NCBI GenBank assembly: GCA_031553555.1
Contig: JAVBLL010000008.1
Location: 5,662 to 69,661 of the forward strand
Length of the DNA stretch: 64,000 nt
Direction: 5' to 3'
DNA from: Bacilli bacterium
Lineage (GTDB): Bacteria; Bacillota_I; Bacilli_A; ML615J-28; CAG-698
Position numbers and translations under genes: made by a program. Each line of letters begins with the position of its first letter. Positions within the stretch are counted from its first letter, which is position 1. This document shows positions 1 to 64,000 of the stretch, piece by piece. Below the pieces are notes generated by a model. The model saw nothing but the letters and a program-made list of their open reading frames with translations, ran no database searches and was not told the DNA's origin.

Positions 1-111
1 TGTGCTCGTGAAGGAGTTATTTGTGCCCGTTGTTGGCAAGTTGTCGATTTTGTAAGTCACAATGAAATTTGTGATAGATGCGAAGAAGTAGTAAGGAAAT
101 TGGAGGAGTAA
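1..111 (+). CDS. ileS: 3' end of isoleucine--tRNA ligase (C-terminal Zn finger), partial
   Basis: Frame 1 reads CAREGVICARCWQVVDFVSHNEICDRCEEVVRKLEE*; CxRCW...CxRC is the C-terminal zinc finger of type 1 IleRS. Confidence 0.75.
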   Translation, partial: CAREGVICARCWQVVDFVSHNEICDRCEEVVRKLEE

Positions 112-113
112 AT

Positions 114-974
114 ATGGCTGCAGTAATGAACATTCATTTTTTTAGAAAAAGTACGCTTGAAAAAATAGACTATTCAAAAGTATTGGATTATTTTGAAGGC
201 CTTGCTAATTTTGAGGTTTTTTATACAGATGATTATGTTGAAATAATGTATAAAGATACTAAATTCGCACTTGCATATCGTTATTTGATAACTAAGAAAT
301 CCCGTGTTACAAATATCTATAAGTTAAATCCTATGTATTCTAATGTTAATTTCTTGTTGGAAATGCCGGTTATGATTCCTTCATTTCTTGCAAAAGAGAT
401 TATTACCATTGCTCAAAAATTATGTCATATTTTCGAATTAGGTATTTACCATGATTCTTTCGAAGATGTGCGTGCATTTAATGTAGTTGAAGTATTGGAC
501 TTTTTTGAAAAACAAAGAGCTTTTTATATTCAAGAAAACGGATATGGTGATAAAATCACTTATGACAATGAAAAACTAAATGTCATATGTAAGTTTCAAA
601 AATCAGTTGAAAGTTTAATTAGTTATTATCATGACGAAGTAATGGTTAACTTATGTTATCCGATTCGTGATAAAAACACTAATGAGACTGGAATATGTTA
701 TGATTGGAGATTTGGAAAACCAGTAATTTTTCCACCATATGTTGATTACATTAATATAATTGAAGATGAATCTGGGGATATGCTTGTTCGTCGTGATGAG
801 TTATTCCAATTATTATCAAAACATTTAGCGGAAATTCAAAATTATTTGCCGGATATGTATATTTTAAAAGGTAAACAAGCAAAAAATTGTCGCCGTGAAT
901 TGAAAAAAATTAAAAGAATTGTTATGGAAAAAAACTATAAAATTTTGGGTATGTGCGACGTTATTGAGGAATAA
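114..974 (+). CDS. Hypothetical protein
   Basis: ORF with GGAGGA RBS before ATG 114; packed between ileS and deoC; no recognisable motif. Confidence 0.8.
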   Translation: MAAVMNIHFFRKSTLEKIDYSKVLDYFEGLANFEVFYTDDYVEIMYKDTKFALAYRYLITKKSRVTNIYKLNPMYSNVNFLLEMPVMIPSFLAKEIITIAQKLCHIFELGIYHDSFEDVRAFNVVEVLDFFEKQRAFYIQENGYGDKITYDNEKLNVICKFQKSVESLISYYHDEVMVNLCYPIRDKNTNETGICYDWRFGKPVIFPPYVDYINIIEDESGDMLVRRDELFQLLSKHLAEIQNYLPDMYILKGKQAKNCRRELKKIKRIVMEKNYKILGMCDVIEE

Positions 975-978
975 TAGT

Positions 979-1647
979 ATGATTAAAGATATTAATAAAT
1001 ATATTGATCACACTTTATTAAAAGCAACGGCTACTGAAAAGGATATTGAAAAGCTTTGTATGGAAGCAAAACTTTATAATTTTAAAAGTGTTTGTGTAAA
1101 TCCATCACATGTCAGATATGCAAAATCATTATTGGAAGGTACTGATGTATTAGTGTGTACTGTTATTGGTTTTCCATTAGGTGCTAATACTAAAGCCACA
1201 AAATGTTATGAGACCGAGGAAGCAATCTCTGCTGGTGCTGATGAAATTGATATGGTAATAAATATCGGTAAAGTTAAAGAACAAAATTATGATTATATAC
1301 AAGATGAAATTTATGGTGTTGTCTTACATAGTAGTGGACATACTGTTAAAGTAATTATTGAAACATGCTATTTAACTGATGAAGAAAAGATTTGTGTTTG
1401 TGAAGCAGCCACTAAAGCTAAGGCGAATTTTGTTAAGACATCAACAGGATTTGGGCCAGGTGGGGCTTTAAGTGAAGACGTATCCTTGATGAAAAAACAT
1501 ATTAGTGAAAATATGGAAGTAAAGGCAAGTGGCGGCGTTCGTAGCTACAAAGATTTTGAAATTATGGTCAAAGCTGGTGCCAATCGTATTGGCACATCAA
1601 ATGGCATTAGTATTATCACCGATAAAGATGCACTGGAGGATTATTAA
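979..1647 (+). CDS. deoC: Deoxyribose-phosphate aldolase
   Basis: IDHTLLK, VIGFPLGA, GADEIDMVIN, FVKTSTGF, VKASGGVR motifs; ATG 979 after GAGG. Confidence 0.97.
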   Translation: MIKDINKYIDHTLLKATATEKDIEKLCMEAKLYNFKSVCVNPSHVRYAKSLLEGTDVLVCTVIGFPLGANTKATKCYETEEAISAGADEIDMVINIGKVKEQNYDYIQDEIYGVVLHSSGHTVKVIIETCYLTDEEKICVCEAATKAKANFVKTSTGFGPGGALSEDVSLMKKHISENMEVKASGGVRSYKDFEIMVKAGANRIGTSNGISIITDKDALEDY

Positions 1648-2360
1648 TGATACCAACACCACATATTGAAGCTAAAAATAAAGATATTATTGCCAAAACA
1701 GTTTTAATGCCTGGAGACCCTTTAAGAGCTAAGCATATTGCAGATACGTATTTAACTGATGTTATACAGTTTAATAATGTCCGTAATATGTATGGATATA
1801 CTGGCTTTTATAATGGAAAAAAAGTAACAGTTATGGGGTCTGGCATGGGAATGCCTAGTATTGGAATATACTCATATGAATTATATGACTTTTATGATGT
1901 AGAAACAATTATTCGTATAGGCTCATGTGGTGCTTATAAACCTGAGGCAAAAGTATATGACGTTATAATAGTTGATGAAGCTTTTAGCGAATCCAACTTT
2001 GCAAAGGTGGCTTTTGGTATGAAAAATAAAGTTTTAAAGGCAAGTACAAATGTAATTAAAAATTTACAAAAATCCGCCAAAAAACTTGATATTGATGTTA
2101 TAACTGGACGTATTCACTCATCAGATGTTTTTTATCGTGCATATGGTAATGTTTTAGAAGATGTTGGCGATAAATACAATTGTTTAGGAGTAGAGATGGA
2201 ATCTTTTGCATTGTTTGCCAATGCCAAGAAATTATCTAAAAAGGCTGGATGTATTTTAACGGTATCTGACTCTTTTATTACTAAAGAGGTAACTACTTCC
2301 TTAGAGCGTCAACAATCATTCAATAAAATGATATTAATTGCGTTAGAAGCAATAAAATAG
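1647..2360 (+). CDS. deoD: Purine nucleoside phosphorylase (DeoD type)
   Basis: PTPHIEA, VLMPGDPLRAK, GMGMPSIGIYSYEL, VEMES motifs. Confidence 0.97.
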   Translation: MIPTPHIEAKNKDIIAKTVLMPGDPLRAKHIADTYLTDVIQFNNVRNMYGYTGFYNGKKVTVMGSGMGMPSIGIYSYELYDFYDVETIIRIGSCGAYKPEAKVYDVIIVDEAFSESNFAKVAFGMKNKVLKASTNVIKNLQKSAKKLDIDVITGRIHSSDVFYRAYGNVLEDVGDKYNCLGVEMESFALFANAKKLSKKAGCILTVSDSFITKEVTTSLERQQSFNKMILIALEAIK

Positions 2361-2380
2361 CGAGTTTTCTCGCTATTTTT
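2354..2380 (+). terminator. Intrinsic terminator after deoD
   Basis: AAAATAGCGAG-TTTT-CTCGCTATTTTT perfect hairpin with T tract. Confidence 0.85.
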
Positions 2381-2394
2381 AATAAGAAGATATT

Positions 2395-2425
2395 GCATAA
2401 AATTTAGTAATTTGCTAACAATAAG
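2395..2425 (+). promoter_or_regulatory. Putative alternative-sigma (forespore sigF/sigG-like) promoter of ymfF-ymfH
   Basis: GCATA-N14-GCTAACAATA; the 15-mer TTTGCTAACAATAAG recurs exactly at 5073-5087. Confidence 0.45.
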
Positions 2426-2438
2426 AAAAGGTGATAAT

Positions 2439-3707
2439 ATGCAAAAAGAAATAGTTTTTCAAGTTAATAATAAGGATATTCATTTAATACAAACAAAAAA
2501 ATTCAAAACAATTACGGCAATTATATCATATATTGGAGAAGTTACCCGCGATAATATATTATTAAGGGTAATGCTTGGAAGAGTAATGGGCAATACTTGT
2601 AAAAAGTATCCAACAAAAGCTGCTTTAGCCAATTGCATTTATGGATTATATGACGCTGGCATAAACGTTAGAATAAATACGTCCTATAAAACTTCTTTTA
2701 TGAATTTTATTATAGGAACAATCAATAATAAGTATACAAATGATAATGAAATTACCAAAAAAACTTTTGAATTGTTGTATGAAATTATGTATGAACCAAA
2801 TATTATTGATAAAGGTTTTGATCCCAAAATATTTAATGAAGAAAAGCGTTTATTAAAAGATGAGATTAATAATGTTTATAATAATAAAGCACGTTATGCG
2901 TACATTAAATTGCTTCAACATATGTCAAAAGAAGAACTAATTAGTTTATATGATATGGGAATAATCGAAGAACTAGAAAAAATTACTCCTCAACAATTAT
3001 ATAAATTCTACCAAAAAGTCATTAAAGAAAATCAAGTGGAAATATATATTATGGGAGATATAACAGTTGAAAATGTAAAGGAATATTTAAAGCCTTTTGC
3101 TTTTAATGATAAAACTGTAGAAATGAATCTTTATTCAAATAAACAAGTTGATGTTACCGAAGTTAAGGAAAAATTTGAATACCAAGACGTCAGACAAGCA
3201 AAATTAGTAATGGGATTTAGAGTGAATCTTGAAATCGGGGATAACAATTATGTTCCGTTAATGGTTTTTAACGCGATGTTTGGTGGGATGTTTGGCTCGA
3301 CTTTGTTTAGGACAGTAAGGGAAGAAAATAGTTTAGCTTATGATATATATTCTCAAATTCTTTGGGATAGCAAAATTTTAATTGTTGCTGCTGGCGTTGA
3401 TAATAATAAAGATAGTATGGCAAGTGATATTGTCATTAAAGAGTTTGAAAAATATAAGCAAGGCGAAATCGAAGAAAATCTGATGAAGGAAGCAAAAGAT
3501 TTCTTAGTTAGCGATTTAAGTGAAATATGTGATAGTCAGTATAGTATGCTTTATTTTAATTTTAAAGAATCGCTTCAACAAAAACGTACGGTGGAACAAT
3601 TAATTAATGAAATTAAAAAAGTAGAAGTGGAAGATATTATTAGAGCATGTAATACTGTCTTTTTAGATACGATATATGTATTGAAAGCTGGTAAAGAAGA
3701 TGAGTAA
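2439..3707 (+). CDS. ymfF: M16 family peptidase-like protein, inactive subunit (YmfF-like)
   Basis: TKKFKT N-terminal motif, LFRTVREENSLAYDIYS, no HxxEH; paired with an active M16 gene. Confidence 0.85.
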   Translation: MQKEIVFQVNNKDIHLIQTKKFKTITAIISYIGEVTRDNILLRVMLGRVMGNTCKKYPTKAALANCIYGLYDAGINVRINTSYKTSFMNFIIGTINNKYTNDNEITKKTFELLYEIMYEPNIIDKGFDPKIFNEEKRLLKDEINNVYNNKARYAYIKLLQHMSKEELISLYDMGIIEELEKITPQQLYKFYQKVIKENQVEIYIMGDITVENVKEYLKPFAFNDKTVEMNLYSNKQVDVTEVKEKFEYQDVRQAKLVMGFRVNLEIGDNNYVPLMVFNAMFGGMFGSTLFRTVREENSLAYDIYSQILWDSKILIVAAGVDNNKDSMASDIVIKEFEKYKQGEIEENLMKEAKDFLVSDLSEICDSQYSMLYFNFKESLQQKRTVEQLINEIKKVEVEDIIRACNTVFLDTIYVLKAGKEDE

Positions 3708-5013
3708 AATGATGAGTAAAAATTATCCAGATATTGAAGAAACCGTTTTTTCAAAAGTATTAGACAATGGACTAGTAGTATATATTATTAAAAAAGAAGG
3801 CTTCAAAAAAATGTTTGCCACTTTTGCTACTCGTTTTGGCTCTACTGTTAATAAATTTGTTCCCATTGATGATGATCAATATATTGAGGTTCCTTTAGGT
3901 GTTGCCCATTTTTTAGAACATAAAGTTTTTGAAATGCCTGATGGTGAAGATGCATCAATGCTTTTTGCTAAGTATGGTGCTGAGGCCAATGCATTTACTG
4001 ATTATAACCAAACTGCATACATAGTTTCTAGTACTTCATATTACCATGAGGTTATTGAAACTTTACTAGACTATGTTCAAGTTCCTTATTTCACAGATGA
4101 AAATGTTGAAAAGGAACAAGGAATAATTTTGCAAGAACTTAAAATGTATCAAGATAATGCCAATGATCGCTTATACAACCATTTAATGAAAAATCTATTT
4201 CGCAAAAATCTTCATCGTGAAGAAATATTAGGAAATGAGCAATCAATTAGCACGATTACTAAGGAAGTATTATATAAGTGTTATGAAACATTTTATCATC
4301 CTAGTAATATGTGTTTGTGTATTGTTGGCGATTTTGATGTGGATGAAACTTTTAAAGTAGTTGAGAATAATCAAAATAAAAAAGAATTTCCTCCTTTTAA
4401 AGAGATAAAAAAAGAATATGTCATTGAAGATAATACAGTTTATCGCAGGAGTGGAAGCTGCACAATGGACATTGTTATGCCTAAAGTAACGGTTGCTGTA
4501 AAACTTCCAAGTTTTGAATATGAAGAAGATGAACTCCTTAGTATTGAACTACAAATTAAGATATTATTAGAAATGCTTTTTGGTTTTAGTTCAAAAAATT
4601 ATCAAGAAATGCTTGATAATGGTATTATTAACGGCTTATCATATGATTGTTCACTTGATGATATTACTGGCTTTATTCGTATTTCAGCCAGCAGTTTTAA
4701 GAATAAAGAATTTATTGCTTATGTTAAAAAGAAACTGCTAGAAATAAAGCATTTAGAAATTGATATAGAGTTATTAGAAAATATTAAAAAAGGTTTAATA
4801 GGCAATTATATTAGAGCATTAAATGATGTTGAATTTATTTCGACAAGCTATATAGATTATAAATTTAAAAATTGTGATTTATTTCATATTATTAAAATAA
4901 TAAAAGATATTAACAAAGAATCATTAAAACATTTATTTGTCTATTTTGTCAATTCAGCAATTACATCATATTCAATCTTGCCAAAAGAAGTAAGCTCATC
5001 AAAACAGCCATAG
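3700..5013 (+). CDS. ymfH: M16 (pitrilysin/insulinase) zinc peptidase (YmfH-like)
   Basis: GVAHFLEHKVFE (HxxEH), ANAFT, EKEQGIILQEL, FYHPSNM. Confidence 0.92.
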   Translation: MSKMMSKNYPDIEETVFSKVLDNGLVVYIIKKEGFKKMFATFATRFGSTVNKFVPIDDDQYIEVPLGVAHFLEHKVFEMPDGEDASMLFAKYGAEANAFTDYNQTAYIVSSTSYYHEVIETLLDYVQVPYFTDENVEKEQGIILQELKMYQDNANDRLYNHLMKNLFRKNLHREEILGNEQSISTITKEVLYKCYETFYHPSNMCLCIVGDFDVDETFKVVENNQNKKEFPPFKEIKKEYVIEDNTVYRRSGSCTMDIVMPKVTVAVKLPSFEYEEDELLSIELQIKILLEMLFGFSSKNYQEMLDNGIINGLSYDCSLDDITGFIRISASSFKNKEFIAYVKKKLLEIKHLEIDIELLENIKKGLIGNYIRALNDVEFISTSYIDYKFKNCDLFHIIKIIKDINKESLKHLFVYFVNSAITSYSILPKEVSSSKQP

Positions 5014-5030
5014 TTATCTATGGCTGTTTT
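5001..5030 (+). terminator. Intrinsic terminator after ymfH
   Basis: AAAACAGCCATAG-TTAT-CTATGGCTGTTTT. Confidence 0.85.
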
Positions 5031-5056
5031 ATTACTTATATAAAAACAGTTATTAT

Positions 5057-5087
5057 GAATTATAATTTCTTTTTTGCTAACAATAAG
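5057..5087 (+). promoter_or_regulatory. Putative alternative-sigma promoter of yihY-pdaA
   Basis: GAATT-N14-GCTAACAATA, same spacing and same 15-mer as at 2411-2425. Confidence 0.45.
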
Positions 5088-5101
5088 TATGGTGATTAAA
5101 A

Positions 5102-5923
5102 ATGGCAAAAATAAAAAAAATTATTAAAAATGTAAAAGCAATTATTAGTATTGATGAAAAATACAATTTATCATTAGTTAGTGCCTCAACTTCCTTTTAC
5201 ATTTTAGTAGCATTATTCAGTTTATTATCTCTAGCAATTCAATTTTACAATACTTTGTTTGCGGGCACAAATAATTTCCTAGTGAATTCTATAAACGATA
5301 TTATAAACCCATATTACCATGAATATATTGAACAAATATTACCAGTAATAAGTTTGAATAGTTTTTCGCCAATTTTATTTATTAGTTTATTTTGGTCCTC
5401 ATCAAGACTGATAAATGGCTACAATCGAGTTGCTGATATAATTTATGTTGAAGTGAAAAAACGAAATGGATTTCTAATAAGGGTTAGTTCCTTTTTTATG
5501 TTTTTAATGATTTTTTGTGTTTTACTATTTGAAATAGCAACAGCCTTATTTGCCACTGCATGGATAGCCAAATTTGTCAGTAATGTCATATTGTTTAGGA
5601 TAGTGCAATTCATTATTGAATTACTAGTAATTTTTTTAATAATATTAATTTTAAATATGTATGCTCCACCTGTTCCAATGACCTTTAAAAAAACATATTT
5701 TGGTTCATTTGTATCTACGACATTATTATATTTATCATCGGTGGTCATAATTATCATATTAAAATTATATCAAAGATTTAATCCAAATTATGGTATTATT
5801 TCTATTATTTCTATGCTATTCATCTGGATATTTACCATTAATTATATTATTATAATCGGTTTTTTTCTTAACTATTTAATTAACAAAATAAGGATATCAA
5901 AAGATAATAAAAATGGGGAATAA
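5102..5923 (+). CDS. YihY/BrkB family membrane protein
   Basis: About 6 hydrophobic segments; SASTSFYILVALF, LFWSSS and YG(IISI) match the YihY pattern. Confidence 0.75.
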   Translation: MAKIKKIIKNVKAIISIDEKYNLSLVSASTSFYILVALFSLLSLAIQFYNTLFAGTNNFLVNSINDIINPYYHEYIEQILPVISLNSFSPILFISLFWSSSRLINGYNRVADIIYVEVKKRNGFLIRVSSFFMFLMIFCVLLFEIATALFATAWIAKFVSNVILFRIVQFIIELLVIFLIILILNMYAPPVPMTFKKTYFGSFVSTTLLYLSSVVIIIILKLYQRFNPNYGIISIISMLFIWIFTINYIIIIGFFLNYLINKIRISKDNKNGE

Positions 5924-5942
5924 TATAATTGGAGGAAAAGAA

Positions 5943-6701
5943 ATGAAAAAAATATTCGCAATTATAGCATTAATTGTTATGATTACCATACCAAGCGTTA
6001 ATGCCGCAAGTTATGGTTGGGGTTTTAGTAGAAATGACAATCATGAAACTCCAGAAATTGGTAGTTATAATAATGAAATAAAAGACACAAATAGTTATTA
6101 TGTCGGTGATACTGAACAAAAAACTATTTACTTAACATTTGATGCTGGATATGATAATGGCTATTTAATAAAAATACTAGATGTATTAGATGAAAAAGGA
6201 GTTAAAGCAGCTTTTTTTGTTACAGGAGACTTTTTAAATAGACAATCTGAATTGACTAAAGAAATTCACAATCGTGGACATTTAGTATGTAATCATAGCT
6301 GGAGTCACAAAAATATAACTACATTATCAAAATCACAACTAGATACAGAATTATCAAAAGTAGAAGATAAATTTGAAGAATTAACAGGTTCAAAAATGAG
6401 TAAATATTTTAGGCCGCCAGCTGGAGAGTTTAATAAAACATCTTTAAGTGTTTTAAAAGAAAATGGTTATAGCACAATATTCTGGTCTTTAGCATATAAG
6501 GATTGGGACGTTAACAAACAAAATGGTGCTGATTATGCATACAATAGTGTTATGAACAATATTCATAATGGTGCAATTATATTAATGCATACGGTTTCTA
6601 GCGATAATGCTAATGCACTGGGAAAAATAATTGATTCTTTGCATAACGAAGGGTATGAATTTGCCAGTTTAGATTTATTAGTACAAAATCAATCTTCATA
6701 A
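5943..6701 (+). CDS. pdaA: Polysaccharide deacetylase, spore-cortex muramic delta-lactam de-N-acetylase type
   Basis: Signal peptide; WGF, IYLTFDAGYDNG, NHSWSH, FRPPAGEF, FWSLAYKDW, GAIILMHTVS typical of PdaA; GGAGG RBS. Confidence 0.88.
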   Translation: MKKIFAIIALIVMITIPSVNAASYGWGFSRNDNHETPEIGSYNNEIKDTNSYYVGDTEQKTIYLTFDAGYDNGYLIKILDVLDEKGVKAAFFVTGDFLNRQSELTKEIHNRGHLVCNHSWSHKNITTLSKSQLDTELSKVEDKFEELTGSKMSKYFRPPAGEFNKTSLSVLKENGYSTIFWSLAYKDWDVNKQNGADYAYNSVMNNIHNGAIILMHTVSSDNANALGKIIDSLHNEGYEFASLDLLVQNQSS

Positions 6702-6709
6702 TTATTATG

Positions 6710-6752
6710 AAAAAAATACTGTAAATAAAATTCTTTTTTACAGTATTTTTTT
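6710..6752 (+). terminator. Intrinsic terminator after pdaA
   Basis: AAAAAAATACTGTAAA...TTTACAGTATTTTTTT inverted repeat. Confidence 0.75.
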
Positions 6753-6783
6753 GTAGTAAATTTTGTTAAAATTTTTATAATTA

Positions 6784-6812
6784 TTTACTTATTTCATAAA
6801 AAATGTTATAAT
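6784..6812 (+). promoter_or_regulatory. sigma-A promoter
   Basis: TTTACT-N17-TATAAT with extended -10 TG. Confidence 0.7.
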
Positions 6813-6837
6813 ATATATAGTAGATGGAGGATAAATA

Positions 6838-8835
6838 ATGAAAAATTTTAGACGCTTTGGTTTATTTATTTTTATGTTAGTTTTGGCGGTTTCTTTTAAT
6901 ATTAAAGTAAATGCTGCCACATATACTACGGATGATGGATCATATAATTACACTACTAATGTTGTTGAAACAAAAACCTTAGGGAAAGAAACAACATATA
7001 TTCATGATAGTGGATATACAACTCGTACTGGAACAAAAATTGAACAAGATGTTTTTATGCTTTCTCAAAAAACTGATAAAAATCAAGGAACTAAGGTTGT
7101 TACTTGGGCTGTTTCTTCAGGTACAGGTGCTGATTCAACAAATGCTTATACACGTACAACTCTTGCAAAAATTGCCGCTGATTATGAAAAAAATCATCCA
7201 GGATGGAAGGTTTTAGGAGGCATTAATGCTGACCAATATTATCAATATTTTGGAACTAAATTAACTGAGGATGGTTCAGATTTATTTTTGAATCAACCAT
7301 ATTATCCAATGATGAGTGATAATGAAAATTGGTTTACAATAGATCCGTTAGGGCGAACAGTTAATATTGTAGGCTTTAAAAATGATGGTTCAACAAAACC
7401 ATTAGTTTATGATAAATTTGGAGTTACGGGATTACAAATAAACATTTATAATGAAAATAATGAATTTGTTGGTAAATTCAAAGCGGATGCTTTAAATCCA
7501 ACTACATTTACTAGTGGAACAGCTGTTTATTGCGCATATAATACTGACCAATCCGGTCTTAGAGCAAATGCTGTTAACACTATGAATGTATCATCAACAA
7601 ATGGTTTATATATTGCTAGTAAAGCTGATAAAGCATATGTTAGTAATTCTACTACATGGTCTTGGTATAAAACAACACATGCTAAAAATGCTTTTTTTGG
7701 TAAAGGTGAAATCGACAAAATCGAAACATCATATCAACTTGCTACAAATCAATTTGCTATTGAAACTACAAATCAATCTTTGAAGAATGCTTTAAAAGTA
7801 GGTTGTTATGTAGTTGCCCAATATGAATTCGAAGATGAATTGCAAAATTGTGGTGAAGGAATTGGTTATCATACAGTTCAAAGAAGAAATAATCAGGATC
7901 AAGCTGTGGCTAATTCATACAATACACGTGGATATCCTCGTTCAGTATTTGGATGTACAAGTGACGGAACAATGGTTTTAATTGCAACTGATGGTAAAAC
8001 AGTACCTAATTATGGTATGTATGCTCAAGAAATCAATGCATTATGTAAAGCATATGATATAACTGATGCTTACCAAATGGATGGTGGCGGATCAGTTACT
8101 ATGGTTGTTCGCAATGAAGAAGGTGGGTTTACTACGGTTACAACCCCAGCTGATGGATCTGACCGTTCGATTTTTAGCGGAATGTTTATTGTTATGCGTG
8201 ATATAGATGTCAATGTATCAGCTAAGGAAATTACTGAATCTTCTATAGCTTTGGACGTTAATGTAATTGATGTTGATGGCATTGAAAAGGTTGAAGAATG
8301 TTATGTTAATCTTATTGGTAAAAATAGTAGTGGAAAAGCATATAATGAAACAAAAAAAGTAGTAAATAAAACTGTTTTATTTGATAATTTATTGCCAAAT
8401 TATGAGTTTTCATATAAAATTCTTTATACTACCGCCACCATGCAAAGTCCTGCTGAATCTTTTTCAAATGGAAAATATTCAACACTGAAGCGAGTGCCGA
8501 TAATATCCTCCGCGAAAATTAATTTTATTGATGGCAGATTATCTATTTCAGTCCAAGTAATAGATAAGGACGTGGCAATTAGTAGTAATTTAGGAGTTAG
8601 TTTTGATGGTGGTAAGACATACGAAAGGTTACAAGCCAATCATACGATTGCAATCAGTGATTTTTCTGGAGATCCTTTAGCGGATATTATTATTCGTGTT
8701 TACTATGACACTAATGATGGTGAGGGAAGAAGATATGTTTATATATCCGATATGGAAATAAATTTCACATATGCCGCATTTTTGGAGTCCTTATCATATA
8801 ATTTTGATGGTATTTCATCTGATATGTTTAAATAG
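6838..8835 (+). CDS. Secreted phosphodiester glycosidase (NAGPA) family protein, paralog 1
   Basis: Signal peptide ending VNA; GGINAD, YPRSVFG, MDGGGSVTM; beta-rich FN3-like C-terminal region. Confidence 0.85.
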   Translation: MKNFRRFGLFIFMLVLAVSFNIKVNAATYTTDDGSYNYTTNVVETKTLGKETTYIHDSGYTTRTGTKIEQDVFMLSQKTDKNQGTKVVTWAVSSGTGADSTNAYTRTTLAKIAADYEKNHPGWKVLGGINADQYYQYFGTKLTEDGSDLFLNQPYYPMMSDNENWFTIDPLGRTVNIVGFKNDGSTKPLVYDKFGVTGLQINIYNENNEFVGKFKADALNPTTFTSGTAVYCAYNTDQSGLRANAVNTMNVSSTNGLYIASKADKAYVSNSTTWSWYKTTHAKNAFFGKGEIDKIETSYQLATNQFAIETTNQSLKNALKVGCYVVAQYEFEDELQNCGEGIGYHTVQRRNNQDQAVANSYNTRGYPRSVFGCTSDGTMVLIATDGKTVPNYGMYAQEINALCKAYDITDAYQMDGGGSVTMVVRNEEGGFTTVTTPADGSDRSIFSGMFIVMRDIDVNVSAKEITESSIALDVNVIDVDGIEKVEECYVNLIGKNSSGKAYNETKKVVNKTVLFDNLLPNYEFSYKILYTTATMQSPAESFSNGKYSTLKRVPIISSAKINFIDGRLSISVQVIDKDVAISSNLGVSFDGGKTYERLQANHTIAISDFSGDPLADIIIRVYYDTNDGEGRRYVYISDMEINFTYAAFLESLSYNFDGISSDMFK

Positions 8836-8906
8836 TTTTTATAATTGCTGTGACAATGTAATATTTAGCAGTTAGTTAGTATTAATAAAGCAACAAGTTT
8901 AATAAT

Positions 8907-8951
8907 AAAACCGAATGCCATCTACAAAGCAGGGATGTCATTCGGTTTTTT
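8907..8951 (+). terminator. Intrinsic terminator
   Basis: AAAACCGAATGCCATC...GATGTCATTCGGTTTTTT. Confidence 0.75.
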
Positions 8952-9001
8952 GCACTATCAAGGTTTTATTAAAATTCTTTTTTGAAAAACTAATGAAAGC
9001 A

Positions 9002-9030
9002 TTTACTTATTTTCTATAAAATGATATAAT
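9002..9030 (+). promoter_or_regulatory. sigma-A promoter, near-copy of the paralog 1 promoter
   Basis: TTTACT-N17-TATAAT with TG; shares ATTTACTTATTT and ATAAA with 6783-6812. Confidence 0.7.
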
Positions 9031-9054
9031 TAATATAATAATGGAGGATTCAAA

Positions 9055-11037
9055 ATGTTTAAAAAGAGTTATGTTTTTTTATTAGCTAGTTTTCTGTTGA
9101 TATTTTCTTTTTTAGTGAATACTAATGCAATTGGAATTGAAGAAGAACTTACGGCATTTGGCTCTAGTTACTATGTATATTCGCAACCAGACTCTAAGGA
9201 TTTAGGGTATGGCGTACAATATTATCGAGATTTAGGATATACAAAGATAAATCAATCTGGTTTGTGTACTAGTCAAATTGCAGGATCTGACGGTGGAGGA
9301 AACTTGGTTTTAGGACAATACTATCACCAACAAGTAAATGTTTTGGAATTAAAAACAACTGAAACGTTAAAAGTTGTTCCATATGCGAATTTAAACACAT
9401 ACAACTGGGTTTTAACATCGGTTAGGAAAAGTGCTGCTTTATATGAAAATGAAAACCCTGGATGGAGAGTAATTGCGGCAATTAATGGGGATTTCTTCAA
9501 CACTAGTTCGCCATATGGATCTACAGGCGTTACTGTAAGTAATGGTGAATATTATAAATCATATACTAATGAAAAAACTTTAGTATTTAAAAACGATGGT
9601 GTTGGAACACAAGTAGTTGCGACAAATGCGACTGCAAGTTCTCCATTTTTGAGCATCTATGATGCCAATGGAAATATTGTTAAAAAGGTTGCTATTGACG
9701 CATTGAACAAGCAACCAGGTGCAAACGAAACAAATGCTTATTTTCTTCAAAGAACAGGAAACAACTCAGCAACTTTTACTACTCAAAAAGCAGAAAAATT
9801 ATGGATGGTAAGAAATGCAGATAAAGCAGTTACAACTATCGTTAATTATTTCTATGGTATTGGAAATATTACTGAATATGTTAGCAATAGTTTTGATATG
9901 GTAAGAGGCGAGTTTGGAATAGCTTCTAATAATCAAGAAGTTAATGATTTACTTAAAGTTGCTACAAAAATAAGACTACAATGGGAATTCACTAATAGTG
10001 CTTTAAAAGATGCCCAAAATTGTGTTAGTGTTCCCCATACGATTTTAGACAATAATGCATATTCACAAGTTGATACTACACGTCATCCTCGTACTATGAT
10101 TGGTTTACGTGCGGATGGCACAATTATTATGATTGTTGTAGATGGTCGTCAAGTGGTTGTTACTTTTCCAGATGAACCATCTAGACCAAATGAATATAAT
10201 GAATTTGGTTATCATGGTGTATGTGGCTCGGAAATGGGCGTTATTATGAAATATTATGGTTGTGTTGATGCATGGAACTTAGATGGTGGTGGTTCATCAA
10301 CTATGTTAGTGCGCAAACAAGACAATTGGACAATAAGCTCTGCATACAAGGATACGCCAGATAGTGGGTGGTATGTTACAAATTCACCAAGTGATAAAAG
10401 TGAACGAAGTGATGGAAATTGCTTATTAATAGTTGCTAAAATCCCTACTTATAATACGGTTGCAGTAGTAACATCTAGTACAATTACTTTAAACATTGCT
10501 ACACTTGAAGCTCTTGAGGAATATAAAAATCTTTATATTGAATTAAATGGCATTAAGAAAAAAGTTCAAGATGGCGCAGTGTCTTTTGATGGACTTACTA
10601 GTAATACTACATATGTTTATAAATACTATGCTCAAGTTGATGGTGAATATGTCAATTTATACACGCAAGGTTCGGCAATTACCTATAAGGTCATTCCTAG
10701 TATAACTAAAATTCAAGCCAGCGTAATTTATGTTAATGAGGAAGCAAAATTATTAATTAGGGTGACTTTAGCAAATACTGAAGCGTATAATTCCATAGTC
10801 TTAGTAGTTAACGGTGAAGAATATAAGGCGAAAAGTATGACTTTTACGATTGATTTAACTAATAACATATTAGTCAACGATGATTATAAATTAATCTTAA
10901 CATATGATATCAATGATAAAGAAGGGGCAAAAACAATTGAATTTCCAGATTTCGATTATAATATTGCCTCATCACTTTTAGTGATCGATGCAATTACTAT
11001 TGAATATCAAAATTTAGTAAATAATATTTGGAAATAA
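9055..11037 (+). CDS. Secreted phosphodiester glycosidase (NAGPA) family protein, paralog 2
   Basis: Signal peptide; AAINGDFF, RHPRTMIG, VVDGRQ, NLDGGGSSTM, NSPSD..ER. Confidence 0.9.
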   Translation: MFKKSYVFLLASFLLIFSFLVNTNAIGIEEELTAFGSSYYVYSQPDSKDLGYGVQYYRDLGYTKINQSGLCTSQIAGSDGGGNLVLGQYYHQQVNVLELKTTETLKVVPYANLNTYNWVLTSVRKSAALYENENPGWRVIAAINGDFFNTSSPYGSTGVTVSNGEYYKSYTNEKTLVFKNDGVGTQVVATNATASSPFLSIYDANGNIVKKVAIDALNKQPGANETNAYFLQRTGNNSATFTTQKAEKLWMVRNADKAVTTIVNYFYGIGNITEYVSNSFDMVRGEFGIASNNQEVNDLLKVATKIRLQWEFTNSALKDAQNCVSVPHTILDNNAYSQVDTTRHPRTMIGLRADGTIIMIVVDGRQVVVTFPDEPSRPNEYNEFGYHGVCGSEMGVIMKYYGCVDAWNLDGGGSSTMLVRKQDNWTISSAYKDTPDSGWYVTNSPSDKSERSDGNCLLIVAKIPTYNTVAVVTSSTITLNIATLEALEEYKNLYIELNGIKKKVQDGAVSFDGLTSNTTYVYKYYAQVDGEYVNLYTQGSAITYKVIPSITKIQASVIYVNEEAKLLIRVTLANTEAYNSIVLVVNGEEYKAKSMTFTIDLTNNILVNDDYKLILTYDINDKEGAKTIEFPDFDYNIASSLLVIDAITIEYQNLVNNIWK

Positions 11038-11044
11038 TTACTAG

Positions 11045-11071
11045 GCGAAGTGATAAATCACTTCGTTTTTT
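11045..11071 (+). terminator. Intrinsic terminator
   Basis: GCGAAGTGAT-AA-ATCACTTCGT followed by T tract. Confidence 0.8.
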
Positions 11072-11073
11072 GC

Positions 11074-11102
11074 TTGCATAATCATCTAAAATATAGTATA
11101 AT
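11074..11102 (+). promoter_or_regulatory. sigma-A promoter
   Basis: TTGCAT-N17-TATAAT. Confidence 0.65.
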
Positions 11103-11123
11103 AAATAAGTAGAGGTGATTAAA

Positions 11124-13055
11124 ATGAAGGAAAATTTTAAGAAAATATTTATTTATATTTTTACAATTTTACTTTTAGGAGTGGGTGTTGTTATGACTGG
11201 TCCAATTAATGTTAATGCAGAAGTTGAAAAAACATCATTGAATGGTTCTACTTATTATGTTGATGAAACTCCAGATGAAAGAAATTTAGGTTATGGTGTC
11301 AATTATCGACGCGAAATTGCCCATACTACACTTGATGTTGAAGGAAAAGGTACTGGAAATGCTGCTGGCTTAGGTGGTGGCGGTCCAATTGAAATAAATG
11401 TGGATTATCCACAACAAGTTAATGTTTTAGAATTTAATGTCAATGATGATATTCAACTAGTACCATGGGCGGTATTGACTAGTACATCATGGAATGTAAT
11501 TACGGTCCGTAATGCGGCTACTAATTATGAAAGTTATCACCCAGGGTGGAAAGTAGTTGCCGCCGTAAATGGGGATTTCTTTCAAATAAATACAACCCAC
11601 GAGTCAAATGGGGTTACTGTTTCACAAGGTGATTATTTTAAAGGAACTTCATCTAATGCAACAATTGGTGTAAAAAACAATGGTGTTGGAAAGCAATTAG
11701 TTCAAACTAGTAAAATTCAATCAGCTCCGTTTTTAACTATATATAACGCTGCTGGCGAAGAGATAAAACACGTTGCTATCAATAAACTTAATACAGCGCC
11801 TGGTGCTAATGAAATTTCTTTATACTGTGCTAATGAATTTACAAATTTAAGTAATGTTTGGACGGTTACAAAGCCAACTCAAGCAGTTAATTTGGGAAGC
11901 TTTTATGGCAAAGGAAAAATCACAAGTTATGAAAAATCACTTTCAACATTAGAAAGTTATCAATTTGCAATTGCATCAAATAATGAAGAAATTAATGCTT
12001 TACTTGGAACTGATGTTCTAATTAGAGCGCAATATGAGTTTACTGATCCTTCAGTTGCTGATATTGATAGTTTTTTTGGAGTTGGTCAAACACCAATCCT
12101 GGTTAATAATGTACCAAATGATTCTGATAAAAATCGTCATCCACGTACTGTAATTGGTCAAAAAGAAGATGGAACAATAGTCTGTGCAGTTATTGATGGA
12201 CGTCAACCAGATTTAAATATGTATGGCGCGACATTCTCTGAATTATCAGCAATGATGTCTCATTTTGGGTGTGTAGATGCTTGGAATTTGGATGGTGGGG
12301 GCTCATCAACTTTACTTGTTCGTAAACAAGAAGGTTGGGATTATGCTAATGGGTTTAATAATACTGCAACAGCTATGAGCAACTGGTATGTTACCAATTC
12401 ACCAAGTGATGGAAATGAAAGATCAGATGGTAACTGTTTATTAATAGTTGCAAAAGTCCCAGAAATTGTTTATGATTTTGAAAATATTACAAAATCATCA
12501 ATTACTGTATGCCTTGCACAATTAACGGTTATTGAAAAATATTCTGAGTTATATATTACTCTTAACGGAGAAAGAAAGAAAGTTGTCAATGGTAAAGCCA
12601 CTTTTAATGGATTAGCTACTGATACATCTTATAAAGCTAGAGTATATGCTTTAGTAGGTGATGAATATCGTGACTTGATGACATATGCTACTATATCCAC
12701 GGCTTTAGAAATGACCTCGGTTGATTTTATTAAATACAATTTTACCACAAGAGCAGAGAAAGATTATATTTCTTTAACATTTAACTATCTTGACCGTAAA
12801 CCAATTTCAGGAGTGTCAATTACTCTAAATGGTGTTGAATATATTACAAGTGGTCAAACTCTAAATATTCCAAAAACAGCCGCTAATATAAAGGCATTAT
12901 ATAATTGTACTTACGTGATTATTTATGATTTAAATGATTTAAAAGGAAGACAATATTTGGAATTACAAAACTGTAAAATTGACTTTAATTATAATTATTT
13001 ACAAGAAGAACAACTAACAGCTATTAGTGGAAGCATTGAATCAATGTTTAAATAA
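11124..13055 (+). CDS. Secreted phosphodiester glycosidase (NAGPA) family protein, paralog 3
   Basis: Signal peptide; AAVNGDFF, RHPRTVIG, VIDGRQ, NLDGGGSSTL, NSPSDGNER; GAGGTG RBS before ATG 11124. Confidence 0.9.
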   Translation: MKENFKKIFIYIFTILLLGVGVVMTGPINVNAEVEKTSLNGSTYYVDETPDERNLGYGVNYRREIAHTTLDVEGKGTGNAAGLGGGGPIEINVDYPQQVNVLEFNVNDDIQLVPWAVLTSTSWNVITVRNAATNYESYHPGWKVVAAVNGDFFQINTTHESNGVTVSQGDYFKGTSSNATIGVKNNGVGKQLVQTSKIQSAPFLTIYNAAGEEIKHVAINKLNTAPGANEISLYCANEFTNLSNVWTVTKPTQAVNLGSFYGKGKITSYEKSLSTLESYQFAIASNNEEINALLGTDVLIRAQYEFTDPSVADIDSFFGVGQTPILVNNVPNDSDKNRHPRTVIGQKEDGTIVCAVIDGRQPDLNMYGATFSELSAMMSHFGCVDAWNLDGGGSSTLLVRKQEGWDYANGFNNTATAMSNWYVTNSPSDGNERSDGNCLLIVAKVPEIVYDFENITKSSITVCLAQLTVIEKYSELYITLNGERKKVVNGKATFNGLATDTSYKARVYALVGDEYRDLMTYATISTALEMTSVDFIKYNFTTRAEKDYISLTFNYLDRKPISGVSITLNGVEYITSGQTLNIPKTAANIKALYNCTYVIIYDLNDLKGRQYLELQNCKIDFNYNYLQEEQLTAISGSIESMFK

Positions 13056-13076
13056 AAAGATAATAGAGAAAATAAG

Positions 13077-14426
13077 ATGAATGATAATTTAAAAATTAAT
13101 GAGTCAATATTATTGACAATAAAAAAAATCGGAATAAATGGTGAAGGTGTTGCCTTCTACAAACGCAAAGCAGTGTTTGTAGAAGGCGCTTTGCCTGATG
13201 AAGTAGTCGAAGTAAAAATCAAAGAAAATTTTGATAAATATGCAACTGGTACAATCATAAAAACTAAAACAACATCAACATATCGTGTTAAGCCGGAATG
13301 CCAATATTATGGGAAATGTGGTGGTTGTCAACTCCAACATTTATCATATGAAGGACAATTAATGGAGAAAAGAAATCTCGTAATTGAAGCTTTTGAAAGA
13401 TATTATGATGGTAGTATGTCGGAAAAAGTCGTTAAAAATACATTAGGTATGGAGACCCCTTGGCATTACCGAAATAAGTCAAGTTTACCATGTCGACATG
13501 ATGGCGATAAAGTAGTTGCCGGGATGTATGCTCTTAATTCCAACCACTTAGTTTTTATAGATAATTGCCCAATTGAAGAAGAATTGATTACCGAAGTGCG
13601 CCAAAATATTTTGAATATTTTAACTAAAGAAAAAGTTGATATATATAATCCAAAATCACATACTGGGTCACTTAGATATATTGTTATTAGAGCCTTTTCA
13701 AAAGAAAATGTTCAAGTTACTTTTGTAATGACAAAAAAAGATATAAAACTAATTAATGTTTTAAAGCAATTAAAAGTAAAATCAACTAGTTATTCAATTA
13801 ATGAAGATCCAAAATCCATTGAAATCTTTGGTGAAGAAATTGTTTATGTAACTGGTAAAGGGATAATTGAAGGGAAACTAAATGATATTAAATTTGAAGT
13901 TTCACCTAATGCTTTTTTCCAATTAAATCAAAAGCAAACCCTAAAACTATATGAAGAAATTAAAAAGGCCTGTAAGCTTACCGGAAATGAGAAGGTAATA
14001 GACTGTTATTGTGGAATAGGAAGTATCGCTCTTTATCTTGCTGATGCAGTTAAAGAAGTTAGGGGCATTGATATAAACCCAATAGGAATTGAAAACGCCA
14101 AGAAAAACGCAAAAATTAATGATATTGACAATGCAAAGTTTTATAGTGGCAACATTCTTCCCCATTTCCATCAATTCAAAGACGAAGGATTCATCTCTGA
14201 TATTTTAGTCGTTGATCCACCACGTAAGGGACTCGAACTTAATATTATTAATTATATACAACGAAGTAATATTAGAAGAATTATTTATGTTTCGTGTAAT
14301 CCTGCAACCCTTGCAAAAAACATTAATCATTTACAAAGAGAATATATTGTTAGATATATTCAACCTGTGGATATGTTTCCTCAAACGGCAAATGTAGAGT
14401 GTGTAGTTTGTTTGGAAAGAAGATAG
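13077..14426 (+). CDS. rlmD: 23S rRNA (uracil-1939-C5)-methyltransferase
   Basis: TRAM domain, CxxxxxCGGCQLQH Fe-S motif, AFFQLN, DCYCGIG, VDPPRKG, YVSCNPATL, DMFPQT. Confidence 0.96.
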   Translation: MNDNLKINESILLTIKKIGINGEGVAFYKRKAVFVEGALPDEVVEVKIKENFDKYATGTIIKTKTTSTYRVKPECQYYGKCGGCQLQHLSYEGQLMEKRNLVIEAFERYYDGSMSEKVVKNTLGMETPWHYRNKSSLPCRHDGDKVVAGMYALNSNHLVFIDNCPIEEELITEVRQNILNILTKEKVDIYNPKSHTGSLRYIVIRAFSKENVQVTFVMTKKDIKLINVLKQLKVKSTSYSINEDPKSIEIFGEEIVYVTGKGIIEGKLNDIKFEVSPNAFFQLNQKQTLKLYEEIKKACKLTGNEKVIDCYCGIGSIALYLADAVKEVRGIDINPIGIENAKKNAKINDIDNAKFYSGNILPHFHQFKDEGFISDILVVDPPRKGLELNIINYIQRSNIRRIIYVSCNPATLAKNINHLQREYIVRYIQPVDMFPQTANVECVVCLERR

Positions 14427-14465
14427 GTATTTTGAATGATGTACAATTCAAAAATGAATAAAATC

Positions 14466-14515
14466 AGCCATTTAACATTTCATCTAATGATGAAACGCTT
14501 AAAATGGCTTTTTTC
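14466..14515 (+). terminator. Intrinsic terminator after rlmD
   Basis: AGCCATTT...TTTCATC-TAAT-GATGAAA...AAAATGGCT followed by T tract. Confidence 0.65.
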
Positions 14516-14809
14516 TTTTGCCAATAATTAGCCTTCCCTCATTTCACAACTTTTTTGTTTAATACTTCTATATTTTTGCAAAATATGATACAATATTGTT
14601 ATAACATGAAAAAATGGTTAATTTATTATGGATTATTTAAAAAAGAAATTATTATGATAAACGGAATTTATTGAAAAGCTTTATCTTAAATATATACATA
14701 TAATAATCATTATTTAAATTTAATTGATTAAGAGCATGAATAACTAAAAAATTGAGTTTACTATGCTTCAAAAATTCGAAATAATTATTTACAAAGAGGT
14801 TATGAGAAA

Positions 14810-15670
14810 ATGAACAGTTTATGGAATGAGAGTAGCTTTCATGATAATATCAAGAATGAAGTAGCTCAGATATGTCGCGGTTTAGGTTATGAAGTAAGAG
14901 AAGAATATAGGGGAAGAGATTGGCGCTCTGATGTCTTAGTTGTGGCAAATGGCAAAAGATATGCTTTTGAAATTCAAACTAGTATTCAATCATTAAACAA
15001 AACGTTAGAGCGACAAGCAAAATATATAAGGGATGGAGTTATAGGCTGCTGGCTATTTGAAAAAGAGCCGACACAGAAAAGTGAATTAGAGAACCTTCCC
15101 CTTTTTAAATTAAATAATAATGTCCAAATAACAGTATCACTTAAAGATAGAAAAGAACTTTCTCTAGATTCATTCATAAAAGATTATTTGCAAGGAAAAA
15201 TAAAGTTTTGTAATAGATTGAATTCACTAGAATTAGAAATTAGATTTATTCAAATGGACTGTTGGAAATGTGGACATGAAAATCATATATATTACATTAG
15301 TGACCTTATTTCACCATGCAATGCAAAAATATTCAGTGGTGATATTGAGATGTGGGTTTCAGACAAATTAATATTTCGCCCTGAAATTAGAATAAAGGTG
15401 ATGGAATATGCTAAAACAACAAAAAACCTAAAAATGGCAACAATTAAAGAGAGATATAGCAAAACAATTGAAAAATCGTATTTGTCTTTTGGATGTTCGA
15501 AATGTGATAGTATTTTTGGAGATTGGTTTGTTCTTGACAATATAATTGATACATGGTATGGTGATGGGGTAATAGATAAAATGACTATTTTAAAGCGCGA
15601 GATACCAGAAGATTTACATAGTGATATTCCACATTGGTGTCATCCAGGTAAAAATGATTTTTGTGAATAA
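14810..15670 (+). CDS. CoiA-like PD-(D/E)XK nuclease with two CxxC pairs
   Basis: RSDVLV...YAFEIQTS nuclease motif; CWKC and CSKC pairs in the C-terminal half. Confidence 0.65.
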   Translation: MNSLWNESSFHDNIKNEVAQICRGLGYEVREEYRGRDWRSDVLVVANGKRYAFEIQTSIQSLNKTLERQAKYIRDGVIGCWLFEKEPTQKSELENLPLFKLNNNVQITVSLKDRKELSLDSFIKDYLQGKIKFCNRLNSLELEIRFIQMDCWKCGHENHIYYISDLISPCNAKIFSGDIEMWVSDKLIFRPEIRIKVMEYAKTTKNLKMATIKERYSKTIEKSYLSFGCSKCDSIFGDWFVLDNIIDTWYGDGVIDKMTILKREIPEDLHSDIPHWCHPGKNDFCE

Positions 15671-15764
15671 AGACTTATATTTTTTTGAAAGGTATCCTGT
15701 TTAAAATTGTCTTATAGATATATCACTATAGTTTAAAATAGTAATGTGCAAACAAGGAGTATTT

Positions 15765-17138
15765 ATGTGTAAAAATGAAATGATTTATGGATTGACATTA
15801 TTATATTCAGAGATAAAATATAATTATGGTATGTTTAATCGTAATCATATTAATCTTGATGATGAATATAAAAAAATATTAAATGAACTAGATAAAATAG
15901 ATACTATATTTGACTATTATATGCTTTTAAAGAGATTTGCGACATTACTTAATGATACTCACACGTTCGTCAGTTTTCCTAATGATGTTTACGAAAAAGA
16001 AAATATTGGAATCTTACCATTTGATATTATATTAATTGATGATAAATGGTATATTAATATGTGGGAAGAAAAGTTTAATGATTTATTTACTCCTTACTGC
16101 GAACTTGTTGAAGTGAACGGTTTAATAACAGAAGATTATTTTGAAAAATATGTTTATCCATATTCATCACATGCATCTTATAAAGATACTTTGGCTATTC
16201 GAAATGTTTTTATTCTTGGTAAAATTGGAAATTCCCTAAATATTCAAATATATAAAGAAAATAAATCAGTTCAAATTGCTATTCCATATATTAATATAAT
16301 TGGAGAGTATAACTGGGTAACATATGAGAAACATAATAATTATTCAAACAAAGCCAAATCATTATATATTTCAGAAGAAAATTGCTTTGAACTATTTGAA
16401 TATAATAATATTGGAATTATTGATTGTTGGAGTTTTAGTAATAATGGACTTATGAAAGAGATGATTAATGAAATTGGTATTCTTAAAGATAAAAAAGGAA
16501 TAATAATTGATTTGAGAGATAATCATGGTGGCAATGGCCCAAATGCTGATGATTTAATAGCTTTATTTGTAAATCAGGATTACTACATTGAAAGGACAAA
16601 TTATCGTGTTCATAAAGCATATGGAAAAGCAAGAGCATATTTTAAAGTATCAAATGGATTAAAAACATATGAAGATTATTTGAAAAAGTATGACATTAAT
16701 GCTAACCCCGAATATCAAGAGTATTATCAGGACTATTATAATCAGCATTTTGAATATAAGGAAGATAAATGTCTGTTAAATAAAAATTATTTAAATATAT
16801 TAAATTCTCCAGTTGTATTACTTGTCGGTCAAAATACCGCCTCAGCGGCAGAGTCATTTGTGATGGCCTATAAATATTTTAATAGAGGAATAATTATAGG
16901 CCAAAGAACAATAGGTGCTGGCGGTCAACCTTTATATTTTTCTCTTCCATTTGGTGGAAATGCTGCAATTAATACAGAGGATAGTTTAATGTTTGACGGA
17001 AAACCATTTAATAATATTGGATATACTCCTGATGTTATTGTAAAGTATTCTATCGATGATTATTGTGACGATAAAAAAAGAAATGTAGATAAAGAATTTG
17101 AACTTGCTATGGAGTATTTTGAAGAATATAAAAAATGA
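15765..17138 (+). CDS. S41 family peptidase
   Basis: LNDTHT, IIDLRDNHGGN, TASAAESF, IIGQRTIGAGG, GYTPDV; AAGGAG RBS before ATG 15765; no signal peptide. Confidence 0.88.
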   Translation: MCKNEMIYGLTLLYSEIKYNYGMFNRNHINLDDEYKKILNELDKIDTIFDYYMLLKRFATLLNDTHTFVSFPNDVYEKENIGILPFDIILIDDKWYINMWEEKFNDLFTPYCELVEVNGLITEDYFEKYVYPYSSHASYKDTLAIRNVFILGKIGNSLNIQIYKENKSVQIAIPYINIIGEYNWVTYEKHNNYSNKAKSLYISEENCFELFEYNNIGIIDCWSFSNNGLMKEMINEIGILKDKKGIIIDLRDNHGGNGPNADDLIALFVNQDYYIERTNYRVHKAYGKARAYFKVSNGLKTYEDYLKKYDINANPEYQEYYQDYYNQHFEYKEDKCLLNKNYLNILNSPVVLLVGQNTASAAESFVMAYKYFNRGIIIGQRTIGAGGQPLYFSLPFGGNAAINTEDSLMFDGKPFNNIGYTPDVIVKYSIDDYCDDKKRNVDKEFELAMEYFEEYKK

Positions 17139-17218
17139 TTTATTTTTATTGATTATGAATGACAAACAATATAAATATTAATTTTATGATTAATAAAAAC
17201 ATTAATGTATAATACCAA

Positions 17219-17247
17219 TTGACAAAATCCAATAATTAAAGTATAAT
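17219..17247 (+). promoter_or_regulatory. Consensus sigma-A promoter
   Basis: TTGACA-N17-TATAAT, perfect. Confidence 0.88.
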
Positions 17248-17292
17248 GATATTATAAAAGTACCAAAAACTAAAAGAAAGGCGGTGTTTATT

Positions 17293-17352
17293 ATGAATAA
17301 TAAAAAATTAAATATAAATTTCGAAGTGAAAACACCAAACTATGTAGCCTGA
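17293..17352 (+). CDS. Putative 19-aa leader peptide MNNKKLNINFEVKTPNYVA
   Basis: Strong RBS GAAAGGCGGTG; lies between the promoter and a terminator that precedes the ATPase/ABC operon. Confidence 0.65.
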   Translation: MNNKKLNINFEVKTPNYVA

Positions 17353-17379
17353 AATAGTTTATTTTTTGATATGCTAGGT

Positions 17380-17410
17380 AAGCACTTCTAATTTTAGAGG
17401 TGCTTTTTTT
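17380..17410 (+). terminator. Attenuator-type terminator in the 5' leader
   Basis: AAGCACTTCTA-ATTT-TAGAGGTGCTT followed by T tract, directly upstream of the next CDS. Confidence 0.8.
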
Positions 17411-17433
17411 ATGGCTACAGAAAGAGGGAAAAT

Positions 17434-19212
17434 ATACATAGATTTAGAAAAATTTTATTGCCAATGCAAGGTAAAAATAAGACTTTGTTACATAAATTGT
17501 ATAATAGAAATTTTGCTATTAAGGAAAATAATTTTATTATTGAAAATGAAAAAGTATTCAAATTTGATTTCCTTAGTTTTTACTTTGAAGGAACTAATGT
17601 TTTAAATACAGAAATGTTATTGATGACTGTTGAGATACCAAAAGAGCATTTTAATATTCATGAAGAGGATTATGAATATTTGATTTCTATTGAGACATTT
17701 TTATTAATGTGTTTATCTAATCCCATTAATGAATTAAGTAAAAATTATATCAATGATGCAAAAAGTCTTAGAGAAAAAGCCCAGTTTAATTCCCAAGAAG
17801 TCAATGAAAATATTATTAGAAGAAATGGCTTATATTATGATAACCTCACTAACTCATTTATCCTAATGATTAAGTTCAATGTTCCTTTAGTTAATGCAGT
17901 TAGTGTGAATTCTAAAAGTGCTATAAAAGCGGTCAAGGAATTACTTGCATTAATTAAAGATAAAGTTGAAAATATTGATTATAGTAAATTAAATGAATAT
18001 ATTTCAACATATAAAAAAGAATTAATAATAAGAAACTATTTACAAGAAAATGATTATATTGTTTTTATTGCTAATGGTAGCATTTTACCCAGAGTTAATG
18101 GCACAAATAAGCCGCTAGAAGCAGCTATTCCTTTTGTCTCGCCAATTGATATGGAAATAACGATTGATGTGGGAGATGCAAAGATGATGGGTATGGGAAT
18201 TAAAAGGGGTATAACAGTTATAACTGGTGGTGGTTATTCTGGTAAAAGTACATTACTAAATGCGATAGAAGAAGGAATATATAACCATATTCCTGGGGAT
18301 GGAAGAGAATTTGCAATCACTAATGTTAATGCATTAGCGATATATGCGGAGGACGGAAGACCTGTATTAAATGAAGATTTAAGACCATTCTTTAACTATT
18401 TGCCATTAACCAATGATTTGTCTAACTTTTCAACAATGCATGCTAGTGGAAGTGTTTCACAAGCAACAAACATCATTGAAGCCATTAATGGTGATATTGA
18501 AGTATTGTTGATTGATGAAGATAAAAGTGCTACTAACTTTATGATTAGAGATAGAATAATGCGCAGTGTTGTTAAAAGGGAACCAATTATTCCTTTCACT
18601 GATAGAGTTAGAGAATTAAAAGAACGACTTAATGTGTCTACCATTTTAGTTATTGGAGGAAGTGGTGAGTATTTTTATTATGCTGATACAATCTTAATTA
18701 TGGAAGATTATATATGCAAGAACATAACTAAAGATATTAAGGAATCAAGGATGTTTATTGAATATTTTAATTATCCAAAAACTGATATTGATATTACAAA
18801 CTGGAAACACCAAAGGTATTTACTTCAAAAAGAAACCACTCAACCCTTTTTATTCTTTAAAACAATTAAGACAGAAAATAATAAACTAATATCATTAGAT
18901 GAATATGTTAGTGACATCACTAGTCTAACACAGATAAAGAATAGTTATCAAATAAATATGTTAGCTAGTATCGTTGAAATGATTCTCGTTGATAAGGAAG
19001 CAGGTAAAAAGGAAATGAAAGAGATAATAATGGAAAAGTTGACTTCTGCATATTCAAATAATAAATTTAATCAAGGAACATACATGACAAGTGGAGAACA
19101 CAGGTGGTATGAAGAGGTGAGAATCGTTGATATTTTGTGCACAATAAACCGAATGAGAGGCATATCATTTTCATCTAATATGAATATGATGAAAAGCAAA
19201 AATGAAAAATAG
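17434..19212 (+). CDS. ABC-class ATPase domain protein (ABC_ATPase, PF09818-like); start uncertain (ATA 17434, TTG 17458 or ATG 17464)
   Basis: FIANGSILPR, ITGGGYSGKSTLL, HIPGDGRE, ASGSVSQA, LLIDEDKSATNFMIRD, EPIIPF; the only RBS (AGAGGG) is spaced for in-frame ATA 17434. Confidence 0.85.
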   Translation: MHRFRKILLPMQGKNKTLLHKLYNRNFAIKENNFIIENEKVFKFDFLSFYFEGTNVLNTEMLLMTVEIPKEHFNIHEEDYEYLISIETFLLMCLSNPINELSKNYINDAKSLREKAQFNSQEVNENIIRRNGLYYDNLTNSFILMIKFNVPLVNAVSVNSKSAIKAVKELLALIKDKVENIDYSKLNEYISTYKKELIIRNYLQENDYIVFIANGSILPRVNGTNKPLEAAIPFVSPIDMEITIDVGDAKMMGMGIKRGITVITGGGYSGKSTLLNAIEEGIYNHIPGDGREFAITNVNALAIYAEDGRPVLNEDLRPFFNYLPLTNDLSNFSTMHASGSVSQATNIIEAINGDIEVLLIDEDKSATNFMIRDRIMRSVVKREPIIPFTDRVRELKERLNVSTILVIGGSGEYFYYADTILIMEDYICKNITKDIKESRMFIEYFNYPKTDIDITNWKHQRYLLQKETTQPFLFFKTIKTENNKLISLDEYVSDITSLTQIKNSYQINMLASIVEMILVDKEAGKKEMKEIIMEKLTSAYSNNKFNQGTYMTSGEHRWYEEVRIVDILCTINRMRGISFSSNMNMMKSKNEK

Positions 19213-21025
19213 TGAAAGCAAATTCAAGAAAAAGAAAAAATATTTTGTTAAAGGCTTAAAATTATCAATTAAAACAATTTATAATTCAAGTAAATATCTA
19301 ATAATTGGGTATGTAGTTTGTTATGCTGTTCTTAGGTTATTACCTTTAGCTAATATATATTTATTGAATATTTTATTAGATAAGTTATTTATTTTAAATA
19401 GTGAAGATAAAGTATTAAATGAAGTGATAAGCATTGCTATAATATATGTATTATCATTAATGGCTTTAAAGATAATTAATTCATTAACTGAAATAATAAG
19501 GAATATCATTTCTCAAAAGGCAGCTCATGAATATGATCAAAATATCTTATTAAAACTTAATGACATGCCAATATCATACATTGACACCTCAACTGGAAAA
19601 GACAACATTGAAGAAGCTAGATATGCTGGAGATATGGTGATTAGATATTTCTTCAGAATAATTATTTCAATTGTTAGTTTATATGCGCTTATAATAGCCT
19701 TAATTCCATTAATACAATTCAATATTTATTTCACTATAATCTTTTTTGTGTTAACAGTGCCTGCTGTTTATTTCTCGCTTAAAATTGAAAAAAACATGTG
19801 GGACTTCCGAAAGGGAAAAAGGGCTGACATAAGAAAAATGAGTTATTATCGATGGATGCTAACCGATCCATGGCCGGCTAAAGATATCAGAATGTATGAT
19901 TTGACTGAAAATATTAAGAAAAGATATAATGAAGAAAAAGATAAATATATTAAACATAACACCAAACATTTGCTTAGTAATTTAAAAATCGGATTAATTG
20001 GAGGGATCTTTAGAAGAATTGGCGAATTAATTTTTTTGGCATTTGTCATTATACAGACATTTAAAGGAAACATTTCCATTGGTAAAATGACTCTTTTAAT
20101 AGGTTATTCAGAAATAATTATCAATCAAATTTATGCTATTTTTACTACAGGCATAATTTATTATAAATTAGAGCTTGATGAACTTGAAAAAGTTTTTGAT
20201 TTTCTAGATTATGAAACAAAAGAATATAAAGGCGAATCATTAAAAAATATTGAAACCATTGTCTTTAATAATGTGTCCTTCACGTATCCATATACTAATA
20301 ATCCTATTCTTGATAATGTTTCTTTTACAATTAATAAAGGAGATAAGTTATCGATAGTTGGAATAAATGGTGCCGGTAAAACCACCATAATTAAATTGAT
20401 ATTAGGTTTATATCAGGTGAATAGTGGCGAAATATTAATTAATGGTAAAAACATTAATGATTATGACTTGCGCAGTTTGTGGCGAATATGTAGTGCTGTA
20501 TTTCAAAAATTTGTTCAATATCCATTAACAGTTAGAGAAAATATAGCAATGTCAGATTTAGAAAGATTAGATAATAATGAAGAAATCATTGCTTCCTTAA
20601 TAGAAAGTGATATATATAACAAACTTCAGACTAAAGAAGACTTTTTAGATACTCATATGACAAGAAGATTTTCTGATGAAGGCATTGAATTATCCAAAGG
20701 AGAATGGCAAAAAATTGCTCTTTCACGAGCATATTTCAAAAAGCATGAATTAATAATTTTGGATGAACCATCGGCTTCCCTTGATGCCGTAAGTGAAGAT
20801 AAAATATTTCAAAATTTTCATAATATTTCAGCATATAAAACCGCTATTTTTATATCACATCGTGTCTCAACAAGTAAGCTAGCAACAAACATTATTGTCC
20901 TAGACAACGGAAAAATTGCTGAGAGTGGAAGCCATGAAGAACTGATGAATTTAAATGGAAAGTATGCAGATCTTTATTCATTGCAAGCAAAGAAATATCA
21001 AGGAGAAAATATCCAAAATGAATAA
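19202..21025 (+). CDS. ABC exporter, fused permease/ATPase subunit 1
   Basis: N-terminal TM helices; GINGAGKTT, LSKGEWQKIALSRA, LDEPSASLD, ISHR. Confidence 0.92.
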   Translation: MKNSESKFKKKKKYFVKGLKLSIKTIYNSSKYLIIGYVVCYAVLRLLPLANIYLLNILLDKLFILNSEDKVLNEVISIAIIYVLSLMALKIINSLTEIIRNIISQKAAHEYDQNILLKLNDMPISYIDTSTGKDNIEEARYAGDMVIRYFFRIIISIVSLYALIIALIPLIQFNIYFTIIFFVLTVPAVYFSLKIEKNMWDFRKGKRADIRKMSYYRWMLTDPWPAKDIRMYDLTENIKKRYNEEKDKYIKHNTKHLLSNLKIGLIGGIFRRIGELIFLAFVIIQTFKGNISIGKMTLLIGYSEIIINQIYAIFTTGIIYYKLELDELEKVFDFLDYETKEYKGESLKNIETIVFNNVSFTYPYTNNPILDNVSFTINKGDKLSIVGINGAGKTTIIKLILGLYQVNSGEILINGKNINDYDLRSLWRICSAVFQKFVQYPLTVRENIAMSDLERLDNNEEIIASLIESDIYNKLQTKEDFLDTHMTRRFSDEGIELSKGEWQKIALSRAYFKKHELIILDEPSASLDAVSEDKIFQNFHNISAYKTAIFISHRVSTSKLATNIIVLDNGKIAESGSHEELMNLNGKYADLYSLQAKKYQGENIQNE

Positions 21026-22787
21026 AATAAATAAATTAAAACAGTTCATTAGTAATTTCTTTTTTGGTATTAGAATTGCATATATATCAAGTAAAAAGTA
21101 TTTTGCTTTTAAAGTAATCTTAATTATTCTAACCGTCTTTATTGATTTGTTTAAAATTTGGATATGGCAAGAAGTATTAAATGGTATAATAAATAACAGT
21201 TTATCATATAAAGGACTCATAATATGGATTGTAATCTATATATTTTTAAAAATATGTAGTTATGGTAGTGAATATTTTACATATTATATTGATGATCAAT
21301 ATTCTACTTTAAGCAATGTTTATATAGAAAATATTATGATAACAAAAACTGCTAGAATGGATTTGTCTTTTTTTGATTCATCAAAAATGGGCGATAAATT
21401 GAGACAAATAAGAGCCGATTTTGGGGAAATAAACAACTTAGTTAATAATATCTTTAACTGTCTTTCCTCACTTATATATATGATAAGTGCACTTATGATG
21501 CTTTTAGTATTTAATGTCTATTTTGCAATAGTTGCCGTTATATTATTCATTCCTTACTATATAATTGAACAACAACACAGAAAAAAGAATTATGAACTTA
21601 CAAAAAATATTGTAACGCAAAATCGCGAAATGGAGTATTATGAAGATGTCTTTTTTGATGAAAATAATCAATTTGAAATAAAGGTTAATGATTGTGGAAG
21701 ATACTTTCTAAATAAAAGGAAGAACATATGGCATAATATTTACAAATTAAAATTAAAACAAGATACCAATTTTAATATTAAAAAAATATTAATGGATATA
21801 ATACTTCTCACACCAGAAATAATCATATTAATTGTTGGGATATTCAAAAGGGTAATAATTGGTACACTTCAATATCAATTAAATTTAATTAATACTTTTA
21901 AAAATTATAGTGAATACTTCTTAAAAATGGTAAGCACAATAATGGTTGGGGAAGAAAAATTAAATAACCTTCGCGACTTTATGAATTTAGATGCTAATAT
22001 TGAAAAAAGTGGTGATTTGATATTAGACGAACTTCCTAAAATAGAATTCTCTAATGTGTCTTTTAAATACCCAAAAGGCGATAATGATATATTGAATAAT
22101 TGTTCATTCACCATTCAAAAAGGAGAAAAACTAGGACTAATAGGTTTAAATGGAAGTGGTAAATCGACAATCATTAAATTGTTACTCAGATTTTATGATC
22201 CACAAGAGGGCACAATTAAAATTAATGATTTAGATATTAAAGAATACGACATATACTCAGTGAGAAAAGTATTCGGAGTATTATTTCAAGAATATGTGAC
22301 ATACTGCCTTCCGTTAAGAGAAATAATAGCTTTATCATCATTTGATGATAGAAATAATGACGAATTATTAGATAAGGCCTGCATTCAAAGTGGGGCAATA
22401 AAAATAATTGACCAATGGGAAAATAAATATGAAACTATTCTTGGAAGATATTATGCAGACGATGGAAAGAATTTAAGTGGTGGGCAGTGGCAAATCATTT
22501 CACTAGCTCGTACATATTTTCAAAGAAGTGATTTTGTCGTTTTAGATGAACCATCAGCAGCACTTGATCCAATAGAAGAAAATAAAATATTTAAAAGACT
22601 ATATGATTTAAGTGAAAACAAAGGATCTATTATTATTTCCCATCGCTTATCAAATACAGTTTTAGCCGATAAAATAATTGTCCTAGAAGATGGCAAGATA
22701 ATAGAAACAGGTAGCCATAAAGAATTAATTATGTTAAATGGCAAATATGCTCAATATTTTAATTTACAGGCTAGTAAGTATATTTAA
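21018..22787 (+). CDS. ABC exporter, fused permease/ATPase subunit 2
   Basis: TM helices; GLNGSGKST, LSGGQWQ, LDEPSAALD, ISHRLS; AGGAG RBS before ATG 21018. Confidence 0.92.
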   Translation: MNKINKLKQFISNFFFGIRIAYISSKKYFAFKVILIILTVFIDLFKIWIWQEVLNGIINNSLSYKGLIIWIVIYIFLKICSYGSEYFTYYIDDQYSTLSNVYIENIMITKTARMDLSFFDSSKMGDKLRQIRADFGEINNLVNNIFNCLSSLIYMISALMMLLVFNVYFAIVAVILFIPYYIIEQQHRKKNYELTKNIVTQNREMEYYEDVFFDENNQFEIKVNDCGRYFLNKRKNIWHNIYKLKLKQDTNFNIKKILMDIILLTPEIIILIVGIFKRVIIGTLQYQLNLINTFKNYSEYFLKMVSTIMVGEEKLNNLRDFMNLDANIEKSGDLILDELPKIEFSNVSFKYPKGDNDILNNCSFTIQKGEKLGLIGLNGSGKSTIIKLLLRFYDPQEGTIKINDLDIKEYDIYSVRKVFGVLFQEYVTYCLPLREIIALSSFDDRNNDELLDKACIQSGAIKIIDQWENKYETILGRYYADDGKNLSGGQWQIISLARTYFQRSDFVVLDEPSAALDPIEENKIFKRLYDLSENKGSIIISHRLSNTVLADKIIVLEDGKIIETGSHKELIMLNGKYAQYFNLQASKYI

Positions 22788-22822
22788 TTGTAAATATATA
22801 AATTCTTAAATATTTGAATAGT

Positions 22823-22871
22823 CAAAAGACTTGTTATAATTGATACCATATCAATTGTAACAAGTCTTTTG
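22823..22871. terminator. Long hairpin (23-bp stem) ending the ABC operon
   Basis: CAAAAGACTTGTTATAATTGATA-CCA-TATCAATTGTAACAAGTCTTTTG, one G.T wobble. Confidence 0.75.
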
Positions 22872-23046
22872 TGTGTTTTATAATTATTAGCGCAAATAAA
22901 TAGTTTTTATTCTAATCTATTAAAATATATTTTACTATAAATAATCTAAATATTTATCAAAAACCACATCTTTTTACAATTTATTCATTAAATTCTTTTG
23001 CTTTTGATAAAAATATGTTATAATAATAGATAAAAGCAGTATATTT

Positions 23047-23178
23047 ATGAAATACATTATTTGTGGGAGTGAAGCGATTAACAATAAATGCAATATATGT
23101 GGATATAAATTATATATTGCGAAGAAATCAATATTCAATAAACTATTTAAATCAAATGAAAGTGACCTTTTTTATTAA
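23047..23178 (+). pseudogene. Short zinc-ribbon-like remnant (43 aa)
   Basis: MKYIICGSEAINNKCNICGYK..: one intact and one degenerate CxxC; TGtTATAAT upstream; weak RBS. Confidence 0.3.
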
Positions 23179-23338
23179 ATGAAATTACCAAGGTGCAAGA
23201 TTTTTTTAGATTTTACTATAGATTTTATTAAAAAAAGCACATATAGTCGAGGAAAAATCATTAGAAACTGTCTAATTTGATCTTTAATATTAAATAATTA
23301 TTATATGTTTTTTAGCAAGTAATATAATAGTCTCAATG

Positions 23339-23374
23339 CACGTCGAGACTATCGTATTGCTTTATAGGAGATAA
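23339..23374 (+). repeat. Spare rlmD 3' end, copy 1 (att-like junction)
   Basis: Reads HVETIVLLYRR*, a canonical RlmD C-terminus; shares GACTATCGTATTGCTTTATAG with 30882-30902. Confidence 0.8.
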
Positions 23375-23592
23375 AGTGTCGTCAACATACCATCAATATG
23401 CTGTTTTTGGTAATAAAAACATAACTCAGCACTTAGATAGTCTCGAGGTAATGTTGAAGCTCACTAATTGAAACAAGTTAAAAATAAGAAAAAAGTAATA
23501 GTTGTTGAGTTAGGCAACATATAAAACGAAAAATTTCAATGTAGTGTTGAGACAGGAAACATATTTAAAAAGTTAAAGGAAGTAGGAGTAAT

Positions 23593-24837
23593 ATGAATGA
23601 AGATAAAATTAGAGTAGTTGAGTTATTTGCTGGTGTTGGAGGTTTTAGGCTTGGTTTAGAAAGAGCATCAACTATATTTGACACAGTCTTTGCAAGCCAA
23701 TGGGAACCAGGAAAAAAAGTTCAACATGCCTATAATTGCTACATATCACATTTTGGGGATAGTTCAAAGCACTCTAATAAAGATATAAACCTTGCCAAAA
23801 AAGACATTCCCGAACATGATTTATTAGTCGGAGGATTTCCTTGCCAAGATTATAGTGTGGCACACGGGAATAGTGCAGAAGGAATAAAGGGAAAAAAAGG
23901 GGTGTTATGGTGGGATATATTAGATATCATAAACGCTAAACAACCATCTATGATTCTATTGGAAAATGTTGACAGATTATTGAAGTCACCTTCTCAACAG
24001 AGAGGAAGAGATTTCGGCATTATGTTAAGAACTTTAGATGGGGAAGGTTATAATTGCGAATGGCGTGTTATAAATGCTGCAAATTATGGTTTAGCTCAAA
24101 AAAGACGAAGAATATTTATTTTTGCGTATCCTAGAAAAAATAAAAAAATATTTTTTGGTGAAAATGATGCAGCCAGTTTAGTTGAAAACAATGGCTTTTT
24201 TGCAACAATTTTTCCTATTGCAGCGACAGATATTAAGAAAAAAGCAGTTAATATGGATATAAGAGATGACAAATATAAAGATTTAGTTGATTTTAGTGAT
24301 AGATTCGTAACGGTTTTTTTGAATTCAGGTGTCATGATAGATGGGCATGTATATAGTTGTGAAACAATACCAGAATGCGTAGAGAGTCAGACAATCGGAG
24401 ATATTATTCAAAGTGATTTAACAGATTCTAAATATGAAATAAACGATTCCAAAGAAAAATTTGAAAAGTTGAAAGGATCGAAACAATTAGCAAGGCTTAC
24501 CCCAGATGGCGAGATTTATTTATATTCTGAAGGACAAATGTCTTTTCCGGATTCAATGGATGAGCCCGCGAGAACTTTATTAACAAGCGAATCATCTGTT
24601 TCGAGAACAACACATGTTATTTTAGATCCTAATACAAATAAATTAAGAGTGCTAACTCCACTTGAGTGCGAAAGATTAAATGGATTTAATGACAATTGGA
24701 CAAATACAGGCATGCCAGAAAAATTCAGATATTTCTGTATGGGAAATGCATTAGTAGTTCCTTTAGTTGAAAAAATGGGGAAAAGAATTAAAGAGTTAAT
24801 GGAGGTAACAAGATATGCAAAACAATCTAGTAGATGA
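23593..24837 (+). CDS. dcm: DNA (cytosine-5)-methyltransferase, M.Sau3AI-like (probably GATC)
   Basis: ELFAGVGG, QWEP, GGFPCQDYSVA, GKKGVLWW, ENVDRLLKSP, QKRRRIFI, MGNALVV. Confidence 0.93.
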   Translation: MNEDKIRVVELFAGVGGFRLGLERASTIFDTVFASQWEPGKKVQHAYNCYISHFGDSSKHSNKDINLAKKDIPEHDLLVGGFPCQDYSVAHGNSAEGIKGKKGVLWWDILDIINAKQPSMILLENVDRLLKSPSQQRGRDFGIMLRTLDGEGYNCEWRVINAANYGLAQKRRRIFIFAYPRKNKKIFFGENDAASLVENNGFFATIFPIAATDIKKKAVNMDIRDDKYKDLVDFSDRFVTVFLNSGVMIDGHVYSCETIPECVESQTIGDIIQSDLTDSKYEINDSKEKFEKLKGSKQLARLTPDGEIYLYSEGQMSFPDSMDEPARTLLTSESSVSRTTHVILDPNTNKLRVLTPLECERLNGFNDNWTNTGMPEKFRYFCMGNALVVPLVEKMGKRIKELMEVTRYAKQSSR

Positions 24838-25513
24838 AGTATCGGTTGAAAAATATATTCAGGATAGAATTTCAGAATTTAAAGGTTTAACAATTACACA
24901 GCTAAAAGAAAAGTTTAAGATTAATAGCACTTCGAAAAGTCTTAATTCAATGTTAATCTCTAGAATTGTAAGTTTGGAAAACATTGATATTGAATCTTTA
25001 CTATTCCTGAAAAAGCATTATGTATTTAAAACCGTAAAGGTAACTGCTAAAAATAAAGTTACTGAAAGCATGTCCTTTCCTGCAATTGATTACTATGATA
25101 TGTTAAAACATGATTGGAATAATTCCAATACTTACAAATATTTTTCCGAGAAAACATTTTTGTTATTTATTTTTAAAGAATCAGAAAACGATTCGATTCT
25201 TATAGATTTTATTACTCTAAAATTTTCCAAACTAGATTTATCAGAAATTTTCCTGGTTTGGGAAAAAGTTAAGAATATGTTAATTAATAATACACTAATT
25301 ATTGGAGGAAAATTTGGTTATTCTGTTGAAAATTTTCCTAAGAAAAACGAGAATGGTTTAATTCATGTCAGGCCGCATGATAACGACTCAAAAGTCGGCA
25401 AAATATTATTACCAGATGGAAGAAAAATAATTAATTATTGCTTTTGGTTAAATAACACTTTTATTGAAAATAAAATAAATAATGGAGGAATTCTATATGA
25501 GAAAGTTAGATAA
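24815..25513 (+). CDS. MutH/Sau3AI-family protein matching only the C-terminal non-catalytic domain of Sau3AI
   Basis: KTVKV..ESMSF, FLLFIFKE, HVRPH, FWLNN match the Sau3AI C-terminal half; no PD...ELK motif; 232 aa. Confidence 0.8.
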   Translation: MQNNLVDEVSVEKYIQDRISEFKGLTITQLKEKFKINSTSKSLNSMLISRIVSLENIDIESLLFLKKHYVFKTVKVTAKNKVTESMSFPAIDYYDMLKHDWNNSNTYKYFSEKTFLLFIFKESENDSILIDFITLKFSKLDLSEIFLVWEKVKNMLINNTLIIGGKFGYSVENFPKKNENGLIHVRPHDNDSKVGKILLPDGRKIINYCFWLNNTFIENKINNGGILYEKVR

Positions 25514-26717
25514 TATTAAGCAATTTGCTGAAGAAGTTGGAATAGAAACTCCAGACTGGGAGTCAACGGGCCAAAAAATGACCGTTTATTTAGTTCCTCT
25601 TGATAAATTGTTTTATAATGATGAAAATGGAAGAATATCTACATCAATAAGTGGTGATAAAGAAATTAATCCTGATTTGAATTATGAAGATATGGATTTA
25701 AAGGACTACAATAATAAAATCCACAATTTTGTTAAAGAATCTAATAATAGAGAAGATTTTCAAAAAACATATAACGATATTAAGCTTAAAGGCCAAATTA
25801 GACCTGGAGTTGTTTTATTTGACGGAAGAGTAGTTAGTGGAAATAGAAGATTTACAGTTCTAAGAGAGTTATATAGTGATACTGCTAATGACAAATTTGC
25901 TTATTTTAAGTGCTTTATAATCGAAAAAAACCTAGAAAATGAACAAGATAGGAAATATATAAAGACTATTGAAAGATTAACACAATTTGGTGTTGATGAA
26001 AAAGTGGATTATGATCCGATTTCAAGATTAGTAGATATCTATTACGATTTAATAGCTCCAAATCATATATGGACAATTGATGAATATTCGAAAAAATTAA
26101 GTTTAAAAAAATCAGACGTCGAACTAATGTATCATAAAGCAAAAATTATCGCTGATTTTCTTGATTATGACGAAAAGCCTAATAAATTTCATATTGCAAG
26201 ACAATTAAAAATGGACGGGCCAGTACAAGAGTTGGCAAGGTTATATAAGAATGTTAGTGTTGCTGAATGGAATAGAATCAGGGTGGTTTTTTATTCTAGT
26301 ATGAAGCAAAAAGGTGATAGAACTCGTGATATTAGAGGGCTAATAAAAGTTTACAATGAAAACCCAGAAAGTTTTAATGCACTAATAAAAAAATGCATTG
26401 GCGATGTAGAAGAAAACGAATTTAAGCAACCGATTTTCGCTGAAAACAAAGAAAATAGAGATAAGGACAATGACAATCATCCAGTTATTTCAGTTCTTTC
26501 AAACGATACTAATAATAGCATTTTTGAAGCAATATATGCGACAAAAGCAGAATCAAATAGAGCGGAAAAGGTAAAAAAGGTCATAAGTTATATTGAAAAC
26601 TTTAACAATAATATAGATGATGCTTTTTCACTTATGAATCAAGGGGAAATTAATAATTTTAAAATCAAAATTGAAATGTTAAAAAAGAAAATAAATGATA
26701 TAGAAAGTAAGTGGTAA
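25497..26717 (+). CDS. ParB/Srx-like domain protein
   Basis: LFYNDENGRI, GQIRPGVVLFDGRVVSGNRRF ParB-like core; coiled-coil C-terminus; GGAGG RBS. Confidence 0.75.
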   Translation: MRKLDNIKQFAEEVGIETPDWESTGQKMTVYLVPLDKLFYNDENGRISTSISGDKEINPDLNYEDMDLKDYNNKIHNFVKESNNREDFQKTYNDIKLKGQIRPGVVLFDGRVVSGNRRFTVLRELYSDTANDKFAYFKCFIIEKNLENEQDRKYIKTIERLTQFGVDEKVDYDPISRLVDIYYDLIAPNHIWTIDEYSKKLSLKKSDVELMYHKAKIIADFLDYDEKPNKFHIARQLKMDGPVQELARLYKNVSVAEWNRIRVVFYSSMKQKGDRTRDIRGLIKVYNENPESFNALIKKCIGDVEENEFKQPIFAENKENRDKDNDNHPVISVLSNDTNNSIFEAIYATKAESNRAEKVKKVISYIENFNNNIDDAFSLMNQGEINNFKIKIEMLKKKINDIESKW

Positions 26718-26719
26718 TT

Positions 26720-29311
26720 ATGTCATTAAATGAAATAAAAATAAAACCTTTTTTTAACTCTCAAAATGATGATGTAATTGAAGAATTCTACATTCCTGCT
26801 CTTTCAAATGCTAAGTGCTATAAAAGAGTTAGTGCATATTTTGATTCTAACATTCTTTCTCTTTACTCAAAAGGTATAGAAAACATTATAAAAGAAAAAG
26901 GGCATATATATTTTGTTTTTTCATGTGAAATTAATGAAAATGACTTCGAACTGATTAAAAAAGCTTATTCAGATAAAATGCAAATTTTCAATAGATTAAA
27001 TGATAGAATCAGTGATGAGTATCCGAGTGACGAGCTTAAAAATTTAGCTTACTTAATTAAGTATGGATTTGTTGATATAAAAATTGCATTCACAAAAACT
27101 GGTGGAATATTTCACGATAAATTCGGCTTAATAGAAGATGAAAGCAATTCAATATATTTTCGCGGTTCTAATAATGAAACAATAGCTTCTGTTTCTTGCA
27201 ATTATGAATCTTTTGAAACGACCTGTTCTTGGAATGCATCGAATAGTGAGAATAAAAAAATTCAGAATGCACAAGAAAATTTTAATAAGCTTTGGAATAA
27301 TAATGCATCAGATGATTTGTATGTTATCGATATCCCAGAAATAGTTAAAGAGAAAATTGTTTCATATTCAAAAGATAGGTTGATTCTTAATTACGAGAAT
27401 AAAGAAAATACTTTTATTCTTGATTTTATTGATAAAAAAATAATAGGAATCAATAATTTAAAAGGGATTAATTATTTGTCTCCAGAATATAGTTTTTTTA
27501 AAAGAGAATTACAACATTTGGTTCAGTCTATATCAGGTTCAAAATATTATTTTTCTAAATTAAACTATTTACACATTAAAAAACTGATAGCGATAATTAA
27601 GGAATATGCTGATAAATATTCTTTTAATGTATATATTACACAGTCATTAAATAAGTTTATCTATCAATGGGATATTATTTTAGATAAAAGACGATTATTA
27701 GGAATTTCTATAAAAAATAAAGATTCTATTTTACAAAAAGATTTTGAAAATTTTCGCAATATTGTTAATTCAGAAATGGTGCGCAGTTTAAGAGAACCAC
27801 AGCTTTGGGATGCTTTTCATATGAGTTATATGATGAGAAGTGCAAATTTTTCAGTGCCTGGTGCAGGAAAAACATCTATAGTTTATGGTGCATATGCCTA
27901 CTTATCTTCAAAAAAAATAAATCAAGTAAAAAAAATAGTCATGATTGGCCCAATTAACTCATTTGGTTCTTGGAAGAGAGAATTTGATAAGTGTTTTGGA
28001 CACAAGAAAAAATTAAAAGTTTTTGATTATCAGAAAGAAAGAGAAGTCACTAGTCAAAATAGATTCTTTCAAATTGCTTTTCATGAAAAAGAAATTAATT
28101 TGTTTTTATTTAATTATGAATCGTTACAAAATAACATTGATGCATTAAAACATATTGTAGATTCTGAAACACTTTTGGTTTTTGATGAAGTTCATAGAAT
28201 AAAATCAATTGATGGAAAAAGGGCAACTTCAGCTTTAAAAATATGTGATAACGCTCGATTTAGAGTTGTTTTAACAGGAACACCAATTCCAAATGGGTAT
28301 GTCGACTTATATAATATGTTAAACCTATTGTTCACGGATGAATATGAATCTTTTTTCGGATTTGATAAGTCTTTTTTGAAATTAGCAAACAATTATGAGA
28401 TAAATCAGAATGCTATCAATCAGTCTATTTATCCGTTCTTCTGCAGAACTAATAAAGCAGATTTAAATGTTCCACCTGCTGATTTGGATAATCTAGACGC
28501 AGGTTATTGCATTACAAATACTCGAGAAAGTGAGCTATTTGAAATAATATATAGGGCATTTCATAAAAACACGCTCCTTTTATATATCAGACTAATACAG
28601 GCTTCTAACAATCCATCATTATTACTGAATTCAATAAAAAAAGAGGATGAAATATTATTTAATACTTTTGATTATTCACCGGATTTTATTGAAGATAGTT
28701 TTGAAGAAATTAGCGAATTAACATCTGAAGATATAGAATATATTAAGTCATTTGATATGACGACAAAATTCTATAAAGGAATAGATTTAGTTAGTCAGTT
28801 GGTTAAGCAAGGATTGGTTATTGTATGGGGGATTTTTGTTGACACTTTATATAAAATAAGAGCTGAACTATTAAATAGAGGGATAAAAGCAAGGGTTATT
28901 AATGGCTCAGTACCAATTAGTGAAAGAGAAAATATTATTAATGATTTTTTAGATAATAAATTTGATGTGCTAATAACTAATCCACATACTTTAGCCGAAT
29001 CAGTTTCTTTACATACTTCTTGTCATCAAGCTGTATATTTTGAATATAGTTTCAATTTAGTTCACATGTTGCAATCAAGAGATAGAATACATAGATTAGG
29101 TTTAGCTGAGGATGCACGAACATCATATTATTACTTAATATTGGATAACCCTTATAGTTTATATACACCAATTGATAAGAAAATTTATCAAAGATTGCTT
29201 GAGAAAGAAGATATTCAAAATAAGGCGTTAAACGCTGAAAGAGTGACGTTTGTATTTGATGATGTTAAAGCAGATGTGATTAGTTTGCTTGGAGATTTCT
29301 ATGGCAAATAG
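26720..29311 (+). CDS. PLD (HxK) nuclease domain fused to SNF2-type SF2 helicase
   Basis: FYIPAL..YKRVSAYF and FHDKFG...GSNNET (PLD); NFSVPGAGKT, DEVH, LTGTPIPN, QSRDRIHRLG (helicase). Confidence 0.85.
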   Translation: MSLNEIKIKPFFNSQNDDVIEEFYIPALSNAKCYKRVSAYFDSNILSLYSKGIENIIKEKGHIYFVFSCEINENDFELIKKAYSDKMQIFNRLNDRISDEYPSDELKNLAYLIKYGFVDIKIAFTKTGGIFHDKFGLIEDESNSIYFRGSNNETIASVSCNYESFETTCSWNASNSENKKIQNAQENFNKLWNNNASDDLYVIDIPEIVKEKIVSYSKDRLILNYENKENTFILDFIDKKIIGINNLKGINYLSPEYSFFKRELQHLVQSISGSKYYFSKLNYLHIKKLIAIIKEYADKYSFNVYITQSLNKFIYQWDIILDKRRLLGISIKNKDSILQKDFENFRNIVNSEMVRSLREPQLWDAFHMSYMMRSANFSVPGAGKTSIVYGAYAYLSSKKINQVKKIVMIGPINSFGSWKREFDKCFGHKKKLKVFDYQKEREVTSQNRFFQIAFHEKEINLFLFNYESLQNNIDALKHIVDSETLLVFDEVHRIKSIDGKRATSALKICDNARFRVVLTGTPIPNGYVDLYNMLNLLFTDEYESFFGFDKSFLKLANNYEINQNAINQSIYPFFCRTNKADLNVPPADLDNLDAGYCITNTRESELFEIIYRAFHKNTLLLYIRLIQASNNPSLLLNSIKKEDEILFNTFDYSPDFIEDSFEEISELTSEDIEYIKSFDMTTKFYKGIDLVSQLVKQGLVIVWGIFVDTLYKIRAELLNRGIKARVINGSVPISERENIINDFLDNKFDVLITNPHTLAESVSLHTSCHQAVYFEYSFNLVHMLQSRDRIHRLGLAEDARTSYYYLILDNPYSLYTPIDKKIYQRLLEKEDIQNKALNAERVTFVFDDVKADVISLLGDFYGK

Positions 29312-30052
29312 CTTCAAAATACATTTTGATAGTAATGAATTAAATCTTCTAAAAAATATAATATTTATATATCAAGTAATGAAAGAAGTTATTGTTATTC
29401 ATCTGCTAATAAAAAAATCATATATGATTTTGGAGTTCCAAACTATTTTGAGTTTCTCGATTTCGTTTGGCATGGTGGCAGTTGGAAAAGTTTAATGATA
29501 AATTTTATAGACTGGTTTTTAATAGAATATGCTTGCGAAAACGAAAAATTATTAGAAATAAAACTTTCTTTTTCAAATGAGATGAAAACGAATTATATAG
29601 GTCCTTTTAAAAATAATCTTTATGTTAATGGGAATCATTCTGGAACCCACATGTGGTGGCAAATTATTGAATTAATTGGTTTACTTAATCGCGAAATTGA
29701 TTCGGACGCTAATTTGTTCATTCATTATCCATCTTTTGTAGAACCACCAGACATTGTTACTTTAATTTGGAAAAAAGAAATTAACCTCTTCAAAAAATAT
29801 TTATCCGATATTGGTTACAAAAGCGATGTAATAGAGAAGTTTGTTAATTGTGCAAAAAAAATTAACACTTTGTACAAATCAATTACTCCTAATTATCTTT
29901 TCTTTACACAAGATAGATTAAGTGATGTTTATAACTCGATTTCTAGACTAAAACAACGATATAATTATTTATTTAAAGATAATTTTCTAGATTTTAAAAA
30001 AGAAATTTTTTATGAAGATATTTCTTTTAAGGAGGTAAGGTATAATGGGTGA
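29301..30052 (+). pseudogene. Hypothetical protein split by a -1 frameshift at A6 (29351-29356); about 250 aa if joined
   Basis: GGAG RBS plus ATG 29301; the 29495 frame is open back to the A tract (K-YNIYISSNERSYC..WHGGSWKSLMINF). Confidence 0.7.
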
Positions 30053-30682
30053 ATTTAGGGGAACACTCGGTGATTTGCAAAAATATATAAATCCATATAT
30101 TCTAACTTTGATAAAAAAAGAAATTTAAATGTAGACCCGCATAATCTTAATTCAATTGTTTATGACTATTTAACGAAAGAATATAAACCATTACCCGGAG
30201 ATGTGTATTTTTTAAATTTAAATGTTTTTTGTGATTATCTTGTTGAAAAAATTGCTGATAATAATGCTAATTGTTATGAGAAGATTTGCAATGACAGTGT
30301 AGATAATAAGAATTCAACTATGCAATATCAATCAAAAAATAATGCTATATTGCCGTTTGAGTTATTGTTCAAGAAGGAAGAAGAATCTATACAAAAATAT
30401 GTTAAAAGATTATTTACTCTGTTATATGATAATAACTACCTCGATGATAAAACATTAATAATGCTCCAGGATAAAATTTATTGTCGGCTTGCTTTCGGTA
30501 TTGATTACCCATTGCTCATTACAGACGCAAGGGAAATTAAAGACAAAAAGGGCCATAATAGATATTGGACGAAATTTAAATTAAATGACACGTATTATGT
30601 TTGCAGTGAGTGGTGGAAAGACAAATTTCATATTTATGAGCAGCTTTTACATGATTGGATTAATATGAAATTTGGTGGTTAG
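30045..30682 (+). pseudogene. Hypothetical protein split by a -1 frameshift near A7 (30113-30119)
   Basis: GGAGGT RBS plus ATG 30045 gives MGEFRGTLGDLQKYINPYI.. stopping after 27 aa; the 30203 frame is open upstream through the A tract. Confidence 0.6.
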
Positions 30683-30873
30683 CATTGATACATAAAAGTT
30701 ATTAAATAAATTGTTCGCTATGATGACAACCAACTTGCTTATTAACTAGTTTAAATTGCATTACTAGTGAAAACGGAAGAAAAATGTCGAAAAGACATCA
30801 AAAAACACCGAAAAAAATATGTTACTTTGCTAGTCTCAGTAAGCGATTTTTCAGCACTTTGGTGGTCATGGTG

Positions 30874-30909
30874 CACATTGCGACTATCGTATTGCTTTAT
30901 AGAATATAA
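30874..30909 (+). repeat. Spare rlmD 3' end, copy 2 (att-like junction)
   Basis: Reads HIATIVLLYRI*; 21-nt exact match to copy 1. Confidence 0.8.
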
Positions 30910-31050
30910 AACACCGAAAATGACCTAAAATAGGCTGGAAATAGTATAAATCAGCAATAAAAAATTATTGGTTATCAGTTACTAATTAGTATTGAAACTA
31001 CATAATTACTATATAAAACTGGAAACATAAAATGAGGAAAAGAGTATTTA

Positions 31051-31704
31051 ATGAATATAAAAAATAATGAGTTAGAAATATGTAGAGCTTATAGTGAGTT
31101 TTATAAAAAAATTAAAGATACTATTCTAGTAAAAGAAAATATTGATTTGTCAAAGACAGATGTCACGGAAGCAGTATTGATAAGAATGTTTACTTATTAT
31201 GTTAATCAAGAGATTAATAAAATTATTCTTGGTAAGGGCAGAATGCAAAGTGCATCAGATTTTTTTGTAGAAACAATCTTATATTATTTACATAAGGTTT
31301 TGGATGATAAACTTACTATTTATTCAGAAAGAACAATATCTAAGGGATTTATGCCAGATATATCTATATGGAAAGATAGTGAATGTATTGCAATAATTGA
31401 ATGTAAAACACAGCTGGGATATAACAGAAGCGGATATCTTGAACAACATTTACAAAGGAAAAGGTTACTTCAGCAAATATTTCCAAATGCTAATTCTTAT
31501 TTGTTAGTAATGACAAATAAGAATTGGGGAAAAAATAATGGATTTACTCAACAAGATAGAATAGAATGCCCGAATGAATTGTTTAGTTTATGTAGAAGTT
31601 GGCCATCTCAAGTTGATACGACTAATATTGTCAATTACATTCAAGATAGATTTGAAGATTTATTAATGAAGTTTTCATTTGAAAATATAAAACAAAATGA
31701 TTAA
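31051..31704 (+). CDS. PD-(D/E)XK restriction-endonuclease-fold protein
   Basis: SER....FMPDISIW....IAIIECKTQLG catalytic pattern. Confidence 0.7.
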   Translation: MNIKNNELEICRAYSEFYKKIKDTILVKENIDLSKTDVTEAVLIRMFTYYVNQEINKIILGKGRMQSASDFFVETILYYLHKVLDDKLTIYSERTISKGFMPDISIWKDSECIAIIECKTQLGYNRSGYLEQHLQRKRLLQQIFPNANSYLLVMTNKNWGKNNGFTQQDRIECPNELFSLCRSWPSQVDTTNIVNYIQDRFEDLLMKFSFENIKQND

Positions 31705-31730
31705 AAGTATTTTGCAAGGAGGAAAAGCAA

Positions 31731-31973
31731 ATGAGCAAAATGTCAAGAAGTGATTTTAAAATGTTAAAAGGTCAGAAAGTAACATTGCAAGTAGTAGAAT
31801 ACGGAGAAGATTCTAAAGTTAAGATCGTTTCATATGGGGAGGATGTTTCATATAAGAAAGCAAGTTATGGCTCATCTAGTAAAACTATTAAAATAAAAAT
31901 TGTTACTTACGGAGAAGATGTAAAATTAAAAGAAGTAACTTATGGTGGAGATTTTGAAGCCATTATAAAATAG
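31731..31973 (+). CDS. 80-aa protein made of five imperfect [KQE]xV[ST]YGED repeats
   Basis: Strong AAGGAGG RBS; VVEYGED, IVSYGED, KASYGSS, IVTYGED, EVTYGGD. Confidence 0.8.
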   Translation: MSKMSRSDFKMLKGQKVTLQVVEYGEDSKVKIVSYGEDVSYKKASYGSSSKTIKIKIVTYGEDVKLKEVTYGGDFEAIIK

Positions 31974-32019
31974 TGAAAATTTCATTGGCGGCTTTTAAAA
32001 CAAAAGGATAATCTTGCTG

Positions 32020-32057
32020 CATGTTGATATGATAGTATTGTATTTAGCCAAAAATAA
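32020..32057 (+). repeat. Spare rlmD 3' end, copy 3 (degenerate)
   Basis: TGCATGTTGATATGATAGTATTG (HVDMIVL) matches copy 1 at 17/23 nt. Confidence 0.5.
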
Positions 32058-32162
32058 TAAAACAATATTAAAGTACAATAAGAATAAAATCTCAAACGAC
32101 ATTTATGATTAAATAAAAATGAAAGAAGTATAAATAGAAAGTTAATTAACGAGGTGAATTAA

Positions 32163-35100
32163 TTGGAGTTAGTATTAAAAGAATTTTGTAATAGTAGTTT
32201 GAATAACAGAAAACTTTTGCTTTTAACTGCTCCAACAGGCTCACGAAAAACAACTGCTGTTAGAAAATACATTGTTGAAAATTATCAAAAATACTGCGCA
32301 GAAGGCAAAAAAATATTTTTCATTACGCAACTAAAAAAGAATTTGCCATATGAAGAGTTAGAAGAAGATTTTAAAAAGGCTGGAATGCATGAAAACTTTC
32401 TGAAAGATGTAATGTTTGTTGACAATAATGCTGATACAGTAATAAATAGTTTTTTAAAACAAAATATTGAGGTTCCACAAAAAGAGTTTACTACTCTGAA
32501 AATATTTAAGCATTTAAATAACTATAAATATAAATTAAATGAATTAGATAAAAATTATAGCGAAGACAAAGCAGATAATTTGAATAATTTAAAAGAGAGA
32601 ATAGTAGAAGAATTTGAACCTGAATTGAGACGAAAAATATTAGCTCATTTATCAATTAAATGTAAAACTGAAAGTGAAAGAAGAAATTTAATAATTAATG
32701 GTGAATTAAGTTGGGTATCAAAGTTATATCCAACTGTATTTACTAGCATGAAAAAAGTTTTAATGATGTCAATAGATAAATTCCTATCTAAACATACTAC
32801 GTTTATAGAGAATGCTTATTTTTTTAATGAACATAAATCAACAGAAGGCGCAATCATTTTCATTGATGAATTTGATGCTGCAAAGAATGTTATTCAAAAA
32901 AATCAAATAAATTTGGGAATGCAAGGAAAAGTAAATTTGATTCAGTTATTTACAAAAATATATAAAAGTCTAACTACAATGAATTTTACACAAGAGATAT
33001 TACAAGACGGAAAAGAATTTCAATATAGTGATGAACAATTTACACCGTTAGAAATAAGGGACGGCATGAAGAAATTTGCAGATGAAATATTTAATGAATT
33101 TCATTTACATAATTTTTATAAATTACAAAATGACAGAGATGACAAAAGAATTGAAAGTGAAAATTCAGAAAATAATTTTTTGTTTTATGATGTAAATTTT
33201 CATTCTATTTTATCGAAAGCAGATTCAAACATTCACATAGATTTTAAAGAGAATATTAATAATTTTGTTTTAGAAAAAAAGTTGGATGATAAATATTTGC
33301 TTTTTAATTTAATAGATAGGTTGAATACTTTTATTGATTATTTTGTTAGGGGAATTCATTGGTGGACAATTAGATATCAGTCTATAAAAAATAAGCATAG
33401 GAAAGAAAATGATTTTTCTATGGACTATGCTAGGAGAAGCATTTTATCAGAATTTGGACTTGATTCAAACGAAAAAGAATGGATTACTAGAAAAATACAT
33501 TCAATATTTAAGTCAGCTAACAATAATTTTTCTGAATCAAGTTGTTATTATGATGATGGCATTTCTTTCTATCATTTTATTGATAGCGACAATCATGCCT
33601 CCATTACTAATATAAATTATTATAATTTTGAGATTACTCCAGAAAAGTATCTTTTAAATCTTTTGGATAATGCAAGAATAATTGGTATATCTGCAACAGC
33701 AGATGTCAAAACTGTTCTAGGCAATTTTAATATTGATTATTTAAAGTCATCATTGGATGCACGATATTATAAGTTGTCTAGTGAAGATATGAATAGAATG
33801 ACTGATAAATTTGTTGCTCAAAAAAATGAAAGTAACAAATATGAGATATTAGTAAAACATATTGAATCAGTGAACGAAGAAATCGATTTAAGCCAATATA
33901 TAAAACAAAAGCTAAATAATGAGTTTAATTCTGGAGACTATATTATCGATAGATATATTAGAACTTACAATGTGATTGAGTTGTTCGTTAAAAATGATTG
34001 TAAAGCTTTTATTTGTTTTATGAATCTTCATATGAATAATGAAGAAAAATTTAACGAAAAATTAATTAGAACATTTTGGAATGATATATTAATTAAATAT
34101 AATAAAAACATTGATGAATATGGATTATATAACCTAAAAACATATAATTATAATGTTGAAAAGAAAAAAGTTCATGATGATCTAGCTAACAATAAAAAAG
34201 TATTGTTATTTTCAACATACCAAACAATTGGTGCTGGACAAAATATACAATATACAATTGATAATAACATTGAAAATGATGCATATATATCTGAAGAAGA
34301 TATAATTGAAGAATTTACAAATAAAAAAGATTTTGATGGCATATATATTGATTGTCCTACTAATGTAATTGTAAATATGAATGATTATGTTACTGAAGAA
34401 AACTTTATTAAATATTTACTTCAAATGGAAGATTTAAAAGAGAATATTGAAATATCGGATGATATGGCATTGCATAATATAAAATCAGCATTTAAAAAAC
34501 ATTACGATAATAAGCATATAAAGTTTGGTTCTCTGGAAAACACTTCAAGTTATGGAAGATTTATATACAAAACTTTTGTACAAGCGACAGGTAGAATTTG
34601 TCGAACAAATAACAAAAATAATAAAGTTTACATATTATTGCATGATAAAGTTTGTAGGGAATTGGCAAAATTTGAAGATGAAATAAAAGATTTTCAAAAT
34701 AATGAAATTAATTCAGCAATAAGATATTGTCTAGATAATTTTGCGAATAAAAAAGAAAATGTAGAAATAAATGAAGATATTATCAAAAATGAAGAAAACA
34801 ACAAATATTTGAAGTACTTAATGGAAAATTTTCGCAAGGATGAGAACATTCGAAAAGAGTGGATTGAATTACGTGATTTTGTTTTGAAATATCCTTTAGT
34901 ACACTCTGAGGAAGCACTTTGTAAAACAAAATATAAAATACAATTACACAAATTTTTTGATAAACCAACCAACTATTATTATTTCGATTATTTAAATAAA
35001 AGCCAACATAATTTAAGAAAAATAAGTAAGCACAAAGACAAATTAAATAGAGAATTTTCTTATACTAAAGCTAGAATAGATAAAATATTGAAAATTCCAG

Positions 35101-35585
35101 GAATTATAGAGTTCTTTAAAGATAATGGATATAAATTTTATTTTGACCAATCTAGTTTTTTACTAATGCCAGAAATATTTGATAGAATTTATTTAGGCGC
35201 ATTAGGTGAGCTTGTAGGAAAGTATATCTTGAAAGAAAACAAAATATTTACATATGAAATTCCAGAATTAGAATTATTTGAAATATTTGATGGTAAACTA
35301 AGCGATGACATTTTTGTTGATTTTAAATTTCATAACGAAACAAGTGGAATTAACAGAAGAAAATTAAATGAAATACGCAAGAAAAAAAAGAAATGCAATG
35401 CAAAAATTGTTATCATCATCAATATTCTTGGTACTGGAAAATATGAGATGAATAGTATCGAAAAAGAAGGAATATTTTTTATTCCGGCATTATTCAATAC
35501 AGAAGATAATAGATATGCAAAAGAAAATATTGAAAAAATAAAGTCTTTAATAATTGAATTTGAAAAGAAATATAAATTTGTTTAA
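32163..35585 (+). CDS. Large SF2 helicase-like protein with C-terminal PD-(D/E)XK nuclease
   Basis: APTGSRKT (Walker A variant), IDEFD, GISATA, QATGRICRT; GALGE...FD...VDFK nuclease; TTG start after GAGGTG. Confidence 0.8.
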   Translation: MELVLKEFCNSSLNNRKLLLLTAPTGSRKTTAVRKYIVENYQKYCAEGKKIFFITQLKKNLPYEELEEDFKKAGMHENFLKDVMFVDNNADTVINSFLKQNIEVPQKEFTTLKIFKHLNNYKYKLNELDKNYSEDKADNLNNLKERIVEEFEPELRRKILAHLSIKCKTESERRNLIINGELSWVSKLYPTVFTSMKKVLMMSIDKFLSKHTTFIENAYFFNEHKSTEGAIIFIDEFDAAKNVIQKNQINLGMQGKVNLIQLFTKIYKSLTTMNFTQEILQDGKEFQYSDEQFTPLEIRDGMKKFADEIFNEFHLHNFYKLQNDRDDKRIESENSENNFLFYDVNFHSILSKADSNIHIDFKENINNFVLEKKLDDKYLLFNLIDRLNTFIDYFVRGIHWWTIRYQSIKNKHRKENDFSMDYARRSILSEFGLDSNEKEWITRKIHSIFKSANNNFSESSCYYDDGISFYHFIDSDNHASITNINYYNFEITPEKYLLNLLDNARIIGISATADVKTVLGNFNIDYLKSSLDARYYKLSSEDMNRMTDKFVAQKNESNKYEILVKHIESVNEEIDLSQYIKQKLNNEFNSGDYIIDRYIRTYNVIELFVKNDCKAFICFMNLHMNNEEKFNEKLIRTFWNDILIKYNKNIDEYGLYNLKTYNYNVEKKKVHDDLANNKKVLLFSTYQTIGAGQNIQYTIDNNIENDAYISEEDIIEEFTNKKDFDGIYIDCPTNVIVNMNDYVTEENFIKYLLQMEDLKENIEISDDMALHNIKSAFKKHYDNKHIKFGSLENTSSYGRFIYKTFVQATGRICRTNNKNNKVYILLHDKVCRELAKFEDEIKDFQNNEINSAIRYCLDNFANKKENVEINEDIIKNEENNKYLKYLMENFRKDENIRKEWIELRDFVLKYPLVHSEEALCKTKYKIQLHKFFDKPTNYYYFDYLNKSQHNLRKISKHKDKLNREFSYTKARIDKILKIPGIIEFFKDNGYKFYFDQSSFLLMPEIFDRIYLGALGELVGKYILKENKIFTYEIPELELFEIFDGKLSDDIFVDFKFHNETSGINRRKLNEIRKKKKKCNAKIVIIINILGTGKYEMNSIEKEGIFFIPALFNTEDNRYAKENIEKIKSLIIEFEKKYKFV

Positions 35586-35687
35586 TAGACCACTATTTCA
35601 ATATTGATAATTAAACATTGCAATATAATCTATGATTTTGATATCAATTATTAATGAATAAAAATTAAACGATAAAAAGAGGATTTT

Positions 35688-36326
35688 ATGAATGAAAAAG
35701 TAAGTTTTGCAAAGAAACATCCAAAATGGAATTTATTTATTGGAGTGTGCTTGCTATTATTTTTAATAGGCCTGACCGGAGGAGCAATATACCTTGTAAT
35801 CATGATATTAGGAAATTGGATATCGAAAATTGTAGAATGGTTTACTACAATTTCGTCTACAATTGACGCAGTTGTGTTGGTTGCATTAATCACTGGAGCT
35901 ATGTCAATTACTGGAATAATAATATCCTCTATTATTGCTAAGATTGTAGATTATAAACATAAAAGAAGAGAATACCTTACTCAAAAAAGAGAAAAGTCAT
36001 ATGGAGAATTTGTTGATATGGTATATAAAATTCAATTAAATGGAAAAAACGGATATGAATATTCACAAAAAGAAATGCAAACCGATTTATCAAAATTTTC
36101 AAAAGATATAACTCTTTGGGGCTCGTCAAAAGTAATTAAAAAATGGGTAGAATTTAGAGGGAACGGACTAAATCCCAATGATGCAGGAAAAATTCTTTTT
36201 GTATTAGAAGAAATAATGAATGAAATGCGAAAAGATTTAGGCTTAAAAAAAGTAAAAAAAGGTGATTTATTATCCTTTTTCATAAATGATATAAAGAAAA
36301 CTATGAAACGTGGAAACACAAAGTAA
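35688..36326 (+). CDS. Hypothetical membrane protein (2 N-terminal TM helices plus helical domain)
   Basis: Two hydrophobic stretches; AGAGG RBS. Confidence 0.75.
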   Translation: MNEKVSFAKKHPKWNLFIGVCLLLFLIGLTGGAIYLVIMILGNWISKIVEWFTTISSTIDAVVLVALITGAMSITGIIISSIIAKIVDYKHKRREYLTQKREKSYGEFVDMVYKIQLNGKNGYEYSQKEMQTDLSKFSKDITLWGSSKVIKKWVEFRGNGLNPNDAGKILFVLEEIMNEMRKDLGLKKVKKGDLLSFFINDIKKTMKRGNTK

Positions 36327-36467
36327 TAATTGTCAATATTTTTAAAACTATTTTATTAGCGTTTTATCAAAAAGTCTAGATGAATTAATTGTTTATATAT
36401 AATAAAAACAATTTGAACAAATAAAAATTAATGTTAAAATAAATAATATTATAAAGAAAGTAAAACT

Positions 36468-38285
36468 ATGAAATATCAAATATTAAAAAATGTATTCGGC
36501 TACAATTTATTTAGAGATGGACAAGAAGAAGTAATAGATTCACTTATTAACAAAAGGGATTGCTTATCTATTATGCCAACTGGTGCTGGAAAATCTATTT
36601 GTTATCAAATACCAGCTATATTAAATGAAGGAGTGACAATTGTTGTTTCACCTTTAATATCTTTAATGGATGATCAAGTGAGGCAGTTAAAGGATTCTGG
36701 AATAAGTTGTGCTTTTTTAAATTCTTCTCTTAATAGTTTTGAATTTAAAAATACATTATTAAATGCATATAATGGTAATTATAAATTGATATATGTAGCT
36801 CCAGAAAGATTATTATTAGAAACGTTTATAAAATTTTCTAATGCGATTAATATAAATATGCTCATTATAGATGAAGCACATTGTATTTCTATGTGGGGAC
36901 CTGACTTCAGACCATCATATTTAAAAATAAATGAATATCTAAAAAAATTAAATATTAGACCAGTGATAGGTGCTTTTACTGCTACTGCCACAAAAAATGT
37001 TAAAGAAGATATTATTAATATTCTTGGTTTAATCAATCCTAAAATTATTAATACTGGTTATAATCGCAAAAACTTATTTTTTTCTGTGGAAGTAGGAAAA
37101 GATAAAGATAATAAGCTAATAAACTATTTAAAAAATAATGAAAATAAAACAGGAATAATATATGTTTCAACAAGAGACTTAGTTGAGAGTGTTTGTGAAT
37201 TATTGAGTGTTAAGGGATTTAAGGCAACAAGATATCATGCTGGATTAAGTGATGAAGAGAAGAAACAAAATCATCATGATTTTATTTATGATGTAAAAAA
37301 CATTATGGTTGCGACTAATGCTTTCGGAATGGGTATTAATAAATCAAATGTCAATTATGTAATACATTATAATATGCCTAAAGACATTGAAGCATATTAT
37401 CAAGAGGCTGGAAGAGCAGGACGTGATGGAACAGATGCGGAATGTATTTTATATTATAATGGAAAAGACTATAATACTCAAATGTATTTCATTAATACAA
37501 TGGAAAACAAAAATGAATATGACGAAGAAAATATTGAAGCAATCAAAGAAATGCGCATTACTAAATTGAATGCTATAGTTAGTTATTGTAAAACAACAAG
37601 TTGTTTAAGAAAATATATTTTAAATTATTTTGGGGAACAAACAACTAATTTTTGTGATAATTGCTCCAATTGTAAATCTGACTATGAGACTTTAGATATT
37701 ACAGAGCAGTCAAAGATTATTATTCAATGTGTTTTAGAAGTTTGTAAAAGGATGCCACTTGGAGAGACAATGATTGTTGATGCATTAAGAGGAAGTAAAA
37801 ATCAAAAAATTGTTAAATTCAATTTAGAAAACAATTCAAAGTACGCCGCTCTTACCAGTTATAGTACAGAGCAAGTAAAAACAATTATAAATTTTTTATA
37901 TGAACAAGAATATCTTTTAAAGCGTAATAGTGAATATCCAACAATAGTAGTCACAAAACTTGGTGAAGAATTATTAGAATCCAATGAATTATGTTTAATG
38001 AAGACTATTAAAAATACTGATAAATTAACCAAAATTATTGAAACTAGCCAAATATATAATAATGATTTGTTTTATAAATTAAAAGAGTTAAGGTCAAAAT
38101 TAGCAAATATTGAAAAAGTACCTGCCTATATTGTTTTTCATGATTCCACATTAAAAGAAATGGCGGAAAAAAGTCCAAAAACAGAAAATGAAATGTTAGA
38201 TATATCTGGAGTTGGACAAGTGAAATATAATAAATATGGGCAATCATTTATTAATATGATAAATGCATATTATAGAAATAATTAA
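36468..38285 (+). CDS. recQ: ATP-dependent DNA helicase RecQ
   Basis: MPTGAGKSICYQ, DEAHCISMWGPDFRP, QEAGRAGRDG, Zn-binding CDNC, RQC and HRDC (VPAYIVFHDSTL). Confidence 0.96.
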   Translation: MKYQILKNVFGYNLFRDGQEEVIDSLINKRDCLSIMPTGAGKSICYQIPAILNEGVTIVVSPLISLMDDQVRQLKDSGISCAFLNSSLNSFEFKNTLLNAYNGNYKLIYVAPERLLLETFIKFSNAININMLIIDEAHCISMWGPDFRPSYLKINEYLKKLNIRPVIGAFTATATKNVKEDIINILGLINPKIINTGYNRKNLFFSVEVGKDKDNKLINYLKNNENKTGIIYVSTRDLVESVCELLSVKGFKATRYHAGLSDEEKKQNHHDFIYDVKNIMVATNAFGMGINKSNVNYVIHYNMPKDIEAYYQEAGRAGRDGTDAECILYYNGKDYNTQMYFINTMENKNEYDEENIEAIKEMRITKLNAIVSYCKTTSCLRKYILNYFGEQTTNFCDNCSNCKSDYETLDITEQSKIIIQCVLEVCKRMPLGETMIVDALRGSKNQKIVKFNLENNSKYAALTSYSTEQVKTIINFLYEQEYLLKRNSEYPTIVVTKLGEELLESNELCLMKTIKNTDKLTKIIETSQIYNNDLFYKLKELRSKLANIEKVPAYIVFHDSTLKEMAEKSPKTENEMLDISGVGQVKYNKYGQSFINMINAYYRNN

Positions 38286-38328
38286 ACAAAATATTTTATT
38301 GCAATATTAAATCAAACGTGAGTTTGAA

Positions 38329-38357
38329 TTGACATTTATCATCACAAATGATATTAT
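38329..38357 (+). promoter_or_regulatory. sigma-A promoter
   Basis: TTGACA-N17-TATTAT with TG extension. Confidence 0.65.
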
Positions 38358-38379
38358 TGATGTGAGTGAGGATAAGAAC

Positions 38380-40059
38380 ATGGAAATATCATTATATAAA
38401 ATTTTAAACTTAAATGAAAAAGCGACATTAGAAGAAATAAAAAGTGCTTATCGCAAGTTAGCTAAAACATATCATCCAGATATAAATGATGAGTATCTTT
38501 CAAATAAAAGATTTACTAAAATAAATGAAGCATATGAAATTTTAAAAAATATTGAAAAAAAGGCTGAATATGATAGTTCTTTGAAAAGTTATAGAGAAAG
38601 ACTTTTGAATGGTACTTTTACCGCTTTAGAAGATCTTGTTACCATTGGGGACTATTATTTTTATGGATCCATTTTACCTCAAGATTTCATAAAGGCAGGA
38701 GAATTTTATAAAAGGGCATATAATGAAGGAGCTTGGATTCAAAAGTCCATGTCATCTGGTTATAATGAAAAAGCTTATATTTATTATAGTGCGATTCATA
38801 AATTAGGATTAATATATAATTTTGGACTTGGCGTATCTGTGGATTATAAGATTGCTGCTAATTACTACAAAATATCTGCACAAAATAATTATGTGGAAAG
38901 TTATTATTATATTAATAAAATGATAGAGGCAAATCAAATCCATGCTTTTTTAATGAATAATGAGAATTTTCGTTTTGATGATTTTAATTTTAATTATGCC
39001 AGTTGGCAAGCGCGTTTTGGTTTACGAAATAAGCAATCAAAAGAAGCTTTTGAAAACTTTGAGAAACTTTGTGATATTACTTTACCTGATCAAAGACTTT
39101 ATGAACAATGGTTTTTATATAATAACATTGATTTAGATAATAAAATAATGAGCGAAAATCTAAACTTTTTAAAGGATTTAGGGAAACTTCAGTTTAAATT
39201 GGGATTATGTTATTATGAAGATCCCTATGGCTATGCTGACGAATCTACAAGAAATTATGATAAAGCAATAAAATATTTTAGTAAAGCTATTGAAAATGGT
39301 TGCTATGATACGCTATATTATGCTGGATTAATGTATATCAAAAACAAATCATATAATAATGCTATGATTTGTTTTGAAAAAGCAAAAGAATATTTTGATG
39401 AGAAAAAACTTGAAGGTAAATCCTTTTCTCATATACAAGATCCAACATACGAACTAGGATATATGTATAGCTCTGGATTTGACGTTGAAAAAGATCTTGC
39501 CAAAGCAAGAGAATATTACAATAGTATTATAAATACGGATACTAGAGCTATATGCAGTCTTGAAGAGTTGAAAAACGAATTATTAGTAAGCTTTTCGTAT
39601 ATTACTGCTGAAAGTATTAAATCATCAAGAAAAAGGTTAATAGAAGACTCTGACAAAAAATATCGATTAAAAGCAGAATATAAAAAGTTCTTAACAAATT
39701 CTACATTGTCAGATAAATACTTTATTTTAACAGCATCTAAAAAGAAAATAAATTATCAATTTATTGATTTTGGTAATATATATTGTTTTCTTTCTTTGGG
39801 AAAGAATTTGCATAATGTAAGTGAAACATCGCTATTATTAAAAGACAATTGTCGATGGAGTTTTGTTGAACAGACATTTATATCTGGTTATGATTTTAAA
39901 ATATTGAAATCTAATATTATTAAAATTAATATTAAAAAAAGAAAAATGATAATTTATTTAAAAAAAGGGAAAATGAAATTCGATTTAAAATATTTTAATG
40001 ATATGAATTTGGATACTATATTTTCTGATGTTAAACATAAAATCTCTTTGCAAGAATAA
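38380..40059 (+). CDS. J-domain (DnaJ) protein with Sel1-like/TPR repeats
   Basis: IKSAYRKLAKTYHPD, INEAYEIL; LGLIYNFGLGVSVDYKIA and LGYMYSSGFDVEKDLAKA Sel1 repeats. Confidence 0.85.
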   Translation: MEISLYKILNLNEKATLEEIKSAYRKLAKTYHPDINDEYLSNKRFTKINEAYEILKNIEKKAEYDSSLKSYRERLLNGTFTALEDLVTIGDYYFYGSILPQDFIKAGEFYKRAYNEGAWIQKSMSSGYNEKAYIYYSAIHKLGLIYNFGLGVSVDYKIAANYYKISAQNNYVESYYYINKMIEANQIHAFLMNNENFRFDDFNFNYASWQARFGLRNKQSKEAFENFEKLCDITLPDQRLYEQWFLYNNIDLDNKIMSENLNFLKDLGKLQFKLGLCYYEDPYGYADESTRNYDKAIKYFSKAIENGCYDTLYYAGLMYIKNKSYNNAMICFEKAKEYFDEKKLEGKSFSHIQDPTYELGYMYSSGFDVEKDLAKAREYYNSIINTDTRAICSLEELKNELLVSFSYITAESIKSSRKRLIEDSDKKYRLKAEYKKFLTNSTLSDKYFILTASKKKINYQFIDFGNIYCFLSLGKNLHNVSETSLLLKDNCRWSFVEQTFISGYDFKILKSNIIKINIKKRKMIIYLKKGKMKFDLKYFNDMNLDTIFSDVKHKISLQE

Positions 40060-40084
40060 ATATCTAAAATAAATTTATATTAGT

Positions 40085-40120
40085 AAATAAAACAAGAATA
40101 TTATTCTTGTTTTATTTTTT
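40085..40120 (+). terminator. Intrinsic terminator
   Basis: AAATAAAACAAGAATA / TATTCTTGTTTTATTT followed by T tract. Confidence 0.7.
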
Positions 40121-40213
40121 ATTATCCTGTGTATATATTTAATGCATAATGATAAAAAATATAATTATTCATTCCTTTATTATTCTAGTAATTTAATAAG
40201 TTATCGAAAAACA

Positions 40214-40242
40214 TTTACATTATACGGATAAAATGTTAAAAT
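40214..40242 (+). promoter_or_regulatory. sigma-A promoter of the lipoprotein-RRE operon
   Basis: TTTACA-N17-TAAAAT with TG extension. Confidence 0.65.
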
Positions 40243-40272
40243 AAACATAATGATATAGTATTAGGTGAATAT

Positions 40273-41019
40273 ATGAAGAAATATGTCTTGGTAATTATTA
40301 TGCTCTTTCTTTTATTAACTGGATGCGGTGATGCGGATAAGAATACAAAGGGCATTGATGTGCAACCGGTATTTTATAGTAATGATGATTTGGGAATTGA
40401 ATTTACAATTAAATATGATTTTGAAACTATGGATATTCAAAAGAAAAATACATCTGAATATGGATTATTAATATCTTATAAGGAACTTGAAAAAGATAAG
40501 TTTATTAAATGGTATGACGGAGTTATCACTAATACTTGTGAAAGTATTGAAGAGGATTCCTTTTTTGTAATATTAAATGTGTACGAACCAAATGATTATC
40601 AAAAACAAATATATGCAAGAGGTTATGTAATAAATAATAATATAATCTTATATTCTGATACTATTATTACTACTAGCTTGTATGATGTTGCTTTAAAAAG
40701 TGATAATACTAAAGCAGCTGAAGTAGTTGATTATTGTAATACTCGTGGTAAGATAATTACAACTGTTAAAATAGATTTAGATACTAGTAAAAAGAATTAC
40801 ACTGCTCAAGCATTAGAAAATTTATATGAAGCAAATTTAATTGACGATCCGACAAAAAATAATGTTGTCGTTAAGATTACCCCAATTAATGGTTATAAGT
40901 TTGGAGATTCAGTAACAATTTATGTGAATGGTGTAGAAGCCCAATCTAAGGATTTTAATATTATTGATGGAGTAATGACCTATAAAATTAAAGATCCTAA
41001 TTGGACTGATATATACTAG
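40273..41019 (+). CDS. Lipoprotein of unknown function, C-terminus ...KDPNWTDIY
   Basis: MKK, hydrophobic stretch and LTGC lipobox; beta-rich body. Confidence 0.82.
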   Translation: MKKYVLVIIMLFLLLTGCGDADKNTKGIDVQPVFYSNDDLGIEFTIKYDFETMDIQKKNTSEYGLLISYKELEKDKFIKWYDGVITNTCESIEEDSFFVILNVYEPNDYQKQIYARGYVINNNIILYSDTIITTSLYDVALKSDNTKAAEVVDYCNTRGKIITTVKIDLDTSKKNYTAQALENLYEANLIDDPTKNNVVVKITPINGYKFGDSVTIYVNGVEAQSKDFNIIDGVMTYKIKDPNWTDIY

Positions 41020-41026
41020 GTGTGTT

Positions 41027-41740
41027 ATGAATATTTATAAAATAGCTGGCATTTTAATAGAAATGGGTCCTAAACATGAACCTTTATTATCACAAAGCAA
41101 AGAATATATATATACTGGTATTATTCATGATGAAGAAGTTAATAAAATTCCTGAAGCTGAACAAAAAATTATCAATATGAGAGAACAATATCCTCATTTG
41201 AGCGTTGGTAATTGTGAGTATATGGTCTATGGAACATATTTTTATTCAATCTTAATTAATAACAATGGAATTATGCTACATTCATCTGCAGTTTGTTATG
41301 ATAATTTTGCTTATTTGTTTTCAGCTCCAAGTGGCACGGGTAAATCAACCCATACTAGTTTATGGCTTAAGGCATTTCCTGGGGCTAGAATATTAAATGA
41401 TGATAAACCAGCAATTGTTATTAATTCAGCTGGAGATATTAGAGCTTATGGGACACCTTTTTCTGGAAAAACTGATTTAAATTTCAATGAAGATTTTGCC
41501 ATCAAAAGTATTTGTTTTCTTAAAAGGAGTCCAGATAACTGGATCAAAAATATAAATTCTCAAAAAGCTATTAGTGAAATTTTATCGCAAACTCTTAGAC
41601 CAACAAATATTGAAATGATGGATAAAGTATTAAACATTGTTGAAAGAATGGTAAAAGAGATAAAAATATGTGAGATGGGATGTAATATTTCGCTTGAGGC
41701 TGCTAAATTAGCATATGATTTTATGAATGAGGATAATTAA
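41027..41740 (+). CDS. HPr kinase-like P-loop protein (RiPP-cassette kinase type)
   Basis: MLHSSAV, LFSAPSGTGKSTH, ILNDDKP, YGTPFSGK. Confidence 0.8.
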   Translation: MNIYKIAGILIEMGPKHEPLLSQSKEYIYTGIIHDEEVNKIPEAEQKIINMREQYPHLSVGNCEYMVYGTYFYSILINNNGIMLHSSAVCYDNFAYLFSAPSGTGKSTHTSLWLKAFPGARILNDDKPAIVINSAGDIRAYGTPFSGKTDLNFNEDFAIKSICFLKRSPDNWIKNINSQKAISEILSQTLRPTNIEMMDKVLNIVERMVKEIKICEMGCNISLEAAKLAYDFMNEDN

Positions 41741-41741
41741 A

Positions 41742-42935
41742 ATGATGAATGAAAAGCAGTTCTTAATTTTCAATGAAAAACAGTTTTTGATTTTCATTAT
41801 TAAAAGAGTATTACAAAAAGAAATCATACAAGAAATACCAGAGAACATTGATATTAAGAAATTATTAACCTTCGCTAAGGCACATGCTTTAGAAAATTAT
41901 TTATATTATGGCTTAAAAGATATATGTGAAGAGGCGGAACGTAACCTCTTGAAAAAAATAAACCAACAGACAATATATAAAATTGCTATTCAAGATGCTG
42001 AATGTGATAATATCCAAATGGAATTTGAAAAGAACCAAATAAACCATATTTTATTAAAAGGAAGTGTCATCAAAAAAATATATCCTTTTGCTGATTTGAG
42101 GACTATGGGTGACATTGATATTTTGATTGATGAAACAAAGGCCAAAGAATGCCGCCAAATAATGCAAAAAATGGGGTATGTTTGTAATGCTTTTAATCAT
42201 TCAAATCATGATGAGTATACACGCAAACCATATATGGTAATAGAACTACATCGTCAACTTATGAGTGATAGCATTGGATATAGCAAATATTATCAAGATA
42301 TTTGGCAGTTTGTTCATCAAATAGATGGATATGTTTATCAATATAAAATGACGGATGAAGATTATTATATCTATATGATTGCCCATATTGCAAAACATTT
42401 CTTTTTAGGTGGTGCAGGTATCAGAAATATCATAGATATATATGTATATATGAATGCATATGAAAACTCATTAAACTGGATATATATTAGTAGTGAATTA
42501 GAAAAAATGGAACTCAATAAATTTGAGCGTTCTTTATTCTCATTAATGAATTATTGGTTTAGAGTTGGTAATAATAATGAAGAAATCGAATTGTTAGAAG
42601 AATACATAATGGATTCAACTACTTATGGAACTCGCAAAAACATGGCTATTATTAATATGTTTAATGGATATGAGTTAAATAGAAAACTACAAGCATCAAA
42701 ATGGAAATATATCATACTTAGTTTATTCCCACCTTATAAACATATGACACAGCGTAATAGGATTTTGAAAAAGATACCTATCTTATTACCATGGTTTTGG
42801 TTTACTAGATTATTGAAAGCCGTTTTCAAAGTTAAAAATAAAAAAATGAGAATGAAAGCAGTTGATAGCATTACTAAAGAAGATATTGAAAAATATGAAA
42901 AAATGAAAGGAAATGTTAGTAATTATGAAGATTAA
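41742..42935 (+). CDS. Nucleotidyltransferase family protein (NTP_transf_5-like)
   Basis: ILLKGSVIKKIYP..LRTMGDIDIL, IELHRQL, HIAKHF..GGAGIR..D. Confidence 0.87.
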   Translation: MMNEKQFLIFNEKQFLIFIIKRVLQKEIIQEIPENIDIKKLLTFAKAHALENYLYYGLKDICEEAERNLLKKINQQTIYKIAIQDAECDNIQMEFEKNQINHILLKGSVIKKIYPFADLRTMGDIDILIDETKAKECRQIMQKMGYVCNAFNHSNHDEYTRKPYMVIELHRQLMSDSIGYSKYYQDIWQFVHQIDGYVYQYKMTDEDYYIYMIAHIAKHFFLGGAGIRNIIDIYVYMNAYENSLNWIYISSELEKMELNKFERSLFSLMNYWFRVGNNNEEIELLEEYIMDSTTYGTRKNMAIINMFNGYELNRKLQASKWKYIILSLFPPYKHMTQRNRILKKIPILLPWFWFTRLLKAVFKVKNKKMRMKAVDSITKEDIEKYEKMKGNVSNYED

Positions 42936-43188
42936 AACAGGATTTGTGCTAAGAGAAGTGGCTGGTAATTTTGTGGTTGTTGCTGTAGGAGAAGCAACAA
43001 AGAAATTCAATGGTATCATTAACCTTAATAGTACTGGAGCTTTCTTATGGAAGAAATTACTGGAAAACACTACAGCTGAAAATTTAAGTGAAGCATTAAT
43101 GAATGAGTATGGTATTGATATAAAAACAGCAAAAAATGATGTTGATGGTTTCATAAGTAAGCTTAAAGGAGCTGACTTACTTGAATAG
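42925..43188 (+). CDS. PqqD family protein (RiPP recognition element)
   Basis: FVLREVAG, INLNSTGAFLWKKL, EYGID...A..DV..FI..L pattern; 87 aa. Confidence 0.9.
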   Translation: MKIKTGFVLREVAGNFVVVAVGEATKKFNGIINLNSTGAFLWKKLLENTTAENLSEALMNEYGIDIKTAKNDVDGFISKLKGADLLE

Positions 43189-43636
43189 CCAATCGTCATA
43201 TCAAAGTGTATTAAATGAAAAAGGCTTTATTGTAGTCAATATTACGGGCACTAGTATGCTGCCGCTTCTCAAAGAAAACAGAAATACTGTATTATTAATT
43301 AAACCAAATAGGCCTATTCGCAAAAAAGATGTTTTATTATATAAACGTCTTGATGGCACTTTTGTTTTGCATCGCCTTTTGAAAATCAAAAACAACTCAT
43401 ATGTTATGTGTGGAGATCATCAATGGCAATTAGAATATAATGTTCAAAAAAATCAAATTATTGGAGTCATGGAAGGATACTATCGTAAAGAAAAGTATAT
43501 TTCAATTGCTAGCAAAATGTATAGAATCTATTGCTTTTTTCATACAAAAACAAGATGGTGCCGTTATCTCAGAGATAAAATAATAAGAGTATTGGTAAAA
43601 TTTAAGAAACTGTTTAATAAAAAATCAAAGGAATAA
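43181..43636 (+). CDS. S24/S26 family peptidase (Ser-His type)
   Basis: GTSMLPLL, DVLLYKR, VLHRL, GD, IIG; TTG start overlapping the pqqD stop. Confidence 0.85.
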   Translation: MNSQSSYQSVLNEKGFIVVNITGTSMLPLLKENRNTVLLIKPNRPIRKKDVLLYKRLDGTFVLHRLLKIKNNSYVMCGDHQWQLEYNVQKNQIIGVMEGYYRKEKYISIASKMYRIYCFFHTKTRWCRYLRDKIIRVLVKFKKLFNKKSKE

Positions 43637-43638
43637 TT

Positions 43639-43667
43639 TTGCTATAAATATAAAAATATGATATAAT
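43639..43667 (+). promoter_or_regulatory. sigma-A promoter
   Basis: TTGCTA-N17-TATAAT with TG extension. Confidence 0.6.
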
Positions 43668-43685
43668 TAATAAGTGAGGTAAAAA

Positions 43686-44396
43686 ATGGAAGTAAAAAAA
43701 CATATTATTGAAATAAATAGTCTTTCTAAAAGTTATGGAGATTTTTTGGCGATTGATAATTTATCTGTTGATTTCCCATTTGGTAAAATAATCGGTCTAC
43801 TTGGCCCCAATGGCAGTGGAAAAACAACGCTGATAAAATTATTTACGGGTATGTTACATCAATATGAAGGTAATATATTGATTGATGGTTTAAAACCAGG
43901 AATTGATACCAAAAAGGTAGTGTCTTATCTTCCAGATAGAAATTTCCTGCCTAGAAAATGGACTGCTAAAGATATAATTGAATATTATAAAGATTTCTTC
44001 CCTGATTTTATGGAAGAACGTGCATGGGAACTAATCAAGCAACTTGAAATTGATCCCAATAAAAGATTCAAAGAAATGTCTAAAGGAACAAAAGAAAAAA
44101 TTCAATTGATAATGATATTATCACGAAAAGCCAAACTTTATATATTTGATGAGCCAATTGCAGGAGTTGATCCTGCTGCTCGTGAATTAATATTTAGATT
44201 AATATTAAGTAATTTTGATAGAGAATGTTCTATTATAATATGTACTCATTTGATATCAGAAGTTGAGGATATATTAGATTATGCTATATTTATATCAAAA
44301 GGTAAAATCGCTTTAAAGAATGATGTTGATGCGATAAGAGAAGCAACAGGCAAATCTTTAAATGAAGTGTTTAAGGAGATGTATAGATATGCGTAA
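43686..44396 (+). CDS. ABC-2 type transporter ATP-binding protein
   Basis: GPNGSGKTT, MSKGTKEK, FDEPIAGVD, CTH. Confidence 0.92.
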   Translation: MEVKKHIIEINSLSKSYGDFLAIDNLSVDFPFGKIIGLLGPNGSGKTTLIKLFTGMLHQYEGNILIDGLKPGIDTKKVVSYLPDRNFLPRKWTAKDIIEYYKDFFPDFMEERAWELIKQLEIDPNKRFKEMSKGTKEKIQLIMILSRKAKLYIFDEPIAGVDPAARELIFRLILSNFDRECSIIICTHLISEVEDILDYAIFISKGKIALKNDVDAIREATGKSLNEVFKEMYRYA

Positions 44397-45228
44397 ATTA
44401 ATTAAACATGAATTAAAGAATTATTGGTTTATGATGATGATTATCAATGTTGCTATACTTGCTGTTTGGATATTTGCATCTATTTTTGTTTTGATTTTTA
44501 ATAACAGCATGTATACAGCAACTGCCTTTGGAATATTTTCTATAATTATGATTGCTTATGTAATTTTTGGTATATATGTTGCAGCAATTGTCTTTCTAAT
44601 AATAAATATTGTTAATAGTTTATCAACGAAACTATTTTCTAATGAGGGATACTTGACATTCTCAATTCCTGTTGATACTGATTCGATTATAATTAGTAAA
44701 CTAATTACTAATTTTATATGGATTGTAGGAACAATGATTGTCTCATTAATCGGAATATTCATTTTTATATTATGTATAGAAGTTATATTAAATCAAAGCA
44801 TATATATATTTAAAGAATTAACAAATATATTTATTGATAATGCTTTTGAAACATATATAACGATTCTTAAAGTACTTTTTGGAATACTATTTATTATTAT
44901 CGTTTTACTTTTTATGAATTCCTTACTTAATATTGGAAAGTTTAATAGAGGTAAAGGCGGAATGTTAGTTTTATTCATCGTATCATTTTTAGTGCTTTAT
45001 TTCTTTTTAAAGAATATAACGAGTTATATTTCCTTTGGGGTTGGTTTCTCATCTGATGGATATGGTTTTTATTTTGGAAAAGCTCAAAGTATTTGGGAAT
45101 ATAATAGTAGTAAGCTTGTTGAGTATTATGTCATTGATATTACATCAATAATATTACATATAGGGTATACGGTTGGATTATATTTCTTATCACGCCATTT
45201 TATAAAGAACAAATTAGAATTAGAATAA
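44389..45228 (+). CDS. ABC-2 type transporter permease
   Basis: MRKLIKHEL start, six TM segments, EGYLTFSIPV...IIISK motif. Confidence 0.85.
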   Translation: MRKLIKHELKNYWFMMMIINVAILAVWIFASIFVLIFNNSMYTATAFGIFSIIMIAYVIFGIYVAAIVFLIINIVNSLSTKLFSNEGYLTFSIPVDTDSIIISKLITNFIWIVGTMIVSLIGIFIFILCIEVILNQSIYIFKELTNIFIDNAFETYITILKVLFGILFIIIVLLFMNSLLNIGKFNRGKGGMLVLFIVSFLVLYFFLKNITSYISFGVGFSSDGYGFYFGKAQSIWEYNSSKLVEYYVIDITSIILHIGYTVGLYFLSRHFIKNKLELE

Positions 45229-45250
45229 AACAAGAACTGTATGTATAATC

Positions 45251-45286
45251 AATAATATCTAGTAATCAAGCTAGATATTATTTTTT
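45251..45286 (+). terminator. Intrinsic terminator
   Basis: AATAATATCTAG...CTAGATATTATT followed by T tract. Confidence 0.7.
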
Positions 45287-45349
45287 ATTTTGAGTATCTT
45301 TTTTATGTGTTTTATGTTATTATATATTATATATTGATCGGAGGTTTTT

Positions 45350-46204
45350 ATGGATGGTATTCTTTTATGCAATAAACCAACAGGGATGACTTCCCATGAT
45401 GTTATAGCAATTATTAAAAGAACTTTGCATATAGATAAGATTGGTCATGCAGGGACACTAGACCCTTTAGCAACTGGCTTATTAGTTGTATTACTCGGAC
45501 AGGCAACTAAACTATCAGATTATTTAATGAACGATAATAAACGATATTTAGCCGAAATAACTTTAGGAATAGCAACCGATACTGAGGATATAACCGGCAA
45601 TATTATTGAATCTAAAGATGTTGAGGAAGACATTGATGTTGATAATGTCCTAGATAAGATATCTGGAAAAATAATGCAAACTCCACCAATGTACTCTAGT
45701 ATTCATCATAATGGACAAAAACTTTATGAGATTGCCAGGAAAGGGATAACTGTTGATAGAGTTGCCAGAGAAGTAAATATAAAGGAAATGAAAAAAGAAA
45801 GTGAAGTTATTAAAGAGGGCAAAACAGTAAAATTCTCTTTTTCTTGTTTAGTTTCAAAAGGAACATATATTCGCACATTATGTACTGAAATTGGTACTAG
45901 GCTTGGATATCCTGCGACCATGAGTAAGCTATGCCGAACTTCATCTGGGGATTTTTCTCTTGATAATGCATATTCACTAGAAGATATAAAAAAAGGTAAT
46001 TATAAACTATTAAATATGATAGACTGTCTATCTAATAAATTCACAGTTGAAGTTAATGATGAACTCGCAAAAAAAATATTAAATGGCATGAAATTATATG
46101 AAAAGTTTGAAAATGAATTAATATTTTTCACATATAAAAATGAATTATTAGCAGTATATGAAAGAGACAATAACTGCTATCGGGCAAGAAGAGTATGGAA
46201 TTAA
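45350..46204 (+). CDS. truB: tRNA pseudouridine(55) synthase
   Basis: KPTGMTSHD, GHAGTLDPLATG, QTPPMYS, SKGTYIRTL. Confidence 0.96.
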   Translation: MDGILLCNKPTGMTSHDVIAIIKRTLHIDKIGHAGTLDPLATGLLVVLLGQATKLSDYLMNDNKRYLAEITLGIATDTEDITGNIIESKDVEEDIDVDNVLDKISGKIMQTPPMYSSIHHNGQKLYEIARKGITVDRVAREVNIKEMKKESEVIKEGKTVKFSFSCLVSKGTYIRTLCTEIGTRLGYPATMSKLCRTSSGDFSLDNAYSLEDIKKGNYKLLNMIDCLSNKFTVEVNDELAKKILNGMKLYEKFENELIFFTYKNELLAVYERDNNCYRARRVWN

Positions 46205-47103
46205 TTTATATAAATGACGATAACAAAAAAACACCAAGTGATATAGTCGTGGCACTTGGGGAGTTTGATGGTTTACACAAAGCCCATATGCTACTTATAG
46301 AACGTGCAAAACAAATCGCCAAAGACAATGGTTTGCGTACAGCCGTTATGACTTTTGATCCACATCCTGATTTTGTCTTAAATAAACGTAAAGATATATC
46401 ATATATTACTCCACTACCAGAAAAAATAAAACTATTAGCTGCAATTAATATTGATGTTTTAATAATTGTTCATTTTTCGATTGAGGTTATGAAAATAGAT
46501 TATTATAATTTTTATAATGAATTTCTAAAGTCTATACCTTGGATAGTCGTGGGCTATGATTATCATTTTGGTCATATGGGACAAGGAACTGCTCATAAGC
46601 TACAAGACCTGCATAAAAACGTCATAATAATCGAAGAAATCATGTTTGACAAGCAAAAAATAGGCTCAAACAATATTCGCTTATTTTTAGAAAATGGCAA
46701 TATTGAAAAAGCTAATGAACTACTTGGCAGAAATTATCATATATTTGGTACGGTGGTTCATGGATCGGGGATTGGTCGTAAACTAGGTTTTAAAACGGCT
46801 AATGTCCGTTTTAGTGATGAATACCAATTAATTCAAACCGGGGTTTATGGAGTCTATATTGATGTTAAAAATCAAAGGTATTTAGGTATGGCTAATTTTG
46901 GTCTTAACCCAACCATTAACACCCAAACAAAACCAAGGTTAGAAGTTAATATTTTCGATTTTGATGAAGATATATATGGTGAAGAAGTGAGTGTTTTCTT
47001 TTTGTTTTATTTAAGAGAAGAAAAAACATTCATTAATAAACAACAATTAATTCAACAATTATATGAAGACAGTTTAAAAATAAAAGAAAGATATGGAGCA
47101 TAA
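46195..47103 (+). CDS. ribF: Bifunctional riboflavin kinase/FAD synthetase
   Basis: GEFDGLHKAH, TFDPHP, VGYDYHFG, GRKLGFKTAN, FDFDEDIYG. Confidence 0.95.
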   Translation: MELIYINDDNKKTPSDIVVALGEFDGLHKAHMLLIERAKQIAKDNGLRTAVMTFDPHPDFVLNKRKDISYITPLPEKIKLLAAINIDVLIIVHFSIEVMKIDYYNFYNEFLKSIPWIVVGYDYHFGHMGQGTAHKLQDLHKNVIIIEEIMFDKQKIGSNNIRLFLENGNIEKANELLGRNYHIFGTVVHGSGIGRKLGFKTANVRFSDEYQLIQTGVYGVYIDVKNQRYLGMANFGLNPTINTQTKPRLEVNIFDFDEDIYGEEVSVFFLFYLREEKTFINKQQLIQQLYEDSLKIKERYGA

Positions 47104-47104
47104 T

Positions 47105-47794
47105 ATGAAATTATTGATAGTCGGCGCAATGGAATCGGAAATAACTAATTTTCGTAATAAACTATTAAATTATGAAATAATAACAAAAAGTGAGTTCACA
47201 TTTTATATTGGTAAAGTTGTAAATAATGATATTATATTAGTCCGTTCAGGAATAGGAAGAACGATGGCTGGGGTTTTAATTGGTGTAGCTATGAGCACAT
47301 TTGAAGGTATAGATAAAATTATTAATGTCGGTATAGCCGGAGGAGTATTTCCTACTAAACATGGAGATGTCATCGTTGGTTCCAGATATTGTTACGGAGA
47401 CGTTGATCTTTCTCAAGGAATGAAAGAACGATATGGTCAAATGGCCAATTGTCCTCGTCTTTTTCATGCTGATTTGGATCTCATAAAACTTGTCGATGAA
47501 AATAAATGTTTTATTGGAGATATATGTACATGTGATTCTTTCACGACCTCACTTGAAAAGGTTAATTATTTAAGTAATACTTATTTTAATGATTTGAATA
47601 TACTATGTTTTGATATGGAATCTACCGCCTTTGCACATGCGGCGTATTTCTATAGTATTCCTTTTCTAGCAATTAGGGTCATAAGTGATGTGATTGGTAA
47701 TGACAATCAATCTGCTGAATATAAGGAAAATGAATTATCATCTAGTAAGAGAAGTAATGATTTTTTATTTGATATAATAAAAAAAATATCTTGA
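47105..47794 (+). CDS. mtnN: 5'-methylthioadenosine/S-adenosylhomocysteine nucleosidase
   Basis: IVGAMESE, SGIG, INVGIAGG, DMESTA, IRVISD. Confidence 0.9.
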   Translation: MKLLIVGAMESEITNFRNKLLNYEIITKSEFTFYIGKVVNNDIILVRSGIGRTMAGVLIGVAMSTFEGIDKIINVGIAGGVFPTKHGDVIVGSRYCYGDVDLSQGMKERYGQMANCPRLFHADLDLIKLVDENKCFIGDICTCDSFTTSLEKVNYLSNTYFNDLNILCFDMESTAFAHAAYFYSIPFLAIRVISDVIGNDNQSAEYKENELSSSKRSNDFLFDIIKKIS

Positions 47795-47819
47795 CATTTT
47801 ATGGGTTTTGATATATAAT
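47791..47819 (+). promoter_or_regulatory. Consensus sigma-A promoter of the rplU operon
   Basis: TTGACA-N17-TATAAT. Confidence 0.85.
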
Positions 47820-47821
47820 AT

Positions 47822-47890
47822 GTATGTTGCAATTGTCAACCGCATGAAAAAGGTTTAAGTGATTTTATCCACCTTATTAGCGTGTCTTAA
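47822..47890 (+). ncRNA. L21 leader (ribosomal protein leader RNA)
   Basis: 5' UTR of rplU with GTATGT..ACCGCA..AAGGT...ACCTT..GCGTGTC pattern typical of the Firmicute L21 leader. Confidence 0.7.
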
Positions 47891-47913
47891 TATTATTCAA
47901 AGGAGGAAAGCAT

Positions 47914-48213
47914 ATGTTTGCAATTTTTGAAACTGGAGGAAAACAGTATCGTGTTCAGGAAAATGATTCATTAATTATTGAAAAATTAGATATTCCTGAA
48001 GGAGAAGTAATAGTTTTCGACAAAGTATTAATGGTTAATGGTAAAATAGGTTCCCCATATGTAAAAGGTGGAAAAATATCAGCAACTATTGAAAAACATG
48101 GGCGTGGTCCAAAGATTATTGTTTATAAGTATAAATCAAAAAAGAATTATCATAAAAAACAAGGTCACAGACAACCATTCACAAAAGTTAATATTACCAA
48201 AATAGAAGGTTAA
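47914..48213 (+). CDS. rplU: 50S ribosomal protein L21
   Basis: [23 protein letters not shown]. Confidence 0.98.
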
Positions 48214-48215
48214 TA

Positions 48216-48524
48216 ATGATTAAAATTCTTATAACAAGAAAAAGCAATAATACAGAACTTATTATTCAAGGACATTCTGGTTATGATGTTATAGGAAAAG
48301 ATATTGTTTGTAGTGCTGTATCAACATCTGTTTTAACAACTATCAATTTACTTGATAAAATGAGTATCATTCATTCATTTTCTAGCGATGATTCATTACC
48401 GAAAATGCATATTGTTGTTAATGATGATAATTATGGTTTAATAATTATTAACAATTTAATTGATACACTAAAAAGTATTGCTGATCAATATCCAAAATAC
48501 GTAAATGTAACTAAAAAAATATAA
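48216..48524 (+). CDS. prp: Ribosomal-processing cysteine protease Prp (YsxB)
   Basis: GHSGY...GKDIVCSAVS, QYPKYV; located between rplU and rpmA. Confidence 0.93.
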   Translation: MIKILITRKSNNTELIIQGHSGYDVIGKDIVCSAVSTSVLTTINLLDKMSIIHSFSSDDSLPKMHIVVNDDNYGLIIINNLIDTLKSIADQYPKYVNVTKKI

Positions 48525-48549
48525 ATATATCAAATAGGAGGGAATTCTC

Positions 48550-48831
48550 ATGCAATTTATGAATATACAATTTTTTGCCAGTAAAAAAGCTGCTGGTTCA
48601 ACAAGAAATGGTCGTGATTCGCGTGCCAAAAGATTAGGTGCAAAAAAGAGCGATGGCGAATATGCGACAGCTGGCTCAATTATTTATCGTCAACGTGGTA
48701 CAGTAATTTTTCCTGGTACTAATGTGCAACGTGGAAGCGATGATACTTTGTTTGCAACTATCACTGGTTATGTGAAGTTTGAGCGCAAAGGAAAAGACAA
48801 AAAACAGGTTTCTGTTTACGAGCAAAGATAA
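48550..48831 (+). CDS. rpmA: 50S ribosomal protein L27 with Prp-cleaved N-terminal extension
   Basis: MQFMNIQFF|[26 protein letters not shown]. Confidence 0.98.
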
Positions 48832-48833
48832 TT

Positions 48834-48860
48834 AAAATGCACTTTAAGAGTGCATTTTTT
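48834..48860 (+). terminator. Intrinsic terminator after rpmA
   Basis: AAAATGCACT-TTAAG-AGTGCATTTTTT. Confidence 0.8.
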
Positions 48861-48899
48861 GATAGAAAGGGATAATTGTTGAAAGAAGGTGAGGCATAT

Positions 48900-50177
48900 A
48901 TGTTTGTTGATGATGTCAAATTTACAGTTATAGCTGGCAATGGTGGCAATGGTGCTGTCAGTTTTCGTCATGAAAAATACGTTCCGATGGGTGGACCATT
49001 TGGCGGTAATGGCGGAAAAGGAGGTAGCATTATTTTTGTTGGTGATGAAGGCCTAACTACCCTTTTGGATTTTAGATATCAAAAAAGAATAACTGCCAAA
49101 AATGGTGAAAATGGCATGACAAAAAACATGTATGGAAAAGATGCCGGTGATGTTTATGTTAGGGTGCCGGTTGGTAGTGTTGTTTATGATTTAGCCAATA
49201 ATACCATTATTGCAGATATTACCAAACATAAACAAGAAGTTGTTGTTGCCAAGGGTGGAAGAGGTGGAAGAGGAAATACGGCTTTTGCGACTCCTAAAAT
49301 ACCTGCACCAGAATATGCTGAAAATGGAGTGCCTGGTGAAAAAAAAGAAATTCATATCGAGTTAAAAGTTCTTGCAGATGTTGGTCTAGTAGGCTTTCCG
49401 AGTGTTGGTAAATCAACGCTAATTTCTGTTTGCTCAGCTGCAAAACCTAAAATTGCTGATTACCATTTCACAACTTTAGCTCCTAATTTAGGAGTGGTTG
49501 GGGTTGGAGATGGGCGAAGTTTCGTTATGGCTGACTTGCCAGGATTAATAGAAGGGGCTTCAATGGGGGCAGGACTTGGTTTTCAGTTTTTGCGCCATAT
49601 TGAAAGAACGAGAGTAATTGTCCATATAATTGATATATCTGGTTCGGAAGATCGTAACCCATGTGATGATTATGTTTTAATAAATAAAGAACTAGAAACT
49701 TATAATAGCCGCTTATTAAAAAGACCCCAAATCGTAGTTGCTAATAAAATGGATTTGGAAGGCGCCAAAGAAAATCTGGAAATTTTTAAAAAAACTTTTC
49801 CTAATATTGAAATTATTCCAATAAGTGCTTATACCAAAGATAATCTTAGCGATTTATTATATGCAATTGCTGATACCTTATCAAAAGTCACACTTGATGA
49901 ATTTGCAGATGACGTCAGTGAAGAAGTTGTTGAATATAAATTTATACCTGAAGAGGCGCCATTCACAATTGAACTTACTGAAGAAGGCGTTTATAATGTA
50001 ATTGGCGGTAAAATCAAAAAACTATTTGATGCAACCGACTTTAATCGTGATGAAAGTGTCAAAATGTTTGCTCGCAAAATTCGTAATTTAGGAGTTGAAG
50101 AAAAACTTCGTGAGTTAGGGGTAAAACATGGTGATACCGTCTATATTATGGGATATGAATTTGAGCTCTTATATTAG
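48900..50177 (+). CDS. obgE: GTPase Obg
   Basis: MFVD..AGNGGNG, GFPSVGKST, YHFTTL.PNLG, DLPGLIEGA, NKMD, C-terminal OCT domain. Confidence 0.97.
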   Translation: MFVDDVKFTVIAGNGGNGAVSFRHEKYVPMGGPFGGNGGKGGSIIFVGDEGLTTLLDFRYQKRITAKNGENGMTKNMYGKDAGDVYVRVPVGSVVYDLANNTIIADITKHKQEVVVAKGGRGGRGNTAFATPKIPAPEYAENGVPGEKKEIHIELKVLADVGLVGFPSVGKSTLISVCSAAKPKIADYHFTTLAPNLGVVGVGDGRSFVMADLPGLIEGASMGAGLGFQFLRHIERTRVIVHIIDISGSEDRNPCDDYVLINKELETYNSRLLKRPQIVVANKMDLEGAKENLEIFKKTFPNIEIIPISAYTKDNLSDLLYAIADTLSKVTLDEFADDVSEEVVEYKFIPEEAPFTIELTEEGVYNVIGGKIKKLFDATDFNRDESVKMFARKIRNLGVEEKLRELGVKHGDTVYIMGYEFELLY

Positions 50178-50185
50178 GTGAATAG

Positions 50186-50797
50186 ATGAAAAATGAAAAT
50201 ATAAGAAAGATGGTCTTTTGTGCCATACTAGTAGCACTAATAGTTGTGCTAATTCTTACTCGTATTGGTTTTATAAGTTTTGGAGGAGTATCGATAACAA
50301 TTGTTCATATAGTTGTCATAATCGGGGCACTTGTTCTTGGGTATAAGTATGGAGCAATTTTAGGTTTTGTTTTTGGATTAGTTTCTTTAATATTATCCTT
50401 TTTAAATTTGACAACAGATGCTCCATTCACAAACCCGATTCTTTCAGTATTACCACGAGTGCTATTTGGTTTATTAATATTTCCGCTTTATAATATACTG
50501 TCCAAAATAATAAAAAATAAAACCATAAGTAGTATTTTAACGGCAATACTATCAACCTTATTACATACTATTATGGTTTTGACGTTGTTTTATATAATAG
50601 CAAAAACAGGATTTCATTTTGGAGCAGAAGACTATAGATTTGTAGTTGAAGGCAATGTATTCACCTTGATATTCGCTGTTTTGATTTCTAATGGCTTTAT
50701 TGAAATGGGACTTGCTGCCTTTATATGTCCTCCTATATTTCTAGTGTTAGACACGGTAATCCACAAAAATACCGAAAATAATGAAATAGACAATTAA
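50186..50797 (+). CDS. ECF transporter S component (PanT-like)
   Basis: ITIVHIVVIIGA, GFVFGL.S, SVLPRVLFG, LHT..VL, NGFIE motifs; about 6 TM. Confidence 0.82.
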   Translation: MKNENIRKMVFCAILVALIVVLILTRIGFISFGGVSITIVHIVVIIGALVLGYKYGAILGFVFGLVSLILSFLNLTTDAPFTNPILSVLPRVLFGLLIFPLYNILSKIIKNKTISSILTAILSTLLHTIMVLTLFYIIAKTGFHFGAEDYRFVVEGNVFTLIFAVLISNGFIEMGLAAFICPPIFLVLDTVIHKNTENNEIDN

Positions 50798-50806
50798 TAT
50801 ATTTCA

Positions 50807-50836
50807 AATAAAAAAGTCCTTGTGACTTTTTTTATT
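50807..50836 (+). terminator. Intrinsic terminator
   Basis: AAAAAAGTC-CTTGT-GACTTTTTTT. Confidence 0.65.
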
Positions 50837-50846
50837 TTTTTCTAGA

Positions 50847-50875
50847 TTGAAAAAAGAAACGAAATTTGATATAAT
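50847..50875 (+). promoter_or_regulatory. sigma-A promoter of mutS-mutL-miaA
   Basis: TTGAAA-N17-TATAAT with TG extension. Confidence 0.7.
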
Positions 50876-50902
50876 ATGTAGTATAGAAAGAAATGATGAG
50901 AT

Positions 50903-53467
50903 ATGTACAATAATATTGATAAAACTAAATATTCCCCAATGATGCGACAATTTTTAGAGATTAAAGAACAATACCCCGATACCTTGATCTTTTACCGTGT
51001 TGGCGACTTTTATGAATTGTTTTTTAATGACGCTATTATTGGTTCAAAAGAATTAGAAATAGTATTAACGAGTAAAGATGGAGGAGCTGATGACAAAGTC
51101 CCTATGGCCGGAGTTCCCCATCATGCAGTTAATAGTTATTTGGAAGTACTAATTAACAAAGGTTATAAAGTTGCCATTGCTGAACAAATGGAAAGCCCAA
51201 AAGATGTCAAAGGAATTGTCAGGCGCGATGTCACTAGAGTAGTAACACCCGGAACAATAATTGATGAATTTGGATTGGATGCCAAGGAAAACAATTTTTT
51301 AATATCTTTATCGTTTAATAAAACTTATTTTATATTAAGTTATGTTGATTTATCAACTGGTGAAGGCTATCTTACCAATATCCCTAATAATGAAAGTTTA
51401 TTATTTGCTGAAATAGTTAAGTTGAATGCTCGTGAAATAATTGTTTCAAGTGAGTTTAATCAAGAAATATTAAAAGTATTGCAATCGACTTATATTTTCG
51501 CAATCTCCATTGAAAATAATATTACAATCCCAAGTTATTTTAAAGGACTATTAATAAATCTCGATAAGGAAGAAGAAAAAAATTATTGTCGTCTTTTAAA
51601 CTACATTATTCGAACGCAAATGCGAACTTTAGTCCATATGCAAAAAGTCATAAAATATGATATTGATAGTTATTTGAAAATAGATTTATCTTCTCGTCGA
51701 AATTTAGAACTATTAGAAACACTTCGTTTTCAAAACAAGAAAAACAGTTTGATTAGTGTTTTAGATAAATGTTCGACGGCGATGGGGAGTCGCTACTTGA
51801 AAAAGAATATTTTATTGCCACTTATAAATAAAGATCAATTAGAGCAACGATATAATGTTCTTGATGCCATGAAGAAAAGTTTTCTTGATAGTAACGACCT
51901 CAGAAAAGAATTGTCTGACGTCTATGATTTAGAGAGGCTAATTGGACGTATTTCTTATGAAAATGCAACCCCACGTGATTTACTACAACTTCGTCGTTCT
52001 TTAATGAATATACCAAAAATATGTAGATTACTAGAAAAAATTAAAATCAATAAAATTTATGATTTAACAATTGATTATGCCAAATATCTTGAAGTATATA
52101 ATTTAATAGAATCTTCAATAAGTCTTGACGCTCCTTATACTATTAAAGAGGGTGGAATTATTAAGACTGGTTATTCAAAAGAACTAGATGAATATAAAGC
52201 TATAAATAAAGATAGTAAAGCCTATATCTTGTCCCTTGAAGTCAATGAAAAAGAAAAAACCGGTATTAAAACTTTAAAAGTAGGATTTAATAAAATATCT
52301 GGATATTATATTGAGGTGAGTAAACTTCAAAGCGGTTCGATTAAAGAAGAATATGGTTATATCCGTACTCAAACATTGAGTAATGCTGAAAGATATACAA
52401 CTAAAGAACTTAAAGAACGAGAAACCTTCATATTAAGGGCTGAAGAACAAACAATTGAAAAAGAGATGAATTTATTCATTGAAATTAGAAATACTATTAA
52501 AAATTATACTGCCATATTACAAAGACTCGCTAAAATAGTTGCTGAGGTGGATATGATGCTTTCGTTCACCAAAGTCTCTAATGAAAATAAATATGTCAGA
52601 CCAACCCTTAATGAAAGTAACACTTTACATGTTATTCAAGGCCGTCACCCTGTTTTAGAAACATATAAAAGTAATAGTTATATTCCTAATGACATTGATA
52701 TGTCACCGGACGACTACATTCTTTTGATAACGGGACCAAATATGAGTGGTAAATCGACCTACATGCGCCAAATTGCTTTAATAAGTATTATGGCACAAAT
52801 CGGTTGTTTTGTCCCAGCAAAGGAAGCAAATCTTCCAATATTCGATCAAATATTTACTCGTATTGGGGCTAGTGATGACATAGTTAGTGGGCAATCAACT
52901 TTTATGGTTGAAATGACTGAGGTTAATAATGCATTACAATCAGCAACTAATAATAGCTTAATTTTATTTGATGAAATAGGCCGTGGCACTGCAACATTTG
53001 ATGGTATGGCCCTGGCTCAAGCTATCATTGAGTATGTTCATGAACAAATAAAATGTAAAACTTTATTTTCGACTCACTATCATGAATTGACAACTTTAGA
53101 AGGAACACTATCCCATTTACAAAATGTTTATGTTAGTGCTGAAGATGTTAAAGGAGAACTTGTCTTTTTACATAAAATCAAAAAAGGTGCGATTGATAAG
53201 AGTTATGGAATTAATGTGGCAAAACTTGCTAAAGTCCCACTAGATATCATATTAAGAGCATCGGATATCCTTCAAAAGCTTGAGGGCAATAAAAACTATG
53301 ATTTTGAAAAATTGTCTTTGAATAATTATAGTGTACCATTAATTTATGATTCGAAAACAGAAAACGAACAAGAAGTAATTGAAAGACTTAAGAACGTCAA
53401 CATTTATGAGATGAATCCTATGGAAGCGATGAATTTTTTAAATGAAATAAAAAATAAAATTAAATAG
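50903..53467 (+). CDS. mutS: DNA mismatch repair protein MutS
   Basis: PMMRQF, GDFYELF, TGPNMSGKSTY, STFMVEM, DEIGRGT, SYGINVA. Confidence 0.98.
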   Translation: MYNNIDKTKYSPMMRQFLEIKEQYPDTLIFYRVGDFYELFFNDAIIGSKELEIVLTSKDGGADDKVPMAGVPHHAVNSYLEVLINKGYKVAIAEQMESPKDVKGIVRRDVTRVVTPGTIIDEFGLDAKENNFLISLSFNKTYFILSYVDLSTGEGYLTNIPNNESLLFAEIVKLNAREIIVSSEFNQEILKVLQSTYIFAISIENNITIPSYFKGLLINLDKEEEKNYCRLLNYIIRTQMRTLVHMQKVIKYDIDSYLKIDLSSRRNLELLETLRFQNKKNSLISVLDKCSTAMGSRYLKKNILLPLINKDQLEQRYNVLDAMKKSFLDSNDLRKELSDVYDLERLIGRISYENATPRDLLQLRRSLMNIPKICRLLEKIKINKIYDLTIDYAKYLEVYNLIESSISLDAPYTIKEGGIIKTGYSKELDEYKAINKDSKAYILSLEVNEKEKTGIKTLKVGFNKISGYYIEVSKLQSGSIKEEYGYIRTQTLSNAERYTTKELKERETFILRAEEQTIEKEMNLFIEIRNTIKNYTAILQRLAKIVAEVDMMLSFTKVSNENKYVRPTLNESNTLHVIQGRHPVLETYKSNSYIPNDIDMSPDDYILLITGPNMSGKSTYMRQIALISIMAQIGCFVPAKEANLPIFDQIFTRIGASDDIVSGQSTFMVEMTEVNNALQSATNNSLILFDEIGRGTATFDGMALAQAIIEYVHEQIKCKTLFSTHYHELTTLEGTLSHLQNVYVSAEDVKGELVFLHKIKKGAIDKSYGINVAKLAKVPLDIILRASDILQKLEGNKNYDFEKLSLNNYSVPLIYDSKTENEQEVIERLKNVNIYEMNPMEAMNFLNEIKNKIK

Positions 53468-53475
53468 GAGAAATT

Positions 53476-55356
53476 ATGAGTAAAATCAAACAATTAGACA
53501 TTCATACTACCAATTTGATAGCAGCCGGTGAAGTCATTGAACGTTCTGCCTCAGTTGTCAAGGAACTGGTAGAAAATTCAATTGATGCAAATGCTAAAAC
53601 AATTAATGTTTTTTTGGTTGATGCCGGCGTTAATGAAGTTAGAGTAGTTGATGATGGTGATGGAATGGATGCAAGCGATGCAAAAATGTGCGTTGTCCCC
53701 CATGCAACTAGTAAAATTTATGATAGTCAAGATTTATTCCGTATTCAAACTCTAGGATTTAGAGGTGAAGCATTAGCATCCATTGTGGCAGTTTCCAACT
53801 TTCGCCTTATCTCTAGTATAGATGGACAAAAAGCCATAATGTACTCTTTAAGAGGTGGTGTGCCGATGAGCGAGGCTGTTGTTGCTCATGCCAAAGGCAC
53901 AGAAGTTATTGTTAAAGGTTTATTTTTTAATACGCCGGCAAGACTGCAAAATCTTCAATCTCAGTCGGTTGAACTAGGATATATTACTGATTATATTACC
54001 AAAACGGCTCTGGCTATGCCGCATATTTCATTTACTTTGAGTAATAATGATAAAGTTCTAATTCAAACATATGGTAATAATAACATTCTTGAAGTTGTTT
54101 CATCAACACTTGGTAATGAAGTAGCCAAAAATATGATCAAAATATTTGACAATGATGGAACATATAAAATATTTGGTTATATATCAAATTTGTCTGTCAT
54201 GAGATCAAGACGTGATAATATCCATATTATTGTCAATGGTCGCCCTATAAAAAATACTGCTATTATTAATGCGGTTGTTAAGGGATATGAAACAAAGTTA
54301 ATGATTGGTAAATATCCGATAGGTATCATTAATGTTTCGGTTGATCCTAGTCTAGTGGATGTTAATGTTCATCCAACAAAAGCAGAAGTACGTTTTTCTG
54401 ATGAAAATAAACTTATATCTTTAATAACTAGAGTTGTTGATCATACGCTATCATCTTCAAATTTAATTGTTGATATAAAACATAATGAAGAAAATTATAT
54501 AGATGATGATGATTATATTGATGAAGAAGAAACGATGGAAGATGATACAACATCAGATGAAATAATTGAAAACGAAGCAGAACAAACGACACCTATATAC
54601 TACCATCAATATTCTTTTAATGACAATGAGGAAAACTTAAAGGAAGATGTTAAATCTTCCTCGGACAATTCCCAATCTTCTTCGGACATTGAATCAAATC
54701 TAATTGAAGAATTCATTCAGCAACAATATTCCTTAACAAGCGAAGAAAAGATTGTTGATACTAATTCGCCACTTAAAAAAGAAAGAATGTTTTATATTGG
54801 ACAATTATTTGGCACATACATTTTAGCACAAAATGAAGATAACTTTTATTTAATTGATCAACATGCCGCCGCTGAAAGAATAAATTATGAAAAGATAATC
54901 GCTGAATTACAAAAAGATGATAATATTGGATATGACCTTTTAATCCCTTTTAATTTAGAATTCACACATAGTGAATGTTTATTAATTGAAGAAAATATTG
55001 ATAAGATAAAAAAACTTGGTATTATCGTTGAACCATTTGGAAATACCGAATATATTGTTAGACGTATACCTATTTGGATATTTAGAGGCCGTGAAAAAGA
55101 ATATATTGAAGAGATTATCACTCATATAATTCAACATAAAAAGACTGAAAAAGTAGAATTTTTAAATAATTTAGCTAAAAGCCTTGCTTGTAAAAAATCT
55201 ATTAAAGGAAATGAATTTCATAATTCCTTAGAAATTGAATATTTACTAGATGATTTAGTAAAGACAAAAAATCCATATACTTGTCCACATGGACGCCCGG
55301 TTATTGTTAAATTCAGTAGAAATGAAGTTGAAAAATGGTTCAAAAGAATAGTTTAA
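53476..55356 (+). CDS. mutL: DNA mismatch repair endonuclease MutL
   Basis: IAAGEVIER, ELVENSIDA, LGFRGEAL, DVNVHPTK, DQHAAAERINYE, ACK, CPHGRP. Confidence 0.98.
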   Translation: MSKIKQLDIHTTNLIAAGEVIERSASVVKELVENSIDANAKTINVFLVDAGVNEVRVVDDGDGMDASDAKMCVVPHATSKIYDSQDLFRIQTLGFRGEALASIVAVSNFRLISSIDGQKAIMYSLRGGVPMSEAVVAHAKGTEVIVKGLFFNTPARLQNLQSQSVELGYITDYITKTALAMPHISFTLSNNDKVLIQTYGNNNILEVVSSTLGNEVAKNMIKIFDNDGTYKIFGYISNLSVMRSRRDNIHIIVNGRPIKNTAIINAVVKGYETKLMIGKYPIGIINVSVDPSLVDVNVHPTKAEVRFSDENKLISLITRVVDHTLSSSNLIVDIKHNEENYIDDDDYIDEEETMEDDTTSDEIIENEAEQTTPIYYHQYSFNDNEENLKEDVKSSSDNSQSSSDIESNLIEEFIQQQYSLTSEEKIVDTNSPLKKERMFYIGQLFGTYILAQNEDNFYLIDQHAAAERINYEKIIAELQKDDNIGYDLLIPFNLEFTHSECLLIEENIDKIKKLGIIVEPFGNTEYIVRRIPIWIFRGREKEYIEEIITHIIQHKKTEKVEFLNNLAKSLACKKSIKGNEFHNSLEIEYLLDDLVKTKNPYTCPHGRPVIVKFSRNEVEKWFKRIV

Positions 55357-56228
55357 AAAAAGTTATTGTAATTACGGGACCAACAGGGGTTGGCAAAACC
55401 AATCTTGCAATTAAAATAAGTAAACATTTTAATGCTGAGATAATTAATGCTGATGCTTCCCAAATGCGTAAAAGATTGAATATTGGCACTGCCAAAATCT
55501 CAATTGACGAAATGCAAAACGTCCCACACCATTTAATTGACTTTTTGGAACCAACTGAATCATTTTCAATTAAGGATTATGTTGATAGAGCAAGAATAAT
55601 AATTGATGGTATGGAGAACATACCAGTTATAGTTGGGGGCAGCGGGTTATACATTCAAGCATTAATATCAACTTATAACTTAAATTTCCAACCACGAAAA
55701 AATGATTCGGAGTTTGATGAGTTATCTAATGAGGAAGTTTATGCTATTTTGCAGTCAATTGACAATGAGGCGGCCCTTAAGGTTCACTATAATAATAGGA
55801 AAAGAGTTATTCGTTATATTGAACTGGCTCGTGAAAAAAACGAAGTAGAACCGATAGAGCCCATGCCATACTATGATGCCTTGGTAATTGGCCTAACAAA
55901 AGATAGATTTCAATTATATGAAGCCATTAATAATAGATGTGATAAAATGATTAAAAATGGTTGGCTTGAAGAAGTGAAATCACTAGCAAATGACGGTATA
56001 AATATGGAGTTAATTAAAGAAATTGGATATGATGATTTATATAAAGTCACTAAAAATGAATTGACATTGGACAAAGCTGTAAATGATATAAAACAAAAAA
56101 CCAGAAATTATGCCAAAAGACAATTGACATGGTTTCGAAATAAAATGAATTGTGAATTTTTTGAAATTAACAACTCAACTCCAGAAATGGCAATTGAACG
56201 AATAAAAAAATTTCTTTATAATAAATGA
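55335..56228 (+). CDS. miaA: tRNA dimethylallyltransferase
   Basis: GPTGVGKT, IGTAK, VPHHLID, VGGSGLY, YAKRQLTWFR. Confidence 0.96.
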   Translation: MVQKNSLKKVIVITGPTGVGKTNLAIKISKHFNAEIINADASQMRKRLNIGTAKISIDEMQNVPHHLIDFLEPTESFSIKDYVDRARIIIDGMENIPVIVGGSGLYIQALISTYNLNFQPRKNDSEFDELSNEEVYAILQSIDNEAALKVHYNNRKRVIRYIELAREKNEVEPIEPMPYYDALVIGLTKDRFQLYEAINNRCDKMIKNGWLEEVKSLANDGINMELIKEIGYDDLYKVTKNELTLDKAVNDIKQKTRNYAKRQLTWFRNKMNCEFFEINNSTPEMAIERIKKFLYNK

Positions 56229-56230
56229 TT

Positions 56231-56258
56231 AAAAGCAGAATTAATTTCTGCTTTTTTT
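56231..56258 (+). terminator. Intrinsic terminator after miaA
   Basis: AAAAGCAGAA-TTAAT-TTCTGCTTTTTTT. Confidence 0.8.
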
Positions 56259-56287
56259 AATATAATTTTTAAAGAGGTAAAACGAAA

Positions 56288-57322
56288 ATGACAATTTTAA
56301 ATATATTTATGTTTTTTATACTTGCTCTTGGAATAACTAATGTTCAAACTAACAACAATGAAATGGAAGTTATGGCAAATTCGGCATCATCAGCAATTTT
56401 GATGGAAATAAATACAGGTAGAGTATTATTTGAAAAAAATAAAAATAATGTTTACTTAACAGCAAGTATTGCTAAAATAATGACTTGTATAGTTGCCATT
56501 GAAAATGGTGATTTAGAAAAGTATTGTGTAGTAGATGCAGAAACGACCAGACAAGTTGGTTCCAGCATTTATTTGCAACTTGATGATGAAATAAAATTAA
56601 TTGATTTATTATACGGAATGATGCTCAGAAGCGGCAATGATGCCGCATATTTGATTGCTGTTAGTGTTTCTAATACACTTGATGAATTTATTGCTCAAAT
56701 GAATAACATGGCTAAAAAGCTAAATATGGGCTCATCCACCTTTAATAATCCAAGTGGACTTGATGAAACAACCAAAAATTATTCAACCGCTTATGATATG
56801 GCTTTACTCATGAGTTATGCTATGAAAAATGAAGTATTTAAAAAAATCACCGGAACTGCTACTTATAAATGCACAACAAAAAATGAACATACATATGTTT
56901 TTTCAAATAAACACAAATTAATTAGAAGCTCAAAATATGCAACTGGCGGTAAAACCGGATATACAAAAGATGCAAAAAGAACATTAGTTACATCATACGA
57001 AAAAGATAATTTAGAAGTAGTTGCAGTCACTTTTAATTGCGGTGATGATTGGAATGTTCATGAGAGGTTAGCTGAATATGCTTTTAACAACTATAAAACC
57101 ATAACCGTTTTAAAAGCAGGAATCATTGATATCGGATATTTACATTATCCTTTAACCCCAATTGTATATGAAGATGTTAAATATGTAGTTAATAATAATG
57201 AAAAATTGGACTGTGTTCTTAAACTACTAAAAAATCCAACAAATGAGAAGGTAATTGGTGAAGCTTGGCTTTATGTCAATAAGGAAGTTGTTAAAAAGAT
57301 CAACATATATAGATATTATTAA
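56288..57322 (+). CDS. dacB: D-alanyl-D-alanine carboxypeptidase (S11), spore-cortex PBP5* type
   Basis: ASIAKIMT (SxxK), SGNDAA (SxN), GKTG; directly upstream of spmA-spmB. Confidence 0.88.
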   Translation: MTILNIFMFFILALGITNVQTNNNEMEVMANSASSAILMEINTGRVLFEKNKNNVYLTASIAKIMTCIVAIENGDLEKYCVVDAETTRQVGSSIYLQLDDEIKLIDLLYGMMLRSGNDAAYLIAVSVSNTLDEFIAQMNNMAKKLNMGSSTFNNPSGLDETTKNYSTAYDMALLMSYAMKNEVFKKITGTATYKCTTKNEHTYVFSNKHKLIRSSKYATGGKTGYTKDAKRTLVTSYEKDNLEVVAVTFNCGDDWNVHERLAEYAFNNYKTITVLKAGIIDIGYLHYPLTPIVYEDVKYVVNNNEKLDCVLKLLKNPTNEKVIGEAWLYVNKEVVKKINIYRYY

Positions 57323-57369
57323 CATGTAATAATAATCTATATTATATAGTAAGATATAGAGGTGAGATA

Positions 57370-57942
57370 ATGAATAAAATCTGGAGTTCAATTATTATAT
57401 TTAGTTTTATTTATGCTATAGCAACTAATAATTTAACAACTTTAATTGATAATATTTTAAATGTTCCACAAGACACTTTAAAATTATTATTATCTGTTGG
57501 TGGATTAATAATTTTATATAATGGTATATTTCAAATGGCAAATGACGCCAAAGTAATTGAAAAACTAGGTTTTATTTTTAGACCTTTTGTCAGATGGATT
57601 ATGAAAGATATAAAAGACGAAAGTATTATTAATGTTGTTTGTGCAAATATGATTGCTAATTTATTAGGACTAGGATTAGCGACAACACCAATGGCCTTAG
57701 ATGCCCTAAAAAGAATAAAAAATTATCATAATACTAATGAAATAACTAAAGAAATGGTGCTGCTAGTAGTTATTAATGTCAGTTGTTTTACAGCTTTTCC
57801 ACTCACAGTAATTACACTGCGTGAAAAATATAATAGTAATATCGGGATGATTGTTTGGTTATTAATTATTTTTATCACTTTAATTACAACCATTCTATCA
57901 ATTATTATTACAAGATGGAGAACAAATGGTATACGTCATTAG
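57370..57942 (+). CDS. spmA: Spore maturation protein A
   Basis: MNKIWS, NMIANLLGLG.ATTP, LVVIN; between dacB and spmB. Confidence 0.85.
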   Translation: MNKIWSSIIIFSFIYAIATNNLTTLIDNILNVPQDTLKLLLSVGGLIILYNGIFQMANDAKVIEKLGFIFRPFVRWIMKDIKDESIINVVCANMIANLLGLGLATTPMALDALKRIKNYHNTNEITKEMVLLVVINVSCFTAFPLTVITLREKYNSNIGMIVWLLIIFITLITTILSIIITRWRTNGIRH

Positions 57943-58417
57943 TGGATATTTCATTGTAACTATTGTTTTATGTATTGTCAACAAAGTGAACGGTTATGAA
58001 TCATTTTTAAAAGGTGTCAAAGACGGATCAAAAATTGTCCTCAATATGTTTAGCTGTATGCTTAGTTTTATTCTAGCAATAAAATGCTTAGAGGGTTGTG
58101 GAATAATTGATGATTTATGTAATATATCAACCCTTGGTTGGCTTCCGGAAATAATTGTTCAAATGCTTGTCAGACCATTATCGTCAGGATCATCAATGTC
58201 AATAATGTTATCAATATTTGAAAAATACGGAGTTGACAGTATTCCAGCTATCTTTTCAACATTTATTCATTCAGCCTGTGATACGGTTTTCTATATTGTA
58301 GTATTTTATTTTTCAAGTATTGGAGTAGTAAAATATAAAAAAGCTTTAACTTATGGAATCATGACGGTTGTAATATCTTACGCATTAATAATATTATCTG
58401 TAATTATCTTTTTTTGA
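57926..58417 (+). CDS. spmB: Spore maturation protein B
   Basis: YESFLKGVKDG, RPLSSGSS, YGVDS, DTVFY...YF.SIG. Confidence 0.87.
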   Translation: MVYVISGYFIVTIVLCIVNKVNGYESFLKGVKDGSKIVLNMFSCMLSFILAIKCLEGCGIIDDLCNISTLGWLPEIIVQMLVRPLSSGSSMSIMLSIFEKYGVDSIPAIFSTFIHSACDTVFYIVVFYFSSIGVVKYKKALTYGIMTVVISYALIILSVIIFF

Positions 58418-58468
58418 AAACTAGTAATAGTTTTCTTTTTTTATAAAAACGTTGTATTTAAATAAAGA

Positions 58469-58497
58469 TTGACATTTTTTTGTGGATATTGTAAAAT
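58469..58497 (+). promoter_or_regulatory. sigma-A promoter of argS
   Basis: TTGACA-N17-TAAAAT. Confidence 0.75.
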
Positions 58498-58522
58498 ATA
58501 ATAACGAGAAAAGGAAAATAAC

Positions 58523-60268
58523 ATGAAAACAATAATAGATATTTTAACAGCTAAACTTAACGATGCTTTTAAAACAAATAATTACGAAGGACCATTTGGG
58601 ACTGTAAATATTTCAAGTCGCCCAGATCTTTGCCAATTCCAATGTAATGGTAGTTTTGCGGCTGCTAAGATCTATAAGAAAGCTCCATTTGTCATAGCTG
58701 AAGAAGTCGTATCAACACTAGTAAATGATGCAATATTTAAAAATATTCAAGTTGAAAAACCAGGATTTATCAATATCAATATATCAGATGACTATTTAAT
58801 AGCGATACTCAAAGAAGTAACGAGTGATCCACATATGGGGATTACCCAGATTACTGATGAAACAATCGTAATTGATTATGGGGGGGCAAATGTTGCCAAA
58901 CCATTACATATCGGGCACTTGCGTACGGCTATTATTGGTGAATCATTAAAAAGAATTGCTAGAAGTACGGGAAGAACAGCCGTAGGCGACGTCCATTTAG
59001 GTGACTGGGGTTTACCAATGGGGTTAGTAATTGCGGAGATGACTGAAAGATATCCTGACTGGAAGTGCTTTTCCGAATCATTTGATCCAAATGTCGATAA
59101 AATTGCAACTCTTGATGTTAATACCTTAAATGAAATATACCCGTTTGCTAGTAAAAAAAGTTCTCAAAATGAAGACTTTAAACTTAAAGCTCAAAATATA
59201 ACTGCAAAACTACAAAATCATCATCCTGGTTATTATGCTTTATGGCAAGAGATAATAAAAATTTCTAAAATAGATATGAAAAAAAGTTATGATAGACTGA
59301 ATGTTGAATTTGATTACTGGTATGGTGAATATGATTCTGAAGATTATATTCCAGAGTTAATTGAAGTTTTAAATGATAACAATTTATTATATGAAAGTAA
59401 TGGGGCTATGGTTGTTGATGTAAAAGAAGACAACGACAAAGTAGACATTCCGCCAATTATTATCAAAAAGTCTAATAACGCTAATGTTTATGCAACTACT
59501 GATTTAGCAACTATCATTCAACGTGAGAAATATTTTCATCCTAATGGTATTTGGTATGTAGTTGATAGTCGTCAAAGTTTACATTTCAATCAAGTCTTTC
59601 GTTGTGCCAAAAAAGCTGGTCTTGTCCCACAAACTACTAAGCTAATCCATGCTGCAAATGGAACGATAAATGGTAGCGATGGAAAACCATATAAAACCCG
59701 TGAAGGCGGGATTATGCAATTATCAACATTTATTGACATAATTATTGAAACAATTTCAAAAAATCCTAATAATGAAATTAATTGTGATAATGATATAAAT
59801 AAAAAACTAGCAATTGCCGCTATCAAATTTGGTGATTTAATAAATCATCGAAGTAAAGATTATATTTTCGACATTGATAAATTCACATCCCCCGAGGGAA
59901 AAACGGGCGTTTATATTTTATATATGCTTGCAAGAATGAATTCAATCATAAAAAAGCTTGATGAAGAAAAAGTGAATAATGCTATGCTTTATAATATTTA
60001 TAGTGATACAGAACGAGATATCATATTAAATGTTATTCAATTAAATGATGTTTTTACTAAATCATTTAATGAGCAGGCGCCAAACTATATTTGTGAGAAC
60101 TTATATCAACTGTCCGTTCTGTTTTCAAAATTTTACCATGATAATCATATAATAAAAGAAGCGGATATTCAAAAACAATTATCTTGGATAAAATTAATAC
60201 TTATTATAAGAGAAGCAATTCTAAAGCAGTTATATGCTTTAGGAATTGAAGCAGTTGAGGCAATGTAG
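58523..60268 (+). CDS. argS: Arginine--tRNA ligase
   Basis: DYGGANVAKPLHIGHLR (HIGH), HLGDWG, YATTDLA, YKTREG, EGKTGVY. Confidence 0.96.
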   Translation: MKTIIDILTAKLNDAFKTNNYEGPFGTVNISSRPDLCQFQCNGSFAAAKIYKKAPFVIAEEVVSTLVNDAIFKNIQVEKPGFININISDDYLIAILKEVTSDPHMGITQITDETIVIDYGGANVAKPLHIGHLRTAIIGESLKRIARSTGRTAVGDVHLGDWGLPMGLVIAEMTERYPDWKCFSESFDPNVDKIATLDVNTLNEIYPFASKKSSQNEDFKLKAQNITAKLQNHHPGYYALWQEIIKISKIDMKKSYDRLNVEFDYWYGEYDSEDYIPELIEVLNDNNLLYESNGAMVVDVKEDNDKVDIPPIIIKKSNNANVYATTDLATIIQREKYFHPNGIWYVVDSRQSLHFNQVFRCAKKAGLVPQTTKLIHAANGTINGSDGKPYKTREGGIMQLSTFIDIIIETISKNPNNEINCDNDINKKLAIAAIKFGDLINHRSKDYIFDIDKFTSPEGKTGVYILYMLARMNSIIKKLDEEKVNNAMLYNIYSDTERDIILNVIQLNDVFTKSFNEQAPNYICENLYQLSVLFSKFYHDNHIIKEADIQKQLSWIKLILIIREAILKQLYALGIEAVEAM

Positions 60269-60269
60269 T

Positions 60270-61031
60270 ATGGATAGACTACAAAAATATATGGCTCAAA
60301 GTGGTGTGGCATCACGAAGACATTCAGAAGAACTGATTAAAGAGGGCAAGGTTTCAGTGAATGGAGAAGTTATCACTGAAATGGGATACAAAGTAAAAAA
60401 TTCAGATATAATTACAGTAAATGGCATACCCATTGCTAAAGAAGAATATAAATATTATGTCATTAATAAACCACGTTACATATTAAGTACTGTAAGTGAT
60501 GATAAAGGGCGCAAAACGGTAATATCAATATTACCAAGCGAATTGCTTAGGTATCGTTTATTCCCAGTAGGCAGATTAGATTATGACACTAAAGGTATAT
60601 TGCTTTTAACTAATGACGGCAATTTTATGAATGCATTAGTTGGTCCACAAACACATACAGAAAAAGAATACTTAGTAAGAGTTGAAGGAATTGTCACAAA
60701 AGAAGAAGTTAAAAAATTGTCTGAAGGCGTAAAAATTGATAATTATACGACTAGGAAATGTCAAGCTTTTATAGATTCAGTAGATGGTAAAAATAAATCT
60801 AGTTTGCTTAGATTGGTCCTTCAAGAAGGTAAATATCATCAAGTGAAAAGAATGGTTGAAGCTATCGGTCATCCAGCCAAAAACCTCACGAGAGTGCGTT
60901 TTGGGTGTGTAAAACTGGAGGATTTATCTGAGGGAACGGTTAGAGAATTATCGATTTCTGAAATTCGTAGTCTTTTAAATGATTCAAAAAAAGAAAAAAC
61001 ATATGTTCAAAAGAAAGTTAGAAAAATTTAA
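60270..61031 (+). CDS. rluB: 23S rRNA pseudouridine synthase B
   Basis: MDRLQKYMAQSGVASRR S4 domain, PVGRLDYDTKG.LLLTNDG, EGKYHQVKRM. Confidence 0.9.
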   Translation: MDRLQKYMAQSGVASRRHSEELIKEGKVSVNGEVITEMGYKVKNSDIITVNGIPIAKEEYKYYVINKPRYILSTVSDDKGRKTVISILPSELLRYRLFPVGRLDYDTKGILLLTNDGNFMNALVGPQTHTEKEYLVRVEGIVTKEEVKKLSEGVKIDNYTTRKCQAFIDSVDGKNKSSLLRLVLQEGKYHQVKRMVEAIGHPAKNLTRVRFGCVKLEDLSEGTVRELSISEIRSLLNDSKKEKTYVQKKVRKI

Positions 61032-61099
61032 AGTAGAAAATGTTTGAAGTATTAATTATTTTATGATATAATAATATACGTAGGTTTTGAGGTGTTTCT

Positions 61100-63334
61100 A
61101 TGAATTGGCAAATTGCAATTGATGGGCCAGCGGCTGCTGGAAAAAGTACTATCGCGAAAATACTTGCTCAAAAATTTGGATTTGAATATCTAGATACTGG
61201 CGCAATGTATCGTGCAGCGACTATCAAAGCACTATCTTTAGGTATAGATTTGGATGATGAATCGAAATATGATTTTATAACTAATACTGCCATTGATTTT
61301 ATTGATAATAAAATTCATCTTGATGGCAAAGATGTTAGTTCTGAAATCAGATCTCTAGAAGTCTCTAATAATGTTTCTGTTGTTTGCAAATATAAAATTG
61401 TTCGTGATCGTATGGTCGAATTACAACAAAAAATTGCTGCTTCAAAAAACATTGTAATGGATGGAAGAGATATCGGAACAGTTGTCCTCCCTAAGGCTAC
61501 GATAAAAATCTTTTTAGTAGCAACTCCGGAAGAAAGAGCACGTAGACGTATGCAAGAACGCATTGTTAATGGTACTAATACACAGACATTGGAAGAAACA
61601 ATTAAAGAAATCTGCGAGCGTGATTATAAAGATTCACATCGCGATATTGCTCCGCTTAAACGAGCAGATGACGCGATTGAAATCGATTCATCACAGTTAA
61701 GCATAAATGAGGTAGTGGACACCATTACCCGCATAGTTACAGAGAGAGGTTGGAACATGGAAGACGTTAAAGTAGTTAACGAAGTAGCTGAAGAGGCTAC
61801 AAAAGAAGAATCACAAGAAGCTGCAGCAGCTGAAGCAGCTCAAAACAATGCAGCTGAAAATGCACAAAATCCTTCAGAAATTAAAGAACTACAAGTAGTT
61901 GAAGGAACAGTTGTCAAAGTTTTGGAAGCTGAACCAGAATTAAAAAATAAAAAAGGCGAAGTTGTTAAAAAAGCAAAAGACGCTCGCGTTGTTGTTCAAC
62001 TGGATAATGGTCCAGAAGGATATTTATTTATTAAGGATGTTGCAGGAGTTCAAGATGAGGAAGATTTATTCATGGAATTCATTGAAGGAGATCGTGTCAG
62101 ATTAGTTGTTAAAAAGGTGTACCCTGATGGTGGTAAAGTTTTACTATCAGCAACACTAATTGAAAAACGTGAAAATTTAAAATCCTATCAAACAATCATT
62201 GATAATCATGGAATTATTACAGCAAAAGTTATAAGAAGCATTTCTGTAGGTTTAGTGTTAGATCATGAAGGGTATTCATGCTTATTACCAACTAGCCAAT
62301 TAAACATTCCTCAAGAAAAGTTAACTGAAATCGTCGGACAAGAAATTGTAGTTGCTCCTATTAGAGTTGACTATAATAGAATACGTTTAATCGTTTCTCA
62401 AAAAGTTGCTGATGCAATCATTGAAAAGAAAGAAAAAACAGGTTTTCTTGATACTATTAAAATTGGAGATATTTTTGATGGTATTGTAAAAAATATTGAA
62501 GATTATGGAGCTTTTATCGAAATCGGTAAAGGAATAGAAGGCCTACTACATATTTCCGAACTTGAACATAATAAACTTGTTAAAGTAGAAAAAATCATGA
62601 AACCTGGTGATACTGTAAAAGTTCAAGTCATCAAAATTCATAAAGATCATATTGGCTTATCTAGAAAAGCATTATTACCAAATCATTGGCAAACATTCAT
62701 TGATAAGACAAAAGTTGGTGATTTAGTAACTGGTAACATTGAAGAAATTAATGACTCTGGAATAGTTGTTCTTGTTGATGGAAAAGTTCAAGCTTTCCTA
62801 CCAAAAAGTGAAATTTCTTGGGATAGAGAAATGAGTAATGCCATTAATTTCACTATTGGTCAAGAAGTGACTTTAACTATTATCGAAATTAATACAATTA
62901 AAAAACGTGTTATCTTATCTAAAAAGCAATTGACTCCTAATCCATGGGAAGTTATGAGTTTGAAAGTTGGCGATGAAGTATCTTGCCAAGTTATTCAAGA
63001 AATTAATGAAGGAGTAAAATTATTAGTCGAAGGTGCTAGTGCTTTTATGCCTAAGAGTTTCTTTGGTACAAAGACTACATTTACACCAGGTGAAGAATTC
63101 ACGGCAAAAGTCAAAGTTTTTGATAATAGCAAGCACAAATTGATTATTTCTTTGAAAGAAGAACAACCAAATCAAGCAAGACCTGCTAAACCAAATTATG
63201 AAAGAAATAATTATAATAATAACAATTATAATAATTATAATAATAGATCAAATAACAACAACAATAGTAATAATAAACAAGAAAAAATATCTGGAACATT
63301 CGCTGATTTCATCAATCTTGATGATTTTAAATAA
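61100..63334 (+). CDS. cmk: Cytidylate kinase fused to ribosomal protein S1 (Cmk-RpsA)
   Basis: IAIDGPAAAGKST, DTGAMYR, MDGRDIGTVV, followed in frame by multiple S1 domains (YGAFI..GIEGLLHISEL, LSRKAL, LSKKQL). Confidence 0.92.
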   Translation: MNWQIAIDGPAAAGKSTIAKILAQKFGFEYLDTGAMYRAATIKALSLGIDLDDESKYDFITNTAIDFIDNKIHLDGKDVSSEIRSLEVSNNVSVVCKYKIVRDRMVELQQKIAASKNIVMDGRDIGTVVLPKATIKIFLVATPEERARRRMQERIVNGTNTQTLEETIKEICERDYKDSHRDIAPLKRADDAIEIDSSQLSINEVVDTITRIVTERGWNMEDVKVVNEVAEEATKEESQEAAAAEAAQNNAAENAQNPSEIKELQVVEGTVVKVLEAEPELKNKKGEVVKKAKDARVVVQLDNGPEGYLFIKDVAGVQDEEDLFMEFIEGDRVRLVVKKVYPDGGKVLLSATLIEKRENLKSYQTIIDNHGIITAKVIRSISVGLVLDHEGYSCLLPTSQLNIPQEKLTEIVGQEIVVAPIRVDYNRIRLIVSQKVADAIIEKKEKTGFLDTIKIGDIFDGIVKNIEDYGAFIEIGKGIEGLLHISELEHNKLVKVEKIMKPGDTVKVQVIKIHKDHIGLSRKALLPNHWQTFIDKTKVGDLVTGNIEEINDSGIVVLVDGKVQAFLPKSEISWDREMSNAINFTIGQEVTLTIIEINTIKKRVILSKKQLTPNPWEVMSLKVGDEVSCQVIQEINEGVKLLVEGASAFMPKSFFGTKTTFTPGEEFTAKVKVFDNSKHKLIISLKEEQPNQARPAKPNYERNNYNNNNYNNYNNRSNNNNNSNNKQEKISGTFADFINLDDFK

Positions 63335-63346
63335 TAAGGTTTATAT

Positions 63347-64000
63347 ATGCGTGGAGTAGTTGCCATAGTTGGTAGACCCAATGTTGGAAAATCTAGTTTG
63401 TTCAATCGAATAATAGGTGAGCGATTATCAATTACCGATGATGCCAGCGGCGTCACTAGAGATCGAATTTATGGTAAGGCTTCATGGTTAAATCAAGAAT
63501 TTTCGGTTATTGACACAGGGGGGATCATCTTAAAAGATGAGCCCTTTTCTAAAGAAATCAGAGCCCAGGCTGAACTTGCCATTGATGAAGCCAGTGTTAT
63601 TGTGATGGTTGTTGATGCAAGAACCGGAATCACCTCGGAAGATGAAGATGTTATTAGACTTTTAAATAAAAGTGATAAACCACTTATAGTTGCCGCTAAT
63701 AAAGTTGATGATATTACCTTAAAAGATACGATATATGACTTTTATGCAATGGGATGCGAATGTGTCATTGCTATAAGTGCCTTACATGGAATCGGGGTTG
63801 GCGATTTACTTGATGAAATTATTAAAGTCATGCCTCAAAAGAAGTACCGTGATTATGAAGAAGGCACAATAAAATTTTGTTTAATTGGACAACCAAATGT
63901 CGGTAAATCAACTTTAGTAAATGCCATTGTTGGAGAACAACGAGTAATTGTCAGTGATATTCCGGGTACTACTAGAGATGCTATTGATATTGTTTTCACG
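63347..64000 (+). CDS. der: Ribosome biogenesis GTPase Der, partial (runs off window)
   Basis: MRGVVAIVGRPNVGKSSLFNR, GVTRDRIY, DTGG, NKVD, second G1 GQPNVGKSTL and GTTRDAID. Confidence 0.96.
   Translation, partial: MRGVVAIVGRPNVGKSSLFNRIIGERLSITDDASGVTRDRIYGKASWLNQEFSVIDTGGIILKDEPFSKEIRAQAELAIDEASVIVMVVDARTGITSEDEDVIRLLNKSDKPLIVAANKVDDITLKDTIYDFYAMGCECVIAISALHGIGVGDLLDEIIKVMPQKKYRDYEEGTIKFCLIGQPNVGKSTLVNAIVGEQRVIVSDIPGTTRDAIDIVFT

Follow-up and report, generated by a model that had tools for sequence, protein, structure and literature searches.

Two probably accreted units without recombinases behind the 3' end of rlmD, a known landing site of phages and mobile elements, in a Bacilli bacterium

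Here we report the organization of the rlmD locus of a Bacilli bacterium, as seen in a stretch of 64,000 nt of its genome (the window; assembly GCA_031553555.1, contig JAVBLL010000008.1). The rlmD gene (13077–14426, + strand) is intact and encodes a rumA-type 23S rRNA uracil-5-methyltransferase of 449 aa. The alignment of the product with Pfam PF05958 extends to the last residue, TRAM is also present, and homologues are named RlmD by NCBI. The last 11 codons and the stop codon of the gene (NVECVVCLERR*; 14391–14426, + strand) form the resident tail, which is read as a replacement end supplied by an element, on the attL side. Downstream lie two units in the same orientation, each followed directly by an orphan rlmD tail (copies 1 and 2).

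Unit 1 (14427–23338, + strand; 8.9 kb), which was annotated with Pfam and NCBIfam, contains the genes of a CoiA-like nuclease (14810–15670), an S41 peptidase (15744–17138), a PF09818 ATPase (17458–19212) and two ABC exporters (19202–21025 and 20955–22787). The ATPase (ca. 60% amino acid identity) and the two ABC genes (45–47%) are homologous to those of a tail-bounded unit of a relative (G037); the DNA of this cargo is just 67–71% identical between the window genome (G000) and G037, so that a transfer between the two was not recent. Unit 2 (23375–30873, + strand; 7.5 kb) contains the genes of a Dcm methylase (23593–24837), a protein resembling restriction endonucleases of the Sau3AI family (24815–25513), a protein of unknown type (411 aa; 25482–26717) and a PLD-SNF2 helicase (26711–29311), and three small open reading frames (29289–29495, 29495–30052 and 30203–30682). 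Five genes of unit 2 are found in the same order in genome G411 (38–62% amino acid identity); a related-locus search of the genome contig collection with the PLD-SNF2 protein gave no confirmed relatives. Judged by predicted gene content, the description of the island as defence cassettes in the initial annotation appears clearly appropriate for unit 2 (Dcm, Sau3AI-like and PLD-SNF2 proteins) but not clearly so for unit 1. The region beyond (31051–36326) gave no sign of membership in the tail array, and the earlier label of 31051–31973 as a nuclease plus repeat protein was not backed by searches of Pfam, NCBIfam and PADLOC.

The orphan tails were evaluated with a weight matrix of 71 distinct C-terminal 11-mers of RlmD (from 118 of 119 non-self homologues), which was run over all six frames of the 2.03-Mb genome, with the reversed genome as control. 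The resident end scored 37.9, and copy 1 (HVETIVLLYRR*; 23339–23374, + strand) followed with 29.4 at rank 2 genome-wide, about 10 bits above the best score of the control (19.1). The ends of two paralogues scored 20.8; two further tail-like matches (C17:17536, 18.5; C11:3587, 16.7) were rejected because they fell below the control maximum. Copy 2 (HIATIVLLYRI*; 30874–30909, + strand) is decayed and by itself scored at chance level (9.3); it counts solely as a repeat of copy 1, with which it shares a direct repeat of 39 nt (23337–23375 and 30872–30910; 87% identity) including an exact core of 21 nt. This core had two matches in the window (none in 100 shuffles) and, even with up to four substitutions, only the same two in the entire 2.03-Mb genome. 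Both copies comprise exactly 11 codons and a stop codon, and their mutual similarity begins at codon −11. Both are located in non-coding gaps separating gene blocks, copy 1 in a frame of 27 codons without a gene. On this evidence copy 1 is a true C-terminus of RlmD, repeated as copy 2, which is probably the oldest tail and perhaps the native tail of rlmD. The initial annotation was correct in the 21 identical nucleotides of the two copies and their position between gene modules, and the repeat did not turn up away from the rlmD locus, where its occurrence would have counted against that annotation. A close DNA relative of either copy was absent from everything searched: the 21-mer had no exact match in the genome or the metagenome contig collection, and with up to three mismatches allowed, the 106 genomes of the order gave 8 matches, no more than noise beside the 6 of a control pattern.

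Three spare ends had originally been claimed, of which the third (HVDMIVL; 32020–32057, + strand) was rejected. It is not a recognisable tail, scores in the chance range (0.6), and has no DNA similarity to the other tails, no junction motif and no profile match. A motif said to follow the tails, ATAA(A/C)TCAGC, is exact after copies 1 and 2 but has an extra base after the resident tail. The exact pattern ATAAMTCAGC occurs in the window only after these two copies, and 9 of 100 shuffles reached at least two matches. Local alignments of the 90 nt downstream of the tails did not exceed chance (521 and 463 of 2000 shuffles reached the score), and the motif was discarded as evidence.

The junctions connect the two units to a family present in relatives. 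Directly before copy 1 lies a right-end half-site of unit 1, TAGTCTCAAT (23328–23337, + strand), which pairs with GAGACTA within the tail as an inverted repeat of 8 bp and matches the conserved right end TAGTCTCAAC, located directly 5' of the orphan tails in five relatives (G003, G027, G037, G066 and G072). A junction profile built from five junctions, all of relatives, had the resident tail as its top match genome-wide (E = 1.5e-4) and the junction at copy 1 (23327–23372) at rank 2 (E = 0.021). The dyad symmetry at copy 1 (TAGTCTC, 10 nt, GAGACTA) has a counterpart at the junctions of relatives (CTCAAC...GTTGAG); copy 2 is less symmetric. The right end of unit 2 (30826–30869, + strand) contains degenerate right-end repeats, TTTGCTAGTC at 30826 and TTTGGTGGTC at 30858; the right ends of relatives contain two copies of CCTTTGGTAGT. 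The pattern TTTGSTRGTC has only two matches in the window, both at the right end of unit 2, but its degenerate letters were fitted to that site, so that this support is partly circular. A left end of about 180 nt that is common to G003, G027, G031 and G037 is absent after the stop codon in unit 1.

The resident C-terminus differs from the spare copies, as had been noted: its identity to copy 1, the tail bounding unit 1, is about 56% by manual count, and a long identical core is absent. It is shared instead with other genomes. In six relatives, 31–33 of its 36 nt are the same, with rlmD bodies that are 62–71% identical. Among all 21 pairs of the seven genomes, the last 36 nt are identical at 31–36 positions and 8–12 of 12 synonymous sites match, and the bodies are 61–76% identical, with one exceptional pair of 95%. 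The close similarity of the tails on mostly divergent gene bodies indicates that the resident end has spread horizontally.

The interval from rlmD to truB is not syntenic in four genomes of the same genus and one relative of the family, and junctions were compared in place of the rlmD–recQ interval. In G037, rlmD is followed by a 59-kb prophage (terminase, capsid and tape measure genes) with two large serine recombinase (LSR) genes at its right end, a tail, a 7.2-kb unit (a PF09818 ATPase fragment and two ABC exporters), a second tail, a 5.6-kb unit (YhcG nuclease, MNT/HepT and Abi_2) and a third tail; both of the smaller units are without a recombinase. In G019, the order is rlmD, an LSR element (Rep_trans, DpnII restriction-modification, GmrSD and one LSR), a tail, AbiE, a tail, a 5'-nucleotidase and a tail. 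In both genomes the recombinase gene next to the displaced tail ends with its own stop codon 140–200 nt before it and is not fused to it. Further arrays are present in G066 (four orphan tails), G072 (two) and G095 (three). A scan of 24 relatives, over 414,558 nt beyond rlmD, gave seven orphan tails in short frames on the strand of the gene and two on the opposite strand; three more are located further out in G037. A 291-nt junction of G037 matches 19 of the 106 genomes of the order. As to a putative 2-bp crossover duplicated at both junctions, the sequence that these share sets in at CA/AAC (G003) or TGCAC (window). An Rfam search with the conserved left end from five loci gave no matches. In these relatives of the same order, gene blocks end exactly at orphan tails, which bears out the expectation that differences in gene content would break there. 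In G014, an LSR gene is located 3.4 kb downstream of rlmD, and the 16.7 kb examined contain no orphan tail.

No recombinase domains were detected between 14427 and 40059, and no recombinase gene fragments in the island, which is thus integrase-less as described initially. Relaxase, Rep and recombinase domains are absent from units 1 and 2, as is, in 14427–40059, an LSR gene (Resolvase, Recombinase and Zn-ribbon domains) beside a displaced tail; the units would therefore be derivatives or passengers rather than autonomous members of the family. The two LSRs of this genome are encoded on contigs (C20 and C25) other than that of rlmD and share only 24–29% identity with those linked to rlmD in G037 and G019. 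Because a cognate recombinase is absent from the genome, the array probably does not change as long as no phage of that family enters the cell. The only public run found to contain this DNA is probably its source; its contigs, in which rare forms would be invisible, contained no excision junction and cover the locus evenly, with only short-sided joints (20–25 letters at 90% likeness) that were taken as spurious.

Insertion into rumA is described for vanG and ICE-r elements, which displace a "3' 11 codon segment", carry a serine recombinase gene at their right end and occupy a site singly or in pairs (PMC4120198), and for integrative conjugative elements (ICEs) and prophages of Streptococcus suis (PMC7168690). 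With the rumA/rlmD elements of Firmicutes compared here (vanG elements, ICE-r, Tn5252-type ICEs, IME_SpnAP200_rumA and rumA prophages of S. suis), as described in PMC4120198, PMC7168690 and PMC5704250, the locus shares a point of insertion some 11 codons ahead of the stop codon, in-frame replacement and a displaced tail, more than one element in one site, and imperfect inverted repeats around the crossover, which are present at copy 1. The right-end serine recombinase beside the displaced tail is seen in the relatives G037 and G019. The locus differs in that both window units are devoid of a recombinase, that the recombinase genes of G037 and G019 stop short of the tail, that a prophage with a pair of LSR genes is the driver in G037, and that the metagenome is of an invertebrate gut and the hosts are uncultured Bacilli of low GC content.

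Cis-mobilizable elements (CIMEs) were originally defined for tyrosine-integrase ICEs at the 3' end of fda. The absence of recombinases makes units 1 and 2 candidates for CIME-like remnants or passengers: unit 2 is bounded by the 39-nt repeats, and unit 1 by the resident tail and the junction at copy 1. In the terms of PMC5704250, where CIMEs and accretion are defined, the units resemble those of ICESt1/ICESt3 in Streptococcus thermophilus in their attL/attR-type flanks, in the loss or absence of integration and transfer genes, and in being stacked as later elements integrate at an att site on their flank. They differ in their site, rlmD, and in the serine type of the recombinases seen in relatives; cis-mobilization is putative. 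The ssrA-linked tandem genomic islands of Dehalococcoides, as presented in PMC3146451, also occupy the end of a conserved gene present in one copy, but their target is a tmRNA rather than a protein-coding gene. Like mobile integrons, the locus has promoter-poor cassettes arrayed in one direction, without a recombinase of their own and with short conserved recombination sites between them. However, IntI tyrosine recombinase, attI and Pc are all absent beside the array, and the junctions are protein-coding tails and repeats homologous to the LSR-linked junctions of relatives. The search of the genome for tyrosine recombinases (PF00589) gave two Xer-sized genes only, far from the locus. The initial suggestion of an integron-like array is not supported, in that integron features are absent.

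We conclude that the locus is the footprint of a known landing site of phages and mobile elements, not a new kind of system, and that it probably consists of two accreted units without recombinases, stacked at the rumA/rlmD hotspot of LSRs, 11 codons before the stop codon. The last 11 codons of rlmD would serve temperate phages and integrative elements as the attachment site of their LSRs, with a crossover about 11 codons before the stop codon. The incoming element would bring its own version of these codons, which would keep rlmD whole, and move the former tail beyond its distal end. This would have happened at least twice: in a first event, unit 2 would have inserted, bringing copy 1 and displacing copy 2; later, unit 1, of the family supplying NVECVVCLERR, would have inserted and displaced copy 1, until then the end of the gene. 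The order of insertions and the serine-recombinase chemistry are thus what the arrangement suggests, and the recombinase genes may have been lost or never have been present. Successive site-specific insertions, each bringing a replacement end of 11 codons, had been proposed before and are supported by the same architecture, seen directly in relatives of the same order; the evidence, however, gives two captures (14427–23338 and 23375–30873) rather than three or four, the third tail being due to chance.

A possible but clearly less probable explanation is that the recombinase-less units are dedicated cassettes with a complete junction (right-end repeats and an 11-codon tail), which are captured, excised and reshuffled in trans by the LSRs of phages or integrative mobilizable elements, in the manner of an integron-like platform. 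In nine genomes including this one, 18 of 20 tail-bounded units were without a recombinase domain in the open reading frames scanned, and many units are small (0.6–2.2 kb, one to four small genes; G066, G072 and G095). Right ends (ca. 48 nt) are nearly identical and left ends (ca. 180 nt) 85–91% identical in hosts from two families and beside different cargo, and the ATPase and ABC cargo adjoins the right end in both the window genome and G037, as does a single ABC gene in G066. However, neither excised circles nor alternative junctions were observed, and the cargo DNA shared with G037 is too divergent for recent exchange. The first unit of G066, with a holin and an RHS toxin, looks like what remains of a prophage, in agreement with deletion, and the window units are large, unit 1 being without the conserved left end. 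If the explanation is true, uncultured gut Firmicutes would exchange cassettes at this hotspot, in an integron-like system that works with serine recombinases and has its site in the 3' end of a protein-coding gene, and the window units would be two of its cassettes.

That tyrosine rather than serine recombinases made the insertions is unlikely. Long direct repeats of a gene 3' end and long identical att cores are typical of tyrosine recombinases, and the 39-nt repeat of copies 1 and 2 with its identical core is of this kind; the low identity between the resident tail and copy 1 is not. Moreover, the only tyrosine recombinase genes of the genome are the two Xer-sized ones elsewhere, the recombinases directly beside displaced tails in relatives are LSRs, and the rumA-targeting elements described in PMC4120198 and PMC5704250 use serine recombinases. 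Chance similarity, or leftovers of local duplication unrelated to mobile elements, is a very improbable source of the tail-like segments: the scores of copies 2 and 3 would allow it, and for copy 3 it stands, but for copies 1 and 2 it is largely refuted by the margin of copy 1 over the control, its location on the strand of the gene 8.9 kb downstream, the half-site of the family immediately before it, its match to a profile built from other genomes only, and the 21-nt core that ties copy 2 to it.

Read as two units accreted at the rumA/rlmD hotspot, the locus would be a sequence-level record of a conserved housekeeping gene end at which defence and transport genes accumulate with incoming phages and islands, each insertion exchanging the last 11 residues of RlmD. 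Orphan tails and right-end motifs may serve as simple markers of island boundaries and of new defence cargo in metagenome-assembled genomes.

The gene rlmD (13077-14426, + strand) encodes a 449-aa protein with PF05958 and TRAM domains and the C-terminus NVECVVCLERR*. It lies in a genome of 2.03 Mb (29% GC, 38 contigs; window at C6:5662-69661), and the nearest relatives by protein sequence carry the label uncultured 'Bacilli bacterium'. Only one public run, from an invertebrate gut metagenome and probably the source, contains the window DNA. All genes 3' of rlmD are on the + strand. They comprise unit 1 (14427-23338), with a CoiA-like nuclease, an S41 peptidase, a PF09818 ATPase and two ABC exporters (14810-22787), and unit 2 (23375-30873), with a Dcm methylase, a Sau3AI-family REase-like protein, an unknown 411-aa protein, a PLD-SNF2 helicase and three small ORFs (23593-30682). 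Each unit ends at an orphan tail, i.e., the last 11 codons and stop of an rlmD without its gene: copy 1 (23339-23374, HVETIVLLYRR*) and copy 2 (30874-30909, HIATIVLLYRI*).

A direct repeat of 39 nt spans copies 1 and 2 (at 23337-23375 and 30872-30910, respectively); its two stretches are 87% identical and share an exact core of 21 nt, which occurs twice in the window and in none of 100 shuffles; with up to four substitutions tolerated, the core was found genome-wide only at these two sites. A tail weight matrix, built from 71 distinct C-terminal 11-mers of 118 of 119 non-self RlmD homologues, was applied to the six genome frames and placed copy 1 (29.4) second only to the resident end (37.9), followed by two true paralogue ends (20.8 each) and matches of 18.5 and 16.7. 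The reversed genome reached a maximum of 19.1, which puts copy 1 far beyond the range of chance. Copy 2 (9.3) was accepted solely because it repeats copy 1. Both sequences read as claimed in the initial annotation; its third tail (copy 3, 32020-32057, HVDMIVL) scored 0.6, had no other support and was ruled out. The proposed ATAA(A/C)TCAGC pattern is indeed found in the window only after copies 1 and 2, but was left out as evidence because the 90 nt 3' of the tails align no better than shuffles.

Beyond copy 2 lie two unknown ORFs (31051-31973), a DdmD-like 1140-aa protein and a membrane protein (32163-36326), RecQ (36468-38285), a DnaJ-Sel1 protein and other accessory genes, all on the + strand; clearly core genes start again at truB (45350). 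The G + C content is 24-29% at 15.5-45 kb and 29-33% upstream of rlmD. No marker placing 31051-36326 in the tail array was found. RecQ is a full-length TIGR01389 match (674 bits, above cut-off) and may be accessory in this genome; because no homologue was found at E<=1e-30 in five relatives (four of the same genus and one of the family), the accessory region perhaps extends further by other routes. A cluster between the island and truB (40273-45228; weak ScmC-like match, NTP_transf_5 (PF14907), S24-like peptidase, ABC ATPase and permease) may be a peptide-modification and export locus, and an ordinary ribosomal protein L21 leader (47828-47897; Rfam RF00559, 44.8 bits) precedes rplU.

NVECVVCLERR is the most frequent C-terminus in the 120 best RlmD homologues. 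Across seven genomes that share it (21 pairs), the final 36 nt of rlmD are identical at 31-36 positions, including 8-12 of 12 third-codon positions, and the remainder of the gene is 61-76% identical (95% in one close pair). By this comparison the resident end is a travelling sequence. The approximately 180 nt 3' of the stop are conserved (85-91%) in G003, a genome of the same genus, and in G027, G031 and G037 of another family, with divergence thereafter; an Rfam search of this segment gave no match.

Recombinase domains were searched in 41 relatives, and 414,558 nt 3' of rlmD from 24 of them were scanned with the tail matrix, with extensions for some. The scan gave seven short-frame orphan tails on the rlmD strand and two on the opposite strand; extension of G037 added three. 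In G037, rlmD is followed by a 59-kb prophage (terminase, capsid, tape measure, D5-type primase) with two large serine recombinase (LSR) genes at its right end and then a tail, by a 7.2-kb unit (truncated PF09818 ATPase, two ABC exporters) and a tail, and by a 5.6-kb unit (YhcG nuclease, MNT/HepT, Abi_2) and a decayed tail. The two LSR genes of this prophage (G037:C3:47.6-106.7 kb; L072, L080, L081, L083) are adjacent and 35.6% identical, and its cargo includes a BspA-type LRR surface protein, a 2029-aa RHS-repeat protein, a SAM synthetase and an amidoligase. In G019, a 12-kb element (Rep_trans, DpnII R-M, GmrSD, MazG-like, 678-aa LSR), an AbiEi/AbiEii pair and a 5'-nucleotidase are each followed by a tail; these tails score only 12-16.5 each, and all three lie within 4 kb on the rlmD strand, straight after the recombinase. 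Single recombinase-less units are present in G003 (2.8 kb), G018 (6 kb) and G027 (8.3 kb). Matches to the 291-nt G037 junction are present in 19 of 106 genomes of the order, often repeatedly along one contig. Four orphan tails were found in G066 (units of 12.9, 2.2, 1.1 and 1.7 kb), two in G072 (0.8 and 1.9 kb) and three in G095 (1.5, 0.6 and 1.65 kb), with no recombinase domain in the ORFs scanned (17 of 20 in L100; unit ORFs of L102 and L103). In total, 20 tail-bounded units occur in nine genomes including that of the window, and two contain an LSR. LSR genes also lie within about 1-2.5 kb 3' of rlmD paralogues (32% identical to the window RlmD; G034:C1:82.6-85 kb, G028:C39:29-33 kb), whose ends may likewise be recombinase targets.

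The right end directly 5' of orphan tails is nearly invariant (two CCTTTGGTAGT copies and a terminal TAGTCTCAAC in G003, G027, G037, G066 and G072). Copy 1 is preceded by TAGTCTCAAT (23328-23337), which forms an 8-bp inverted repeat with GAGACTA inside the tail, and copy 2 by TTTGCTAGTC (30826) and TTTGGTGGTC (30858). TTTGCTAGTC, TTTGGTGGTC and TAGTCTCA are absent from the rest of the 64-kb window; the support from the copy 2 repeats is partly circular because the degenerate pattern was fitted to that site. A junction DNA profile built solely from five junctions of relatives and run on the whole genome placed the resident tail at the top (E=1.5e-4), followed by copy 1 together with 12 nt on its left (E=0.021); the next match had E=0.47, and copy 2 was not significant (E=13). 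The conserved element ends (L035, L071, L083; about 180 nt post-stop and 60 nt before orphan tails) hold four copies of the approximately 11-nt CCTTTGGTAGT motif, two direct at the right end and one direct and one inverted at the left, with no Rfam match; the recombinase or an accessory factor may bind there. The ATPase and the two ABC exporters of unit 1 resemble those of the second G037 unit at the protein level (about 60% and 45-47% identical, respectively) and have the same order, and the G037 unit likewise terminates at a right end; a lone ABC gene of this type forms the 2.2-kb unit of G066. This cargo likeness agrees with membership of the window in the tail-bounded family of its relatives.

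The initial annotation described an array of defence cassettes, of which unit 2 alone has a clear defence-like content. In G411 of another family, five of the unit 2 genes keep their order (38-62% amino acid identity; L096 on G411:C3, about 11.8-18.3 kb of the stretch); G122 shows partial synteny, and neither locus is near rlmD. This module (23593-30052; Dcm, REase-like, 411-aa, helicase and 185-aa proteins) is a candidate defence system of several genes, in which matches to PADLOC PbeA or NCBIfam 'phospholipD_antiphage' are confined to the PLD N-terminus; the helicase was found in 15 of 400 genomes of the class.

For vanG and ICE-r elements, insertion in rumA at a dinucleotide is described to displace a "3' 11 codon segment"; these elements carry a serine recombinase gene at the right end, and the site can hold one or two of them (PMC4120198). 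In Streptococcus suis, rumA is reported to be occupied by Tn5252-type ICEs and many prophages (PMC7168690). CIMEs are described as retaining attL and attR after loss of integration and transfer genes, and tandems as the result of a further element integrating at a flanking att site (PMC5704250). Previous publications already cover the hotspot, the exchange of 11-codon tails, occupancy in tandem and decay to remnants flanked by att sites; in a narrow literature search combining rlmD with 'integration hotspot' or 'defense systems', 'rlmD' was absent from the matches listed, which is no proof of absence. The window fits this picture with two successive accretions, not the at least three or four first proposed, as copy 3 was rejected and 31051-36326 is unmarked. 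Copy 2, which has decayed (changes E to A and R to I), would be the older tail and perhaps the original rlmD end, because the ends of the genus relatives G004 and G001, which look native, are similar to its HVETIVLL-type sequence. Arrival of unit 2 would have brought in copy 1, and the later arrival of unit 1 the present rlmD end. An internal junction, composed of two element half-sites, would be more symmetric than a terminal one, an expectation that copies 1 and 2 weakly match.

No recombinase was found in the island, as initially annotated. The genome does contain two LSRs (C20, a 2.9-kb contig, and C25:45372-46982) that share 56% identity but have only 24-29% identity with the enzymes of G037 and G019; two Xer-sized tyrosine recombinases lie outside the island. 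The very short contig of one LSR suggests an unassembled repeat or mobile element. No excised forms were seen in the contigs of the source run, the sole data. Movement in trans as cassettes is possible, though rather doubtful, for the many small units that lack a recombinase, and it is the more interesting question raised by these arrays.

Follow-up and report, generated by a model that had tools for sequence, protein, structure and literature searches.

Does a compact cassette of closely spaced genes in a Bacilli bacterium (CAG-698) encode an undescribed defence system, or a rearranged version of a known one? The window, meaning the whole stretch of DNA analyzed, spans 64,000 nt of the forward strand of contig JAVBLL010000008.1 (GCA_031553555.1, positions 5,662–69,661). 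The cassette comprises seven ORFs, A–G, all on the plus strand at 23593–30682 (Table 1). With overlaps computed from the longest-ORF starts, A and B share 23 nt, B and C 32 nt, C and D 7 nt, D and E 23 nt, and E and F 1 nt; a 150-nt gap separates F from G. The initial annotation had described six genes, two of them unknowns. The cassette proved real, and the unknowns are G and one gene, E+F, split by a frameshift. The copies of a 39-nt direct repeat, which share an identical core of 21 nt, together flank exactly A–G; these two are the only copies in the 2.03-Mb genome, and the repeat had no match in Rfam. The pair may be an insertion scar or a common regulatory site. Contigs from an RNA-library run, which may include DNA carry-over, matched 23511–31038 in seven segments free of base substitutions; a single 1-nt insertion lay in D, at position 27253 (one contig). 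A DdmD homologue lies in the same defence island.

Table 1 Features of the cassette and its flanking repeats (window numbering).
Feature	Description	Position	Strand	Size or remark
Left repeat	39-nt direct repeat, left copy	23337..23375	.	87% identity to 30872-30910
A	C5-cytosine DNA methyltransferase, Sau3AI/LlaKR2I-associated type	23593..24837	+	414 aa
B	Solo C-terminal (effector) domain of Sau3AI, predicted nuclease-dead GATC reader	24815..25513	+	232 aa
C	AbiRb-like ParB/Srx-fold protein	25482..26717	+	411 aa
D	AbiRc-like HKD (PLD-family) nuclease-SNF2 fusion	26711..29311	+	866 aa
E	ORF, 5' part of split gene E+F	29289..29495	+	68 aa
F	ORF, 3' part of split gene E+F	29495..30052	+	185 aa
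E+F	Single frameshifted gene, function unassigned	29301..30052	+	start ATG at 29301
G	Protein without assigned function, doubtful member of the system	30203..30682	+	159 aa
Right repeat	39-nt direct repeat, right copy	30872..30910	.	pair of 23337-23375

Judged by its sequence profiles, A is a Dcm-type methyltransferase: it matched Pfam DNA_methylase PF00145 (E 1e-65), TIGR00675 dcm in the NCBIfam search and PADLOC MTase_II PDLC03329 (E 7e-153). For comparison we used the best 80 of 313 related loci, ranked against an alignment led by the window; this set contains many close kin (27 are Collinsella-type), and its fractions are not population frequencies. A was 44%–65% identical to the methyltransferases of 21 of these best 80 loci, all with a Sau3AI-type gene. 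This gene is a full-length enzyme in 9 of the 21, and the five full-length enzymes tested all scored above the cut-off (300 bits) of the 475-position NCBIfam profile NF040973. Family and linkage suggest that A probably yields GATm5C. GATC is the cleavage site of LlaKR2I, Sau3AI and MutH alike, and cytosine methylation blocks Sau3AI, as stated in PMC4471560. Genome-wide, GATC had the lowest observed-to-expected ratio among 16 4-bp palindromes (2535 observed, 4972 expected, ratio 0.51).

B aligned only to positions 235–475 of NF040973, with 131.8 bits and thus under the cut-off, and matched the Sau3AI C-domain in the PDB (2reu, E 1.6e-10) as well as 7xm0 and 4pxg. It carries 'YVFK' where the catalytic N-domain has 'ELK', and the upstream Asp is absent. 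While D-x6-7-E-L-K was kept in all 10 Sau3AI N-domains, the Glu or Asp was kept in none of 9 solo proteins. In Sau3AI itself, the C-domain has been described as an effector without catalytic activity, and when it binds GATC the catalytic domain opens (bioRxiv 10.64898/2026.04.21.719898). By analogy, B is predicted to be a reader rather than a nuclease, and its binding to GATC would be methyl-sensitive as in Sau3AI. A tblastn search (E ≤ 10) revealed no Sau3AI N-domain genome-wide. The earlier view that the set fits no normal Sau3AI restriction–modification (R-M) system was correct. The cassette shares with the Sau3AI/LlaKR2I/DpnIII Type II R-M systems (GATC, m5C) the methyltransferase family and, in B, a homologue of the C-terminal effector domain. 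In contrast to them, it has no catalytic N-terminal MutH-like domain and B has no D…ExK residues, so cleavage would need the HKD domain of D.

C had no match in Pfam, NCBIfam, PADLOC, PHROG or PDB-sequence searches. Its AlphaFold2 model (pLDDT 87), compared with known structures by Foldseek, resembled ParB, Noc, KorB and sulfiredoxin folds (7bnk, E 1.3e-4; 5k5d), and on this model C is a ParB/Srx-fold protein with a helical middle domain and a C-terminal helical hairpin. The motif G120-N121-R122-R123 was invariant among 26 homologues. D has an N-terminal HKD domain (~aa 15–225, nt 26753–27385), supported by matches of residues 5–224 to PADLOC PbeA (E 3e-64) and of the protein to NF042964 (HKD nuclease domain, E 8e-22). 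Its residues H135, K137, G152, S153 and N155 were invariant among 21 homologues, and the homologue in one locus (L014) matched Pfam PLDc_2. The SNF2 ATPase motor (~aa 383–800, nt 27857–29110) matched Pfam SNF2-rel_dom (E 1e-21) and Helicase_C, with INO80 as the top PDB match; Walker A residues G384, G386, K387 and T388, together with D492, E493 and H495, were invariant (n = 21). Profiles, PDB matches and AlphaFold2/Foldseek thereby upheld the four core domain calls made at the outset, namely a Dcm-type methyltransferase, the C-half of Sau3AI, a ParB/Srx fold and HKD-SNF2.

Does this combination constitute a new system, as the initial annotation proposed? A homologue of D adjoined C on its 3' side in 76 of the best 80 loci, and 2 of the 4 exceptions stop at a contig edge. 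Upstream of C there is commonly a ~900-aa protein, for whose C-terminal module, c2, we built a profile; c2 contains Pfam RNA_pol_A_CTD repeats and Sigma70_r4, and the profile matched 71 of the best 80 loci. A 2026 review describes the anti-phage system AbiR (AbiRa/AbiRb/AbiRc) of Lactococcus lactis pKR223, which flanks the LlaKR2I R-M genes, as follows: AbiRi is sigma70-like, AbiRii is ParB-like with 5K5D as its best structure, and AbiRiii combines an N-terminal ATP-dependent-endonuclease domain (7CLG) with an INO80/SNF2 ATPase (PMC13064643). According to the same review, AbiR has been known since 2000–2006 to lie next to a GATC R-M system and to require the LlaKR2I methylase, and it is toxic in the absence of this methylase. 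The structure 5K5D was also among the top matches of C here. From architecture and context as the review describes them, we take the c2-C-D triad to be AbiRa/AbiRb/AbiRc.

The claim of a new system fails because the ParB-like protein and HKD-SNF2 fusion are the AbiRb/AbiRc core, placed beside GATC R-M genes as in the described AbiR (PMC13064643). PADLOC v2 indeed found no complete system, and it returned no AbiR match for c2, C or D; its models overlook the system. A defence system categorically new and kin to none described, which the failure of C to match any Pfam, NCBIfam, PADLOC or PHROGs entry might suggest, is very improbable, given that the individual domains as well as the genomic context match those of AbiR. 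As in AbiR of pKR223, an HKD-nuclease/SNF2-helicase fusion comes after a ParB-fold protein, and the genes are linked to a Sau3AI/LlaKR2I-type GATC C5-methylase. The match to a described system is nevertheless partial: in contrast to AbiR, neither the window nor the genome encodes a sigma-70-like AbiRa (the c2 profile matched only RpoA and RpoD), a solo Sau3AI C-domain is encoded there instead, no full restriction enzyme is present, and there is an additional small gene, frameshifted, after D. We therefore favor, with moderate confidence, the reading that the cassette is a trimmed AbiR with a GATC cytosine methylase and a solo Sau3AI C-domain in the place of AbiRa, its novelty being one of architecture.

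The distribution of these genes bears on this reading. Homologues of A and B were present in the identical 21 of the best 80 loci, so that the co-occurrence of Dcm/MutH with ParB/SNF2 expected earlier was found. D carried the HKD domain in 19 of these 21 loci, compared with 13 of the 59 others. In an independent sample of 400 genomes spread evenly over the phylum, 5 of the 10 C-positive genomes had a Sau3AI-like gene, always ≤ 3 kb from C, versus 30 of ~389 others. c2 was absent from 9 of the best 80 loci, and a solo B (224–278 aa) lay directly 5' of C in all 8 assessable ones; L058, which begins just before C, was left out of this upstream-gene comparison. Solo B and AbiRa (c2) were thus strictly complementary in the assessable loci of the best 80, and a locus from the independent sample (G284) showed the A-B-C-D order without c2. 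B and AbiRa had no detectable homology (hhalign probability < 1%), and it is from position and complementary distribution only that B appears to take the AbiRa slot. Fusions were also found, of full Sau3AI with c2 (L006, 1311 aa), of Sau3AI-C with c2 in an archaeon (L013) and of Sau3AI-C with a c2 tail (L048). In a quick tree of C, 8 of 9 solo-B rows, the window included, fell into one clade (SH-aLRT 98), which also holds three loci with a full Sau3AI enzyme and a short, divergent c2.

These data argue against two independent neighbours in one defence island, in which an orphan Dcm and a GATC-binding partner would serve epigenetic control or anti-restriction beside a methylation-independent AbiRb/AbiRc pair. 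Defence genes do cluster, as the DdmD homologue illustrates, and many c2-C-D loci have no methylase: in 26 such loci that lack Sau3AI modules, the 99 neighbouring proteins (≤ 3 genes away) included no DNA methyltransferase. The AbiRb/c core can accordingly occur without a methylase linked to it, and gating by methylation may be specific to a subtype. Yet the frames of A, B, C and D overlap, only Sau3AI-type modules show the co-occurrence, which recurs across phyla, gene fusions included, complementarity with AbiRa is strict, and methylase dependence is published for AbiR (PMC13064643), so this arrangement has little probability.

It is likewise improbable that the cassette is a decay product, in which a Sau3AI-type R-M system minus its catalytic half and an AbiR minus AbiRa persist as an inactive or partly active remnant. 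Such decay would account for the missing Sau3AI N-domain and AbiRa and for the frameshift in E+F, and relatives with frameshifted full-length Sau3AI genes exist (G080). On the other hand, the A-B(solo)-C-D order is repeated in 8 of the best 80 loci and in G284, across several families (Acholeplasma, Spiroplasma, Erysipelotrichaceae, Anaeroplasmataceae, Staphylococcaceae bins and others), solo B and AbiRa exclude each other, and C and D have kept their catalytic and ATPase residues. The solo proteins are only 20%–49% identical to one another while retaining length and invariant residues, which speaks for a long history of selection on them as independent genes.

The frameshift in E+F sits in an A6 run (29351–29356) that was also found in a contig from the RNA-library run. 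Over 231 aa, E+F shared 40% identity with an intact protein of 256 aa that is encoded immediately 3' of D in L001, with homology spanning the annotated start of F. Homologues of F were found by tblastn only in L001 and L002 among the best 80 loci, and E+F had only 3 homologues among 5.8 billion proteins. With this frameshift after D and the single-contig insertion in D, some decay is possible. G had no match in Pfam, NCBIfam, PADLOC or PHROGs; its residues 59–139 showed 31% likeness to the C-terminal end of an L057 protein of 749 aa, which falls into a cluster with GmrSD-type proteins. Because G was not kept beside C-D in other loci of the best 80, its membership is doubtful.

Known systems share parts of this design. 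As in class 2 DISARM, a C5-methylase, a PLD-family nuclease and a helicase would work together, but none of 14 ORFs tested matched DrmA or DrmB/DUF1998, in line with the earlier exclusion of DISARM; the DrmMII match of A and DrmD matches of D were generic and local. The ATP-dependent Type II systems NgoAVII/CglI consist of an m5C methylase, a PLD-B3 R-protein and a helicase N-protein; the cytosine methylase marks self, reader, PLD-family nuclease and SF2 motor act together, and cleavage needs ATP hydrolysis. Their logic is like that of the cassette, except that the B3 reader is fused to the nuclease and the motor is separate, whereas here motor and nuclease form one protein, the reader is encoded on its own and the set includes a ParB-like protein. 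The structure 7CLG, matched by the AbiRiii N-domain, we take to be SauUSI, a Type IV PLD nuclease-helicase-DUF3427 protein that targets methylated DNA. D likewise joins an N-terminal PLD-family nuclease to an SF2 ATPase, but has no DUF3427 target-recognition domain, and the cassette would be expected to spare methylated DNA. In one locus (L073), a PLDc_2-ResIII-DUF3427 gene of SauUSI-like architecture adjoins the AbiR-like triad as a separate system. The PbeABCD/CxC-ABC-ATPase systems resemble D through PbeA, which joins an HKD endoDNase to an SF2 helicase (PMC10853773) and whose profiles matched the N-terminal domain of D as above; in contrast to them, the window has no CxC ABC ATPase (PbeC), DndE-like PbeD or phosphorothioation genes.

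B might be a brake rather than a trigger, with AbiRb/c attacking DNA alone and B shielding or timing GATC, perhaps by covering unmethylated or hemimethylated host sites after replication, or repressing the operon by binding GATC, so that phage escapes the brake. Classical AbiR is methylase-dependent, yet its three proteins as described include no known GATC reader (PMC13064643), the linked methylase is often absent from c2-C-D triads, and in related HKD-helicase systems a negative regulatory role has been proposed for small accessory proteins (PMC10853773). We consider a brake unlikely, as the Sau3AI C-domain activates its enzyme and does not inhibit it (bioRxiv 10.64898/2026.04.21.719898), the three fusions to AbiRa place it in the presumed sensor slot, and a shield leaves GATC avoidance unexplained.

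A trimmed AbiR of this kind is probably in effect a split restriction enzyme, driven by ATP and gated by methylation, with a reader from a Type II enzyme and a motor-nuclease from AbiR. The mechanism first proposed, in which self is marked by methylation, unmethylated GATC is read by the solo domain and PLD-SNF2 cuts, stands as the best inferred reading. A would convert host GATC to GATm5C, and B would bind GATC without the cytosine methyl, as on incoming or freshly replicated phage DNA. Once on DNA, B would license the AbiRb/AbiRc pair through a putative reader–motor contact, with C as a ParB/Srx-type nucleotide-gated clamp or adaptor and D as the SNF2 translocase; as D has a single HKD motif, its nuclease site would, by analogy with the HKD family, need pairing with a second copy. 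ATP-driven translocation and cleavage would then halt phage DNA replication, the phenotype reported for AbiR, and the host itself would come under attack if the methylase were lost, as also reported; this dependence and self-toxicity agree with a methylation-gated nuclease (PMC13064643). A solo reader in the AbiRa slot hints at how the old, unexplained AbiR may separate self from foreign DNA.

The gene set and domain assignments of the cassette proposed in the initial annotation held when they were compared with Pfam, NCBIfam, PADLOC and fold matches. Its ORFs, A–G, are tightly packed between an ABC-transporter gene (end 22787), with a terminator-like hairpin on its 3' side (22824–22870), and the gene of a 217-aa protein (start 31051), and the reading frame of A overlaps the rest of the operon. 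The window is AT-rich (~28% GC), and all of its genes of at least 100 aa lie on the + strand except two short ORFs that lie within + strand genes or overlap them. A belongs to the C5-cytosine methyltransferases (Pfam E 1e-65; TIGR00675; PADLOC MTase_II E 7e-153), homologues of which adjoin bona fide Sau3AI-family enzymes in related loci. C had no match in Pfam, NCBIfam, PADLOC, PHROGs or PDB sequences. Foldseek matched its AlphaFold2 model (pLDDT 87) to ParB (7bnk and 5k5d), Noc, KorB and sulfiredoxin. The G-N-R-R motif is invariant among the C homologues, which are ~400 aa long and number 313 at E ≤ 0.001. D carries an HKD nuclease domain at residues 5–224 (PbeA profiles E 3e-64; NF042964 E 8e-22), with H135/K137/G152/S153/N155 invariant across 21 homologues, and a true SNF2 motor with invariant Walker A and DExH motifs; the catalytic motifs of C and D are intact. 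The C-terminus of D extends ~66 aa past the helicase and lacks DUF3427. No second Dcm, C or D homologue was found elsewhere in the genome.

Features of the cassette, its flanks and the fusion genes of related loci
Feature	Position	Strand	Description
A	23593-24837	+	C5-cytosine methyltransferase
B	24815-25513	+	Sau3AI second half
C	25482-26717	+	ParB/Srx fold
D	26711-29311	+	HKD nuclease and SNF2 motor
E	29289-29495	+	first part of frameshifted gene
F	29495-30052	+	second part of frameshifted gene
G	30203-30682	+	150-nt gap before start
39-nt direct repeat	23337-23375 and 30872-30910		87% identical, 21-nt identical core; flanks exactly A-G
DdmD homologue	32163-35585	+	1140 aa; PDB 9ix4 E 9e-38, residues 15-1092; PADLOC DdmD E 3e-27
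Full Sau3AI fused to c2	L006:4817-8752		1311 aa
Sau3AI-C fused to c2	L013:5200-7914		Methanomassiliicoccales (archaeal) bin
Sau3AI-C fused to c2 tail	L048:6014-7567		517 aa

By sequence alignment, E and F read as one gene split by a frameshift. The nearest relative, L001, has an intact 256-aa counterpart directly after D, and this protein aligns across the annotated start of F while its first residues align to E in a different frame. The gene (29301–30052, + strand) changes frame within a run of six A (29351–29356) that has the same length in the DNA contigs and in the RNA-library contigs of the same study. Only three homologues of E/F were found among 5.8 billion proteins, and F homologues occurred in 2 of the 80 related loci kept (tblastn). 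The AlphaFold2 model of the L001 homologue, based on 4 sequences, was unusable (pLDDT 53.6), F had no usable ESM Atlas match, and G had no match in any library searched.

The direct repeat around the cassette may mark an insertion scar or act as a regulatory site common to both ends. No third copy was found across the 2.03-Mb genome, the repeat core was not found in any other fetched related locus, and the left copy has an inverted partner at 23428–23449. The contigs of two runs contained no excision joint across the cassette, and contigs cannot prove absence. Comparison of the DNA with five same-family genomes for island borders matched only short ABC-transporter segments. In DNA this rich in AT the promoter scan gave no useful signal (63 promoters vs 65.9 expected), no tRNA genes were found in the window, and Rfam gave no match within 22700–32200. 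RNA-library contigs from an invertebrate-gut metagenome study cover 23511–31038 in seven pieces without any base substitution and with a single inserted nucleotide at 27253, which is compatible with transcription of the cassette, DNA carry-over being possible in the library. The extra A after 27253, within the nuclease domain of D, occurs in one RNA-library contig, is absent from the DNA contigs and may be an assembly or slippage artefact. Beyond the cassette, the similarity of the DdmD-homologous protein spans nearly its full length. No DdmE-like partner was visible beside it, and its neighbours are 217-aa, 80-aa and 212-aa proteins without significant family match; it may represent a DdmD-type defence gene that is solitary or has changed partners. 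The 217-aa protein (31051–31704) had no library match and shows by eye a PD…E-x-K-like motif (PDISIW…IIECK), and the 80-aa protein (31731–31973) has V-x-Y-G-E/G-D repeats and a weak phrog_6462 match.

B is a Sau3AI-family protein with a dead active site. It matched only positions 235–475 of the 475 positions of NF040973, scoring 131.8 bits where the cut-off is 300, and matched the solved Sau3AI C-domain with E 1.6e-10. Sau3AI N-domains (n = 10), C-domains and stand-alone C-terminal halves, hereafter solo B (n = 9), were compared in one alignment. The D-x6-7-E-L-K motif and the downstream K-E-R were kept in 10/10 N-domains, the Glu or Asp was kept in none of the nine solo proteins, and B of the window reads Y-V-F-K there. 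No Sau3AI N-domain was found anywhere in the genome (tblastn, E ≤ 10). According to a preprint, the C-domain of Sau3AI is a non-catalytic effector, and binding of a first GATC by it opens the catalytic domain (bioRxiv 10.64898/2026.04.21.719898). LlaKR2I, Sau3AI and MutH are described as relatives that all cut GATC, and cytosine methylation as blocking Sau3AI (PMC4471560). Of the 16 4-bp palindromes, GATC was the most strongly avoided in the genome (O/E 0.51), as expected in a lineage under GATC-directed restriction; CATG (0.61) and GGCC (0.67) came next. The GATC avoidance is seen despite the genome encoding no complete GATC endonuclease. Co-folding of D(1–350) and C with B as partner scored 0.00 in a run without controls and gives no evidence either way.

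A scan of one genome per species in ~185,000 species genomes returned 313 C relatives, and the best 80 loci were kept, a set skewed to window-like sequences with many close kin. Conservation of the core neighbourhood, named in the initial annotation as a check, was assessed in these best 80 of 313 loci by tblastn: a D homologue follows C in 76 (two of the four exceptions are at a contig edge), and homologues of A and of B are present in an identical set of 21. D has a long form of ~855–895 aa with the HKD domain in 32/80 loci (tblastn) and a short form of ~620–650 aa without it; the long form was present in 19 of the 21 loci with A and B vs 13 of the other 59. ORF calling and clustering brought out a third conserved gene, here called c2, which lies immediately upstream of C and encodes ~800–1000 aa with two or three RNA-polymerase alpha-CTD repeats and sigma-70 region 4 (Pfam; NCBIfam rpoA/RpoD/MzaA). 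Its C-terminal module is long, conserved and without a Pfam family, and a profile of this module matched 71/80 loci. Copies of alpha-CTD together with sigma-70 region 4 were seen in L014:2711-5443 and 33 other c2 proteins, and for c2 of L004 the sole match was instead Tudor-like, weak and below threshold (RapA Tudor domain, E 0.008).

B and c2 are complementary at the position upstream of C. The profile of the c2 module gave no significant match in the window (lowest E 0.099) and only RpoA, RpoD and one 42-residue chance match in the whole genome, and window ORFs E, F, G, H, I and K have no similarity to the c2 tail. The c2 match was missing from nine of the 80 loci, and eight of these nine have a solo B of 224–278 aa immediately upstream of C, in the A-B-C-D order of the window (L001, L002, L023, L028, L041, L049, L052 and L057); in the ninth, L058, the sequence starts just short of C and the upstream gene cannot be judged. 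L037 has a c2-like gene plus a solo B after D. Three loci encode fusions of Sau3AI sequence with c2 or its tail (Table), and nine contain a separate full-length Sau3AI enzyme. The NF040973 cut-off was passed by all five separate enzymes tested and by the L006 fusion, at 431–526 bits. Homology of B with the AbiRa-like protein itself was rejected, as hhalign gave no match for B, whether the C-terminal module or the full length of c2 was used. In a quick maximum-likelihood tree of C, one clade holds 8 of the 9 solo-B rows, window included (SH-aLRT 98), together with three loci that have a full Sau3AI restriction–modification (R-M) system and a short, divergent c2; the solo-B label requires three changes on this tree.

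For an independent check, 400 genomes were sampled evenly across the phylum. Sau3AI-like matches were found in 35/399 genomes and C-like matches in 10/400; five genomes have both (G000, which is the genome of the window, G304, G284, G333 and G324), with the two matches never more than 3 kb apart. Solo forms among the 35 Sau3AI matches were those of G000, G304 and G284, and G333, a congener of G284, probably has one too. The short-looking matches of G080, G249 and G030 proved to be one frameshifted full-length gene and two that are full-length under code 4, and the remaining matches were classed by open-frame length only. G284 has A, solo B, C and long D without c2, G324 has a methyltransferase gene followed by R.Sau3AI-c2-C-D, and G213 and G374 have c2-C-D only.

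The c2-C-D triad was compared with AbiR, the phage-resistance system of lactococcal plasmid pKR223, as portrayed in a review (PMC13064643). AbiR is given there as three genes: AbiRi (AbiRa) resembles a sigma-70 factor, AbiRii (AbiRb) resembles ParB (structure 5K5D), and AbiRiii (AbiRc) combines an N-terminal domain resembling an ATP-dependent restriction endonuclease (7CLG) with an INO80/SNF2-like ATPase at its C-terminus. The same text states that AbiR was originally described as two loci with the LlaKR2I R-M genes between them, that it interferes with phage DNA replication, that it depends on the LlaKR2I methylase, in the absence of which it is toxic, and that its protection of lactococci was shown two decades ago with a mechanism still called unclear. 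With its repeated Sau3AI-type linkage, the c2-C-D triad therefore matches AbiR domain for domain and in context. C corresponds to abiRb (ParB/Srx fold, ~400 aa), with 5K5D both a Foldseek match of C and the structure that the review names for AbiRii, and D to abiRc, an HKD endonuclease–SNF2 helicase fusion directly after abiRb. In contrast, abiRa, encoded first and sigma-70-like (~800 aa), is absent here. As for the GATC C5-methyltransferase to which AbiR is linked (M.LlaKR2I), a Dcm gene with predicted GATC specificity overlaps the operon here. As AbiR is described in that review, the cassette is a new architectural variant of AbiR plus GATC methylase. The earlier interpretation is thus partly supported, standing for the domain set and falling for a new system: C and the AbiRa-like protein have no matching profile in PADLOC v2, as novelty had been expected to look, but AbiR, from what the review relates, is already described. 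The AbiR name was on no C homologue in the sources searched, and no paper was found in the literature linking Sau3AI with SNF2 and phospholipase D in restriction.

The initial annotation had also stated that the set fits neither Sau3AI R-M nor DISARM, and we agree. Sau3AI-family systems have a two-domain endonuclease with a D…ExK MutH-like N-domain, whereas B is the C-terminal half only; A fits their cognate GATC m5C methyltransferase by family and neighbourhood, its GATC specificity being putative. DrmA and DrmB (DUF1998) of class 2 DISARM had no match among the ORFs from 17458 to 36326. PbeA is described as an endoDNase of the HKD type joined to an SF2 helicase (PMC10853773); only PbeA profiles of PbeABCD/CxC-ABC match, on D alone, and the PbeC ATPase and DndE-like PbeD are absent. 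Unlike SauUSI-type Type IV enzymes, D has no C-terminal DUF3427 target-recognition domain. ARMADA and BREX-related 'BR' systems were considered and rejected, since they need YprA/DUF1998 or DUF499 proteins, which are absent here.

The core pair is widespread, and current annotation, in which PADLOC v2 misses both C and the AbiRa-like protein, probably under-counts it. One homologue matched >3,000 database proteins at E ≤ 1e-20. C relatives were present in 66 plasmid records, 52 of them from Enterococcus, and in only 4 of 50,697 phage records; in one example, an E. faecalis plasmid, the annotation reads 'sigma factor-like HTH protein', hypothetical and 'DEAD/DEAH box helicase'. Twenty-seven Actinomycetota-type loci (L059 and 26 others, from Collinsella, Bifidobacterium and relatives) have a short c2 (437 aa), C and an HKD-less SNF2 protein (650 aa), flanked on one side by an Eco57I-like methylase together with a 1127-aa ResIII protein; GmrSD lies on the opposite side in most of them. 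This arrangement suggests that the core pair also combines with other restriction systems. On the Lactococcus lactis plasmid pIBB109_AgSa_3 (L081), a Type III Mod-Res pair is directly followed by genes for a ParB-like protein and a helicase, and the annotation shows no AbiRa-like gene between the pair and the ParB-like gene. None of the 99 proteins neighbouring 26 c2-C-D loci without Sau3AI genes was a DNA methyltransferase, which counts against a universal methylation gate; the sigma/alpha-CTD-like AbiRa of such loci may sense something else. The alpha-CTD and sigma-70 parts of host RNA polymerase are frequent phage targets, and the corresponding c2 domains may thus be baits rather than DNA binders.

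For the cassette itself, we envisage that A would methylate GATC and that B would bind unmethylated GATC and license C–D. D would translocate and cut once its single HKD motif pairs with that of a second copy, and C would act as a nucleotide-gated clamp or adaptor. The methylase dependence and replication block of AbiR, the methylation sensitivity of Sau3AI and the effector role of its C-domain are taken from the literature. Tentatively, and with slightly less than even confidence, we propose that AbiR, rather than being a single invariable set of three genes, forms a modular family whose members are split, ATP-dependent restriction enzymes. A constant ParB-clamp/SNF2 core, with HKD fused in the subtype found here, would be served by an exchangeable sensor slot. 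This slot would hold a sigma/RpoA-CTD-like protein, its Sau3AI fusion, or a free nuclease-dead Sau3AI effector domain that reads unmethylated GATC in trans and licenses a nuclease of completely different fold.

The window and its relatives amount to a natural domain-swap experiment, in which a catalytically dead Sau3AI domain, predicted to bind GATC, stands where AbiRa is missing and is fused elsewhere. The solo-B loci offer a concrete, testable account of methylation sensing in a four-gene minimal version, and the value of the variant lies in the clue that it gives to the sensor step of AbiR. If the modular reading of AbiR is true, the free Sau3AI domain would be the first allosteric domain of a Type II enzyme to act on its own as a methylation reader on behalf of a different nuclease, and the 20-year-old methylase dependence of AbiR would be explained.
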